Assembly (NCBI GenBank): GCA_041657425.1
Contig: JBBABY010000004.1
Location: forward strand, 60,001 to 92,000
Direction: 5' to 3'
DNA length: 32,000 bases
Source: an archaeon
Lineage (GTDB): Archaea; Iainarchaeota; Iainarchaeia; Iainarchaeales; CSSED10-239
Shown here: piece by piece, positions 1 through 32,000 of the stretch
How positions within the stretch are numbered: the stretch's first letter is position 1
Layout of the letters: each line of letters begins with the position of its first letter
Made by a program: the position numbers and the translations under genes
Notes under the pieces: generated by a model
The model's database searches: none
What the model saw: only the letters and a program-made list of their open reading frames with translations
Told to the model about the DNA's origin: nothing

Positions 1-313
1 CATAGAAATAATCTTTTTCTTTATCACTAGAAATATTTACTCTATCAACTTGTAATTCCATATTCATTTTTTCATTTAAATTTTGATAAGTGGTATATGC
101 TGAATATGCTCCACCTATTACTCCATAAAGCACTGGGCCTCCAGCTAACAGTTTATCAAAAGTACTTACTAGCAGTCCTGCACCTTTTTCAAGAAGACTT
201 TGTTCTACTTTGGCTTTAGCCGCATCCACCGGATCAGCAGAAACAGTCCCTATATTTACTAATAGCATTAAAGCTATTGTTAGTCCTAAAATAAATTTTA
301 GATTTGATTTCAT
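1..313 (-). CDS. Small secreted protein, truncated by the window edge (at least 104 aa)
   Basis: Not in the supplied ORF track because it runs off the window. ATG at 313..311, with AAGGTG 8-13 nt upstream. My hand translation is stop-free down to position 2: MKSNLKFILGLTIALMLLVNIGTVSA/DPVDAAKAKVEQSLLEKGAGLLVSTFDKLLAGGPVLYGVIGGAYSAYTTYQNLNEKMNMELQVDRVNISSDKEKDYFY. It has a classic n-h-c Sec signal peptide with a VSA-type cleavage site. It starts 25 nt after the stop of the 1863-aa gene. Confidence 0.55.
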   Translation of the reverse strand, partial: MKSNLKFILGLTIALMLLVNIGTVSADPVDAAKAKVEQSLLEKGAGLLVSTFDKLLAGGPVLYGVIGGAYSAYTTYQNLNEKMNMELQVDRVNISSDKEKDYFY

Positions 314-338
314 ATTTTACACCTTATTTTTTTAAATA

Positions 339-3300
339 TTAATTTAATTGATTACAAGCATTAATTAATATAGTATGCCCAGTTCCTGTTGTTGATAATA
401 TTGCACTCCACTTATTTTTTGGATAAGAACTATCTGTCCCAAAATAACAATATCGATAATGTGTTTTATCTGTACAAACATAAACTTGAGACTCTCCACT
501 TGGTCTTACATTAAATAAATTTTCTGCCGTTGTTCCAACTTTCTTATTTTTATCACAAATTGCTCCTGTTGTTGCAGAAATTGCTTCTTGAATTCTTTGT
601 TCTGAAACGGTTGGTTCTGTTGCTGGTGGTTCTGTTGCTGGTGGTTCTGTTGCTGGTGGTTCTGTTGCTGGTGGTTCTGTTGCTGATGGTTCTGTTGCTG
701 ATGGTTCTGTTGCTGATGGTTCTGTTGCTGATGGTTCTGTTGCTGATGGTTCTGCTACAGATATTACACAAATTGTTGCTGCAGAATCCATAAATTTTCG
801 TGCATCTGCTAGATTTAATTCTATAGATTTTTTATCTGGAAATTCCATAGACGCATATCTTTTCGCACCATCTAAGTAATTTTTAGCAGTTATTAAAGGC
901 GTACATGGATGGTTATATCGAACAATCTCAGATTCTAGAGTTGCTGATAAACTAATTATTACTAAATTTAATTCTTTAATTGTTTTTTCAGCACCATCTG
1001 TTGAAGAATTTGCAATACAAACGCCATTTACACAATCGTAACCTTCTAAGCAAGGACATCCAACTAAAGTTCCTTTCTCACATTTCCCACTAATACAGTT
1101 CTCTGTGCTTTTACATGCAGGATTACAATCTGTTTTCTCTGCCTCTGGTTTTACGGCAGCTACTGCTTGATATCCTGGACAACCGTCTTTACCTTCGTTT
1201 CCTTTTTGCTCACACCATTTCTTTTTTAATAATTCTTGACTTGGACTATCTGCTAAACCATCCTGCTCCAAAGATTTTAATGCTAAACTTAATGTGGTTT
1301 CTTTCATTGCCTTTTCTAAAGCTGCTTCTGCTACTTTTTCTGACTTCCCACTTGATTTTGCAATGTCTTTAACTTCTGCAGGAGTAAATAAGTTCTTTGC
1401 TAATCCAAAAAGAGATTTCATCCAGTCTCCCATGGATTGTGCACCCCAGGTTGCAAGGCCTGTGAATACGCCGTCTCTTAGTCCACTGAATATTGCCATT
1501 TTCCATCTTGCTGCTGAGGAAATTGAGCCTTCTACTTTTACTGTTTGACCGTAACAACGGTTGATAAGATTGACTGTATCAAAGCTTTTTGCTGTGACTT
1601 CGTTTCCTGTATTTTCTGAGTATTGATATCTATAAAGATCAAATTCGTATCTATCAAGGTCAAGGCATTGAGTTACTGGTCTTACTTCTACTCTAATCTT
1701 TCCAACATTTCTTTCTGAACCTCTTGCTCCACTTACTTTTGAATATACATTTACTAAATATATTCCTGGCATTGCACCCATTGACATTACTTTTATTTCT
1801 TCACTACTTCCGGTTGCTGGAACTGTAATGCTTTCTTTTGGACTTATTACTAAACCTGTACAGTCGTCGCATGAAAGACGATAAACTGTTTCTGAACCAC
1901 AACCTTTGTTTTCAATTGTAAAAGTATCTGGAGTTCCTGTTTCTGGTGCTGTTAATACTTTCTTTGAGATTGTATAACAGTCTTTTAAACTTACAACGTG
2001 AAGTATAAATTTATATTCACTTAATATTTCTTGATTACCTGCAGATGTTGCGTTAACTGATCTAAAGATAATCTTTCCTTTAATATCTCCTGTGTATCTT
2101 CCAACTGGAGTGTATTTTAAATTTACATTATATAATTTTTCTTGATCTACTGTGTCGTAGATATTCTTGTAGTAACCATTAGATAATTCAACTAATCTGT
2201 TACCAACATTAACTGTAAATACTCCTAATGGATTTCCTTCGAACTCAACTTTTGCTGAAAGTCCTCCGTTTAATGGAACTGGTCTTTCTCCAACAGCACA
2301 GTTGTTCTTTAAATTGAATTGTGTATCTGCATAGTAATCAACAATTGTAGTTTCCCACATTATTTCTGATAAACCTATACAGTTTGCGTTATCCATTAAC
2401 CCTTCAAAACCAACAGTTAGAGTTGCTGGTAATTCTGCATCCCAAACATACTCTCTATTGTATCTATCTCTTAATCTAATTACAAGCTTTGCAGGAACAT
2501 TTCTTAATTGCTTAATACTTTCTGCTCTTGGACTTGTAAAGAATCTTGCTTCTATTTCTTGTTTATTATTATAATTGTCTGCACTTGCATCTCCACTTGA
2601 ATCAATACCAGGAATGCTTATTTCATTATATCCTGCAAGAGACGCATTTACTCTTTCTACATCTATCACATCAATCTGGTCATCGTCTCCAACAAAAGTA
2701 ATTGATTGGATTATCAATTCACTTTCGCTTAAGTTTTCAATAGTGAATTTGGCATTTTCGGTTGTCTTTGTATTTACATTTAATGACACACCAAGTCTTA
2801 TTGGAGTTATTTTAAATATATTTTCTGTAACTTCAATTTCAGTTATACTTGTTTCATATTCTGGTGCTTCAACATAAACATATACTTTGTTTCCTGATTC
2901 TTGGCCAGGAACATTATTTACTGAAGCGATTCCAAGTGTGCCAACTTTAACTGGACTAGCTAAAAGATCTCTTTTAAATCTATCCTTTACTCTTACAGTT
3001 ACTGGACCTTCTACTTCTATACCGCTTGTAGTATCTTTAACTTCAACTTGAAGATTAAAGTTCTTTCCTGAAGGTACGACTTCCGGAGTAATCTTAACTG
3101 TAAATGTTTTATCTGAAAGAACATGTATTACTATTAATTTTGTAAATATTACTCTTTGATCAGAAATAAAAGTTAATACAAATTGTCTGTCTCCTTTTAA
3201 GATTGGAACAAATTGCATTTCTCCACTTACTGTTGTGTGTGGATTAAATTGGCTTACTACAACTTTGTATTCTGAATTGTTATCATTAACTGATAATGTT

Positions 3301-5930
3301 GTTGTGTCTCCATTTGGTTGAGTAATTATCATATTTTTAAATGTTAGTCCTTTGTCTAGATTTTTTATTTCTAATCTTGAATTACTATAGATTCTATCTT
3401 TATTATTATTGATTAAACCAAATTTTAATTTATAATTTTGCTGAGGAGTTGCTGTGTATTCGCTTACAACGTCTTCTCTTAAGTCTTCATCTAAGTTTGT
3501 AATGTTTAGACTAAAACAAAAATCATCAGAACATGCTTGTTCTTCTCCAATATTAAAGTTTTCTGTTTTATAAGTCATATATTCTACTAAATCATTATTG
3601 GTTTGATCAACAGGATCATTTTCATATTCATCATCTTCATTATATCCAAAACCTAAATAACTAATACTTACTTCTTCGCCATATACTGCTTCATCTTTTA
3701 CTTTTATGTCTGCAGTAACTGTATAAGCATTTGCATAATTCTTGCCGTAGATTTCATCAAATACTACTTTAAACCATTTACTGTCTCCTTCTGTTATAGT
3801 ATCTACGTCATCAACATTATCATATCCTTCTTCAGAACTATACTGAGTATATCTTGTAACTACTGCATTTGGAAGCTCTATTGATTTTATAAAAATACTA
3901 TCATTTTCAAAATATGGAGTTGCTACAGAAGACTTAGAACCAGTTCTTACAATTGCTCCTAATTCTTGGAACTCTTCATCACTATCTCTATCTTGTGGAA
4001 TTAATAATAAGAATTTTGCTTTGTATTCTCCACCTGCTCTCAAATCTTTATTTATCCTATTGCCTGTATCATTAAAGAAACCTAAAAATTCAATTTGTGG
4101 TTTTTGTAAAGCATTTACTTTAGGATATAATGTTACCTTTAATTCATTTGATTGATTTGGTTTGATATAAACATACTCTGATTGAGTTATTCCTAAATTA
4201 CTTGTAATATCAGAAACTACTGCATAAACTTCTGTATCTGAAACTAAATCTATAATCTCATAAGTCCCATCAACATTAGCAAGGTCTCCACCATAGACTG
4301 ATGTTCTTGAACTATATTTATCAAATAATATTATGTTTGCTCTTGGAACTGGTTCTCCGTCTTTATCAACTACGGAAATATTTAATGTGCCTTTAACAAC
4401 TACAATTGGAATTTGAATGGTTTCAAAATCAACTGCATTTCTTACATCAAATACAAAATCTTCACTTGATCCAATTGATGCACCTCTGAATGCTTTTGCA
4501 TAATAATTACCATTACTTACTCTAAATGTACAATTGCCATTGAAATCTGTTATTTTTGAATCATAGTCTGTTAAGAAACCAGTTTCAGAATCATATAATA
4601 CAACTTGTGCATGACTAAATCCTTTTCCGGTTTCACTATTAACAACTCTTACGTTTAATGTTGCTGCTGTTAATGGAGTTACTAACTGTAAAGTTATTGT
4701 TGCTTGAGGAGTTGTTGGTACTGTTGCTATTGCTATAATATTATTTTGTGCACCAATCATATATCCTTCTTTTTCTGCAACTATTCTATAAATTTTATTT
4801 AAATTATAAACTGGAACTGTTGCAAAACCATTTGCGTCTGTTAAGAATCCGCTAGAAATTTCTGCATCTCCTTCTTTTAATTTTAAATAAACTCCCTCAA
4901 TTGCCTGGCCATTTGCTTTCTTTACTTTCACTAAAATATATCCTGCTATTGATCTTGTTAAAATTACGGTTTGACTTGTTGTTCCTGTAACTGGGAAAGG
5001 CATTTCTGTAGAACCATATTCTGCATTTGATCTTGTATCTGTTACTCTTAAAGTATAATTACCGGTTTCCACACCTGTGATTGAACAAACACCTGTAACT
5101 GTTACACAATTTTTTCCTAAAATTGCAACACCGTTCTGATGTAAGCTTGCGGTTACTCCTGAAAGAGATTGACCATCTCCTAATACTGTAATATAAACTG
5201 GATACGCTCCTTCAAAATTATTAACTTCTGCGATTAAATCTAAATTTAATGTGCTTTGGGTAATTGATCCGTCGTATCTTGTTTGGTAACCTGGGATAAT
5301 TATTGACTTTACTCTTAATTGACAAGCACTATCAGCTGTAACTTCTACAACTCCATTTTTTACATTAACTGGTCCTGGTGCAGTTGCACCTGGGTTAATA
5401 CATAAAAATTCTGCTGTTCCGTTTTTGTTTATTTGTCTTCTAGTCTCTGAGTCAATTAAAGAAAATGTATATCTTGTTTGAGTCACTGTTGATATTGTCT
5501 CTAAAAATATTGATTGCTCTGTATCTTCTTCTGCTATAAATGAATCACCATATATTTCATAATCTGATCCTGCAAAATCAATATCTACTGTATACTCGCT
5601 ATCTTTTGGAATAATTACATTTTCAGTTACTCCATCTTCATTGGTTCTAAAATTATAAGTATTATCTATTGTTGCTACACTTACTGGTGCAAGAGGTACT
5701 GGGTCTCCAAGATCGTCCATTACTCTAAAAGTAATACTTACATCATTTCCGCCTTTAAATGCAGGAAGTGCTAAGAATATTCCTGCAATAATCATAATTA
5801 TTAAAAGTATGAAGAATAAGAAAGACGGCATGAACTTGTCAATCTTATCTGTAATTTTATACAACCCTGTTTTTTCCACAAAATCATAATATTTGTTTTC
5901 TAAATAGTAATAGATTTTACTTAATCCCAT
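339..5930 (-). CDS. Giant N-terminally anchored surface protein, paralog C (1863 aa)
   Basis: Uninterrupted 5592-nt ORF, ATG start, GGTG 9-12 nt upstream. N-terminus MGLSKIYYYLENKYY...MPSF, then a hydrophobic helix (about aa 36-57). Repeats of the CarboxypepD_reg/PEGA pattern, e.g. ISVVDKDGEPVPRANIILFD...DGTYEI...EVYAVVSD. Two-cysteine Ig-like repeats, a Cys-rich module, a (EPSAT)5(EPPAT)4 stalk and a small Cys-containing C-terminal domain. Confidence 0.9.
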   Translation of the reverse strand: MGLSKIYYYLENKYYDFVEKTGLYKITDKIDKFMPSFLFFILLIIMIIAGIFLALPAFKGGNDVSITFRVMDDLGDPVPLAPVSVATIDNTYNFRTNEDGVTENVIIPKDSEYTVDIDFAGSDYEIYGDSFIAEEDTEQSIFLETISTVTQTRYTFSLIDSETRRQINKNGTAEFLCINPGATAPGPVNVKNGVVEVTADSACQLRVKSIIIPGYQTRYDGSITQSTLNLDLIAEVNNFEGAYPVYITVLGDGQSLSGVTASLHQNGVAILGKNCVTVTGVCSITGVETGNYTLRVTDTRSNAEYGSTEMPFPVTGTTSQTVILTRSIAGYILVKVKKANGQAIEGVYLKLKEGDAEISSGFLTDANGFATVPVYNLNKIYRIVAEKEGYMIGAQNNIIAIATVPTTPQATITLQLVTPLTAATLNVRVVNSETGKGFSHAQVVLYDSETGFLTDYDSKITDFNGNCTFRVSNGNYYAKAFRGASIGSSEDFVFDVRNAVDFETIQIPIVVVKGTLNISVVDKDGEPVPRANIILFDKYSSRTSVYGGDLANVDGTYEIIDLVSDTEVYAVVSDITSNLGITQSEYVYIKPNQSNELKVTLYPKVNALQKPQIEFLGFFNDTGNRINKDLRAGGEYKAKFLLLIPQDRDSDEEFQELGAIVRTGSKSSVATPYFENDSIFIKSIELPNAVVTRYTQYSSEEGYDNVDDVDTITEGDSKWFKVVFDEIYGKNYANAYTVTADIKVKDEAVYGEEVSISYLGFGYNEDDEYENDPVDQTNNDLVEYMTYKTENFNIGEEQACSDDFCFSLNITNLDEDLREDVVSEYTATPQQNYKLKFGLINNNKDRIYSNSRLEIKNLDKGLTFKNMIITQPNGDTTTLSVNDNNSEYKVVVSQFNPHTTVSGEMQFVPILKGDRQFVLTFISDQRVIFTKLIVIHVLSDKTFTVKITPEVVPSGKNFNLQVEVKDTTSGIEVEGPVTVRVKDRFKRDLLASPVKVGTLGIASVNNVPGQESGNKVYVYVEAPEYETSITEIEVTENIFKITPIRLGVSLNVNTKTTENAKFTIENLSESELIIQSITFVGDDDQIDVIDVERVNASLAGYNEISIPGIDSSGDASADNYNNKQEIEARFFTSPRAESIKQLRNVPAKLVIRLRDRYNREYVWDAELPATLTVGFEGLMDNANCIGLSEIMWETTIVDYYADTQFNLKNNCAVGERPVPLNGGLSAKVEFEGNPLGVFTVNVGNRLVELSNGYYKNIYDTVDQEKLYNVNLKYTPVGRYTGDIKGKIIFRSVNATSAGNQEILSEYKFILHVVSLKDCYTISKKVLTAPETGTPDTFTIENKGCGSETVYRLSCDDCTGLVISPKESITVPATGSSEEIKVMSMGAMPGIYLVNVYSKVSGARGSERNVGKIRVEVRPVTQCLDLDRYEFDLYRYQYSENTGNEVTAKSFDTVNLINRCYGQTVKVEGSISSAARWKMAIFSGLRDGVFTGLATWGAQSMGDWMKSLFGLAKNLFTPAEVKDIAKSSGKSEKVAEAALEKAMKETTLSLALKSLEQDGLADSPSQELLKKKWCEQKGNEGKDGCPGYQAVAAVKPEAEKTDCNPACKSTENCISGKCEKGTLVGCPCLEGYDCVNGVCIANSSTDGAEKTIKELNLVIISLSATLESEIVRYNHPCTPLITAKNYLDGAKRYASMEFPDKKSIELNLADARKFMDSAATICVISVAEPSATEPSATEPSATEPSATEPSATEPPATEPPATEPPATEPPATEPTVSEQRIQEAISATTGAICDKNKKVGTTAENLFNVRPSGESQVYVCTDKTHYRYCYFGTDSSYPKNKWSAILSTTGTGHTILINACNQLN
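613..747 (-). repeat. Perfect 15-bp tandem repeat, 9 units in two blocks, encoding (EPSAT)5(EPPAT)4
   Basis: On the plus strand, ggttctgttgctggt x4 (613..672) is followed directly by ggttctgttgctgat x5 (673..747). Units within a block are identical. The blocks differ by one nucleotide (Pro versus Ser codon). Degenerate partial copies flank the array to about 757. It lies in frame inside the 1863-aa CDS. Confidence 0.95.
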
Positions 5931-6058
5931 GTTTATTGCACCATTTTATTTAATTTATTTTTATTTGAATATTTATTTTATTATATATTTATCTTTGTTC
6001 TCTTAATTTCTCAAATATATTTTCATATATATCTACTTTATTATATATATATAATATT

Positions 6059-9000
6059 TTACTGATAATTAATATTATTTATTATTAATGTGGTATTATT
6101 TACTTGAACTGTTTGGCCAGGAGTAATTGTGTAAGTTCCATCTATATTTGTAGAACTTGCAGAAGTGTTTAATGTTCCGCTTGTTTTAACTGTAATAGTC
6201 ATAATTCCTGCAGGGACCTTCCCAGAAATATTTAATTCAACTACGTTTCCAGTAATTTTTGCAGTACCGCTTGTTATATTTATAGTTGCGTCTTTATCTC
6301 CAGTTGCAAATTTAACAGTTCCACTTAATTTCTTTTCTTGTAAATTCATAGTTATTGTTTCTCCAACTACGCCTACCTTGGTCTGTCCTCCGGCAATTCC
6401 TGCATCAACTGCAAAGGTTCCGCTAGTTATTGTTAGACTTACTGAAGTTACATTATCGGCTACAGTGCTATTTGTAACTGAATTACTAGTAACTGTATTT
6501 CCTGGATTGTACCACAATGTAAAGTTACTATTATTGAAATTAAAACACATTGTATTTGTTTGTATCCCGTTCATCATGTTTGTAACTGTGCTTGTTTCTT
6601 CTTTTGAAAATGTACTTAGATTATTTACTGTTAAGTCTCTTGAAATTCCATATATATAATTATAACTTCCGTTTCCAACTGGCATTTCAGGAGTTACATT
6701 AAATTTCATTGATGATTTTGAAGACATCTTTAATTGATATGCTATTCCTTTAGTATTATCATTTAAATTTAAAAATGCAAAAATTGTGTCTCTTTTATTT
6801 GGATTAGTTAATGTGTTTATTTTTCCATTTGATATATATTCTATTAAATAATCACTTGTGGCTAATGCTTGTATTGGCCTTATATCTTTGAAAGTTATAC
6901 TGCTATGTGTTGCTGGTATTGTTAATATATAACCATCTTGAACAGTAGTCCAGTCATTATAGTTTGAAATTATATTTGTAATCCTTGCAGGTCCTGATCC
7001 AATTCCGTTCTTGAATGGCACACCTGTGTAATTGTAATAGAATGCATTTGTTGGATTTGTAAAGAAAATATTCTTTTTGAAATCTGCATGGGCAGAATTA
7101 TTGTAGTAATCTAATAGTTTTTTACTATCGTCAATTTTTTGTACACTATATGTTGTTGTTTTGGTATTTGAATTATTACTTAATTTATCTATAGTTACAA
7201 CATATGTTCCTGGAGTATTAATTTCTTTAATTGATGAACTTGTACTTAGATTAAATTTCCAAGAATCTACTAAAAAGTTATCTCTAGTAAATATGTCTTT
7301 TGTAATACCCTCATTTAGTTTGCCATAAGTTTTTGCATTAATTATAAATGAAGAAACTGTATCTCCATAATATATTTCCATAGTGGTTAAATATTGCTTT
7401 AAGAACTCTGCAATTATCTTTTTATCTGCTGGAGTTGTTGAAGCAATTCTTGTCTCTAATTTGTTTTCACTTCTTAAGAATGAATCAACTGTAAATTGAT
7501 AAATGGTTCCAACTGTATTTACATTATTATCACTAACTGTCTTTACAAGATTTGCAATATTTGTTGTAGATAAATCTGCATTTGAAACAACTGTGATTTC
7601 TATTATTGTAAACTTTCTTAACTCTACAGGAACTGTTTCTAGTATTCCTTTTAATTGTTGTAAATATGTATTTGGATCTGCAGGTTGTGCGAAAGGCACT
7701 TTTGCAACTTCTGCTTCTATTGCGTTTCTATCTAATGGATTTTCATCTACTAGATAAGGATTTGCTGCAACTTTGTTATTTTCTTTTCTAAAGTTGGTTC
7801 CATCTAATTGTATGGTATTATCTGCCATATATAAATCTGCTTTCTTTGACATTGCAATCCTTAATTGATCTTGGTCACAATATACTCTTCCATAATCGCA
7901 AGTGTTGTGATTAATCTCATCTGCATTATATGTGAATAATAATCTATTAAATCCAAATTTGGAAAAATTATCTTCTCCAGTAAATCCTAACTTATTATTT
8001 CCTTTTGGATCGTAACATTCTCCTTCTCCTAAAGCTTGACTATTACTAAAGAATTCAGGGAATTGATTTTCTATTGTAACAGTTACATCCACTGGAGTGG
8101 TGCTTGGGACTGTGCTTGGAGTTTCTGGTTGTTTACCATCTAAGGTTGGTGCACTAGTATCTTCTGGTAATTTATCTAAATAACCTAACCATTGAAGATT
8201 ATCTTTTAAAACAATTTCTTGCTCTAATTCACTTGCACTTAATCTTGGTGTGGAATAACCAACTGCAAGCATTGCTTTAAGATTAATTGCATTACCTAAA
8301 TCAAAATAATCTTTTCTTATGTTAGTTACTGTCTTTGCTGCACTTCTATTATAATCTGTTCTTAATGTCTTTTCATTAATTTCTGGATTTCTTCTAACTT
8401 CTATTGACATGATTTCGGTAGTTTTACCATCTATCATTCTATAAGTTTTCTTTGGTTTAAGATCGGCATTAACATCTCCAATTGAGAAAAATTGAATATC
8501 TCCAACTTTTAATTCATTTGGATTTAATACTTTTAAATTGATTAATGCATAACCCGCATCATAACAAGTATTAACTACTAATAACTTCTGTGGTTTTGAA
8601 TCTATTCCTGAGAAATCAAATTCTGTAGGATTAACAGTTATACAATCTTCAGGTAAAATATCTACTGGTCTGTTTACAATTACAGAAATATCTTTAACAT
8701 ATGTATATTCTTCTATAGTGTCGTCATTTGGTTTTGCACTCATTGCTATCTTGTATTGTCCAAGAACTTGTGCGCCTTGTAAACCTAATAATTTACTTTC
8801 TCCTTTCTTAATTATCATTTCTGATTCTGTAGTTATTGTTACTCCTGCTAAAGCATTAAATTGTAATGCTAATTCTTCGTAACAATTATTTTTAATTTGC
8901 ACTTGTGCTGATTGACAACCGAATTGCCCATTTTGGGAGAAACTTGAATTTGGATAACCGTTCATGTTCTCTCTGAAATCATTATATGGAAACTGGTTAT

Positions 9001-12000
9001 AAAATTGAGGATTTATTCCATTTGGTGCAGATAGATTTGTTGCATAATAACTTTGTGGTGGGGTTCCGCTATTTTGGTATTGATTACTATTTAACAAACT
9101 AGTATAAGTTTGTGTGTTTGATACACTACCATACCCTAACATCCCATATGCTTGGCAATATGGAACAACTATTGGAGTGCTTGGTGTATCAATACAACTT
9201 GAATAATTATTTAAGATAACCTTTGGTTTATGCTGTGATTCAATGATATCTATTCCATTTACATTTGGTCTATTTGAAGATAATTTAATTATTGGTGCTG
9301 ATACTCCACTTTTTGCTTTACTATTTACTTTAAATATTAATTTTACATCTGCGGTCTTTCCTGCAACAATTTTATTTAATACTTCTATCTTTTCATCAAG
9401 TTCTAATTTCTTTTCAGAACCCGAAACTACAACATAAAAGTCACCTAACTTCTTTGTGTTTTTATAATCTGTACTAATAAATATTCTTCCTAAATCAGTT
9501 GGAACTTCATCAACTGTACAAGTGTTCTTTAATTTTATTGAGTATTCTAAATCATTTGTTGATTCAACTCTTAATGTGGTTTCTTCTGGATCAATGGTCA
9601 AACAATCTGTACTGTCTACACCATTACCAAATGTTATTCTTATTGTTAGCGGAATTTCTACTACCCAAGTTTTACCAAGAGTTGGCTCATTAACACTTAA
9701 TAATAAACTTCCTTTGATTACTTTTTGTGTCATTAGGTCAATACCGTTTTCTGTTAACTTAGTTGAAATCTCTAAACCAACTTGAGAATTTGGTTCTAAA
9801 GTTACGCCTTGAGAATTACTTGTAATCTTTATATATTCTGATTCTATATTTGATTTTACATTTGTAATTGTTAATGGTAACACTGTATTATTCATTAAAA
9901 TAATATTTGATTTATCTGAATAAGCTTTTGATATATCTAATTGTATCTCTAACTTTTCAGGAATTGTAGAAATTAAATTTTCTGTAACTAAAAGTTTAGT
10001 TGTGCTTGTTCTATACCCTTGTTTTCTTACTGTTATTTCAACTGTATCATTTACATTTGTGGAAGGAAGAGTGAAAACATATGCTCCTTCTTTATTGGTT
10101 TTTCCATCAATTATAGGTTTTGTATTTATTCTTACAAATACACTTGCATCAACTAAATTTAAATTGGTGTCACCAGTTACTCCAACAACCATTACGTTTG
10201 GAATATATGGCACAATTGTTTTTGGTAAAATATCAACAGTCAATTGTTTTGAAGGTTTTAAATCAAATAATATCTTCTTTGCAAATATTGTGTCTCCATT
10301 TGAAAGAATAGTTATTGTTAATTCATCACTAATATCATTTACTACACTTAAATCAACTTCTCCATTAACTGTTCCGTTTGCTAAAATATTTCCTAAAGGA
10401 ATGTTTGAGAAATCAGTATCAGTTATTGGATAATCTCCACCTGAAGTTATTGTATAACTATTTAATTTAATTGTTTGACCTGCAGTTGTTATTATCATTA
10501 CTGCATCTGTTGCTGGTTTTTGTAAATTTAATCTAAAGTTAAATTTATAATCTGTTCCGTCTTTTGCTGTAAACTTATCAATTACTCTTTTTTCTAAACC
10601 AGTTGTTTTTTCTTTAAATGAAAATGAATAGCAAACTCCATTGTCACAACCTGTTGAATCTCCAACAGAGATTGCTAATTTTTTTGCATAAGCATAAAGT
10701 GCTTGCTTATTTACTGAACTTACGCTTGTTCCTAAAACATTATCTTGCGGATTTCTTAAAACTGAAGAACCTTGTTGATATTCTGCTCTAAAGAAAATTG
10801 CTTGATTTGAAGTTGCGGTGTCTGTTACAACAATATCTGCATCAATAATATATGACCCTTCTAAAGGGTTATCGATTGTTACATTAAACCACTTTGCATC
10901 TTTTCTTACAATTGAAATTAAATCTTTTGATTCTCCAAGACAAGGAGTGTAATTTATAGATCCAAGAACTTTACTTCCTGCATATCTTATTTGTTTAATA
11001 TAAACTGAATCTTCTGAAACGGAATGTGTTTTACTATCACAAATCTCTCCTTCTCCTGTTCTTATATGCGCTACTGCTTTTAAATATTTTTTATCTACAT
11101 TTAAAATAAATCTTGCAGTTGCTGATTGCCCAGGACCAACGCTAGTTAATTGATCTCCATTACTTGCAAAATATCCTATAAATTCTATATTTGCGGAACT
11201 TGAAATACTTGTTGGGATTACAATTGTTTCTTGTAACATGCTTTCTGCATCTACTGAATATTGCTTAGAAATAATTCTTGTTCCATCTTCTTTTTCTATT
11301 ACAAAATATACTGACTTGTCTGCTCTTACAGGAATCACTGCAAGACCTGTTTCATTTGTCTCTGTTGTTTTTTCGGGCATTTCTTTATTTTTAGAAGCAT
11401 CATAAACTTTTATTGTTGCTTGTACTGGTGTTCCGTCTGCTTCAATAATTGTTAAATTATAAGTACCTTGACCAATTGCAACTACTACGGAAAGATCAGT
11501 TGCTTCTCTTTCTTTAACAATAAAATTATTTGACTTGCCTGAAAATTCTCCAGTTATTGCTTCTGCAAAATAAGTGGTGTTGGGATCTAAATTTGAAATT
11601 GTGATTCTGCCATAAACGTCTGTTGTTACAATCTTAACAACACTATTATCTAAAGCATCCCAAATTTTTACTGTTGCATACTCTATTGGTTGCACATCTT
11701 TATCTACGACTCCAACATTAAGAACGCCGGTTGTTGATTGTTCCATACTTTTTAATTGTATTTCTAAAATGTTTGCAGAAATACTTATTGTTTGAGTTGA
11801 TAATAAATATCCATCTTTATCTAATGTTAAAGAATAAGAAACATTTTCTTTAATTGCAAATTGTACATACCCAGTTTCATCTGTTAATTTTGTATCTATT
11901 ATTGCTGCATTCTTTGATAACTTTGCAGTTACTCCTTCTAAATAATTTCCTGTTGTTTTGTCTTTAACTTTTATTTTTATAAAACCAACAACATCTTTCT

Positions 12001-13012
12001 TTAATTTTATTTCTTGAGAATTTAACCCATTAGTAATTTGCTTTGCAACTAATGTCCCGTTTTGATAATCTAATTCTGAGACTCCTGAATAAATACCAAT
12101 TGGATCAGAAATTATTATTTTATATTGCTTTGAAACTACCACTAATTCTGAGGTGAAAATTCCATTTTGATTTGTTTGACCATCTTGTACTTTCTTTCCG
12201 AATATATCATAAATTGTTACTGACATATTTGGAAGTGGTGGATTTGGTAAATCTTTATCTTTAACAGTTACTATTAATGTCGCGTAATTATTATTTTCAC
12301 TAAATGTTATTTCTCCTGTTGTCCCAATATCTGAAATATTTACTTCGTAATCGTTTCTTCCTGCGACATATACTTCTAAACTTCCACAGTTCTTTGGAAC
12401 ATTATTTAAAGTATATTCTCCAGATGTTACTATTACTTCTTTTTCAAAATCATTAGTTGTACAACTAAATGTAACATCTAATTCAGAAGTTAATAATGAA
12501 CCTGACTGTGTCTTGAATGAAATTGTTTTTGTGGTTGTGTTTTGTGTTCTTTCTAAATTTACTAAATATCCACCTTCTTTTTCTGGAATTATTGAAATGA
12601 ATTCTTGATTATTTGTTAACATATATACACTATCGACTAATTTCAAATCATAGATTTTTGTTTTATCTAGGCCTTCTAAATAAACATATCCATCTTTGTC
12701 GGTTAACAAATTACGTGGTTGATCATCTAGTGTTGCTTTAAGAGCAATTTCAGAAAGTGAATTTGAAGTATCATCTACAAATCTTATTGTAGTTCCATTT
12801 GGTTGATCTTTAATTACAAATGAGGTTAATAATAAGAAAATTATTAATGCAAAAAGTGCAAGAATTATTACTGAAAATATAGGAAATGTTGGAATTCCAT
12901 TTTTTTCTAAAGGATCAACTAACTTATATAAGTTAATTCCTTTTTCTTCAAGATTATCAAGCATCTCGAAATACTTGTCTTCTAGATTATAATAGAATTC
13001 TTTTAAACCCAT
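6059..13012 (-). CDS. Giant N-terminally anchored surface protein, paralog B (2317 aa)
   Basis: Uninterrupted 6954-nt ORF, ATG start. N-terminus MGLKEFYYNLEDKYF...KNGIPTF plus a hydrophobic helix (about aa 43-66). CarboxypepD_reg/PEGA-like repeats, e.g. IKIKVKDKTTGNYLEGVTAKLSK...TDETGYVQF...YSLTLDKDGY. Same domain order as paralogs A and C. Q/N/Y-rich insert, P/T linker, and a C-terminal T/G/S-rich beta-type module. Confidence 0.9.
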   Translation of the reverse strand: MGLKEFYYNLEDKYFEMLDNLEEKGINLYKLVDPLEKNGIPTFPIFSVIILALFALIIFLLLTSFVIKDQPNGTTIRFVDDTSNSLSEIALKATLDDQPRNLLTDKDGYVYLEGLDKTKIYDLKLVDSVYMLTNNQEFISIIPEKEGGYLVNLERTQNTTTKTISFKTQSGSLLTSELDVTFSCTTNDFEKEVIVTSGEYTLNNVPKNCGSLEVYVAGRNDYEVNISDIGTTGEITFSENNNYATLIVTVKDKDLPNPPLPNMSVTIYDIFGKKVQDGQTNQNGIFTSELVVVSKQYKIIISDPIGIYSGVSELDYQNGTLVAKQITNGLNSQEIKLKKDVVGFIKIKVKDKTTGNYLEGVTAKLSKNAAIIDTKLTDETGYVQFAIKENVSYSLTLDKDGYLLSTQTISISANILEIQLKSMEQSTTGVLNVGVVDKDVQPIEYATVKIWDALDNSVVKIVTTDVYGRITISNLDPNTTYFAEAITGEFSGKSNNFIVKEREATDLSVVVAIGQGTYNLTIIEADGTPVQATIKVYDASKNKEMPEKTTETNETGLAVIPVRADKSVYFVIEKEDGTRIISKQYSVDAESMLQETIVIPTSISSSANIEFIGYFASNGDQLTSVGPGQSATARFILNVDKKYLKAVAHIRTGEGEICDSKTHSVSEDSVYIKQIRYAGSKVLGSINYTPCLGESKDLISIVRKDAKWFNVTIDNPLEGSYIIDADIVVTDTATSNQAIFFRAEYQQGSSVLRNPQDNVLGTSVSSVNKQALYAYAKKLAISVGDSTGCDNGVCYSFSFKEKTTGLEKRVIDKFTAKDGTDYKFNFRLNLQKPATDAVMIITTAGQTIKLNSYTITSGGDYPITDTDFSNIPLGNILANGTVNGEVDLSVVNDISDELTITILSNGDTIFAKKILFDLKPSKQLTVDILPKTIVPYIPNVMVVGVTGDTNLNLVDASVFVRINTKPIIDGKTNKEGAYVFTLPSTNVNDTVEITVRKQGYRTSTTKLLVTENLISTIPEKLEIQLDISKAYSDKSNIILMNNTVLPLTITNVKSNIESEYIKITSNSQGVTLEPNSQVGLEISTKLTENGIDLMTQKVIKGSLLLSVNEPTLGKTWVVEIPLTIRITFGNGVDSTDCLTIDPEETTLRVESTNDLEYSIKLKNTCTVDEVPTDLGRIFISTDYKNTKKLGDFYVVVSGSEKKLELDEKIEVLNKIVAGKTADVKLIFKVNSKAKSGVSAPIIKLSSNRPNVNGIDIIESQHKPKVILNNYSSCIDTPSTPIVVPYCQAYGMLGYGSVSNTQTYTSLLNSNQYQNSGTPPQSYYATNLSAPNGINPQFYNQFPYNDFRENMNGYPNSSFSQNGQFGCQSAQVQIKNNCYEELALQFNALAGVTITTESEMIIKKGESKLLGLQGAQVLGQYKIAMSAKPNDDTIEEYTYVKDISVIVNRPVDILPEDCITVNPTEFDFSGIDSKPQKLLVVNTCYDAGYALINLKVLNPNELKVGDIQFFSIGDVNADLKPKKTYRMIDGKTTEIMSIEVRRNPEINEKTLRTDYNRSAAKTVTNIRKDYFDLGNAINLKAMLAVGYSTPRLSASELEQEIVLKDNLQWLGYLDKLPEDTSAPTLDGKQPETPSTVPSTTPVDVTVTIENQFPEFFSNSQALGEGECYDPKGNNKLGFTGEDNFSKFGFNRLLFTYNADEINHNTCDYGRVYCDQDQLRIAMSKKADLYMADNTIQLDGTNFRKENNKVAANPYLVDENPLDRNAIEAEVAKVPFAQPADPNTYLQQLKGILETVPVELRKFTIIEITVVSNADLSTTNIANLVKTVSDNNVNTVGTIYQFTVDSFLRSENKLETRIASTTPADKKIIAEFLKQYLTTMEIYYGDTVSSFIINAKTYGKLNEGITKDIFTRDNFLVDSWKFNLSTSSSIKEINTPGTYVVTIDKLSNNSNTKTTTYSVQKIDDSKKLLDYYNNSAHADFKKNIFFTNPTNAFYYNYTGVPFKNGIGSGPARITNIISNYNDWTTVQDGYILTIPATHSSITFKDIRPIQALATSDYLIEYISNGKINTLTNPNKRDTIFAFLNLNDNTKGIAYQLKMSSKSSMKFNVTPEMPVGNGSYNYIYGISRDLTVNNLSTFSKEETSTVTNMMNGIQTNTMCFNFNNSNFTLWYNPGNTVTSNSVTNSTVADNVTSVSLTITSGTFAVDAGIAGGQTKVGVVGETITMNLQEKKLSGTVKFATGDKDATINITSGTAKITGNVVELNISGKVPAGIMTITVKTSGTLNTSASSTNIDGTYTITPGQTVQVNNTTLIINNINYQ

Positions 13013-13077
13013 TTTTGAAAACCTTTGTTCATTTATTATTGAAATTAATATATTATATATATTATATCACTAACAAT

Positions 13078-13089
13078 TGTTTATAAATA
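13078..13089 (-). promoter_or_regulatory. TGTTTATAAATA box (TATA-like), candidate promoter of giant paralog B
   Basis: Exact 12-mer containing the palindromic TTTATAAA, 66-77 nt upstream of the ATG at 13012. A one-mismatch copy lies at 13125..13136. Confidence 0.35.
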
Positions 13090-13158
13090 TTGCTTTTTCT
13101 ATATAATATACTAATTGCTCAAAATGTTTATAAATTAATACTAATTAACTGGTAGAAG

Positions 13159-14886
13159 TTACTCGTTTGGGGGGGTGCAAGGCGAACCTCCACCTGGCGC
13201 AACATAATTTTGACATTTCCAAGCATTTCCTGTAAAATCGACATTCCCTAAACTTGTTGGCCCTAAATAATTATTACCAGTTACTGATAACTCGCTCCAA
13301 ACCCCATTTGGTGGGAAATAAAAAGGCGTATATCTGTCTTCTAAAACTACATTTATTGTTACAGGAAGATTTTGATATTGCTTTCTCACTCTGTATCTTG
13401 GGTCCGTCTCTATAAATTGTAAGATGATTTTCGCGAAATCCATTTCTGAACAACTGAGATCATAGGACGCGCCTGTTGCTTCACCAGTAGCTACAATTGG
13501 TGGAGATAGATTTGTATTTGCATTATACCAAGTAAATAATCCTGGCATTTCCCAAAGCATTTTAGATCTTTGGGTTTCTGAATTTAGAAATAAACCAAGA
13601 CCTCCTGAAACTCCTGACATATCTGATAACTCTGAAAATCTAGTTTGACTAAAACTTGCAGGTGCAGGTCCCGGAGCGTCCCCAAAAACGTCTTTGGTTC
13701 GTTTTTTATCCATAATTACTTCTACTCCAAAAATATTTAAATCGGAAACTGTGTCGCCTTGCATAACTAAACCGTTATTGTAAGTCATTGGGTCTATTCT
13801 TGAAGAAATGTTTTCATTTAAAACTGCAGTGTATAGTTTTTCAAATTGCGATTTTGGATCAGAAGTATCAAATAAATTATAGTTGCCAAAAGGTGGGAAA
13901 ACTACTCCGGAAAGTGCTGCAGGAGTTGGAGTTGCAATTGTTTGATCGGGAATGTTTTGGCATTGAGAAGCAATTCCTGTAGTTGCTGGGGTTGCAAAGA
14001 AATCTGTTCTTGGTGCACAAGTGCCTGGATCACAAAAACCAAGTCTTGCTTGTTCCAGAGTATTATGAATTTCTGGATTGAATAATCCTGTGTCGCTTTC
14101 TGCAACTGCCGGGTTATCTGATCTTTCTGCATCACGACTATGAGCAATATTTCTTGCAACTCTAAATGCTTGAAAACCACGCCATGGCATGTATATCTTG
14201 TATATCTGTCTGCTTAGAACTGGTCTTTGAATAACTTGATTACTTTTATATTTTAAAACTGTGACCACTGGTAAGATTTCATAATCTACATCAGAAAGCT
14301 GCGTAGTATCAAGTGTTAAATAAAATGAACCAACGCAATTATTATCATCAGTTTCACAATCAATAACATCAATTTTCTTTCCACCGTCTTCAAACATTTT
14401 CACAACAACATTTTCAAAAGTGTTTTCGTCATCTATGTCTGTTGGATCTCCATTTGAGCCAACCTCATACCCCGTGTGTTCTTCAATTGTAATATTATAC
14501 CCTGGAGGATTTTCTGAATATTGAAGATTAAATATTAATCCTTGAGCAAAGTAAGATGCAAAGTTTTGTTCAAAGAATGTGTCTTGAACAAAACTATCTA
14601 CAAAATAATTCCAATTTTGATCCATTTGTTTTCTAGTTAAATTAAACGAAGTTTTTGATTTACTTAATTCCCATTGCGATCTTAAGACAATTAAAAATGT
14701 ATTAAAAGCATCTGCTCTTGCAATATCTCCTACAGTCATCAAGTCGGACATTGATGATTGATCTTGAATAAGAGAGAGATATGTTTCTTCTGTATTTATC
14801 ATATTAAAAATAAGAGCTAGAGATATAGATACAAGTAGCAAAGAAATTAATGCAGTAAATAAGGTAAATCCTTTTTGTGATTTCAT
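13159..14886 (-). CDS. Large pilin-like or pseudopilin-like protein with a class III (prepilin-type) signal peptide (575 aa)
   Basis: N-terminus MKSQKG/FTLFTALISLLLVSISLALIF: short basic leader, Gly at -1, then an uninterrupted hydrophobic helix. This is the prepilin peptidase substrate pattern, here without Glu at +5. The rest is hydrophilic and has 10 Cys in apparent pairs (CETDDNNC, CDPGTC, ...KCQNYVAPGGGSPC), which fits an extracellular protein. Confidence 0.65.
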   Translation of the reverse strand: MKSQKGFTLFTALISLLLVSISLALIFNMINTEETYLSLIQDQSSMSDLMTVGDIARADAFNTFLIVLRSQWELSKSKTSFNLTRKQMDQNWNYFVDSFVQDTFFEQNFASYFAQGLIFNLQYSENPPGYNITIEEHTGYEVGSNGDPTDIDDENTFENVVVKMFEDGGKKIDVIDCETDDNNCVGSFYLTLDTTQLSDVDYEILPVVTVLKYKSNQVIQRPVLSRQIYKIYMPWRGFQAFRVARNIAHSRDAERSDNPAVAESDTGLFNPEIHNTLEQARLGFCDPGTCAPRTDFFATPATTGIASQCQNIPDQTIATPTPAALSGVVFPPFGNYNLFDTSDPKSQFEKLYTAVLNENISSRIDPMTYNNGLVMQGDTVSDLNIFGVEVIMDKKRTKDVFGDAPGPAPASFSQTRFSELSDMSGVSGGLGLFLNSETQRSKMLWEMPGLFTWYNANTNLSPPIVATGEATGASYDLSCSEMDFAKIILQFIETDPRYRVRKQYQNLPVTINVVLEDRYTPFYFPPNGVWSELSVTGNNYLGPTSLGNVDFTGNAWKCQNYVAPGGGSPCTPPNE

Positions 14887-14922
14887 AATATTTATTTCTT
14901 ATTTATTATATAATAGATAATA

Positions 14923-14952
14923 AGAATAAAAGAAAAAGGTTTAAAAAAGGGT
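14923..14952 (-). terminator. Oligo-T runs directly after the paralog A stop
   Basis: The minus strand reads ACCCTTTTTTAAACCTTTTTCTTTTATTC after the TAA. An A/T-rich TATA-like stretch (TTATATAATAAA) follows, ahead of the pilin-like gene. Confidence 0.3.
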
Positions 14953-15420
14953 TTATGCAACCTTTGGAATTGCATAATCATCATAAAGAGCATAACCACT
15001 TGATGGAATTACTACTTCACAAATTCTATTTATTTTTACGTCATGAGTAAATCTACTATTTAATGGTTCAAACTCAATATTTGGACCAAATTGATGAATT
15101 ACATAATCGATTCCATCTTTTTTCCCAACATATAATATTGCATGTGATGGTTTTACACAATCTATCCCTTTTGTTATTCCAATTGTTATAATTGCTCCAG
15201 GAACTAAATTTTTCTCGAAATCAACAATACTATCTGTTTTTGCGTCCCAAACTACTTTATTATTTTTTCCAAGTTCCCATGCATCTCCATTTACATATTG
15301 TCCAATTCCAGGATAATTTTTTTCTGCAACTTGCTGTGCAAATGTAGAACAATAATCTGCAGAAATTGCAGAAACATCTTCACATGCAGATTTTGCAGGA
15401 GCTTTTGGAAATTTACAAGA
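14953..15420 (-). other. NlpC/P60-CHAP-like papain-fold domain at the C-terminus of paralog A
   Basis: ...ADYCSTFAQQVAEKNYPGIGQYVNGDAWELGKNN...NLVPGAIITIGI...KPSHAILYVGKKDGIDYVIHQFG. A Cys at a helix start (codon 15349..15351) is followed by an aromatic residue. There is an xGDAWE motif and a PGAII strand. His lies 69 aa after the Cys (15142..15144) and a second His 16 aa further on (15094..15096). Order and spacing match the Cys-His-His/polar triad of NlpC/P60 and CHAP enzymes. Called by eye only. Confidence 0.5.
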
Positions 15421-18400
15421 TTCATAACTTTGTAATTTCGGTTCTTTCTCGTTATACATATTTACTTGTATTTGTAATAAATCTGCAGAGACTTCTACTG
15501 CTGAACCTGGAGTTTCTGGATCTGTTACTGTTGAACCAGGATTTTCTGAATCTGTTTTTTCAGTTGTGTCTTCTGGAGTTTTTTGTGGAGGAGTTCCTTG
15601 TAATAATTCTTCTCTATGTTCAGAAGTTAATATTTCTTTTATTTCTTTATTATTTTCATAAACTATTTTATTATCTTCTGCAATAGATGGAATTTCATTA
15701 ACTATTTTAAAGTTAAAATTATTAGTTTTTTTATCAATCTCAACTTTATACCATGTTCCGTTTCTAAATTCAGTAATTGGCATCGAACTATCTGCTCCAT
15801 ATGCTAAACCATTATACTGCCCAGTCTCTGCAGAATATTCTAGTAATCTATTTCCTAAATAATTAGATAACACAACAACTCCAATATCTAAACCAATTTT
15901 TCCTGTGGTTCTACCGAATTTAGTCCATTTAGTTACCCCGGCAGATGCTAACCCTTTTGCAGATAATTTAACTTCATCTATGTTTTTTACAAGATCATCA
16001 GTTACATCATATAATCCTGCGGTATTTTTTGGACCCGCTTTTATATTTTCTAAACTATTTATAGTATTTTCAGCACCTTCTTTTGATTTCGTAAATGCAT
16101 CTATTTCATTATCTAATATTTTTAGTTTCTTTGTTTTATTTATCTTTGAAGAACTCCATCCACTCTTTTCTAATTTTGCTTTTGCAGCAAGTGATTTTTC
16201 TAATTGGTCTTCAGCTAATTTCTGAGTACCTTTTGCTTCTCTTAAATAATCATCAACAGTTTCTGCAGATAAAGTTTTAGGAATTGTAGTTGTGATTGTT
16301 GATGGTGGTGCAAGATTAGTTCCTAACAATTTATCTACATCATCAATTGCAGAATTTATTTTTGGTGCATCAGTTGTTATTTGTTTAGTTAATACATCAT
16401 CTAATTGATATTCAGTTGGTGACTTTAGGGTTGCACCACTTTTCATATTTGTTTTAAGTGTATCTATGTCTGTAATTGCGCTTGTTGTTTTTGTTTGTGC
16501 TGTAATTAAATCATCATAAACTTGATCTGTTCCTGCTGCTGGTGGCGTTGGATAATCTGCTTTTATCTTTGCATCTATTGTTTTTAAATGAGTATCTAGT
16601 GCTGCTTTAGAATCATCTGTTGCTTTTACCAAATCATCAAAATTTCTTTTGGGCATTATGTTTGTTGTTGATGTTCCACCTGATTTTGTAAATTGATTTA
16701 ATCTATCAGTGAATAACTTTTTATCTGGCGTAATCCAATTCCCTGGGGTATCATAACTTCCAGTAGTAATTATTCTTTCAAATTCTGTTAATTCTGCATT
16801 AGATAATGCATTAAATTTAATCATATCTAATTTCCCAGAAGTTGTTATTTTACTAAATAGGCTTCTAACTGCAGCGTCATCTGACATTCCTGTGGCTACA
16901 TTAACTCCTGGAGCAAATCTAATATCTGTTGGTGCAACATATGGTGCGCCTGTAGGTTGACTCACATAATTTTGAAGATACCTGTATTGATTATTTAATT
17001 GTCCTTCAAATAATACTTGTGTAGATGGTGTAAGCCCTTTTGTTGTGGTTGTTGTTGTTGAACTTATTCCTGTTGCATTTATTTTTGTTGTTGTTGGATA
17101 TGTTGGATTTGGATTTGGGGTAGTTTGAGTAATCGGATCTAAATCTGCACCCATAATTTTATCTGAAATTGCTATTCTGTCTGCAGCGGGTTTATTTTCT
17201 ACTATACTTGCACCTACTGGCCCTGCAACCATTGCAACATTTTTTGGAGAAAATACTTTCCCAATTAATTCTCCAACATCGCCAGTGATTTCTTTTGTAA
17301 ATCCTTTAATTATTTCCCAAATTGGAATTTTTATTTCGGTCTCTTCTAGATACATTGCTCCTGCAGGAAGACCACAACCTGGTGCACAATTCCAAGCAAT
17401 GTCTGAAATAATTTTTGCTTGGCCTAAAATTGGTAATAAATTCCAAAGAGTATCTACTCCAGCAGTTGCTAATGCACAAGGAGTTAAACATCCTGCTAAA
17501 AATGTGCCAGCTCTTTTTGCGGCTCTATCATTATTTGCTTTTATTTCTGATTTAGTTTTTTCAAAGTCACATGCCTCTGGTTTCTTGAAAATGGTTAGTT
17601 TGTCTCCAACGTTTTTATTGTATTTTTCTAAAGTGCTACAATATGCTTCTTTGTCTTCTTTATTGTACGCTTTATCCCAATCTACATATGCATAGAAATT
17701 ACTTTCAGTTTTTGCTTTGTCTTTTCCTAATACTTCCATTTCCTTTTGAGTTTGTTTTAGAAGGTCTTGAGGGGTTATTCCATAGTTTAATAATGTAATA
17801 TTTGTGTCGCTTTTTCTTATTGAATTAATTTTACCAACTGTTGAATATTTGCTTTCTGCAGTTATTACTAATTGCTTATTACTCCAGTTTGCAATTTCTG
17901 AAATGTCTCCTTGTATACAAATATTAAAGTCTGTACCTTTGTCTTTTTCTAAAATCATTGAAAAAGTATTTTCTGATTCTTTTCCTTGGTAATTAAATTT
18001 AGTTTTTACTCCAGGTAATTCTTGAGTTTTAATTTCTATTTGCTCAGTAATTGCAGAAGTTGCGGTTACTACTGTACAGGTACTTGTTGGAAGTAACTGA
18101 AGCTTATCTGTTTTTGCTTTTAGACTTAATGCCCCAAAGTCTTTATCAAAAGATAAAATTAACATATAATTCCTATCTTTAGAAATACAAATGTCTGCGG
18201 GATTACCTTCGATTATGTTTTTAATATCCTTTGCTGTTTGATTAATAAATTCGCTTGGATAATTAACGTCTTCATTTTCTGTGGGTATTCCAAACTTATT
18301 ATTTATAATTACATTTATTGTTTCTGCTTGAGGATCTTTTGGTTCTCCAGGATTCTTAAAATAAAGTTTAGCAATTGCTGTTTTATCTTCAGCAATTTCT

Positions 18401-21400
18401 CCAACAGAAATATTTAATTGACTAAATTTCTTTTGTTCATTTGTCTTTAATTGGAATCTGTCTTCTGTATTAAATACGCCTTTTGAAACTGGAAGACCGA
18501 AATCTTTATCCCCACTAATTACTGTTAACCATGTGTCTCTTGTATTTGTTTTAGAAAGTGCATTATCTATATCTTTTGGCAAATACATCCTTATATTTTC
18601 TATACTCTTCTTACATTGTTCAGTTTTATTTGCATCAATTGTTACAAAGAAATATGCATTTTCTGCATCAAGTTTTGTTTGGCCTTTTGTTGCAACTGAC
18701 CCGTCAATTGTTATCTTATATCTTCCACAACCATTTATTTTATTATCAATATGTATTACCACTCCGCCAGCTATTGAAAGCCCGCCTGTTGTTGCCCCAA
18801 CATTTGGCCTTACCATAGCCCCTTTTATTGTTGGAAACTTTGTTGCTTCTTTATTGTTTTGAAGCACAGATAAAACTGTATTATCTGATAATGAATCATT
18901 CTGAACATATAATGGAATATTTCTAAACTTTGCTAATTGCTCAGAAGTTAATAACTCTGAAATTGGACAACTGCCATTTATTGCAGAAGTCATAGAACAA
19001 TTTGTTTGATCTACTTCGTCAGCAACTTGTCTTGATGCATTTATTACCATTGTATGCATTTCTTGTATTTTCTCAGCAATGAACTCTGCAGCATTAGAAC
19101 TATCACAATATCCTTCTTGTTTACAATCTGTAACAATTATTGGGAATGTAAAATTTGCAGTTTCGCTATCACTATCTGCTGCTTCTCCACAAATTTTTAC
19201 ACTTACATCTTCTTCTACTCTTTTAAAATCTGCTGTAATATCTGGATTTATTTCTTCAACTTCTAGTGAAAACGAAAGTCTATCAGAAGTTACAACACTT
19301 CCAGGAGTATTGTTTAATGGCGCGCCAATTAATCTTAATGATTGATCTATTTTTGCAGGGAAATATTCCAGAGGTTTTACTTTTAGAATATATGGAACCG
19401 TTTGACCTGAAGCAATAAACCCTGTAGGACTCTGAGGAATCAACCATAATTGAGTATTTTTTCCAAATGCTTGATCATAAAGATTAGGAGAAATATTTGC
19501 ACTAGGGTCAAATGTAATATAACCAACTGGATCAGCACATTGATTTGTAACATTGATTAACTTAGATTTTTCTTCTCCAACTTTTGCATAGATGTATATT
19601 TTCTTTTGATCAACTTTTAAACACCCAGCTGATGAAAATCTAAAGTCTACAGTGAATCTTGCTTCTATTGGTTCCTTAACCCCTTTTGCATCTGCTGTAA
19701 CTTTATAGTAGAGTGTTGCATAAGTTGCTTTATCTACTTTTCCTTCATATCTTATAATTATTTTTTTTGATTGACCAGGTTTTATTTCTTCAAAACTTAT
19801 AGGTTCAATTTTGTCTTGGATATTTGAAGGTAGTTTTTCTTCAAATCTTGAAATCTGTATATTTTTTACTGGATATTTACCATTATTCTTTAATAAAAAC
19901 ATTGTTTGATTTGCAGCAGGCGTTACATCCATTTCTTGAGTTAATGAAACTAAAGATAGTGGAGGAGACACACTAATAGTTTTTGAGAAATCAACTAAAT
20001 CTAAATTAAGTTTTGTGTTCTCTAAAGCATAATATGAGTTTCTCCAGGCAATTTCAAATGCGTAACTCTTTGTTGATTTTCTTTCTTTATTATTTCTTAT
20101 TGTTATTGTATAATCTGTTATTTCTTCATTAGGTTCAATTGTTATTGTTGGAAGATCAATTTCTATATTTTCGTCTTTCTTAATTGTTGTGCCTTTTGCT
20201 TTTAATAATTCTGGAGTGATTATTAATGACTTTGAACAATTATTTACGATTGTCGCAGTTATTTCATTTTCTGAACCTTCACTTATTCCAACATAAGCAT
20301 AGATTGCTAATGGTTTGATTTCTAGACAATCGTTCTTTACTATTCCTCTATAATAATTAATAGTTATCTCTTTAGCTACTTGCTTGTTTCCTACAAAACC
20401 ATAAATGGTTAAAATTGATTTCCCTGTTTTGAAATTTATCTTTGGATCCACTGTTGAAAAGATTTCTATAACTTCTGGAGCGCCAGGATTTAATGCAATT
20501 GGTAATTGTGTTTCTGTTGTTAGTCCAATTACTTTATCTATCTCTGTTATCGTGTATGTTAAATCTTTAACTTGTATGCTTCCTTTGTTAACAAGAGTTA
20601 TCTTCTCTGACTCTTGACTAATGCTTTCTCCAAAACTTATATCTATACTATCTGGTGCGTAGATTAAACCGGTGTCTGCAATTGTTAATTGTTTTGTAAA
20701 TGAAATATAACCTGGAGCACTAACTTCCATATTTGGTTTTGCACTTGAGAAGTTTTGATTAATAATATATTTTCCGTTCTTTCCTGTTTTTGTACTGGAA
20801 ATCGTATCTCCGAACTCGTCTGTTAATTTTACTAATGCATTATTAATTGCAGTTTTGTTATCTGCATCTTGTACATCTATAATTATTGGAGAATTATATG
20901 CAATGATTTCTGGAACTGTAATTATTAGATTTCTCTTTTGTTTTATTTCAAAACTTAATCTTTTTTCTATAACTTTACTATTAAATGTACTTTTTATATC
21001 TAAGTAAGTTATTCCTGTATCTTTTGCTTTAAATAATATATATTGTTTTCTGTTCACGCCTGATTGTATTACAAATACTGAAGAACTTAATTTTGTATCT
21101 TGTGAATCAAGACTAGAGGTTGGAAACAATTCTGTTTCTTGATAACTTATTAAACCAACTATTGGCTTACTATTGTCAGTTTGTGCTTCTATTGTTAGTT
21201 CTCCATTTAACACACTGTAATAACTCAATTCAAGAAGATATAAGTCATCTTTTACTGCAAAGAAACTTTCTTTTGAATAATCAAAATTATCTTTATCTAA
21301 AAATTTGTAATCAACACAAAGATTATTAGAGCACTCTGCTGGACTCTCTAAAATGTTTAAGGATAAATCTTTTGTTTCTGCATATAAGCTTTGTCGTGAA

Positions 21401-23814
21401 GAATTATTTTTTGAAGTTCCAAGTATCGTGTCTTCAGGATCTCTGTATGTTGAACCAGTAACATCACACCATGCTCTATACTTGATTGGCATTGTGCCGA
21501 TTTCACTTGCTTTAACTTTTAACATTACTTGCTTGTTTGTTAATGTACTACTTGGCCAATATAATTCTAACCATTTATTTAATTGATTTGGTTGTCCAAC
21601 ATTATCTGTATCAATTGATTGTTCTCCAGAATTATAAGTTGTAGAATATTTGTAGGTTATTGTGTCTGCTTTAAATCCGGTTATTCCATAAGTCATGTTT
21701 TCAGAATCAGACTCGAAATATTCTCCTGCTCTGAAATGCACTCCGCAACTTTTTGCATCAATTGGGAGTTGTAAATCAAAGACAAGATAGTAATCTGCAT
21801 CTTTACTTAGAACACTTGTTGGATTATTATATATATCTCTTAATTCTATAAATGTAATTACTGGATTATAATCTATAACTGATGGTTTAAGAGCTACTGA
21901 TAATTTTTCGCTATCTCCAACAACTGCAGAAACAATTGTTGTCGCGCCATTTTCATCTGTATATTCTATTAATAAATCCCTATAGCCTTGAGTATTGAAT
22001 GACAATGGAGTTTCATCAAGACAGGTGTCTGAAAGAATCTCTCCAAGTTTTGATTTTACAACAACACATCCGTTGGTTACACCATTTCCATGTAAGTCTT
22101 TTAATTCTAAAGTAACTATCTTTGATGCATCGTTAATTGTTAAAATTACTTTATTGTCCTTAAATGGATCAATAGTTATTTCCTTAGAAGCATTAGCATC
22201 TCCAACAACCCCTACAACATTATATTTTTCTCCTGATTTGGTATAGACTGAAGTAAATCCTGTAAGATCAACTTGAAGTGGGCCTAAGCCTATTGGAACA
22301 AACTTTCCTCCTAATTCTTTGTATACTAAAACATTCGCTTTCGAGATTGGATTATTTACTCCATCATAAACATAAATTGAAAGCTTGTAACTATTATCTG
22401 TAGTAATTTTTTCTAAACTAATTTCTAAATCATTTGATAAAGAAATATTCACATATTGTTGTAAACAAAGATATCCATCTTTACAAGCAGTAACTACATA
22501 TTCTTGATTTTGATCAAGACCATTAAATATTACTTGCCCATCCATTTCTGTGGTTTTAGAAGATAAAAGATTTCCAGTTAAACTGTATAATGAAATGCCT
22601 ACTTGATCTAATGGGCCAACTAAGTTTTCTGTAACTTTAACTTTTAAATCAGAACTTCCTGCAATCATCTTTATAGTAATTGTTTCTTCGCTTTTTAATA
22701 ATCTATATGTTACATTGTACGTATCACTGTCATAAATTCTATAGCCTTCTTTAGTTACTACAAAACGAATTGCTTGCCCAGCATTTAATGTAAATGTAGT
22801 TTTACCTAATTTTGTAATCTCGCTACCAATTATTTCTCCAACAGCATTATAAATGATAACATTACAATCATCAAGTAAATCCCCGTTTTGTGTTGTTGTT
22901 ATTAATATTAATCTTGATTGCGTGCCTGCTAATTGAGCAGTGTTGTCGTATTCTAAATTTATAGTTCTAGTTTCATTAGAACTTGTTAATTTTATTGTTT
23001 GAGTTAATGTTTCATAACCGTCGCTAACAATTGTTAAAGTTATATCTTTTCCTATAGGAACCCCTGTAAAATCAATCTCTCCCAATGTATTTGGTTCTCC
23101 AATCTTTTCTTGAGCTTGACCATTGATTTTATAATCTAATGTTGCTGAGTATTTACTTACAGATTTATTAGTTTGGCTATCTGTAACTATTAATTTTAAA
23201 TTGCCAGTCTCTATTAATTCATTAAATTGTATAACTAATGGACCATCTCCGGAATACATAAATGGTTTCTCATAAACTTGAAATCCTTCTTTTGTTGCTG
23301 TGACTGTATAATCTTTTCCCGGACTTATTGCAATTCTTCTCTTTTCTCCATTACTTATTATTTCATTAAATTTAGCTTTATCATTTAAATCTCTTATTGA
23401 AACTTGCACATAATTTAATTTATTTCCTGAATAATCCATTATGCTAAACTCAACTGTTGTCTTTGTTGCAAAGTTGATTACTAAAAAAATGATTATTGCT
23501 AAAATAATTATTGAAAGACTTGTAACGAAAGCAAAAGAAGGAATTCCTTTATCTTCAAGAAAATCATTTAGTTTGTTTAAGCCTATTCCTTTCTTACCTA
23601 ACCAATCAGAAAATGCAAAATACCTATCTTCCAAACCTCTATAGATTTTGCCAAAAATATTTCCCTCTTGCTGTTTATCCATTTCATTATCTGAAAAATC
23701 ATTATTAACTTCAGAATAATCTTCAATTTCTTGATTATCAGAAATCTCTTGATCTTCTAAATCAGAAAAATCCTCTTTTTTTGTTTTCTTTGGTTTTGCT
23801 TTTTCTTTTGCCAT
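14953..23814 (-). CDS. Giant N-terminally anchored surface protein, paralog A (2953 aa), with a C-terminal papain-fold (NlpC/P60-CHAP-like) domain
   Basis: Uninterrupted 8862-nt ORF, ATG start. A charged/acidic leader of about 54 aa, then IFGKIYRGLEDRYF...DKGIPSF plus a hydrophobic helix (about aa 94-114). Six CarboxypepD_reg/PEGA-like repeats, e.g. LKVKVTENLVGPLDQVGISLYSLTGNLL...DGQVIF...EYVVTACKDGY. Shared central module, two-Cys Ig-like repeats, hydrophobic Gly/Ala/Cys segment, Thr-run linker, helical region, P/T/E linker, and a Cys/His domain. Confidence 0.9.
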   Translation of the reverse strand: MAKEKAKPKKTKKEDFSDLEDQEISDNQEIEDYSEVNNDFSDNEMDKQQEGNIFGKIYRGLEDRYFAFSDWLGKKGIGLNKLNDFLEDKGIPSFAFVTSLSIIILAIIIFLVINFATKTTVEFSIMDYSGNKLNYVQVSIRDLNDKAKFNEIISNGEKRRIAISPGKDYTVTATKEGFQVYEKPFMYSGDGPLVIQFNELIETGNLKLIVTDSQTNKSVSKYSATLDYKINGQAQEKIGEPNTLGEIDFTGVPIGKDITLTIVSDGYETLTQTIKLTSSNETRTINLEYDNTAQLAGTQSRLILITTTQNGDLLDDCNVIIYNAVGEIIGSEITKLGKTTFTLNAGQAIRFVVTKEGYRIYDSDTYNVTYRLLKSEETITIKMIAGSSDLKVKVTENLVGPLDQVGISLYSLTGNLLSSKTTEMDGQVIFNGLDQNQEYVVTACKDGYLCLQQYVNISLSNDLEISLEKITTDNSYKLSIYVYDGVNNPISKANVLVYKELGGKFVPIGLGPLQVDLTGFTSVYTKSGEKYNVVGVVGDANASKEITIDPFKDNKVILTINDASKIVTLELKDLHGNGVTNGCVVVKSKLGEILSDTCLDETPLSFNTQGYRDLLIEYTDENGATTIVSAVVGDSEKLSVALKPSVIDYNPVITFIELRDIYNNPTSVLSKDADYYLVFDLQLPIDAKSCGVHFRAGEYFESDSENMTYGITGFKADTITYKYSTTYNSGEQSIDTDNVGQPNQLNKWLELYWPSSTLTNKQVMLKVKASEIGTMPIKYRAWCDVTGSTYRDPEDTILGTSKNNSSRQSLYAETKDLSLNILESPAECSNNLCVDYKFLDKDNFDYSKESFFAVKDDLYLLELSYYSVLNGELTIEAQTDNSKPIVGLISYQETELFPTSSLDSQDTKLSSSVFVIQSGVNRKQYILFKAKDTGITYLDIKSTFNSKVIEKRLSFEIKQKRNLIITVPEIIAYNSPIIIDVQDADNKTAINNALVKLTDEFGDTISSTKTGKNGKYIINQNFSSAKPNMEVSAPGYISFTKQLTIADTGLIYAPDSIDISFGESISQESEKITLVNKGSIQVKDLTYTITEIDKVIGLTTETQLPIALNPGAPEVIEIFSTVDPKINFKTGKSILTIYGFVGNKQVAKEITINYYRGIVKNDCLEIKPLAIYAYVGISEGSENEITATIVNNCSKSLIITPELLKAKGTTIKKDENIEIDLPTITIEPNEEITDYTITIRNNKERKSTKSYAFEIAWRNSYYALENTKLNLDLVDFSKTISVSPPLSLVSLTQEMDVTPAANQTMFLLKNNGKYPVKNIQISRFEEKLPSNIQDKIEPISFEEIKPGQSKKIIIRYEGKVDKATYATLYYKVTADAKGVKEPIEARFTVDFRFSSAGCLKVDQKKIYIYAKVGEEKSKLINVTNQCADPVGYITFDPSANISPNLYDQAFGKNTQLWLIPQSPTGFIASGQTVPYILKVKPLEYFPAKIDQSLRLIGAPLNNTPGSVVTSDRLSFSLEVEEINPDITADFKRVEEDVSVKICGEAADSDSETANFTFPIIVTDCKQEGYCDSSNAAEFIAEKIQEMHTMVINASRQVADEVDQTNCSMTSAINGSCPISELLTSEQLAKFRNIPLYVQNDSLSDNTVLSVLQNNKEATKFPTIKGAMVRPNVGATTGGLSIAGGVVIHIDNKINGCGRYKITIDGSVATKGQTKLDAENAYFFVTIDANKTEQCKKSIENIRMYLPKDIDNALSKTNTRDTWLTVISGDKDFGLPVSKGVFNTEDRFQLKTNEQKKFSQLNISVGEIAEDKTAIAKLYFKNPGEPKDPQAETINVIINNKFGIPTENEDVNYPSEFINQTAKDIKNIIEGNPADICISKDRNYMLILSFDKDFGALSLKAKTDKLQLLPTSTCTVVTATSAITEQIEIKTQELPGVKTKFNYQGKESENTFSMILEKDKGTDFNICIQGDISEIANWSNKQLVITAESKYSTVGKINSIRKSDTNITLLNYGITPQDLLKQTQKEMEVLGKDKAKTESNFYAYVDWDKAYNKEDKEAYCSTLEKYNKNVGDKLTIFKKPEACDFEKTKSEIKANNDRAAKRAGTFLAGCLTPCALATAGVDTLWNLLPILGQAKIISDIAWNCAPGCGLPAGAMYLEETEIKIPIWEIIKGFTKEITGDVGELIGKVFSPKNVAMVAGPVGASIVENKPAADRIAISDKIMGADLDPITQTTPNPNPTYPTTTKINATGISSTTTTTTKGLTPSTQVLFEGQLNNQYRYLQNYVSQPTGAPYVAPTDIRFAPGVNVATGMSDDAAVRSLFSKITTSGKLDMIKFNALSNAELTEFERIITTGSYDTPGNWITPDKKLFTDRLNQFTKSGGTSTTNIMPKRNFDDLVKATDDSKAALDTHLKTIDAKIKADYPTPPAAGTDQVYDDLITAQTKTTSAITDIDTLKTNMKSGATLKSPTEYQLDDVLTKQITTDAPKINSAIDDVDKLLGTNLAPPSTITTTIPKTLSAETVDDYLREAKGTQKLAEDQLEKSLAAKAKLEKSGWSSSKINKTKKLKILDNEIDAFTKSKEGAENTINSLENIKAGPKNTAGLYDVTDDLVKNIDEVKLSAKGLASAGVTKWTKFGRTTGKIGLDIGVVVLSNYLGNRLLEYSAETGQYNGLAYGADSSMPITEFRNGTWYKVEIDKKTNNFNFKIVNEIPSIAEDNKIVYENNKEIKEILTSEHREELLQGTPPQKTPEDTTEKTDSENPGSTVTDPETPGSAVEVSADLLQIQVNMYNEKEPKLQSYESCKFPKAPAKSACEDVSAISADYCSTFAQQVAEKNYPGIGQYVNGDAWELGKNNKVVWDAKTDSIVDFEKNLVPGAIITIGITKGIDCVKPSHAILYVGKKDGIDYVIHQFGPNIEFEPLNSRFTHDVKINRICEVVIPSSGYALYDDYAIPKVA

Positions 23815-23828
23815 TATTTATCTTTCTT

Positions 23829-23850
23829 TATATTTTTAAAAATATATTTT
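23829..23850 (-). promoter_or_regulatory. A/T box (TTTTTAAAAATATA on the minus strand), possible promoter of giant paralog A
   Basis: Located about 15-31 nt upstream of the ATG at 23814. No SD-like sequence lies between them, which would fit a leaderless or very short-leader mRNA. The background is AT-rich, so specificity is low. Confidence 0.2.
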
Positions 23851-23944
23851 AGTATATATAAATAAAAGAATAATATATTTATATATGTTTATATTTAGAA
23901 AAAGAATATAAAGGTTAACTATTTACTGGACAAAAGTTATTTAT

Positions 23945-23973
23945 AGAAAAAGAGAAAAATAAGAAAAAGAAAA
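23945..23973 (-). terminator. Oligo-T / pyrimidine tract directly after the lemA stop
   Basis: The minus strand reads TTTTCTTTTTCTTATTTTTCTCTTTTTCT immediately after the TAA. This is an archaeal-style intrinsic terminator signal with no convincing hairpin. Confidence 0.35.
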
Positions 23974-24531
23974 TTAGAAAGAAACTTTAACATTCTTCTT
24001 TTCTTCTTGACTTGCTTCTAAGAATGTTTCTTCTTTGAAATTAAATGCGTTAGCAAACATATTGTTTGGTACTGTTTGGATCTTGTTATTATAATCCATA
24101 ACTATATCGTTATAATATTGTCTTGCATAAGCGATTTTGTTTTCAATACCTGAAAGTTCTTCTTGAAGCATTAAGAAATTTTGACTTGCTTTTAAGTCAG
24201 GATAGTTTTCAACAACTACACTTAACAAACCACCAATTGCTTTAGACATTTGATCATTTGTTTTCATTGTTGCTTTTATGTCCTTACTTTGCATTGCTTG
24301 ATTTCTTAATTCTGTAATCTTTGATAAAGTTCCAGCTTCGTGCTTTGCATAGCCTTTAACTGTTTCAACTAAGTTTGGTACTAAATCGTATCTTTTTTTT
24401 AATTGAACATCTATTTGGCTCCAGCCGTTTTTAACTTTATTTCTTGCGATAATTAGAGAATTAAAAATAGTCAATGCGATTATAACAAGTACTGCAATAA
24501 TTCCTAAAATTACCCAAATTGCTATATTCAT
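23974..24531 (-). CDS. lemA: LemA family membrane protein (185 aa)
   Basis: N-terminal TM helix followed by NKVKNGWSQIDVQLKKRYDLVPNLVETVKGYAKHEAGTL, the hallmark LemA core. Strong SD AAAGGTGAT 5-13 nt upstream of the ATG. Confidence 0.85.
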   Translation of the reverse strand: MNIAIWVILGIIAVLVIIALTIFNSLIIARNKVKNGWSQIDVQLKKRYDLVPNLVETVKGYAKHEAGTLSKITELRNQAMQSKDIKATMKTNDQMSKAIGGLLSVVVENYPDLKASQNFLMLQEELSGIENKIAYARQYYNDIVMDYNNKIQTVPNNMFANAFNFKEETFLEASQEEKKNVKVSF

Positions 24532-24580
24532 TTATTAATCACCTTTTTATTTTAATTTCTAGATATATACTGGGTGATTA

Positions 24581-24592
24581 TGTTTATAAATA
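24581..24592 (-). promoter_or_regulatory. TGTTTATAAATA box, candidate lemA promoter
   Basis: Exact 12-mer 50-61 nt upstream of the lemA ATG. The SD GGTGAT lies between the box and the ATG, which fits a leadered transcript starting about 25 nt after the box. Confidence 0.35.
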
Positions 24593-24605
24593 AATTGTTT
24601 ACTTA

Positions 24606-25067
24606 CTAGCTTTCTAATTTTATGAGATTTAAGACGCCCTTGTTTATTCTCTTTATTGCTTTTTTTAAATAGTTATCTGCTTTCTTTTTAGATTTTGTTT
24701 GTTTTAGAATATCTGGGTAATCTAAGAAATCTTCATCTTTGTTAAAACAAATCTCATTAAAGAGAATTGAATCCGTATTAAATTTTTCTTTTAAAAATTT
24801 CTGATGAACCTTTGCCATAGAAATAATTATATCTGAAGAATCTAGAATTTTTCTTGTAACTTTTCTTTGTTTGTGCTTACTGTAATCGATTTTAAATTTA
24901 TCAAGTTCTTCTCTTACAATAGGATGTATCTCTTGCTTTTTAGCAATAATTCCTGCAGAAGCAACTTTTATTTTTATATTTTTTTCTTTTAAGTGTTTTT
25001 TAAGAAAAAGTTCAGCACACATACTCCTAAATACATTTCCTGTACAAACGAAGAGTATTGTTTTCAT
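24606..25067 (-). CDS. Low-molecular-weight protein-tyrosine phosphatase / ArsC-type phosphatase fold
   Basis: MKTILFVCTGNVFRS carries the C-X5-R-S P-loop at the expected N-terminal position. The track ORF extends to 25097, but that first codon is TTG (plus-strand caa at 25095..25097) and adds 10 non-conserved residues. I prefer the ATG at 25067..25065. Confidence 0.8.
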   Translation of the reverse strand: MKTILFVCTGNVFRSMCAELFLKKHLKEKNIKIKVASAGIIAKKQEIHPIVREELDKFKIDYSKHKQRKVTRKILDSSDIIISMAKVHQKFLKEKFNTDSILFNEICFNKDEDFLDYPDILKQTKSKKKADNYLKKAIKRINKGVLNLIKLES

Positions 25068-25098
25068 ATTTTTCCCAATATATACTAAGAAATACAAT

Positions 25099-25476
25099 CT
25101 ACTTATAATATGTATCTAATGATTTTTTAATTAATTCAATATCATGATTTTCTTGATGATTCTTTAGATAAATATCTATAAAAAGAATTTCTTTTCTTTC
25201 TTTTGATAAATGCCAAATTACTCTCGCGCTATAATCTTTATCATCAGATATTCTCATTCGTGATTTGATTGCAATAAATTTAGAATACTTCTCTCCAAGT
25301 TGTACCCTCTCGTTTCTTTTTGGAGACTCTTTTAATAGTTCTTCTTTTCTTGTTAAAATCGTTTGCTTAATTATTTCAAAATCTTTCACTAAACATCTAG
25401 AATGTTTCTTTAAAACCTTATCAAACTTATGTTCAAAATTAGAAGCATTTTTAGCAACACAATCAATTGATTCCAT
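25099..25476 (-). CDS. Putative toxin partner of the Panacea-domain protein, possibly RelE/ParE-like (125 aa)
   Basis: ATG lies 10 nt after the stop of the upstream DUF4065 gene. The C-terminal half, FIAIKSRMRISDDKDYSARVIWHLSKERKEILFIDIYLKNHQEN, resembles the RelE/ParE beta-sheet core pattern (xRxR...YRvIY...v.ll.I..K). The family assignment is weak. Confidence 0.4.
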   Translation of the reverse strand: MESIDCVAKNASNFEHKFDKVLKKHSRCLVKDFEIIKQTILTRKEELLKESPKRNERVQLGEKYSKFIAIKSRMRISDDKDYSARVIWHLSKERKEILFIDIYLKNHQENHDIELIKKSLDTYYK

Positions 25477-25486
25477 TGCTAATAAC

Positions 25487-25975
25487 CTACTCTACTAGTT
25501 TTTCTAAGGACTCTGCTCTGTAAAATACTAAGTCATAATCTATTATTTCCTTATCTTTAGAAACAATATAAGGATTATCTTTGTGAGATAAATTTGATAT
25601 TTGAGTCGCAGAAAGATTTCCTAATTTTTTTATAACTTTATCAATAGTAGAGATTTCTTCTTTTGATAATTTACTTAATTTGGGAATATCTAAAATCTTA
25701 TACTTTGTGTTTTGTGATAACTGTTTAGTTTCTATTTTATTTTCCTTTTCTAGTTTATTAATTATTATTGCGATATGTACTGGGGCAGGACCAAACTCAA
25801 TCTTTCTATAATCTTCATTTGTAATTGATTTATTGTTTTTTTTATAGTGATTAAAATCAGAAAAATATAATAATTTATATAATACGGTTTTTCCAAAATT
25901 TGGATTAGAACTACAATTAAAAATAATATAATGAACCATTTCACTTAATTTCTCAGAATTATAATTTATAGTCAT
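25487..25975 (-). CDS. Panacea / DUF4065 (SocA-like) domain protein, putative antitoxin (162 aa)
   Basis: KTVLYKLLYFSDFNHYKKNNKSITNEDYRKIEFGPAPVHI matches the DUF4065 signature (hKLLYf.D......g.pit...y.....GPv). It is followed by a short C-terminal region and a tightly coupled small downstream ORF. Confidence 0.65.
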   Translation of the reverse strand: MTINYNSEKLSEMVHYIIFNCSSNPNFGKTVLYKLLYFSDFNHYKKNNKSITNEDYRKIEFGPAPVHIAIIINKLEKENKIETKQLSQNTKYKILDIPKLSKLSKEEISTIDKVIKKLGNLSATQISNLSHKDNPYIVSKDKEIIDYDLVFYRAESLEKLVE

Positions 25976-25985
25976 ATTATTTTCC

Positions 25986-25997
25986 TGTTTATAAATA
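25986..25997 (-). promoter_or_regulatory. TGTTTATAAATA box upstream of the Panacea-domain gene
   Basis: Exact 12-mer, but only 11-22 nt upstream of the annotated ATG (25975). See the findings for what this implies about the start codon. Confidence 0.3.
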
Positions 25998-26046
25998 TAC
26001 TATCTTTTAGATATATAAAAACCTTTTGGAAGTAGCTGTCCAGTGG

Positions 26047-26072
26047 GGAAAATAAAAAAAAATGAAAAAAGT
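26047..26072 (-). terminator. Oligo-T tract directly after the ppsA stop
   Basis: The minus strand reads ACTTTTTTCATTTTTTTTTATTTTCC (T6 and T9 runs), starting 1 nt after the TAA. Confidence 0.35.
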
Positions 26073-28487
26073 TTACTTCTTTAAACTTTTTTCTAGCTTT
26101 GCAATTGCCATCTTGGTTTTGATAATTGTGTCTGGATTTAGACTCATGGATTTTATTCCTTCTCTTACTAAGAACTCAGCCATCTCTGGATAATCAGATG
26201 GTGCTTGACCACAGATTCCAATATACTTTCCTTTCTTGTTTGCAATTCTGATTACATCAGTTAACATCTTCTTAACTGCTTCGTTTCTTTCATCGTAGAT
26301 GTTTCCAAGAAGTTCTGAGTCTCTGTCAAGGCCTAAGATCAATTGTGTTAAGTCATTACTTCCAATACTATAACCGTCGAAGATGTCTAAGAACTTGTCT
26401 GCAAGGATAACGTTAGATGGAATCTCACACATACAGTTTACTTTCAATCCATTCTTTCCTTTCTCTAAACCATTCTTTTTCATTTCAGCAATTACTTTAT
26501 TTGCTTCATCAAGTGTTCTACAAAATGGAATCATTAATTCTAAGTTTGTTAAACCAAAGTCTTCTCTTACTTTTTTAATTGCTAAACATTCTAGAGCAAA
26601 ACCTGCGACATAATTTCCTTGGTAGTATCTTGAAGCTCCTCTCCAACCAATCATTGGATTGCTTTCTATTGGTTCGTATTCTTTTCCGCCAATCAGATTT
26701 GCATATTCGTTTGATTTGAAATCTGAAAGTCTTAAGATTACTTTCTTTGGATAGAAAGCTGCTGAAATTCTTGCAATTCCTTGTGCTAACTTGTCTACAA
26801 AATATTGTTTCTTATCTGTATAACCAATTGTTAAACTATCAATTTTTGCTTTAACTTCTGCATCTGTGATTTTGTTGTAGTTGATTAAAGCAAGTGGATG
26901 AATCTGTATCCAAGAATTAATAATAAATTCTTCTCTCGCAAGACCTACTCCGTCGTTTGGTAAGAAACTTAAATCAAACGCTTGTTCAGGGTTACCTACA
27001 TTCATCATTAATTGTGTTTTTGTTTTTGGAACTTCTTTTAAGTCAACTGTTTGTTTTGTGAATGGAATTTTTCCTGCATAAACAAAACCAGCATCTCCAC
27101 TTGAACAATCAAGTGTTACATCTGTTCCTGTTTTTAGTTTTGTGGTTCCTTCAAGAGTACCGACAATACATGGAATTCCAAGTTCTCTTGAAATGATTGC
27201 AGCATGACAAGTTCTTCCGCCTTTGTTTGTAATTATTCCTGAAGCAATCTTCATGATTGGTTCCCAATCTGGATCTGTCATTTCTGTTACTAAGATCTCT
27301 CCTTTTCTAAATTTATTAATTTCTTTTGAATCTTTTATAACATTTACTTTTCCTGTTGAGATTTGCTGACCAACGCTTTTTCCAATAACTACTGGTTTAG
27401 TTGTTGTTTGTAAAGAAAAAGTTGTGTAACTTGTTAAATCTTTTCTTGATTGAACAGTTTCAGGTCTTGCTTGAACAATAAATAATTCATTTGTTTTACC
27501 ATCAAGAGCCCATTCCATATCCATTGGCTTATCGTGTCCTGCTTTTTTTGAATAATACTCTTCAATATCGCAAGCCCATTTTGCTAACTGCAATGCTTGT
27601 TCATCAGTTATTGAAAACTTATTTCTGTCTACAGTGTCTACAGAAATATTTTTAACAGGTTTATTTCCTTGAGTATCATAAACCATTCTAATTGCTTTTT
27701 CTCCAACAACTTTTGAGATTATTGGTTTCTTTCCTAATTTTAATGTTGGTTTAAAAATTATAAATTCATCAGGATTAACTGCACCTTGAACAATGTTTTC
27801 TCCTAAACCATATGTTGAATTGATTACAACTACATCTTTAAATCCTGTTTCTGTATCAATTGAAAACATAATTCCAGATGACGCCATATCACTTCTAACC
27901 ATTCTTTGAACAACAACTGAAAGACCTATACTGAAGTGGTCAAATTTCTTATCTACTCTGTAAGAGATTGCTCTGTTTGTAAAAAGACTTGCAAAACATT
28001 TTCTTACTGCTTCTAAAAGATTTTGTTTTCCTTTAATATTAAGATAACTTTCTTGTTGACCTGCAAAAGAAGCATCAGGAAGATCTTCAGCAGTTGCACT
28101 AGATCTTACTGCGACGTCAAGGTCTGACATTTTTTCTCTTTTACATAATTTATCATAAGCCTCAAATATCTCTTGCTCTAGATCTTTTGGAACATCTGCA
28201 TGTCTTATTAAATCTCTAATTTTATGTCCCTTCTCTGCTAACTGATCCATGTTTGTTGTATCTAGATCTTTTAAGATTTTTCTTATTTGATCTTTTACTC
28301 CTGATTTTTCTAAGATGTATCTATAAGAATTTGCAGTGATTGCAAAACCATAAGGAATCTTTACTCCTTTCTTTCCTAGGTATTGGCACATTTCACCAAG
28401 AGACGCATTCTTTCCACCAACATAAGGAATATCTTCAATTCCTATTTCATCAAACCACATAATAAATTTTTTATCTTTTGCATTCAT
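26073..28487 (-). CDS. ppsA: Phosphoenolpyruvate synthase (pyruvate, water dikinase), 804 aa
   Basis: Collinear with canonical PpsA: VGGKNASLGEM, VAVRSSATAEDLPDASFAGQQESYLN, MVRSDMASSGIMFSIDTETGF, the phospho-His loop GGRTCHAAIISRELGIPCIVG, and the C-terminal PEP-utilising motif GSNDLTQL. Confidence 0.95.
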   Translation of the reverse strand: MNAKDKKFIMWFDEIGIEDIPYVGGKNASLGEMCQYLGKKGVKIPYGFAITANSYRYILEKSGVKDQIRKILKDLDTTNMDQLAEKGHKIRDLIRHADVPKDLEQEIFEAYDKLCKREKMSDLDVAVRSSATAEDLPDASFAGQQESYLNIKGKQNLLEAVRKCFASLFTNRAISYRVDKKFDHFSIGLSVVVQRMVRSDMASSGIMFSIDTETGFKDVVVINSTYGLGENIVQGAVNPDEFIIFKPTLKLGKKPIISKVVGEKAIRMVYDTQGNKPVKNISVDTVDRNKFSITDEQALQLAKWACDIEEYYSKKAGHDKPMDMEWALDGKTNELFIVQARPETVQSRKDLTSYTTFSLQTTTKPVVIGKSVGQQISTGKVNVIKDSKEINKFRKGEILVTEMTDPDWEPIMKIASGIITNKGGRTCHAAIISRELGIPCIVGTLEGTTKLKTGTDVTLDCSSGDAGFVYAGKIPFTKQTVDLKEVPKTKTQLMMNVGNPEQAFDLSFLPNDGVGLAREEFIINSWIQIHPLALINYNKITDAEVKAKIDSLTIGYTDKKQYFVDKLAQGIARISAAFYPKKVILRLSDFKSNEYANLIGGKEYEPIESNPMIGWRGASRYYQGNYVAGFALECLAIKKVREDFGLTNLELMIPFCRTLDEANKVIAEMKKNGLEKGKNGLKVNCMCEIPSNVILADKFLDIFDGYSIGSNDLTQLILGLDRDSELLGNIYDERNEAVKKMLTDVIRIANKKGKYIGICGQAPSDYPEMAEFLVREGIKSMSLNPDTIIKTKMAIAKLEKSLKK

Positions 28488-28540
28488 ATTTACTCAAGTC
28501 TCCATAAATATATTTTTAAATAAAAATAGTAACTATAAAG

Positions 28541-28552
28541 GGTTTATAAATA
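28541..28552 (-). promoter_or_regulatory. GGTTTATAAATA box, candidate ppsA promoter
   Basis: An 11/12 match to the recurrent 12-mer, 54-65 nt upstream of the ppsA ATG and 8 nt after the DUF2207 stop. Confidence 0.35.
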
Positions 28553-28559
28553 ATTTGGT

Positions 28560-30371
28560 TTAACGGGCACCGGCACCACCGCCGCCTCCACCACCGCCAC
28601 CAAAGCCTCCGCCTCCGTGACCTCCAAATCCACCAGAAGATGAATTTCCCATTGTTGTAGAAAAACTACTCATTGCAAATGCAGAATATACAACAAATTG
28701 TTCATTTTTGGAAACCTCTTCTGGCATAGCTGTCTTCAGTGCTTTTGATGCTTCTTTTGCAACTCCAAATGCTGTTGCATAAACCATATATTCTTCCCAA
28801 AGAATTACATGTTGTGGTGGATATTGTTTGATTAAAGAAAAATCAGTAATATATTTTTTAAAATTAGTCCATTGTAAATTTTTTACTCTTCCTTCTTTAG
28901 AAAATCTTCCAAAGATTACTGAAAAACTAATTTTTGATCTAGTAGCTATATTTGCAATAATTATTACAATTGCTGAAATCCAAAAAACAAATGTCACCCA
29001 TGTTGGAAAAATATATCCAAAAAATATAAAATTTATTATTCTTGAAAAAATAAAAGCATATAGAATAATTGCAATATTTGCAACTATCATTCCTGTTTTA
29101 TCAAAATATTTATTTTTATTTGCCCATCTATTAGTTTCTTTCTGAACCTTTATTTGCAGTGCTCTAAAATCATTAATAAAATTTGATTTCTCTTCTAATT
29201 TTGAGAAGAAATCTGTAGCGTCTTTTGATTTATATTGCCCACTTCTTAAATCATCTAAATTAATTGTTCCATCCGGATAATATTCTTTAAAGAACTTATC
29301 AACTTCAGAAACATAATTTGGAAGCGTTACTTCTTTTGCATCTTTTATTCTTACTAAACTATATTTTTCTGAACTAAATAATGTTTTATCTTTTTCTTTT
29401 ACTAATTCATATTGTTTTTTCCAAACTAAATACATAATTGCAGAAGAAAACCAATTTTTTGATAATTCTCCAGTTATTAAATAATGCGCTTGAACTGGGT
29501 CTTCTTCTCCAGGCAAATCTCTTTCATAAATTCCTAGATAACCAGTTTTACTTTCTGGAATTTCTTTTCCAAAGATTAACCAAATTATAAATAATAATAA
29601 AATTGGAAAACCAATCATTAGGAAAAGATATAATAAAATAATACCTAGTGGGGCTTCATTCTTTACATTTGCTTTTGTGTATTGATTATAACCCTCTTTC
29701 CAATTTTTCTCTTCTTCTATTATTTGAGCTTGTGTATAGTTTCTGTCTGGATAATGATAAAGATTGTTTTCTGAAAACCACTCTTTTGGCATCAATAAAT
29801 TTACTTCAATTATTTCATAAGCACCAACGTGTTTTGAAATTCTAAGTTCTCCATATATTATTTGAGAAAAATAATCCTTTGAATGTATAAACTGAGTTAT
29901 TTTATTCACAGCCCCTGGAAAACTAATATTAATATTTACATCTGTTGAAACTGACGTTTTACCAGGATACACTTGATAGTAAAATTGTACGCCATCTTCT
30001 AATTCTCTTATCTGTTGAGCAAGTTCATAATTAAAATAAGCAACTACATTTGTATCACAGAAATTGCCTTTTAATATTAATTCAGGATCTCCAGAAACTG
30101 TTCCATATTGTTTATACTCAAATGTACAAGTTGCTCCTGAACATGCACCATTTGGTTCAGAAATTATTAAATTTGGCCTTTGAAGATAAAGTTCTGTAAA
30201 ACATCCAGACAATTGATAATTTAGTGCTTCTGTAACACTTACATTTCCGGACTGCTGTATTCTGTAATTGATAGTATAATCTGTAATTTTAAGTTCTTTT
30301 GCAGAAACTATTGGAAAGATAAATAATATTAAAACTAAAACTAAAATCCATTTAGTATTTTTAGTTAACAT
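28560..30371 (-). CDS. DUF2207 domain membrane protein with a Gly-rich C-terminal tail (603 aa)
   Basis: Signal/TM helix, then a beta-rich ectodomain of about 230 aa, a TM helix, a cytoplasmic domain, a cluster of TM helices, and the tail SSSGGFGGHGGGGFGGGGGGGGGAGAR. This layout is typical of DUF2207 proteins. SD GGTGA 7-11 nt upstream. Confidence 0.75.
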   Translation of the reverse strand: MLTKNTKWILVLVLILFIFPIVSAKELKITDYTINYRIQQSGNVSVTEALNYQLSGCFTELYLQRPNLIISEPNGACSGATCTFEYKQYGTVSGDPELILKGNFCDTNVVAYFNYELAQQIRELEDGVQFYYQVYPGKTSVSTDVNINISFPGAVNKITQFIHSKDYFSQIIYGELRISKHVGAYEIIEVNLLMPKEWFSENNLYHYPDRNYTQAQIIEEEKNWKEGYNQYTKANVKNEAPLGIILLYLFLMIGFPILLLFIIWLIFGKEIPESKTGYLGIYERDLPGEEDPVQAHYLITGELSKNWFSSAIMYLVWKKQYELVKEKDKTLFSSEKYSLVRIKDAKEVTLPNYVSEVDKFFKEYYPDGTINLDDLRSGQYKSKDATDFFSKLEEKSNFINDFRALQIKVQKETNRWANKNKYFDKTGMIVANIAIILYAFIFSRIINFIFFGYIFPTWVTFVFWISAIVIIIANIATRSKISFSVIFGRFSKEGRVKNLQWTNFKKYITDFSLIKQYPPQHVILWEEYMVYATAFGVAKEASKALKTAMPEEVSKNEQFVVYSAFAMSSFSTTMGNSSSGGFGGHGGGGFGGGGGGGGGAGAR

Positions 30372-30375
30372 TTAT

Positions 30376-30996
30376 TCACCAAATCTTTTTTGATTTTCCA
30401 AAATCAATTATTAACTTTGCAAAGAATTCATTTCCTTTCTTATTTGGATGAACTCCATCTATTTTATCAAATAATTTTTCTAAGTCTTTTCTTTTTTTAA
30501 AACTATTAAAAATATCAATAAAAAAAAGTTTTTCTTTTTTGCAGGTTTTTTGAATTATATCATTATATTCTTTTATTTGCTTGTTTGTAAAATGCTCATC
30601 GTCATGCCATATTGTTGGAGTGGTTTTTGATTCTACACAAGGAGTTAAACCAGTTATAATTATTGATGCAGAATATTTTTTACAAATAGTGATTATATCT
30701 TTAATATTCTTTTCACTTTCTCTTTTAGAAATATATGCTTTTCCTTTTAATAAGCCAGAATCATTTGAACCAATGTGAATTATAATTATATTTGGTCTTC
30801 TTGCTTTTATTTCTGTTTCTATTCTTTTTAGAAGTCCGTCTGTTTTTTCCCCAGAGATTCCAAGATTAAAAACTGAATTACTTTCATTTTGTTTTGAAAT
30901 GTATTTTTGTAAGATTGTTACCCAATTATCGTAACCAAAATACCCCTCATTGGAAACAATACTATCTCCAAAAACACAAATTCTTTTTTTATTCAT
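30376..30996 (-). CDS. SGNH/GDSL-family hydrolase (206 aa)
   Basis: Block I ICVFGDSIV (GDS), block III HIGSNDSG (GxND), block V DGVHPNKKG (DxxH). Its ATG overlaps the upstream stop as ATGA (30993..30996). Confidence 0.8.
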   Translation of the reverse strand: MNKKRICVFGDSIVSNEGYFGYDNWVTILQKYISKQNESNSVFNLGISGEKTDGLLKRIETEIKARRPNIIIIHIGSNDSGLLKGKAYISKRESEKNIKDIITICKKYSASIIITGLTPCVESKTTPTIWHDDEHFTNKQIKEYNDIIQKTCKKEKLFFIDIFNSFKKRKDLEKLFDKIDGVHPNKKGNEFFAKLIIDFGKSKKIW

Positions 30997-31820
30997 AAAA
31001 TCTCATCTTTTAGTCTTGTGTATCTATTGAATTTATTTGTTTTGTTTATTGATTTGTAGTGAATTGCATTTCTTGGGCAAAAATTATAACAACGAGTACA
31101 GAACATACAGTTGTTCCCCCAAGTTATCTTTCCTTTCTCTTTCTTCATAGTTATATTTTTAGTTGGACAACTTTTTTCGCAAAGACCACAAAAGGTACAT
31201 TCTTTTCTATCCCAATACCACCTGTTCTTTTGTTGTTTTTGTCCTAAGTTGTTAAAAAAGAAATGAACGATTTCTGACATGAGTTTTAAAAAGAAACCGC
31301 ACTTTACAAACTTTGACTTTCCGGAAATAATTATCTCAAAATCCATTTTTACTTTTTCAGTAGTATTTGTAATCAATAACTCTGTTTGTTCATTGCTTTG
31401 AGTGTCTTTTCCAAACATAAAATAAACATTATCTGGCATTACATATAGGAAGTTAGAAACTACTGTATAATGTTTCTTTTTTAGAATATTTTCTAGAATT
31501 GAAAAACTTGCACCTGCACTTCCTCCTGCTGTTCCAAAAAGAATCACTGGCTTGTCATTAACTTCTGGCAATTTCTTTACAAAATCAATAACCATTTGTG
31601 GTGGATAAAATGCATAGGTTGGAAAACCAATCATTATGAAAGTATATTTACTTTGACTTGGAACTGTTTCAATTGTTTCTATTGGAAAAATATCCACATC
31701 TATCTTTGCTTTTTTATAATTTGCTTGAAACTCGGAAGCAACAAAAGCGGTGTTACCTGTTCCTGAAAAATAATAAATTACACCTTTGCCAGGATTAAAC
31801 TGTTTTTTAGTAATAGTCAT
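30993..31820 (-). CDS. EFR1-type flavodoxin-like protein fused to a 2x[4Fe-4S] ferredoxin (275 aa)
   Basis: Flavodoxin-type loop YYFSGTGNTAFVA at the N-terminus. Two C-terminal ferredoxin motifs: CTFCGLCEKSCP and CMFCTRCYNFCP. Confidence 0.8.
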   Translation of the reverse strand: MTITKKQFNPGKGVIYYFSGTGNTAFVASEFQANYKKAKIDVDIFPIETIETVPSQSKYTFIMIGFPTYAFYPPQMVIDFVKKLPEVNDKPVILFGTAGGSAGASFSILENILKKKHYTVVSNFLYVMPDNVYFMFGKDTQSNEQTELLITNTTEKVKMDFEIIISGKSKFVKCGFFLKLMSEIVHFFFNNLGQKQQKNRWYWDRKECTFCGLCEKSCPTKNITMKKEKGKITWGNNCMFCTRCYNFCPRNAIHYKSINKTNKFNRYTRLKDEIL

Positions 31821-31880
31821 ACAAAAACAAAGAATAAAAGAATTTAAAAAGGTTTATAGTTGGAATATATTTGAAAGAAC

Positions 31881-32000
31881 ATGGCATTAAAAATACAAAA
31901 TTCATTTAAACCAAAAATTCCACCAAAAACTAAATTTGGGAATATACATGATTTTTTAGAAATGCTTATTATAAAAAAAAAGAAAAATTTTGAAGATTCA
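31881..32000 (+). CDS. Possible 5' end of a divergently transcribed gene (40 codons, runs off the window)
   Basis: ATG at 31881; I translated it stop-free to 32000 (MALKIQNSFKPKIPPKTKFGNIHDFLEMLIIKKKKNFEDS). TTTATA at 31853..31858 lies exactly 23-28 nt upstream of the ATG, preceded by an A-rich stretch. That is the geometry of a leaderless archaeal promoter. The ORF is too short to judge its coding potential. Confidence 0.3.
   Translation, partial: MALKIQNSFKPKIPPKTKFGNIHDFLEMLIIKKKKNFEDS

Follow-up and report, generated by a model that had tools for sequence, protein, structure and literature searches.

The window analyzed here (the whole 32,000-nucleotide stretch) carries four collinear open reading frames on the minus strand, A, P, B, and C, which sum to 23,136 nt. 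Gene A (14953-23814, minus strand) encodes a giant protein of 2953 aa deposited as MFA5745847.1 under the NCBI name "hypothetical protein." It is followed by gene P (13159-14886, minus strand), which encodes a pilin-like protein of 575 aa, and by two further giants, B (6059-13012, minus strand; 2317 aa; label P0005; NCBI "hypothetical protein WCX82_01050") and C (339-5930, minus strand; 1863 aa; MFA5745844.1, NCBI hypothetical). The coordinates, strand, and lengths of these four genes agree exactly with those given in an earlier note on this DNA. A fifth gene, S, is present as its 5′ part (1-323, minus strand), and translation of these approximately 105 codons reveals a signal peptide and a glycine-zipper segment. 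Gene S runs off the window edge and hence the cluster reaches past window position 1. The reading frame downstream of C had been taken to be small; however, an S ortholog (in L027) has at least 477 aa, the window copy being cut by the edge. S is homologous to the head region of B- and C-type giants, with E-values down to 2e-15.

The contig is archaeal: Rad3/XPD scores above cutoff and the tryptophanyl-tRNA synthetase matches are to PRK12285-type models. The window neighbors of the cluster include a PEP synthase and a GDSL hydrolase, which belong to ordinary metabolism. The window and the related loci L002 and L003 contain no tRNA genes that might have helped with taxonomy. A search with the sequence pattern [FI]Y[YRH]x[LQ]E[DN][KR]Y[FY] brought up 40 related loci, from genomes labeled Iainarchaeum, Diapherotrites, or AR10, and in some cases Micrarchaeota. 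One of these relatives, AR10, has a complete genome of 1.24 Mb, in keeping with the suggestion that the DNA comes from a DPANN-type archaeon with a reduced genome. The gene order A-P-B-C-S, the conservation of which had been proposed as a check, recurs in approximately 15 DPANN genomes labeled Iainarchaeum/Diapherotrites, with protein identity down to about 25%. A-type orthologs precede P in approximately 15 genomes, and S orthologs lie directly after C in five loci (L002, L007, L012, L027, and L028).

Architecture of the giants and the pilin-like protein

The giants are related to one another. B and C match over approximately 935 aa in blastp (E = 1.8e-38). The direct comparison of A with B is weak (2e-8), while A matches B/C-type giants elsewhere over approximately 1000 aa (1.5e-21 for P0018 and 5.7e-34 for L022) and P0020 at E = 5e-116. 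Moreover, nine sequences align collinearly over approximately 1250 residues. A, B, and C are thus true collinear paralogs, as the earlier note had proposed, with a similarity well beyond chance.

All three share a conserved N-terminal motif followed by one hydrophobic helix, as seen in the alignment and in hydropathy profiles. In A, the motif FxxIYxxLEDRYF...GIPSF and the helix occupy residues 54-116 (23467-23655, minus strand) and are preceded by an A-specific, K/E/D-rich extension of 53 aa (23656-23814, minus strand). This helix is the sole hydrophobic one; neither a C-terminal transmembrane segment nor a PGF-CTERM anchor was found in A, B, or C when hydropathy was calculated and the tails were read, and on both counts the earlier description stands. 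Judged by its sequence, the leader together with the helix may be a type-II anchor or a cleaved extended signal peptide; since a signal-peptidase cut after the helix is possible, the giants may be anchored or released. The "KGIPSF" sequence was also considered as a prepilin cleavage site and rejected, because the Gly is variable (C has KFMPSF) and only the Pro and the Phe are invariant. No dedicated secretion genes (T5SS/T6SS/T7SS etc.) are present in the window or its 10-kb flank, and export of the giants seems to depend on the leader and helix at their N-terminus.

Beyond the helix, CarboxypepD_reg scores above the Pfam cutoff in A, B, and C. An iterative HMM detects 4-5 transthyretin-like repeats before a shared central module and one after it; unmatched gaps could hold more, which is consistent with the "about six" counted previously. 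Four such CarboxypepD_reg-type β-sandwich repeats of A lie at residues 124-458 (22441-23445, minus strand) and one further copy at residues 979-1047 (20674-20880, minus strand), as identified with Pfam and the iterative HMM. The alignments place the central module at residues 651-974 of A (20893-21864, minus strand; PVITFIELRD...KWLEL...DPEDTILGTS...CSNNLC...PEIIAYN), and in B it corresponds to residues 596-935 (10208-11227, minus strand). Most of the motifs listed for this module in the earlier note are present, namely the IEF-type start, KW[FL], the CxxxxC pair that closes the module (CSNNLC in A, CDNGVC in B, and CSDDFC in C), and the subsequent PEVVPSG/PKTIVPY/PEIIAYN; the exception is DP.D..LGTS in B, which reads NPQDNVLGTS. 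An AlphaFold2 (AF2) model of the B module (mean pLDDT 79) comprises two β-sandwich domains, for which Foldseek returns only adhesin Ig-like stalk domains and transglutaminase β-barrels at TM scores of 0.2-0.3. A dedicated functional role for the module was therefore rejected in favor of two generic β-sandwiches. The best Foldseek matches are Gram-positive adhesins with Ig-like stalks (antigen I/II SspB/SpaP/BspA, PrgB, and ClfB) and the fungal Als proteins. With TM scores of 0.2-0.3 and approximately 10% identity, this is a resemblance of fold only, and the giants differ from these adhesins in lacking LPXTG and in being attached at the N- and not the C-terminus.

The giants also contain Ig-like repeats with Cys pairs, as had been noted. 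In each of A, B, and C, β-sandwich domains of the transthyretin-like and Ig-like types hence make up the stalk, while the distal ends differ, and the view that they are N-terminally inserted extracellular fiber proteins without a C-terminal anchor is upheld. The same does not apply to the claim that N-x-S/T sequons are very frequent: A, B, and C contain 28, 35, and 13 sequons, while 30.7, 34.4, and 18.7 are expected from composition, i.e., there is no enrichment, and sequon frequency gives no statistical grounds for heavy N-glycosylation. PDB sequence searches with A, B, C, and P gave nothing meaningful, and NCBIfam searches gave no match for the three giants. The N-terminal leader, the head shared by B and S (see below), and the P ectodomain are without detectable relatives among known structures and families.

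The P protein begins MKSQKGFTLFTAL and is named [quoted passage not shown] by NCBI, in agreement with the prepilin-type protein recognized earlier between the giants. Its class-III-type N-terminus (14788-14886, minus strand) reads MKSQKG/FTLFTALISLLLV, where the slash follows the Gly at position -1. A short charged leader, this Gly, and a conserved hydrophobic N-terminal helix are hallmarks of class III. All orthologs start [KR]GF[TN]LFTAL, and in 12 orthologs F7, F10, T11, A12, and L13 are invariant; eight Cys residues are invariant as well. P therefore resembles type IV pilins and archaeal class III signal-peptide proteins in its basic leader, Gly, and invariant hydrophobic helix (KG/FTLFTAL). 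It differs from type IV pilins in having no Glu at +5 and in scoring below the cutoff of Pfam N_methyl (14.1 vs 21.2 bits); the score against the ComGF model is also below cutoff (17 vs 80). At 575 aa, P is approximately 3-4 times as long as a normal pilin. No PDB relative was found, and neither a prepilin peptidase nor an assembly ATPase or platform protein is encoded in the window or its flank.

Distal ends of the fibers

In B, residues 1645-2175 (6488-8080, minus strand) form a conserved distal "head" with a CDxxxxYCDxDQ motif and a terminal CFNFNNSNFTLWYNP (6503-6547); the terminal motif is present in 31 of the 98 sequences screened. The AF2 model of the head has a pLDDT of 67 overall with an α/β core at 80-95, and it matches nothing in the PDB or BFVD. 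Via other giants, homology can be traced between this head region and the S orthologs. It is followed by an optional β-rich C-terminal add-on (residues 2171-2317; 6062-6502, minus strand), which some orthologs have and others lack. The distal end of C is a Cys-rich tip of variable sequence (residues 1513-1863; 342-1394, minus strand), identified by aligning orthologs and reading their tails: C orthologs can be aligned only up to about residue 1500. A Gly-rich hydrophobic segment (1431-1523) precedes the C tip, and an (S/P)ATEP tandem-repeat linker lies within the tip region (at 612-754). No recognizable enzyme domains were found in B or C.

Stalk and distal end of A differ in conservation: when genomes are compared, identity is 59-60% in the stalk and 31% in the distal third. 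Residues 2628-2725 (15640-15933, minus strand) constitute a pre-tip junction, a basic, Gly-rich hydrophobic segment with a β-hairpin, after which the variable tip starts. An HMM of this module finds it in all close A-type orthologs at E ~ 1e-40, including the one in L002, the tip of which differs. This statistical support applies to the close clade, while the Gly-rich segments of distant A-type proteins are similar by eye.

The tip itself (residues 2794-2953; 14956-15435, minus strand) is, on profile comparison, a candidate divergent cysteine amidase/peptidase of the NlpC/P60 superfamily (Tae2-like). Across 19 diverse sequences, neither C2822 nor H2891 varies, and the third position, H2907, is H, Q, or E in relatives. 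The tip thus has the ordered Cys...His...polar pattern of the NlpC/P60 superfamily (clan CA, C40/CHAP/Tae), and C2822, H2891, and H2907 are proposed as a putative triad. Against the PDB, the tip profile matches solely Tae2 (6WIN, 0.019) and C40 NlpC/P60 enzymes (6BIQ and 6BIM, 0.15 and 1.2); these values are marginal and cover the His-strand half only. When hhalign is used to compare it with the L002 tip, which Pfam recognizes as NlpC/P60, the probability is 75% (E = 2.5e-5, 55 columns). Among remote relatives, there is a fusion with a YkuD L,D-transpeptidase, and one remote relative matches Pfam NlpC/P60 at just 0.018. The family is also found as small standalone proteins. The window tip and four close orthologs have no match to Pfam NLPC_P60 (PF00877), a PDB search with a profile of the five close tip orthologs alone gave no match, and the tip by itself had no hits in a word-indexed homology search or, with tblastn, among phages. 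Searches of CHAP and PHROGs with the tip and its orthologs returned nothing useful. Taken together, we infer that the A tip in the window is a divergent Cys-His amidase of the NlpC/P60 superfamily, as predicted from these comparisons.

Tips of other A-type orthologs are more readily assigned. The L002 tip scores above the Pfam cutoff for NLPC_P60 (33.7 bits vs 23, E = 3.8e-8), the L026 tip matches SLT (4.6e-14), and a third type combines Amidase_3 (5e-21) with Glucosaminidase (1e-10). By Pfam, A-type orthologs hence carry interchangeable predicted peptidoglycan hydrolases, NlpC/P60, SLT, and Amidase_3 with glucosaminidase, and at the level of sequence the A-type proteins follow a cassette logic in which a conserved pre-tip junction is followed by an exchangeable, putatively enzymatic tip. 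The recognized hydrolases come from three of the sampled tip types only; the types in L012/L027, in L013-L015, and in L016/L017/L021/P0020 contain no recognizable enzyme. The last of these was considered as a degenerate SLT and rejected, given that the conserved catalytic Glu is absent. Pfam finds no SLT domain in the A protein of the window.

Proposed function and alternatives

Since archaea, to our knowledge, have no murein, the substrate of the putative A-tip enzyme would have to be the bacterial wall, and the enzyme would be harmless to its producer, leaving an immunity protein unneeded. No immunity-like variable gene was found downstream of A, where the conserved P is always located. We favor a model, to which we assign a probability of roughly 0.55, in which A-P-B-C-S builds long surface fibers that attach to the cell walls of bacteria and cut them locally. 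The stalks would keep heads and enzyme at a distance of tens of nanometers from the archaeal membrane. Position and fold suggest that the heads of B and C (and S) would bind the partner surface and that P could form a short pilus-like fiber or cap or organize the apparatus. The A tip would then locally open the bacterial sacculus, which might serve to attach to the cell, to obtain nutrients from its cytoplasm or wall, or to kill it. Because the largest fiber, A, ends in a probable wall-cutting enzyme, the DPANN archaea with this cluster probably latch onto or attack bacteria. The earlier suggestion of host envelope manipulation gains support from the peptidoglycan-hydrolase tips of A-type proteins.

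Hydrolase tips would also fit fibers that serve as tethered exo-enzymes, with which a free-living, fermentative archaeon scavenges peptidoglycan fragments or necromass for carbon and nitrogen and has no living partner. Genes next to the cluster, such as those for PEP synthase and a GDSL hydrolase, are in line with such a life style. Moreover, the Diapherotrites are described as belonging to the metabolically richer DPANN archaea and as possibly free-living (PMC8561730), and the word "episymbiont" in the earlier note is an assumption. However, genes for uptake or catabolism of amino sugars or muropeptides are absent next to the cluster, and the combination of giant stalks, three in number, with a pilin-like protein and fast-diverging or exchanged tips fits surface recognition in an arms race better than the digestion of bulk polymer. 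We therefore consider scavenging unlikely, albeit the strongest of the alternatives.

A classical DPANN adhesin that acts on an archaeal host is less probable still. The Cys-peptidase tip would then cut host surface proteins or the pseudomurein of methanogens; papain-like folds also cleave pseudomurein peptides, as in the pseudomurein endoisopeptidases PeiW and PeiP, and the window tip is a generic papain-like Cys-His candidate only. The DPANN archaea cultivated so far are all reported to attach to archaea (PMC11291902). The orthologous tips argue against this alternative, since they are Amidase_3, glucosaminidase, and SLT, and so does the window tip, for which amidases of bacterial walls are the closest relatives by structural-sequence comparison. 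The substrate of Amidase_3, glucosaminidase, and SLT is murein with MurNAc, a polymer absent from archaea. Equally improbable is a structural envelope or matrix role (an S-layer-like sheath or biofilm scaffold with incidental hydrolase tips), for although the giants are rich in β-sandwiches, Cys-bonded, lineage-conserved, and a large share of the coding capacity, with B and C lacking recognizable enzymes, they have no PGF-CTERM or other C-terminal anchor, a set of three divergent paralogs that vary at their distal ends does not resemble lattice proteins, and the recruitment of four murein-hydrolase families to one position is hardly incidental.

The model of wall-binding and wall-cutting fibers can be extended. 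In its fullest form, A, B, and C would assemble with P and S into one dedicated, lineage-wide apparatus for cross-domain contact, used as a weapon or for feeding; the tips would be swapped by recombination at the junction, the group would live on bacteria as episymbionts or predators, and the B/S head would be a new fold that recognizes the bacterial surface. This extended version is tentative, possible rather than probable.

Relation to known systems and implications

No named system matches the cluster, as the earlier note had concluded; its description as uncharacterised is less apt, since giant DPANN proteins with murein hydrolase domains have been reported since 2013-2021 (PMC8204110, PMC9723730). 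Large murein lytic transglycosylase proteins of Woese- and Pacearchaeota were proposed to bind or degrade bacterial walls (PMC8204110, PMC9723730), and a "large lytic murein transglycosylase" of Woesearchaeota was described by Vigneron et al. 2022 (PMC9723730). Like A, these fam00969-type proteins reach approximately 3000 aa, are predicted to be extracellular, and carry a bacterial-wall hydrolase domain, and the L026 ortholog of A has SLT. In a comparison with A made by description only, they occur in Woese- and Pacearchaeota with the single domain type GH23/SLT. A-type proteins, on the other hand, belong to genomes labeled Iainarchaeota or Micrarchaeota, their cassettes, missing in some cases, represent at least four hydrolase families, and A stands next to two paralogs and a pilin-like gene in a cluster of five genes with fixed order.

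The organization of A recalls polymorphic toxins and CDI systems (CdiA, Rhs, and MafB), in which a very long surface filament likewise has a stalk and a pre-toxin junction that are conserved, followed by a C-terminal enzymatic cassette that varies between related genomes. In contrast to these, A has no immunity gene and no T5/T6/T7 partner, resides in an archaeon, and has a stalk of β-sandwiches instead of β-helix/FHA or YD repeats. Tae2 and C40 NlpC/P60 enzymes are used against the peptidoglycan of other cells. With Tae2 (6WIN) and the C40 enzyme 6BIQ, the A tip shares the Cys...His...polar order and a PG..H.hYhG strand motif; however, the E-values are marginal, Pfam NLPC_P60 failed, and the tip ends a 2953-aa fiber and is not delivered by a T6SS.

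Nanohaloarchaeota possess SPEARE proteins (Hamm et al. 2019, PMC6642349), which are, like the giants, DPANN surface proteins of several thousand residues. They have adhesion domains, take up a few per cent of a genome of approximately 1 Mb, and were proposed to function in host contact (PMC6642349). They differ in their serine-protease, laminin-G, toxin-like, and cytoplasmic restriction-endonuclease domains, in a mostly C-terminal anchor, and in their archaeal hosts; Pfam and NCBIfam detect no serine protease, laminin-G, toxin-like, or restriction endonuclease domain in the giants. Finally, archaea also secrete modular peptidoglycan hydrolases, and two such enzymes from halophiles killed a bacterium experimentally (Strock et al. 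2025, PMC12352652). These resemble the A tips in being archaeal, aimed at bacterial murein, patchily distributed, and domain-shuffled, but they are small and soluble and consist of catalytic and cell-wall-binding domains. The survey that identified them required a recognized wall-binding domain and would thus have excluded the giants (PMC12352652).

The divergent A-tip family might yield new enzymes that lyse cell walls. The cluster also supplies experimental handles, in that the tip enzymes can be assayed and the fibers can serve as landmarks in cryo-ET and as targets for antibodies and FISH. In a broader context, the principle of polymorphic toxins, a conserved delivery stalk with a swappable effector, would extend to archaea in an immunity-free form. 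The interchangeable murein-hydrolase tips make a bacterial partner or prey a concrete, testable prediction and, if the reading as a cross-domain apparatus is true, this group of Iainarchaeota would live on bacteria and not on archaea.

Gene order and source lineage

Four consecutive ORFs lie on the minus strand at exactly the coordinates first claimed for them: giant A (14953-23814; 2953 aa), the pilin-like protein P (13159-14886; 575 aa), giant B (6059-13012; 2317 aa), and giant C (339-5930; 1863 aa). Together they sum to 23,136 nt in a window of uniform G+C content (~0.26-0.35). Downstream of C follows S (window 1-323), which the earlier note took for a small secreted ORF; it is in fact truncated by the window edge and reaches at least 477 aa in one relative. 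The proposed paralogy of the giants holds. Homology between B and C is clear (blastp E=1.8e-38, ~935 residues). A resembles B only weakly in a direct comparison (2e-8) and aligns over ~1000 residues with B/C-type giants (orthologs of B and C) from elsewhere (1.5e-21 and 5.7e-34); nine sequences could be aligned collinearly across ~1250 residues. The motifs quoted in the earlier note were all found, with one correction, B reading NPQDNVLGTS and not DP.D..LGTS; its sequon enrichment disappears against composition (N-x-S/T 28/35/13 observed in A/B/C vs 30.7/34.4/18.7 expected).

Scanning one genome per GTDB species for the N-terminal motif gave 40 loci, nearly all labeled Candidatus Iainarchaeum, archaeon GW2011_AR10 (a complete 1.24-Mb genome), or Micrarchaeota, and close B homologs carry the name Candidatus Diapherotrites. 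Among the upstream neighbors are a Rad3/XPD helicase, which scores above the TIGR00604 cutoff, and a TrpRS matching PRK12285-type models, which we take to be of the archaeal/eukaryotic type. Collectively, these sequence-based labels, names, and neighbors place the organism in the Iainarchaeota/Diapherotrites group of DPANN archaea, which is regarded as comparatively self-sufficient (PMC8561730). Also upstream, on the minus strand (25099-25975), a SocA/Panacea antitoxin-domain protein (162 aa, Pfam 6e-22) immediately precedes a 125-aa ORF without a family match; the two may form a toxin-antitoxin pair. LemA (23974-24531) and a DUF2207 membrane protein (28560-30371) lie upstream on the same strand as the cluster with four other genes in between, and a connection to it is not evident.

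The gene-order check proposed earlier came out in favor of conservation: ~15 loci share the arrangement A-type, P, B-type, C-type, S (L002, L005, L006, L007, L009, L012, L014, L015, L016, L017, L020, L021, L026, and L027, with further loci keeping it in part) at protein identities down to ~25%. L016 and L017 have the same A-P-B-C cluster yet are labeled 'Thaumarchaeota archaeon' and 'Candidatus Falkowbacteria bacterium'; these contigs are probably mis-binned or mislabeled. The B-type gene of L003 (143-7855) is broken into ORFs of 1354 and 1095 aa, either through an assembly/frameshift artefact or as a pseudogene.

Leader, stalks, and heads

Close to its N-terminus, every giant carries a single, strongly hydrophobic helix; no such helix lies at a C-terminus, where the first reading likewise saw no anchor. 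The leader, which is not covered by any Pfam or NCBIfam model, recurs by itself in further giants (1600-3400 aa) of Iainarchaeota and Micrarchaeota (L034-L044), which makes it a general module for export or anchoring in these lineages. We infer a likeness to the extended signal-peptide region of giant autotransporters and TpsA proteins; the helix may be either retained as a type-II anchor or cleaved. A alone carries a Lys/Glu/Asp-rich extension (residues 1-53; window 23656-23814) before the conserved leader motif, while B and C begin directly at the leader with MGL(K/S).

The transthyretin-like repeats reported earlier are recovered by Pfam CarboxypepD_reg above cutoff in all three giants, and with an iterative HMM derived from the family, 4-5 of them fall ahead of the shared central module and one behind it. 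An AlphaFold2 model of this module (B 596-935; 16 family sequences) has a mean pLDDT of 79 and two all-β domains. Its only Foldseek matches in the PDB, at TM 0.2-0.3, are to transglutaminase β-barrels and to adhesin stalks made of tandem Ig-like domains (antigen I/II, PrgB, Als3, ClfB), which assigns the module to the stalk and rules it out as a functional centre. Midway along B (~1290-1365; window ~8918-9145) lies a low-complexity, Q/N/Y/S-rich stretch (…NSNQYQNSGTPPQSYYATNLSAPNGINPQFYNQFPYNDF…); similar Q/N/Y-rich tails are seen at the end of one giant in L018 and of L003's split B-type ORF.

B-type giants terminate in a conserved distal head that closes with the motif C[FV]x(8-16)[FL]W[WYV]NP (31 of 98 sequences screened); in the window's B, an add-on of 147 aa follows. 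Searching the PDB and BFVD with a model of the head (mean pLDDT 67, core 80-95) turned up nothing significant. When S orthologs are compared with B/C-type giants from other genomes, the homology falls in this head region (E to 2e-15). In S (window 1-323; L027 19049-20479; L028 12886-13992), a signal peptide is followed by a glycine-zipper-like segment with GxxxG repeats, and hydrophobic, Gly-rich stretches likewise lie ahead of the tips in A (at ~2636-2660) and C (at 1470-1500); these segments may be membrane-active. The tips of C-type giants are variable and Cys-rich. C itself carries a tandem repeat (15-nt unit × 9.5, 99% identity; window 612-754, minus; residues 1726-1773) coding for a (S/P)ATEP pentapeptide linker, and its near-perfection points to a recent expansion and perhaps to variation in length.

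P is named 'prepilin-type N-terminal cleavage/methylation domain-containing protein' by NCBI. Its orthologs all start [KR]GF[TN]LFTAL and continue into a hydrophobic helix, a pilin-like N-terminus by sequence, and share eight invariant cysteines; P falls below the Pfam N_methyl cutoff, and its 540-aa ectodomain has no Pfam or PDB relative. P may form a filament.

Exchangeable tips of A-type giants

Orthologs align well along their stalks and not at their C-termini. A is 59-60% identical to its L006 and L009 orthologs over stalk residues 454-2215, compared with 31% over 2370-2949. Pfam identifies the tip as NLPC_P60 in L002 (3.8e-8; 33.7 bits vs cutoff 23), Amidase_3 (5.4e-21) plus Glucosaminidase (1e-10) in L020, and SLT (4.6e-14) in L026; among the sampled orthologs the remaining tip types are unrecognised or absent. 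The pre-tip module (A 2628-2725, ~100 residues) is kept at E~1e-40 across a close clade that includes L002, whose tip is of another type. Polymorphic toxins have the same cassette arrangement.

The window's own A tip (2794-2953) was unmatched by Pfam, PHROGs, phage tblastn, and a single-sequence PDB search. Twenty relatives emerged from an exhaustive HMMER search, and in one of them the domain is joined to a YkuD L,D-transpeptidase. C2822 and H2891 are invariant in 19 diverse sequences, with H/Q/E at a third position. At E≤10, the tip profile matched only Tae2, a T6SS amidase effector (6WIN; 0.019), and two C40 NlpC/P60 peptidases (0.15 and 1.2) in the PDB, aligned on the His strand; hhalign against the L002 tip gave 75% probability (E=2.5e-5). 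The A tip is thus a good candidate for a cysteine amidase or peptidase that is a divergent member of the NlpC/P60 superfamily; its domain family is unannotated and has an invariant Cys and His. The domain also occurs in standalone proteins of 116-213 aa with an N-terminal hydrophobic segment and within proteins of 908 and 1867 aa (among P0028-P0040).

Possible action on bacterial walls

The conserved cluster encodes extracellular β-sandwich fibres. Several genomes place murein-hydrolase cassettes at the A position, and the window's A carries its Cys-His candidate enzyme there. Murein is the substrate of Amidase_3, GH73-type glucosaminidase, SLT, and NlpC/P60 domains; to our knowledge, archaea have no murein. 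We favor, at a probability of roughly 55%, a model in which the heads of B, C, and S bind a bacterial wall and the A tip cuts it locally, for attachment, feeding, or killing. An immunity gene, of which none was found, would be unnecessary in such a mechanism. The same hydrolase cassettes could instead serve in scavenging cell-wall debris, which we consider unlikely. Attachment to an archaeal or pseudomurein host is less probable still, and a structural role in the envelope equally so.

The model of fibres cutting bacterial walls has precedents. Woese- and Pacearchaeota are reported to encode extracellular proteins of up to 3000 aa with a murein lytic transglycosylase domain, which were taken to bind or degrade the walls of bacteria (PMC8204110); the lifestyle suggested for MAGs with such proteins is a 'vampiristic' one (PMC9723730); and secreted archaeal PG hydrolases killed bacteria in experiments (PMC12352652). 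The SPEARE proteins are DPANN giants of a different class (PMC6642349). A, B, and C are listed as hypothetical in NCBI, and a literature search returned no description of the Iainarchaeota five-gene cluster, its three-paralog design, the tip exchangeable at a conserved junction, the B/S head, or the A-tip family. These features appear to be new, alongside the giant murein-hydrolase proteins already known from DPANN archaea.

Follow-up and report, generated by a model that had tools for sequence, protein, structure and literature searches.

Results

Gene organization of the locus

The analysed stretch of 32,000 nucleotides (GCA_041657425.1 JBBABY010000004.1:60001-92000), hereafter the window, has about 30% G+C and carries all its sizeable ORFs on the minus strand, to which all coordinates given below refer. 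The genes follow each other in the order ppsA, LMW phosphatase, LemA, a giant protein, a pilin-like protein and a second giant protein. The ppsA product matches, at 100% identity, a protein of a Candidatus Pacearchaeota MAG; the relatives that come next carry the names archaeon, Diapherotrites, Woesearchaeota or Nanoarchaeota. Judged from ppsA, the organism is a Pacearchaeota (DPANN) archaeon, in agreement with the archaeal origin considered in an earlier note made on this DNA.

The first giant surface protein is encoded by an intact ORF of 2953 aa (14953..23814, stop codon at 14953-14955). Its N-terminal charged segment (aa 1-94; 23533..23814) is predicted to be cytoplasmic from the Lys-rich N-terminus, and contains the motif IYRGLEDRYF..KGIGLNKLNDFLEDKGIPSF, which is common to all three giant proteins of the window. 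A transmembrane helix with a Kyte-Doolittle peak of 3.06 follows at aa 95-117 (23464..23532). It is the single one, since no second hydrophobic helix was found in the 2953-aa protein and all later Kyte-Doolittle windows are <=1.53; the term "membrane-anchored" is therefore reasonable. The simplest reading of this topology would place aa 118-2953 outside the cell.

Past the helix, Pfam recognises only beta-sandwich stalk modules. The CarboxypepD_reg-like domain at aa 981-1047 (20674..20874; PF13620, E 1.7e-11, 44.7 bits vs a cutoff of 32.3) is the sole stalk domain above the Pfam threshold, while several others are sub-threshold. Further along, motif comparison identified a module at aa 2629-2738 (KWTKFGR...PITEFRNGTWYKVEI...TSEHREELL; 15601..15930), whose motifs are also found directly before the tip in P0121, P0122, P0124-P0126 and L009-L014. 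This pre-linker module is conserved, and sequence assigns no function to it. The P/T/E-rich linker TPPQKT...SAVEV (aa 2741-2775; 15490..15594) can be read from the sequence, and behind it lies the C-terminal tip domain. The earlier note was thus right to place the domain beyond a P/T/E linker and distally in a membrane-anchored protein.

The downstream gene (13159..14886) encodes a protein of 575 aa whose class III (prepilin-like) signal is MKSQKGFTLFTALISLLLV and which has weak N_methyl and ComGF matches. In L005, L009, L011, L012 and L013, the gene that directly follows the tip-bearing one encodes a pilin-like orthologue of 544-607 aa (42-55% identity). The second giant surface protein (2317 aa; 6059..13012) has orthologues with 42-57% identity after the pilin-like gene in L011 and L012, and has a 570-aa region in common with P0136, a protein that combines the papain-like domain of the tip with a YkuD domain. 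The third giant surface protein (1863 aa; 339..5930), characterised by translation and by Pfam beta-sandwich matches, shows the same N-terminal anchor design. Indeed, both the 2317-aa and the 1863-aa protein have the N-terminal motif and a single anchor helix like those of the 2953-aa protein.

Conservation of the tip within the cluster

The gene order is shared by contigs having a ppsA at 89% identity and by contigs found via the tip domain. It recurs in L001-L003, L005/L006 and L012, and also around P0123, a genuine orthologue that matches the 2953-aa protein at 47% identity across 2169 aa. Wherever the 3' end can be read (P0123, P0125, P0126 and L009-L014), the orthologue ends in the tip. 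The earlier note had asked whether orthologues swap this tip for other domains; the same domain occurs at every readable 3' end. As for the other loci, L001 and L002 end exactly at the first helix of the domain, and the 2502-aa ORF of L003 stops before it. Loss of the tip in L003 was considered and rejected: according to tblastn, the next called ORF continues the tail of the giant protein in another frame and runs off the locus, which is consistent with a gene split, possibly by a frameshift, and a tip that is not lost. By these comparisons of gene content and order, the tip is a fixed part of a surface-protein cluster formed by the giant protein, the pilin-like protein and two more giants.

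Extent, residues and predicted fold of the tip domain

The tip was modelled using AlphaFold. With a 20-sequence alignment the model reached a pLDDT of 90.1 and a pTM of 0.88, while from the single sequence the pLDDT was 31.9; confidence is thus obtained only with the alignment. The confident model opens with a long helix at aa 2776, and therefore the domain consists of 178 aa (aa 2776-2953; 14956..15489). The earlier note was right in placing it at the C-terminal tip, but the length of about 135 residues that it gave is too short. A family HMM run over the window detects exactly one copy of the domain (E 1.2e-57).

In the model, Cys2822 (Cys47 of the domain; 15349..15351), the predicted nucleophile, is the first residue of helix 47-58. 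His2891 (domain His116; 15142..15144), the predicted general base, is the first residue of strand 116-124, and His2907 (domain His132; 15094..15096), the predicted third triad residue, lies on the next strand (127-134). The catalytic order is thus unpermuted, with the Cys at a helix N-terminus, the His at a strand start and a polar residue on the next strand. These are exactly the three codons singled out in the earlier note, and the peptide strings quoted there are present in the translation.

Conservation was counted in a 30-member alignment, whose sequences have 22-59% identity to the window domain. Cys47 and His116 are invariant (30/30), as are Gly98 and Gly122. The position of His2907 is occupied by His in 24 members, Gln in 4, Glu in 1 and Ser in 1, so that 29 of 30 have His, Gln or Glu. 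The nomination of the Cys and of the first His is therefore well founded, and that of the second His holds in this broader form. Since the Cys and the first His are kept in all 30 members at such low identity, the Cys/His pattern is more than chance. The invariant dyad residues argue for a working enzyme, and we consider it likely that the domain is an active cysteine hydrolase.

As compared to NlpC/P60 domains (PF00877, MEROPS C40; for instance 3h41, Bacillus cereus BCE_2878, and 6biq), the modelled tip has a similar papain-like core with the unpermuted Cys-helix, His-strand and third His, and the motif PG(D/A)(L/I)I...H(V)xxY(V/I)G...IH aligns in register. On the other hand, it scores below the Pfam threshold, the TM is only about 0.4, and extra elements are present: a long helix at the N-terminus, a hairpin with a Cys pair, the insertion of a G(D/N)A(W/C)...N..VW segment and, at the C-terminus, a strand plus a helix. 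Due to the inserted segment, the Cys-to-His spacing is 69 residues vs about 54 in the canonical NlpC/P60 domain of P0123. The Cys pair of the N-terminal extension (Cys2800 and Cys2811; 15382..15417) is invariant in the 7 giant-protein-type members and may form a disulfide. Together with the one transmembrane helix and the beta-sandwich stalk domains, this conserved pair was counted in favour of an outside topology; in our judgement the tip domain is probably extracellular and distal.

Foldseek searches with the model gave matches that are all weak (TM 0.3-0.54), the best having E 1.1e-3 in BFVD (viral) and 1.4e-2 in the PDB; no match at E <= 1e-3 was found in either library. Nearly all of the top 35 PDB entries are clan-CA enzymes, among them the Ly7917 CHAP domain (E 0.014), phytochelatin synthase, Gsp amidase, the phi812 CHAP domain, PlyC, cathepsins and the PCAT1 C39 domain, with Tae2 (6win) at rank 9. 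The NlpC/P60 structure 3h41 was matched with prob 0.97, TMq 0.40 and rmsd 4.5 over 119 columns (E 0.037), and 3m1u with TMq 0.37. Likewise, CHAP, NlpC/P60, C51 or endolysin entries make up nearly all of the top 30 BFVD matches, where prob reaches 1.00 and TMq 0.54; for instance, a viral NlpC/P60 model gave prob 1.00, TMq 0.43 and E 1.9e-3, and many CHAP lysins gave prob 0.9-0.99 and TMq 0.39-0.49. The model itself has the features of papain-like (clan CA) proteins: an alpha+beta fold, a Cys-helix, a His-bearing antiparallel sheet and a Cys-His dyad. Taken with the Foldseek lists, weak as the single matches are, it indicates that the fold of the tip is very probably papain-like and of the NlpC/P60-CHAP type, as the earlier note had suggested. 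A Foldseek search was the check set there; papain-like entries dominate its results, a papain fold is recovered, and the Cys and His are conserved.

Sequence searches with the tip

By sequence criteria the tip, which the earlier note had called NlpC/P60-CHAP-like, is not a member of the NlpC/P60 or CHAP family. At threshold, it was recognised by none of Pfam (searched to E = 10), NCBIfam, PHROGs and PADLOC. PF00877 did not match the window domain at any E up to 10, and among 26 relatives it matched 2, the best with E 0.013, below threshold; as a control, the extra C-terminal domain of P0123 scores 87 bits with PF00877 vs a cutoff of 23. CHAP (PF05257) matched neither the window domain nor any of the 26 relatives. 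The sole Pfam line on the window domain, DUF6310 (E 0.006, 17 bits vs a cutoff of 27), was discarded because its score is sub-threshold; the match is confined to the segment behind the Cys helix, and the literature searched contains no mention of this family. Weak Pfam matches on the relatives were to NLPC_P60, Peptidase_C92 and DUF1287, all of which, by description or from general knowledge, we take to be NlpC/P60 or papain-like, plus unrelated weak ones.

With the single domain sequence, phmmer against the PDB returned a chance match only, and a word-indexed search of 5.8 billion proteins returned nothing; the latter search found only 5 proteins with a 20-sequence profile. No match was obtained by tblastn in a phage collection (50,697 records) or in a plasmid collection, so that neither phage nor plasmid copies were found. 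The two best results of a profile search against the PDB, both weak, were Tae2 (6win; E 0.067-0.11) and the Trichomonas NlpC/P60 protein 6biq (E 0.15), which align on the PG..I...H..YVG motif containing the catalytic His. Finally, hhalign against the canonical NlpC/P60 domain of P0123 set Cys/Cys, His/His and His/His in register, His2907 being aligned with the IHA histidine of NlpC/P60, with E 0.0018 but a probability of only 15%. The tip is thus a divergent new family in the NlpC/P60-CHAP superfamily, and not a member of either Pfam family.

Members of the tip family

An exhaustive phmmer (HMMER) search over 1.84 billion cluster representatives (E <= 1e-3) yielded 22 proteins, 7 of them at E <= 1e-10; one of the 22, P0139, was rejected as a low-complexity artefact. 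Scans of genome and metagenome contigs with the 7-sequence alignment A2 added 14 further loci. One group (a) consists of the orthologous giant proteins ending in the domain (P0123, P0125, P0126 and L009-L014), and P0121, P0122, P0124 and P0127 look like fragments of such giants. A second (b) is another giant-protein type, P0132 and P0136, with the 570-aa region in common with the second giant of the window. The third (c) is made of small proteins of 150-260 aa, most of which have a signal or anchor helix. No obvious signal peptide was found in the small members L019 and L021, and no wall-related partner genes were found beside the small homologues.

All placeable members are archaeal, with names such as archaeon, Candidatus Diapherotrites and Candidatus ainarchaeum; P0143, for instance, is encoded near genes for an archaeal histone and a Hef-type helicase-nuclease. 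The contig of L015 is labelled as activated-sludge metagenome. Apparently, the family has been seen so far only in DPANN-type archaea. Two members carry a further domain after the tip-type domain: a canonical NlpC/P60 domain in P0123 (Pfam 9.8e-25) and a YkuD L,D-transpeptidase domain in P0136 (6.3e-16). The C-terminal part of P0136 also has an SLT-like look, which Pfam did not confirm.

Discussion

A candidate wall-cutting enzyme at the end of a surface stalk

What was observed above is the class of fold, the conservation of residues, the architecture, the synteny and the taxonomic setting; for the tip we infer a catalytic activity, an outside location, a substrate and a biological role. The best overall explanation, to which we give slightly better than even chances, is that of a tethered papain-like cysteine hydrolase cutting the wall of a partner cell. 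The domain would be placed behind the flexible P/T/E linker, at the end of an extracellular stalk of about 2800 residues anchored in the Pacearchaeota cell by one N-terminal membrane helix. Cys2822, at the helix start, would act as nucleophile and His2891, at the start of the central strand, as base, with His2907 on the neighbouring strand orienting the base. The domain would then hydrolyse peptide, isopeptide or amide bonds of the touched partner cell's wall and so loosen it locally at the contact site; the leading candidate substrate is bacterial murein, through its stem peptides.

The tip is retained in all related genomes examined, which suggests that its probable role is to cut a partner cell's envelope. 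As for the substrate, the clue is given by two fusion cases only, P0123 with NlpC/P60 and P0136 with YkuD, which favour a wall peptide. Both NlpC/P60 and YkuD are murein-acting families, and catalytic modules of different specificity are usually found in tandem in wall hydrolases. That the substrate is a wall peptide of a partner cell has, in our estimate, about an even chance or marginally more; that the wall in question is bacterial murein rather than an archaeal envelope is a tentative suggestion with somewhat less than even chances, and the partner (host) of these archaea could be an archaeon. Several observations count against the best explanation: no sequence or structure match of the tip is of conventional significance, Pfam recognised neither a wall-binding module (LysM, SH3b, PG_binding) nor, at E up to 1, an SLT domain in the 2953-, 2317- and 1863-aa proteins, and the small members L019 and L021 have no obvious signal.

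Relation to known systems

The best-ranked Foldseek matches in both libraries are CHAP lysins (PF05257, MEROPS C51; Ly7917 5d74/5d76, PlyC, the phi812 hub). They belong to the same Cys-His dyad geometry class as the modelled tip, and CHAP domains often stand at one end of long tail or lysin proteins of phages. However, the tip has no Pfam CHAP match, the structural matches have E values of 1e-3 to 1e-1 with rmsd often >7 A, and the phage records contain no tblastn match to it. Tae2 (6win), the best profile-to-PDB match and also high in the fold ranking, is a small NlpC/P60-like amidase used against the murein of another cell. It is a free effector injected by the T6SS, whereas the tip is tethered to a giant archaeal surface protein at a locus with no immunity gene, and the profile E value is only 0.07-0.11.

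A further likeness concerns the fam00969 giants of the most reduced Pacearchaeota and Woesearchaeota, which are extracellular, reach about 3000 aa, contain murein transglycosylase domains and have been proposed to act against bacterial walls (PMC8204110; PMC9723730). As for the tip protein, it is the binding or degradation of the partner's wall that has been proposed for them; they differ in having an SLT glycosidase domain, while the predicted catalytic module of the tip is of the cysteine peptidase or amidase type. In addition, peptidoglycan hydrolase homologues are prominent in Nanoarchaeota (PMC12352652), and an analogous idea has been put forward for predatory Omnitrophota and their giant proteins (bioRxiv 10.1101/2023.11.21.568195). 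Since wall-degrading giants of DPANN archaea and archaeal peptidoglycan hydrolases are already published, the present finding extends a known theme; in the literature searched, no work naming both NlpC and DPANN was found.

Alternative explanations

The same fold and tethering might serve a different target, the envelope of an archaeal host, where the enzyme would act on the pseudomurein isopeptide bonds of Methanobacteriales or on S-layer or sheath protein. Papain-like cysteine enzymes also include the pseudomurein endoisopeptidases PeiW and PeiP (MEROPS C71). In line with an archaeal target, one related contig (L015) comes from an activated-sludge metagenome, Foldseek places the tip family far from all murein-specific families, and the known DPANN hosts noted in PMC8204110 are archaea. 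Nevertheless, both informative fusions are with the NlpC/P60 and YkuD families, no C71 or transglutaminase-core match appears in the Pfam or Foldseek lists, and the giant Pacearchaeota proteins described in PMC8204110 have murein transglycosylase domains. Overall, we consider an archaeal target unlikely, albeit to be reckoned with. Slightly less credence is given to the view that the domain is not a murein hydrolase but an enzyme that breaches or covalently engages the archaeal host envelope (pseudomurein, S-layer, sheath); for example, an acyl-enzyme could be resolved onto a host amine, chemically tying the giant stalk to the host. If true, a catalytic step of DPANN-host attachment would for the first time be defined, and the tip would be the founder of a DPANN-specific enzyme family.

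Instead of a partner cell, the domain could act on the archaeon's own surface, either in autoproteolysis, maturation or release of the giant protein or its neighbours, or in remodelling of envelope proteins. The strict conservation of the tip with the cluster and the flexible linker adjoining the domain would fit such a role, and a housekeeping function is conceivable for the small anchored or signal-bearing homologues present in several DPANN lineages. Yet these stand-alone homologues imply that the giant protein is not needed as a substrate, no conserved cleavage motif was identified, and the NlpC/P60 and YkuD fusions indicate a wall-type substrate, not known from these archaea. Action on the own surface is thus rather improbable.

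Could the domain be a transferase instead of a hydrolase? It might be an acyltransferase or phospholipase of the LRAT/PLAAT type, or a transpeptidase or transglutaminase, linking the cell covalently to its partner or taking the partner's lipids. LRAT-like acyltransferases belong to the NlpC/P60 superfamily, and lipid synthesis is generally considered to be lacking in DPANN archaea; moreover, the PDB matches include phytochelatin synthase and glutathionylspermidine amidase, which work through acyl-enzyme intermediates. However, LRAT-type proteins are circularly permuted, with the His before the Cys, whereas the order in the tip is Cys then His. Furthermore, no LRAT, PLAAT or transglutaminase match is found in the Pfam or Foldseek lists, and the superposition with phytochelatin synthase is poor (TM 0.25-0.34, rmsd 11-14). 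A transferase is accordingly a quite improbable reading.

That the tip is a non-catalytic binding or structural cap, in which the Cys/His pattern is incidental, would agree with the lack of a significant sequence match to any characterised enzyme; this is very improbable, considering that both residues are invariant in 30 sequences of 22-59% identity and, in the model, take the exact positions of a papain-like dyad.

The least probable explanation is an exchangeable toxin module, to which the earlier note had likened the tip by analogy with polymorphic toxin and contact-dependent inhibition systems: an enzymatic-type C-terminal domain does follow a linker on a very long surface protein or filament, and P0123 has an extra domain at its tip, but this analogy fails because the tip is conserved rather than polymorphic, with the same domain at the end of P0123, P0125, P0126 and L009-L014, and because the downstream gene encodes the conserved pilin-like protein of 544-607 aa and not a small variable immunity protein, none being adjacent; the tblastn searches moreover gave no phage or plasmid copies.

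Significance

The tip family is an addition to the NlpC/P60-CHAP superfamily that is missed entirely by current annotation pipelines. Returning to the favoured reading of a tethered hydrolase directed at a partner-cell wall, the domain offers a small (178 aa), expressible catalytic-candidate module with two point-mutant controls, located where a conserved surface apparatus would reach furthest outward. Its substrate, be it murein, pseudomurein or protein, would tell if bacteria or archaea are the ones attacked, and bears on how Pacearchaeota and related DPANN archaea attach to partner cells and obtain access to them.

Gene content around the giant-protein locus

In the window, ppsA and the LMW phosphatase gene are separated by two genes on the minus strand (25099-25975): one for a 162-aa protein with a SocA/Panacea domain (Pfam 6e-22), the other an ORF of 125 aa that could not be annotated. 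The phosphatase gene directly follows ppsA in the syntenic relatives L001-L003, L005 and L006, and the SocA/Panacea gene and its companion ORF look like a two-gene insertion, possibly a toxin-antitoxin module of the PanA type. A GDSL lipase/acylhydrolase gene (30376-30996, minus strand) occupies a site at which the syntenic relatives carry a phosphoribosyltransferase gene.

The 2953-aa protein and its orthologues

The giant protein that bears the papain-like tip contains an Ala/Gly/Cys-rich, mildly hydrophobic stretch (AGTFLAGCLTPCALATAGVDTLWNLLPILGQ...NCAPGCGLPAG; window about 17130-17320, residues ~2165-2230), which is conserved, being found too in the orthologues P0123, P0125 and P0126 and in that of L003, and which is not assigned to any family. 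In this last locus (GCA_035387745.1, DAOOON010000009.1, 17766-18963), the giant orthologue is divided into ORFs of 2502 and 582 aa lying in different frames. The ppsA protein is identical in L001, L002 and L003, and the giant gene is unsplit (3066 aa) in the first two; the split in L003 reflects either a frameshift, a misassembly or a pseudogene at the strain level.

In the 66-nt spacer between the giant gene and the next one (14887-14952), T-runs come immediately past the giant gene's stop codon, and a TTATATAA box lies about 25 nt upstream of the following ATG; the arrangement resembles an archaeal terminator with a promoter behind it.

Papain-like family members in other contexts

Two adjacent genes of locus L020 (2220-2882, 220 aa; 2939-4735, 598 aa) each encode a copy of the papain-like domain, and both products have signal peptides. 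Secreted Kazal/DUF333 protease-inhibitor-like proteins are encoded in L007 (584-958), L019 (3555-4169) and L021 (1205-1729), the assignment in L021 being drawn solely from the resemblance of its N-terminus to that of the L019 gene. Such proteins are encountered close to papain-like family members in two unrelated contexts, namely near P0136, a giant protein of another type, and adjacent to the small 173-aa members; this proximity may be coincidental.

Three giant proteins and a pilin-like protein

Three consecutive giant proteins are encoded on the minus strand of the window (339-5930, 6059-13012 and 14953-23814). In its C-terminal part (window about 590-740), the 1863-aa protein has (ATEPS)n / (ATEPP)n repeats in tandem, with a Cys-rich stretch ahead of them. 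The gene at 13159-14886 on the same strand, which is always positioned between the two giant genes, encodes a protein of 575 aa bearing a class III/prepilin-like signal (MKSQKGFTLFTALISLLLVSISLALIFNM); the first ~40 residues of this protein are near-identical between loci, the remainder being 42-55% identical. The three giants have a common N-terminal design, consisting, in this order, of YxxLE(D/N)(K/R)Y(F/Y)... and (I/M)P(S/T)F motifs, one TM helix and CarboxypepD_reg-like beta-sandwiches, and they look like components of a single surface apparatus.

Follow-up and report, generated by a model that had tools for sequence, protein, structure and literature searches.

Three giant proteins (A, B and C) are encoded on the minus strand of the 32-kb stretch of archaeal DNA analyzed here (the window), and each carries a similar segment immediately ahead of a predicted N-terminal transmembrane helix. 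What is this segment for? The initial annotation argued that an ordinary signal anchor has no need of such a motif and suggested either a recognition tag read by a dedicated insertion, sorting or clustering factor, or a docking site in the cytoplasm. We aimed to determine whether the motif is a genuine conserved unit, how widely it occurs and which of these roles it could serve.

The quoted N-terminal peptides proved to be exact translations of three long minus-strand open reading frames, and when all six frames of the window were scanned with an HMM, one copy of the motif came up per giant and no others, with E-values that make chance matches untenable (Table 1). The coordinates first assigned to the three copies were essentially right: 23473..23652 corresponds to residues 55-114 of A (motif and transmembrane helix), beginning one codon past the quoted F54, whereas 12815..13012 and 5757..5930 correspond to residues 1-66 of B and 1-58 of C. 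Residues Y11, L14, E15, Y18, L32, K34, D37, P45 and F47, numbered along the segment of A as originally delimited, are invariant in the alignment of A, B and C. The C-type motif is shorter, lacking profile columns 21-25 and 39. N-terminal extensions like the one in A were also found in P0015, P0052 and P0125.

Table 1. Features of the giant operon in the window (all positions are those of the 32-kb stretch)
Feature	Position	Strand	Description
Giant A	14953..23814	minus	2953 aa; first gene of operon
A-type N-terminal extension	23662..23814	minus	A residues 1-51; basic stretch, then acidic low-complexity stretch, then motif
Motif copy in A	23530..23661	minus	Residues 52-95: NIFGKIYRGLEDRYFAFSDWLGKKGIGLNKLNDFLEDKGIPSFA; E 1.4e-19
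Transmembrane helix of A	23464..23529	minus	Residues 96-117
Prepilin-like protein	13159..14886	minus	575 aa; class III N-terminus MKSQKG/FTLFTALISLLLV; weak N_methyl match
Giant B	6059..13012	minus	2317 aa
Motif copy in B	12881..13012	minus	Residues 1-44: MGLKEFYYNLEDKYFEMLDNLEEKGINLYKLVDPLEKNGIPTFP; E 1.1e-27
Transmembrane helix of B	12815..12880	minus	Residues 45-66; predicted helix 42-65
Giant C	339..5930	minus	1863 aa
Motif copy in C	5817..5930	minus	Residues 1-38: MGLSKIYYYLENKYYDFVEKTGLYKITDKIDKFMPSFL; E 7.9e-16
Transmembrane helix of C	5757..5816	minus	Residues 39-58

Together the giants occupy ~21 kb of the window. Public annotation goes no further than 'hypothetical' or 'carboxypeptidase regulatory-like domain' protein; in NCBI, A is labelled Pacearchaeota, WCX82_01050 (labelled 'archaeon') is identical to B, and an exact look-up of C gave no matching record. 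PF13620 scored above its gathering cut-off in A, B and C (44.7, 44.2 and 46.7 bits) and in the ectodomain homologues, which identifies them as CarboxypepD_reg/prealbumin-like repeat surface proteins with PF13620-type beta-sandwich ectodomains; such sandwiches make up the ectodomain of A. Pfam returned beta-sandwich repeat families only, and no autotransporter or two-partner-secretion family. Each giant has a single strong transmembrane helix, near its N-terminus, and no C-terminal transmembrane helix was predicted in A, B or C, so the N-terminal helix is the only predicted transmembrane anchor. The C-terminal domain of A had been guessed to be an NlpC/P60-like peptidase, but Pfam gave chance-level matches only (E ≥ 0.009), PDB sequences gave none, and its AlphaFold2 model (pLDDT 48.6) was without a Foldseek match at E ≤ 0.001.

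As initially suggested, conservation is higher in the motif than in the ectodomains, both in the window and beyond it. A and B share 54% identity over the 39-residue motif, while their ectodomains align only in three short patches (65-136 residues) at 30-35%; B and C are 24% identical across 935 ectodomain residues, and BLASTP found no significant match between A and C. Across 470 pairs, identity was 0.55 in the motif and 0.24 in the ectodomain, and the motif scored higher than its flanks in 470/470. Among the columns of the motif alignment, E11 is invariant, Y7 is 98% and P41 97% conserved, and the invariant or near-invariant charged residues are E11, D12, K13, D19, D33 and E36.

Structure prediction suggests a small helical unit. 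The AlphaFold2 model of the B-type motif and anchor (mean pLDDT 88.5) places helices at 3-23, 29-37 and 42-65. The first element of the motif is predicted to be an aromatic-rich amphipathic helix of ~21 residues. A K-G-[IV]-P turn leads from it to another amphipathic helix, 9 residues long, and the second turn, G-I-P-S-F-P, would run directly into the single transmembrane helix. Helix 2, the second turn and the transmembrane helix keep a rigid, gap-free spacing. In helix 1, hydropathy and conservation both peak at a periodicity of 100 degrees; the hydrophobic moment is 1.5 (0.63 ± 0.32 in shuffles), and 17% of motif residues are aromatic. Among 117 giants, K+R amounts to 1.74 in the 15 residues before the transmembrane helix and 0.65 after it. 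These flanking charges favor a cytoplasmic N-terminus, which agrees with the side assigned to the motif by the initial annotation, although the positive-inside signal is modest, given that acidic residues outnumber basic ones ahead of the helix (5.8 K+R versus 7.9 D+E). With a median of 28 uncharged residues, the hydrophobic stretch appears anchor-like in length. Small residues follow it in some orthologs (e.g., ..PVFG/ITGG), so signal-peptidase cleavage is possible. No conserved signal-peptidase site was seen.

To establish the distribution of the motif, its profile was run exhaustively on 1.84 billion proteins and, separately, on genomes; both scans were needed, as motif profiles brought back no more than 3 and 12 short fragments in a word-indexed homology search. 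We found 921 representative protein clusters at E ≤ 1e-3, 216 of them at E ≤ 1e-10. In all of the best 150 of the 921 clusters the motif is N-terminal and single-copy, and in nearly all exactly one strong transmembrane helix lies right after it; most begin the motif within 15 residues of the N-terminus, and about 6 have longer extensions, of up to 120 residues. The genome scan yielded 66 motif loci, labelled Iainarchaeota/Diapherotrites (n = 21), Micrarchaeota (n = 13) and unnamed archaea (n = 29); the named groups among the carriers belong to the kingdom Nanobdellati, i.e. DPANN. In 64/66 of these loci no more than 20 residues separate the start codon from the motif, and the transmembrane helix follows directly; complete open reading frames at the loci have a median length of 2249 aa (33/37 of at least 1000 aa). 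No relatives were found in a motif scan of viral contigs. All 13 homologues retrieved by ectodomain alone carried the motif. Neither of the outcomes that the initial annotation had named as refuting its proposal was therefore observed: the motif is not absent from homologous giants, and its conservation is above that of its flanks. There are also smaller homologues with ordinary Sec signal peptides that lack the motif, consistent with the view that a plain anchor would not need one. On the other hand, ectodomain-only similarity joined 115 of 117 giants: the motif travels with one ectodomain family and is therefore not a portable tag, contrary to what a recognition signal for a dedicated sorting factor would imply. 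On these comparisons, hundreds of giant DPANN proteins share a previously undescribed N-terminal domain of ~44 residues that defines their family.

Searches for known relatives gave little. Pfam, NCBIfam and PHROGs scans of the three N-termini produced nothing meaningful beyond chance-level transmembrane matches and a weak match to PHROG 14014 (function unknown, E 3e-4). A profile search of PDB sequences with the motif gave chance matches only (E ≥ 0.03), and Foldseek found 0 matches in the PDB for the AlphaFold2 motif model. The strings LEDKYY, GIPSFP, IEDKWY and LEDKYF occurred in none of 8 million papers, and literature searches on DPANN giants and adhesins turned up nothing on the family. 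Two candidate relatives were rejected: the Micrarchaeum S-layer protein belongs to another family (PF05123, with a predicted signal-peptidase site), and helix 1 lacks the R and K positions that define an ESCRT MIM1-like motif.

The genomic context of the motif is simple. In the window, a prepilin-like protein is encoded between A and B as their operon partner, and the order A, prepilin-like protein, B, C recurs in at least 11 further loci. Homologues of this partner were present in 18/66 loci, each time beside the giants; the partner has a clear class III N-terminus (KG/F[TN]LFTAL). This extracytoplasmic protein is the only conserved companion in the 66 loci; no cytoplasmic or translocon-related gene co-occurs, which weakens the proposal of a dedicated factor, and no linked translocon, chaperone, pilus ATPase or platform gene was found. 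Motif copies from the same operon position in different genomes share 0.59-0.66 identity, as against 0.28-0.43 for copies from different positions, which indicates that the three versions are old and not interchangeable. Some loci have only one motif-bearing giant within 20 kb, so docking among paralogs cannot be the sole role of the motif.

We tentatively favor a reading, to which we assign a probability of roughly 45%, in which the motif stays on the protein as a cytoplasmic foot, fixing the topology and anchoring of the giant and probably docking co-encoded paralogs. Kept on the mature protein, it would form a small folded unit lying against the membrane. By folding as it leaves the ribosome, it would force N-in insertion and export of the 2000-3000-residue C-terminal part, and it would hold the single helix in the membrane against pulling. 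Through a broad conserved hydrophobic face and the invariant acidic residues of the motif, two or three co-encoded paralogs may dock to each other or to a cytoplasmic partner and so assemble into one surface structure. The clustering or docking option of the initial annotation is plausible and is the one we prefer. In an extended version, which we consider unlikely, the motif would be the module by which a surface apparatus specific to DPANN archaea docks on the cytoplasmic side: two or three co-encoded giants, each with its own conserved motif version, and the prepilin-like partner would be gathered at the inner face of the membrane and positioned by a cytoplasmic factor, for example at a site of host contact. 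If true, this would be the first archaeal counterpart of motif-directed sorting of surface proteins.

Other explanations have to be weighed against the retained foot. In each of three genes arrayed in tandem on one strand, the motif copy is found at the 5' end, as might be expected if the peptide had no function and the conservation reflected a nucleotide-level signal (a leader or regulatory RNA) or gene conversion among paralogs. However, the A and B motifs are only 0.61 identical in nucleotides; the second codon position is best conserved (0.74 versus 0.54 and 0.54 elsewhere) and 9 of 21 identical residues are encoded by different codons, which points to selection on the peptide. The same peptide moreover recurs across phyla in the 921 clusters, and each paralog has its own old version. 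This explanation is effectively refuted, and the motif stands as a real and strongly conserved unit selected at the peptide level. Very improbable, too, is an unusually long class III prepilin leader cut at K-G/I-P-S-F, with the giants as pilin-like proteins co-assembling with their prepilin-like neighbor. The commonest motif variant does resemble a class III signal in being a charged segment that ends in [KR]-G before a hydrophobic helix, and the operon contains a true example. Nevertheless, the giants lack a conserved [KR]-[GA] site behind a short leader: column 39, where residue -1 would fall, is filled in 79% of sequences (G in 76% and N in 22% of these), V, F or I takes this place in C-type copies, and P at +2 is 97% conserved. 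At 38-90 residues the leader would be far longer than those known from prepilins and far better conserved, surpassing every other part of the protein in conservation, and the loci lack a pilus ATPase or platform gene.

It is also possible, if unlikely, that the motif is a passive interfacial anchor and topology determinant, its aromatic-rich amphipathic helices lying in the interface of the inner leaflet with no partner or role in assembly. The aromatic content, the strong amphipathic periodicity, the fixed spacing up to the transmembrane helix and the loci with a single giant would all fit, and Denzer, Wahlberg and Spiess reportedly found in 1995 that a folded N-terminal domain favors N-in insertion of signal anchors. 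Yet the conserved charged residues and net negative charge suit anionic archaeal lipids poorly, and position-specific versions conserved across phyla imply more specificity than a generic membrane-binding helix needs. Like type II (N-in) signal-anchor proteins that have a small folded tail in the cytoplasm, the giants show a single N-terminal helix, an N-terminal excess of K+R and a very large exported C-terminal part, but generic anchors have no conserved sequence before the helix, whereas here it is the best-conserved part of the protein.

The main rival to the retained foot, somewhat doubtful in our judgement, is a targeting extension that paces export by analogy with ESPR or YSIRK. On this view the motif would open a very long signal or anchor sequence and would be read by SRP/FtsY, SecYEG, a YidC/Oxa1-like insertase or another factor, so that insertion of very long secretory chains is slowed, timed or localized; it might afterwards be cut off with the helix. 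The motif emerges first from the ribosome and abuts the hydrophobic segment, nearly all carriers exceed 1000 aa, and the motif-free smaller homologues would fit a size-dependent need. ESPR (PF13018) is likewise a conserved extreme N-terminal extension of tens of residues, abutting the hydrophobic export segment in a subset of very large surface adhesins; dispensable for targeting as such, it delays passage across the inner membrane and can influence assembly (PMC8151025). YSIRK signal peptides direct localized secretion, the motif setting the secretion site of its protein (PMC5962339). Similarly, YSIRK/GXXS (PF04650, TIGR01168) and KxYKxGKxW (TIGR03715) are conserved motifs in the N-terminal export signals of large Gram-positive surface proteins. 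The differences are considerable, however. PF13018 was unmatched in a Pfam-A hmmscan of the three N-termini at E ≤ 10, as were PF04650 and the NCBIfam signal-peptide models, and no sequence relationship to ESPR was found. ESPR lies in the cleaved signal peptide of diderm-bacterial type V secretion proteins from several T5SS subfamilies, whereas the giants are archaeal beta-sandwich repeat proteins of one family, with a motif predicted as two helices and a transmembrane helix that looks like a permanent anchor. The Gram-positive motifs are short parts of a cleavable signal peptide, and their proteins also bear a C-terminal wall-sorting signal; here the motif is a 44-residue predicted helical domain, and the window giants show no C-terminal transmembrane anchor. 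Cleavage of the helix would leave the window giants without a predicted transmembrane anchor, and its anchor-like length and the want of a conserved signal-peptidase site argue in the same direction. Finally, the link to one ectodomain family rather than several substrates, the versions specific to operon position, which would not be expected if one shared machinery read the signal, and the lack of a linked translocon or chaperone gene weigh against export pacing.

DPANN archaea are tiny, mostly uncultured symbionts, assumed to attach to their hosts via cell-surface structures that are almost wholly uncharacterized. For these organisms the motif provides a cheap and specific metagenome marker of the giant family and its operon, and a defined 44-residue target for asking how archaea insert, orient and organize single-helix proteins of 2000-3000 residues. 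It also adds an archaeal case beside bacterial ESPR and YSIRK, whose mechanisms remain debated. Given the architecture of a conserved base and a variable tip, contact with the host is likely to be made by the distal portions of the giants.

Translating the three giants A, B and C, very long ORFs putatively encoding N-terminally anchored surface proteins, reproduced the peptides quoted in the initial annotation for the conserved segment of ~44 residues directly preceding the single transmembrane helix (the motif). A six-frame HMM scan recovered exactly three copies in the window, one per giant as had been observed, with E-values of 1e-27 (B), 1e-19 (A) and 8e-16 (C). The intervals first assigned to it cover the motif plus the transmembrane helix, starting in A one codon past the quoted F54, and the observation itself is confirmed. 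Residues Y, L, E, Y, L, K, D, P and F of the pre-helix segment are invariant in a three-way alignment. The window has a G+C content of ~30% and contains no tRNA genes. The N-terminus of giant A has an identical match in NCBI, a fragment labelled Candidatus Pacearchaeota archaeon, and giant B is identical to NCBI WCX82_01050; Pacearchaeota and Iainarchaeota both fall within the kingdom Nanobdellati (DPANN). Genes around the giants (LemA, low-molecular-weight phosphatase, SocA/Panacea antitoxin-like, PEP synthase, DUF2207, GDSL lipase and a flavodoxin/ferredoxin protein) are housekeeping or membrane genes with no relation to them. A DUF2207 homologue also lies near the giants of locus L063, and the SocA/Panacea-like gene just upstream of the giant operon may form a toxin-antitoxin pair with the ORF that follows it.

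Features of the giant operon and its surroundings in the window
Feature	Coordinates	Strand	Description
Giant C	339..5930	-	1863 aa; very long ORF
Giant B	6059..13012	-	2317 aa; very long ORF
Operon partner between A and B	13159..14886	-	575-aa ORF; prepilin-like (class III) N-terminus MKSQKG/FTLFTALISLLLV
Giant A	14953..23814	-	2953 aa; very long ORF
Giant A, C-terminal region	14953..15750	-	~175-265 residues; 32-53% identity among A-type orthologs
Giant A, A-type N-terminal extension	23662..23814	-	51 residues ahead of motif; basic stretch (MAKEKAKPKKTKK), then acidic low-complexity stretch
LemA gene	23974..24531	-	near giants
SocA/Panacea antitoxin-like gene, then ORF	25099..25975	-	162 aa, then 125 aa without Pfam match
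DUF2207 membrane protein	28560..30371	-	near giants; glycine-only C-terminal tail (GGFGGHGGGGFGGGGGGGGGAGAR)

Between A and B, the motif is 54% identical over 39 residues, versus 30-35% in three short ectodomain patches (65-136 residues). The B and C ectodomains share 24% identity over 935 residues, and BLASTP gave no significant match between A and C. Among 117 full-length giants, 470 pairs had at least 500 aligned ectodomain residues; identity was 55% in the motif versus 24% in the ectodomain, and the motif was ahead in 470/470 pairs. The claim that it is conserved above the ectodomains and its flanks thus held for A and B and for every pair compared. The most conserved profile columns were Y7 (98%), E11 (100%), D12, K13, [YW]14, [YF]15, D19, L21, G25, Y29, D33, E36, P41 (97%), [ST]42 and [FL]43. 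Because these giants had been picked via the motif, a separate search was run with the B ectodomain alone: all 13 matches, fairly close orthologs of B (ectodomain identity 42-100%), start with the motif, and by eye their N-termini are nearly identical to that of B. Nucleotide identity between the A and B motifs was 0.54, 0.74 and 0.54 at the three codon positions, and of the 21 residues that the two share, 9 are encoded by different codons. Selection therefore acts on the peptide, not the DNA.

An exhaustive HMMER search of 1.84 billion representative proteins (profile of 62 positions) returned 921 clusters at E<=1e-3, 216 of them at E<=1e-10. In the best 150 of the 921 clusters the motif is single-copy and mostly starts within 15 residues of the N-terminus, with longer extensions, up to 120 residues, in about six. 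Of 148 sequences analysed from the same best 150, 95 reach 1000 aa or more (longest 3182 aa), and the short ones look like contig-end fragments. Nearly all contain a single strong hydrophobic helix, placed immediately after the motif. In P0093 (1290 aa), alone among the listed relatives, three additional hydrophobic segments precede the motif, which occupies residues 120-177; this reflects either a mis-called start codon or fusion to an upstream membrane protein. Scanning one genome per species yielded 66 loci, which by the labels on the sequence records comprise Iainarchaeota/Diapherotrites (21), Micrarchaeota (13), archaea of no stated group (29, including the closed genome AR10) and 3 non-matching labels. 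The latter, deposited as Chloroflexota, Thaumarchaeota and Candidatus Falkowbacteria (L033, L036 and L038), are contigs holding little besides the giant operon, and their labels are therefore probably binning errors. The first ATG lies at most 20 residues from the motif start in 64/66 loci, and complete motif-bearing ORFs have a median length of 2249 aa (at least 1000 aa in 33/37). Giant fragments downstream of the shortest of these ORFs suggest frameshifted giants. No motif was found in a scan of viral contigs. Locus L055 (2589..9908 and 18487..20100) carries degenerate motifs missed by the HMM, e.g. MPFTEALKEKWENFKFWLEEHNIPIPLFF, which keep one amphipathic helix and the I-P turn before the transmembrane helix and have no second helix.

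The motif differs consistently with operon position. Across genomes, identity within a position was 0.66 for A, 0.59 for B and 0.59 for C, versus 0.42 (A-B), 0.28 (A-C) and 0.43 (B-C) between positions. A-type motifs have N in place of Y29 and end in P-A-F (P-S-F in the window's A), while C-type motifs are without residues at profile columns 21-25 and without the column-39 glycine. All three versions are old and maintained, which argues for non-redundant roles. In A-type copies an extension of ~35-50 residues, basic and then acidic, precedes the motif, as in relatives P0015, P0052 and P0125; in the window it probably forms a disordered cytoplasmic tail peculiar to the operon's first giant. At the other end of A, the C-terminal region has invariant Cys and His residues (..DYCSTFA.. 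and ..PSHAILYVGK..) that recall papain-like or NlpC-P60 hydrolases, as a candidate only; it had no significant match in Pfam or among PDB sequences, and its AlphaFold2 model (pLDDT 48.6) had no significant match by Foldseek. A nucleotide-level signal or gene conversion as the origin of the motif was excluded by the peptide conservation across 921 clusters, the codon pattern and the old position-specific versions.

Clustering of every ORF from the window and the 66 loci placed 96 of 98 motif-bearing genes in one homology cluster, and by ectodomain-only similarity 115/117 full-length giants form one connected family. As judged from these comparisons, the motif is not a portable tag but belongs as an integral domain to a single, very divergent family. 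Two or three motif-bearing giants frequently stand in tandem on the same strand. The order A (~2600-2950 aa), ~570-aa protein, B (~2300-2600 aa), C is found in the window and in L005, L006, L010-L013, L021, L022, L034, L036 and L038, with the locus start cutting A or the locus end cutting C in several. Homologues of the ~570-aa partner (450-674 aa) occupy the same position in 18/66 loci and share a prepilin-like N-terminus, M..[KR]G/F[TN]LFTAL; Pfam returned no family for the window's copy except a weak N_methyl match. A second operon type, found in other DPANN genomes (L023, L059, L060 and L063; e.g. L060 442..9882 and 9962..19235), consists of a Hel308-like helicase, a motif-bearing giant (1300-1900 aa), a ~560-aa secreted protein without a Pfam match and a ~850-900-aa giant homologue. 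The motif is missing from the last, which has an ordinary Sec signal peptide; related ectodomains can therefore be exported without the motif. One genome (contig JANQMZ010000007.1) combines an operon of the A-partner-B-C type (L034) with a giant locus linked to a helicase (L062). No cytoplasmic or translocon gene was consistently linked to the giants among the 66 loci.

AlphaFold2 (B residues 1-66, alignment of 108 sequences, mean pLDDT 88.5) predicted helix 3-23, a K-G-I-N-L turn, helix 29-37, an N-G-I-P turn and transmembrane helix 42-65. Mean hydropathy in the first helix peaks at a periodicity of 100 degrees, as does its column conservation, and the hydrophobic moment is 1.5 versus 0.63 +/- 0.32 in shuffles. 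The motif is 17% aromatic. As read from the sequences it repeats internally, L-[DE]-x-K-G-[IV]-P-x-Y being followed by [IL]-E-x-x-G-I-P-S-[FL], so that a G-I-P turn and an aromatic residue come after each helix. Neither Foldseek against PDB nor a profile search of PDB sequences found relatives. Mean K+R is 1.74 in the 15 residues before the transmembrane helix versus 0.65 in the 15 after, a bias that would favour an N-in orientation, although the whole pre-helix segment is net acidic. The uncharged stretch at the helix (median 28 residues) is anchor-like in length, and the window giants have no C-terminal hydrophobic segment.

The most economical reading of function, topology and retention, which we infer with a probability of roughly 45%, is that the motif is a retained cytoplasmic foot that sets orientation, holds the helix and docks the paralogs or a partner. 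A small, fast-folding helix pair apposed to the membrane would fix the N-in orientation while the remaining 2000-3000 residues are exported, would keep the single transmembrane helix in the membrane, and its conserved face would dock co-encoded paralogs or a further partner. The main rival, that the motif paces export like ESPR (PMC8151025) or localises it like YSIRK (PMC5962339), would suit its N-terminal position and large carriers; we consider it somewhat unlikely, since it agrees less well with a helix of anchor length, with giants that have no other anchor, with a motif confined to one family and with versions specific to operon position. An interfacial anchor that is purely passive is an unlikely account, as it leaves the invariant acidic residues unexplained, and a long prepilin-type leader is highly improbable, failing on a variable glycine and an invariant proline at +2.

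Giant surface proteins whose export or anchor segment bears a conserved extension at the N-terminus are a kind already known. In its manner of working the motif would be closest to ESPR of type V secretion proteins and to the YSIRK and KxYKxGKxW motifs, but by Pfam/NCBIfam profiles it belongs to none of them. Its core peptide strings were not found in the papers searched, its carriers are publicly named 'hypothetical protein' or 'carboxypeptidase regulatory-like domain-containing protein', and it is new as a sequence family; neither the libraries nor the literature searched gave an archaeal counterpart. Position-specific versions would be expected if the paralogs hold distinct places in an assembly. 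Beyond the motif, ectodomain similarity among the 117 full-length relatives decays steadily from membrane-proximal to distal: 58% of pairs give a BLASTP match over the first 200 residues past the helix, and <10% do so beyond residue 1600. The giant family thus combines a conserved base with variable tips, a pattern typical of host-binding fibres.
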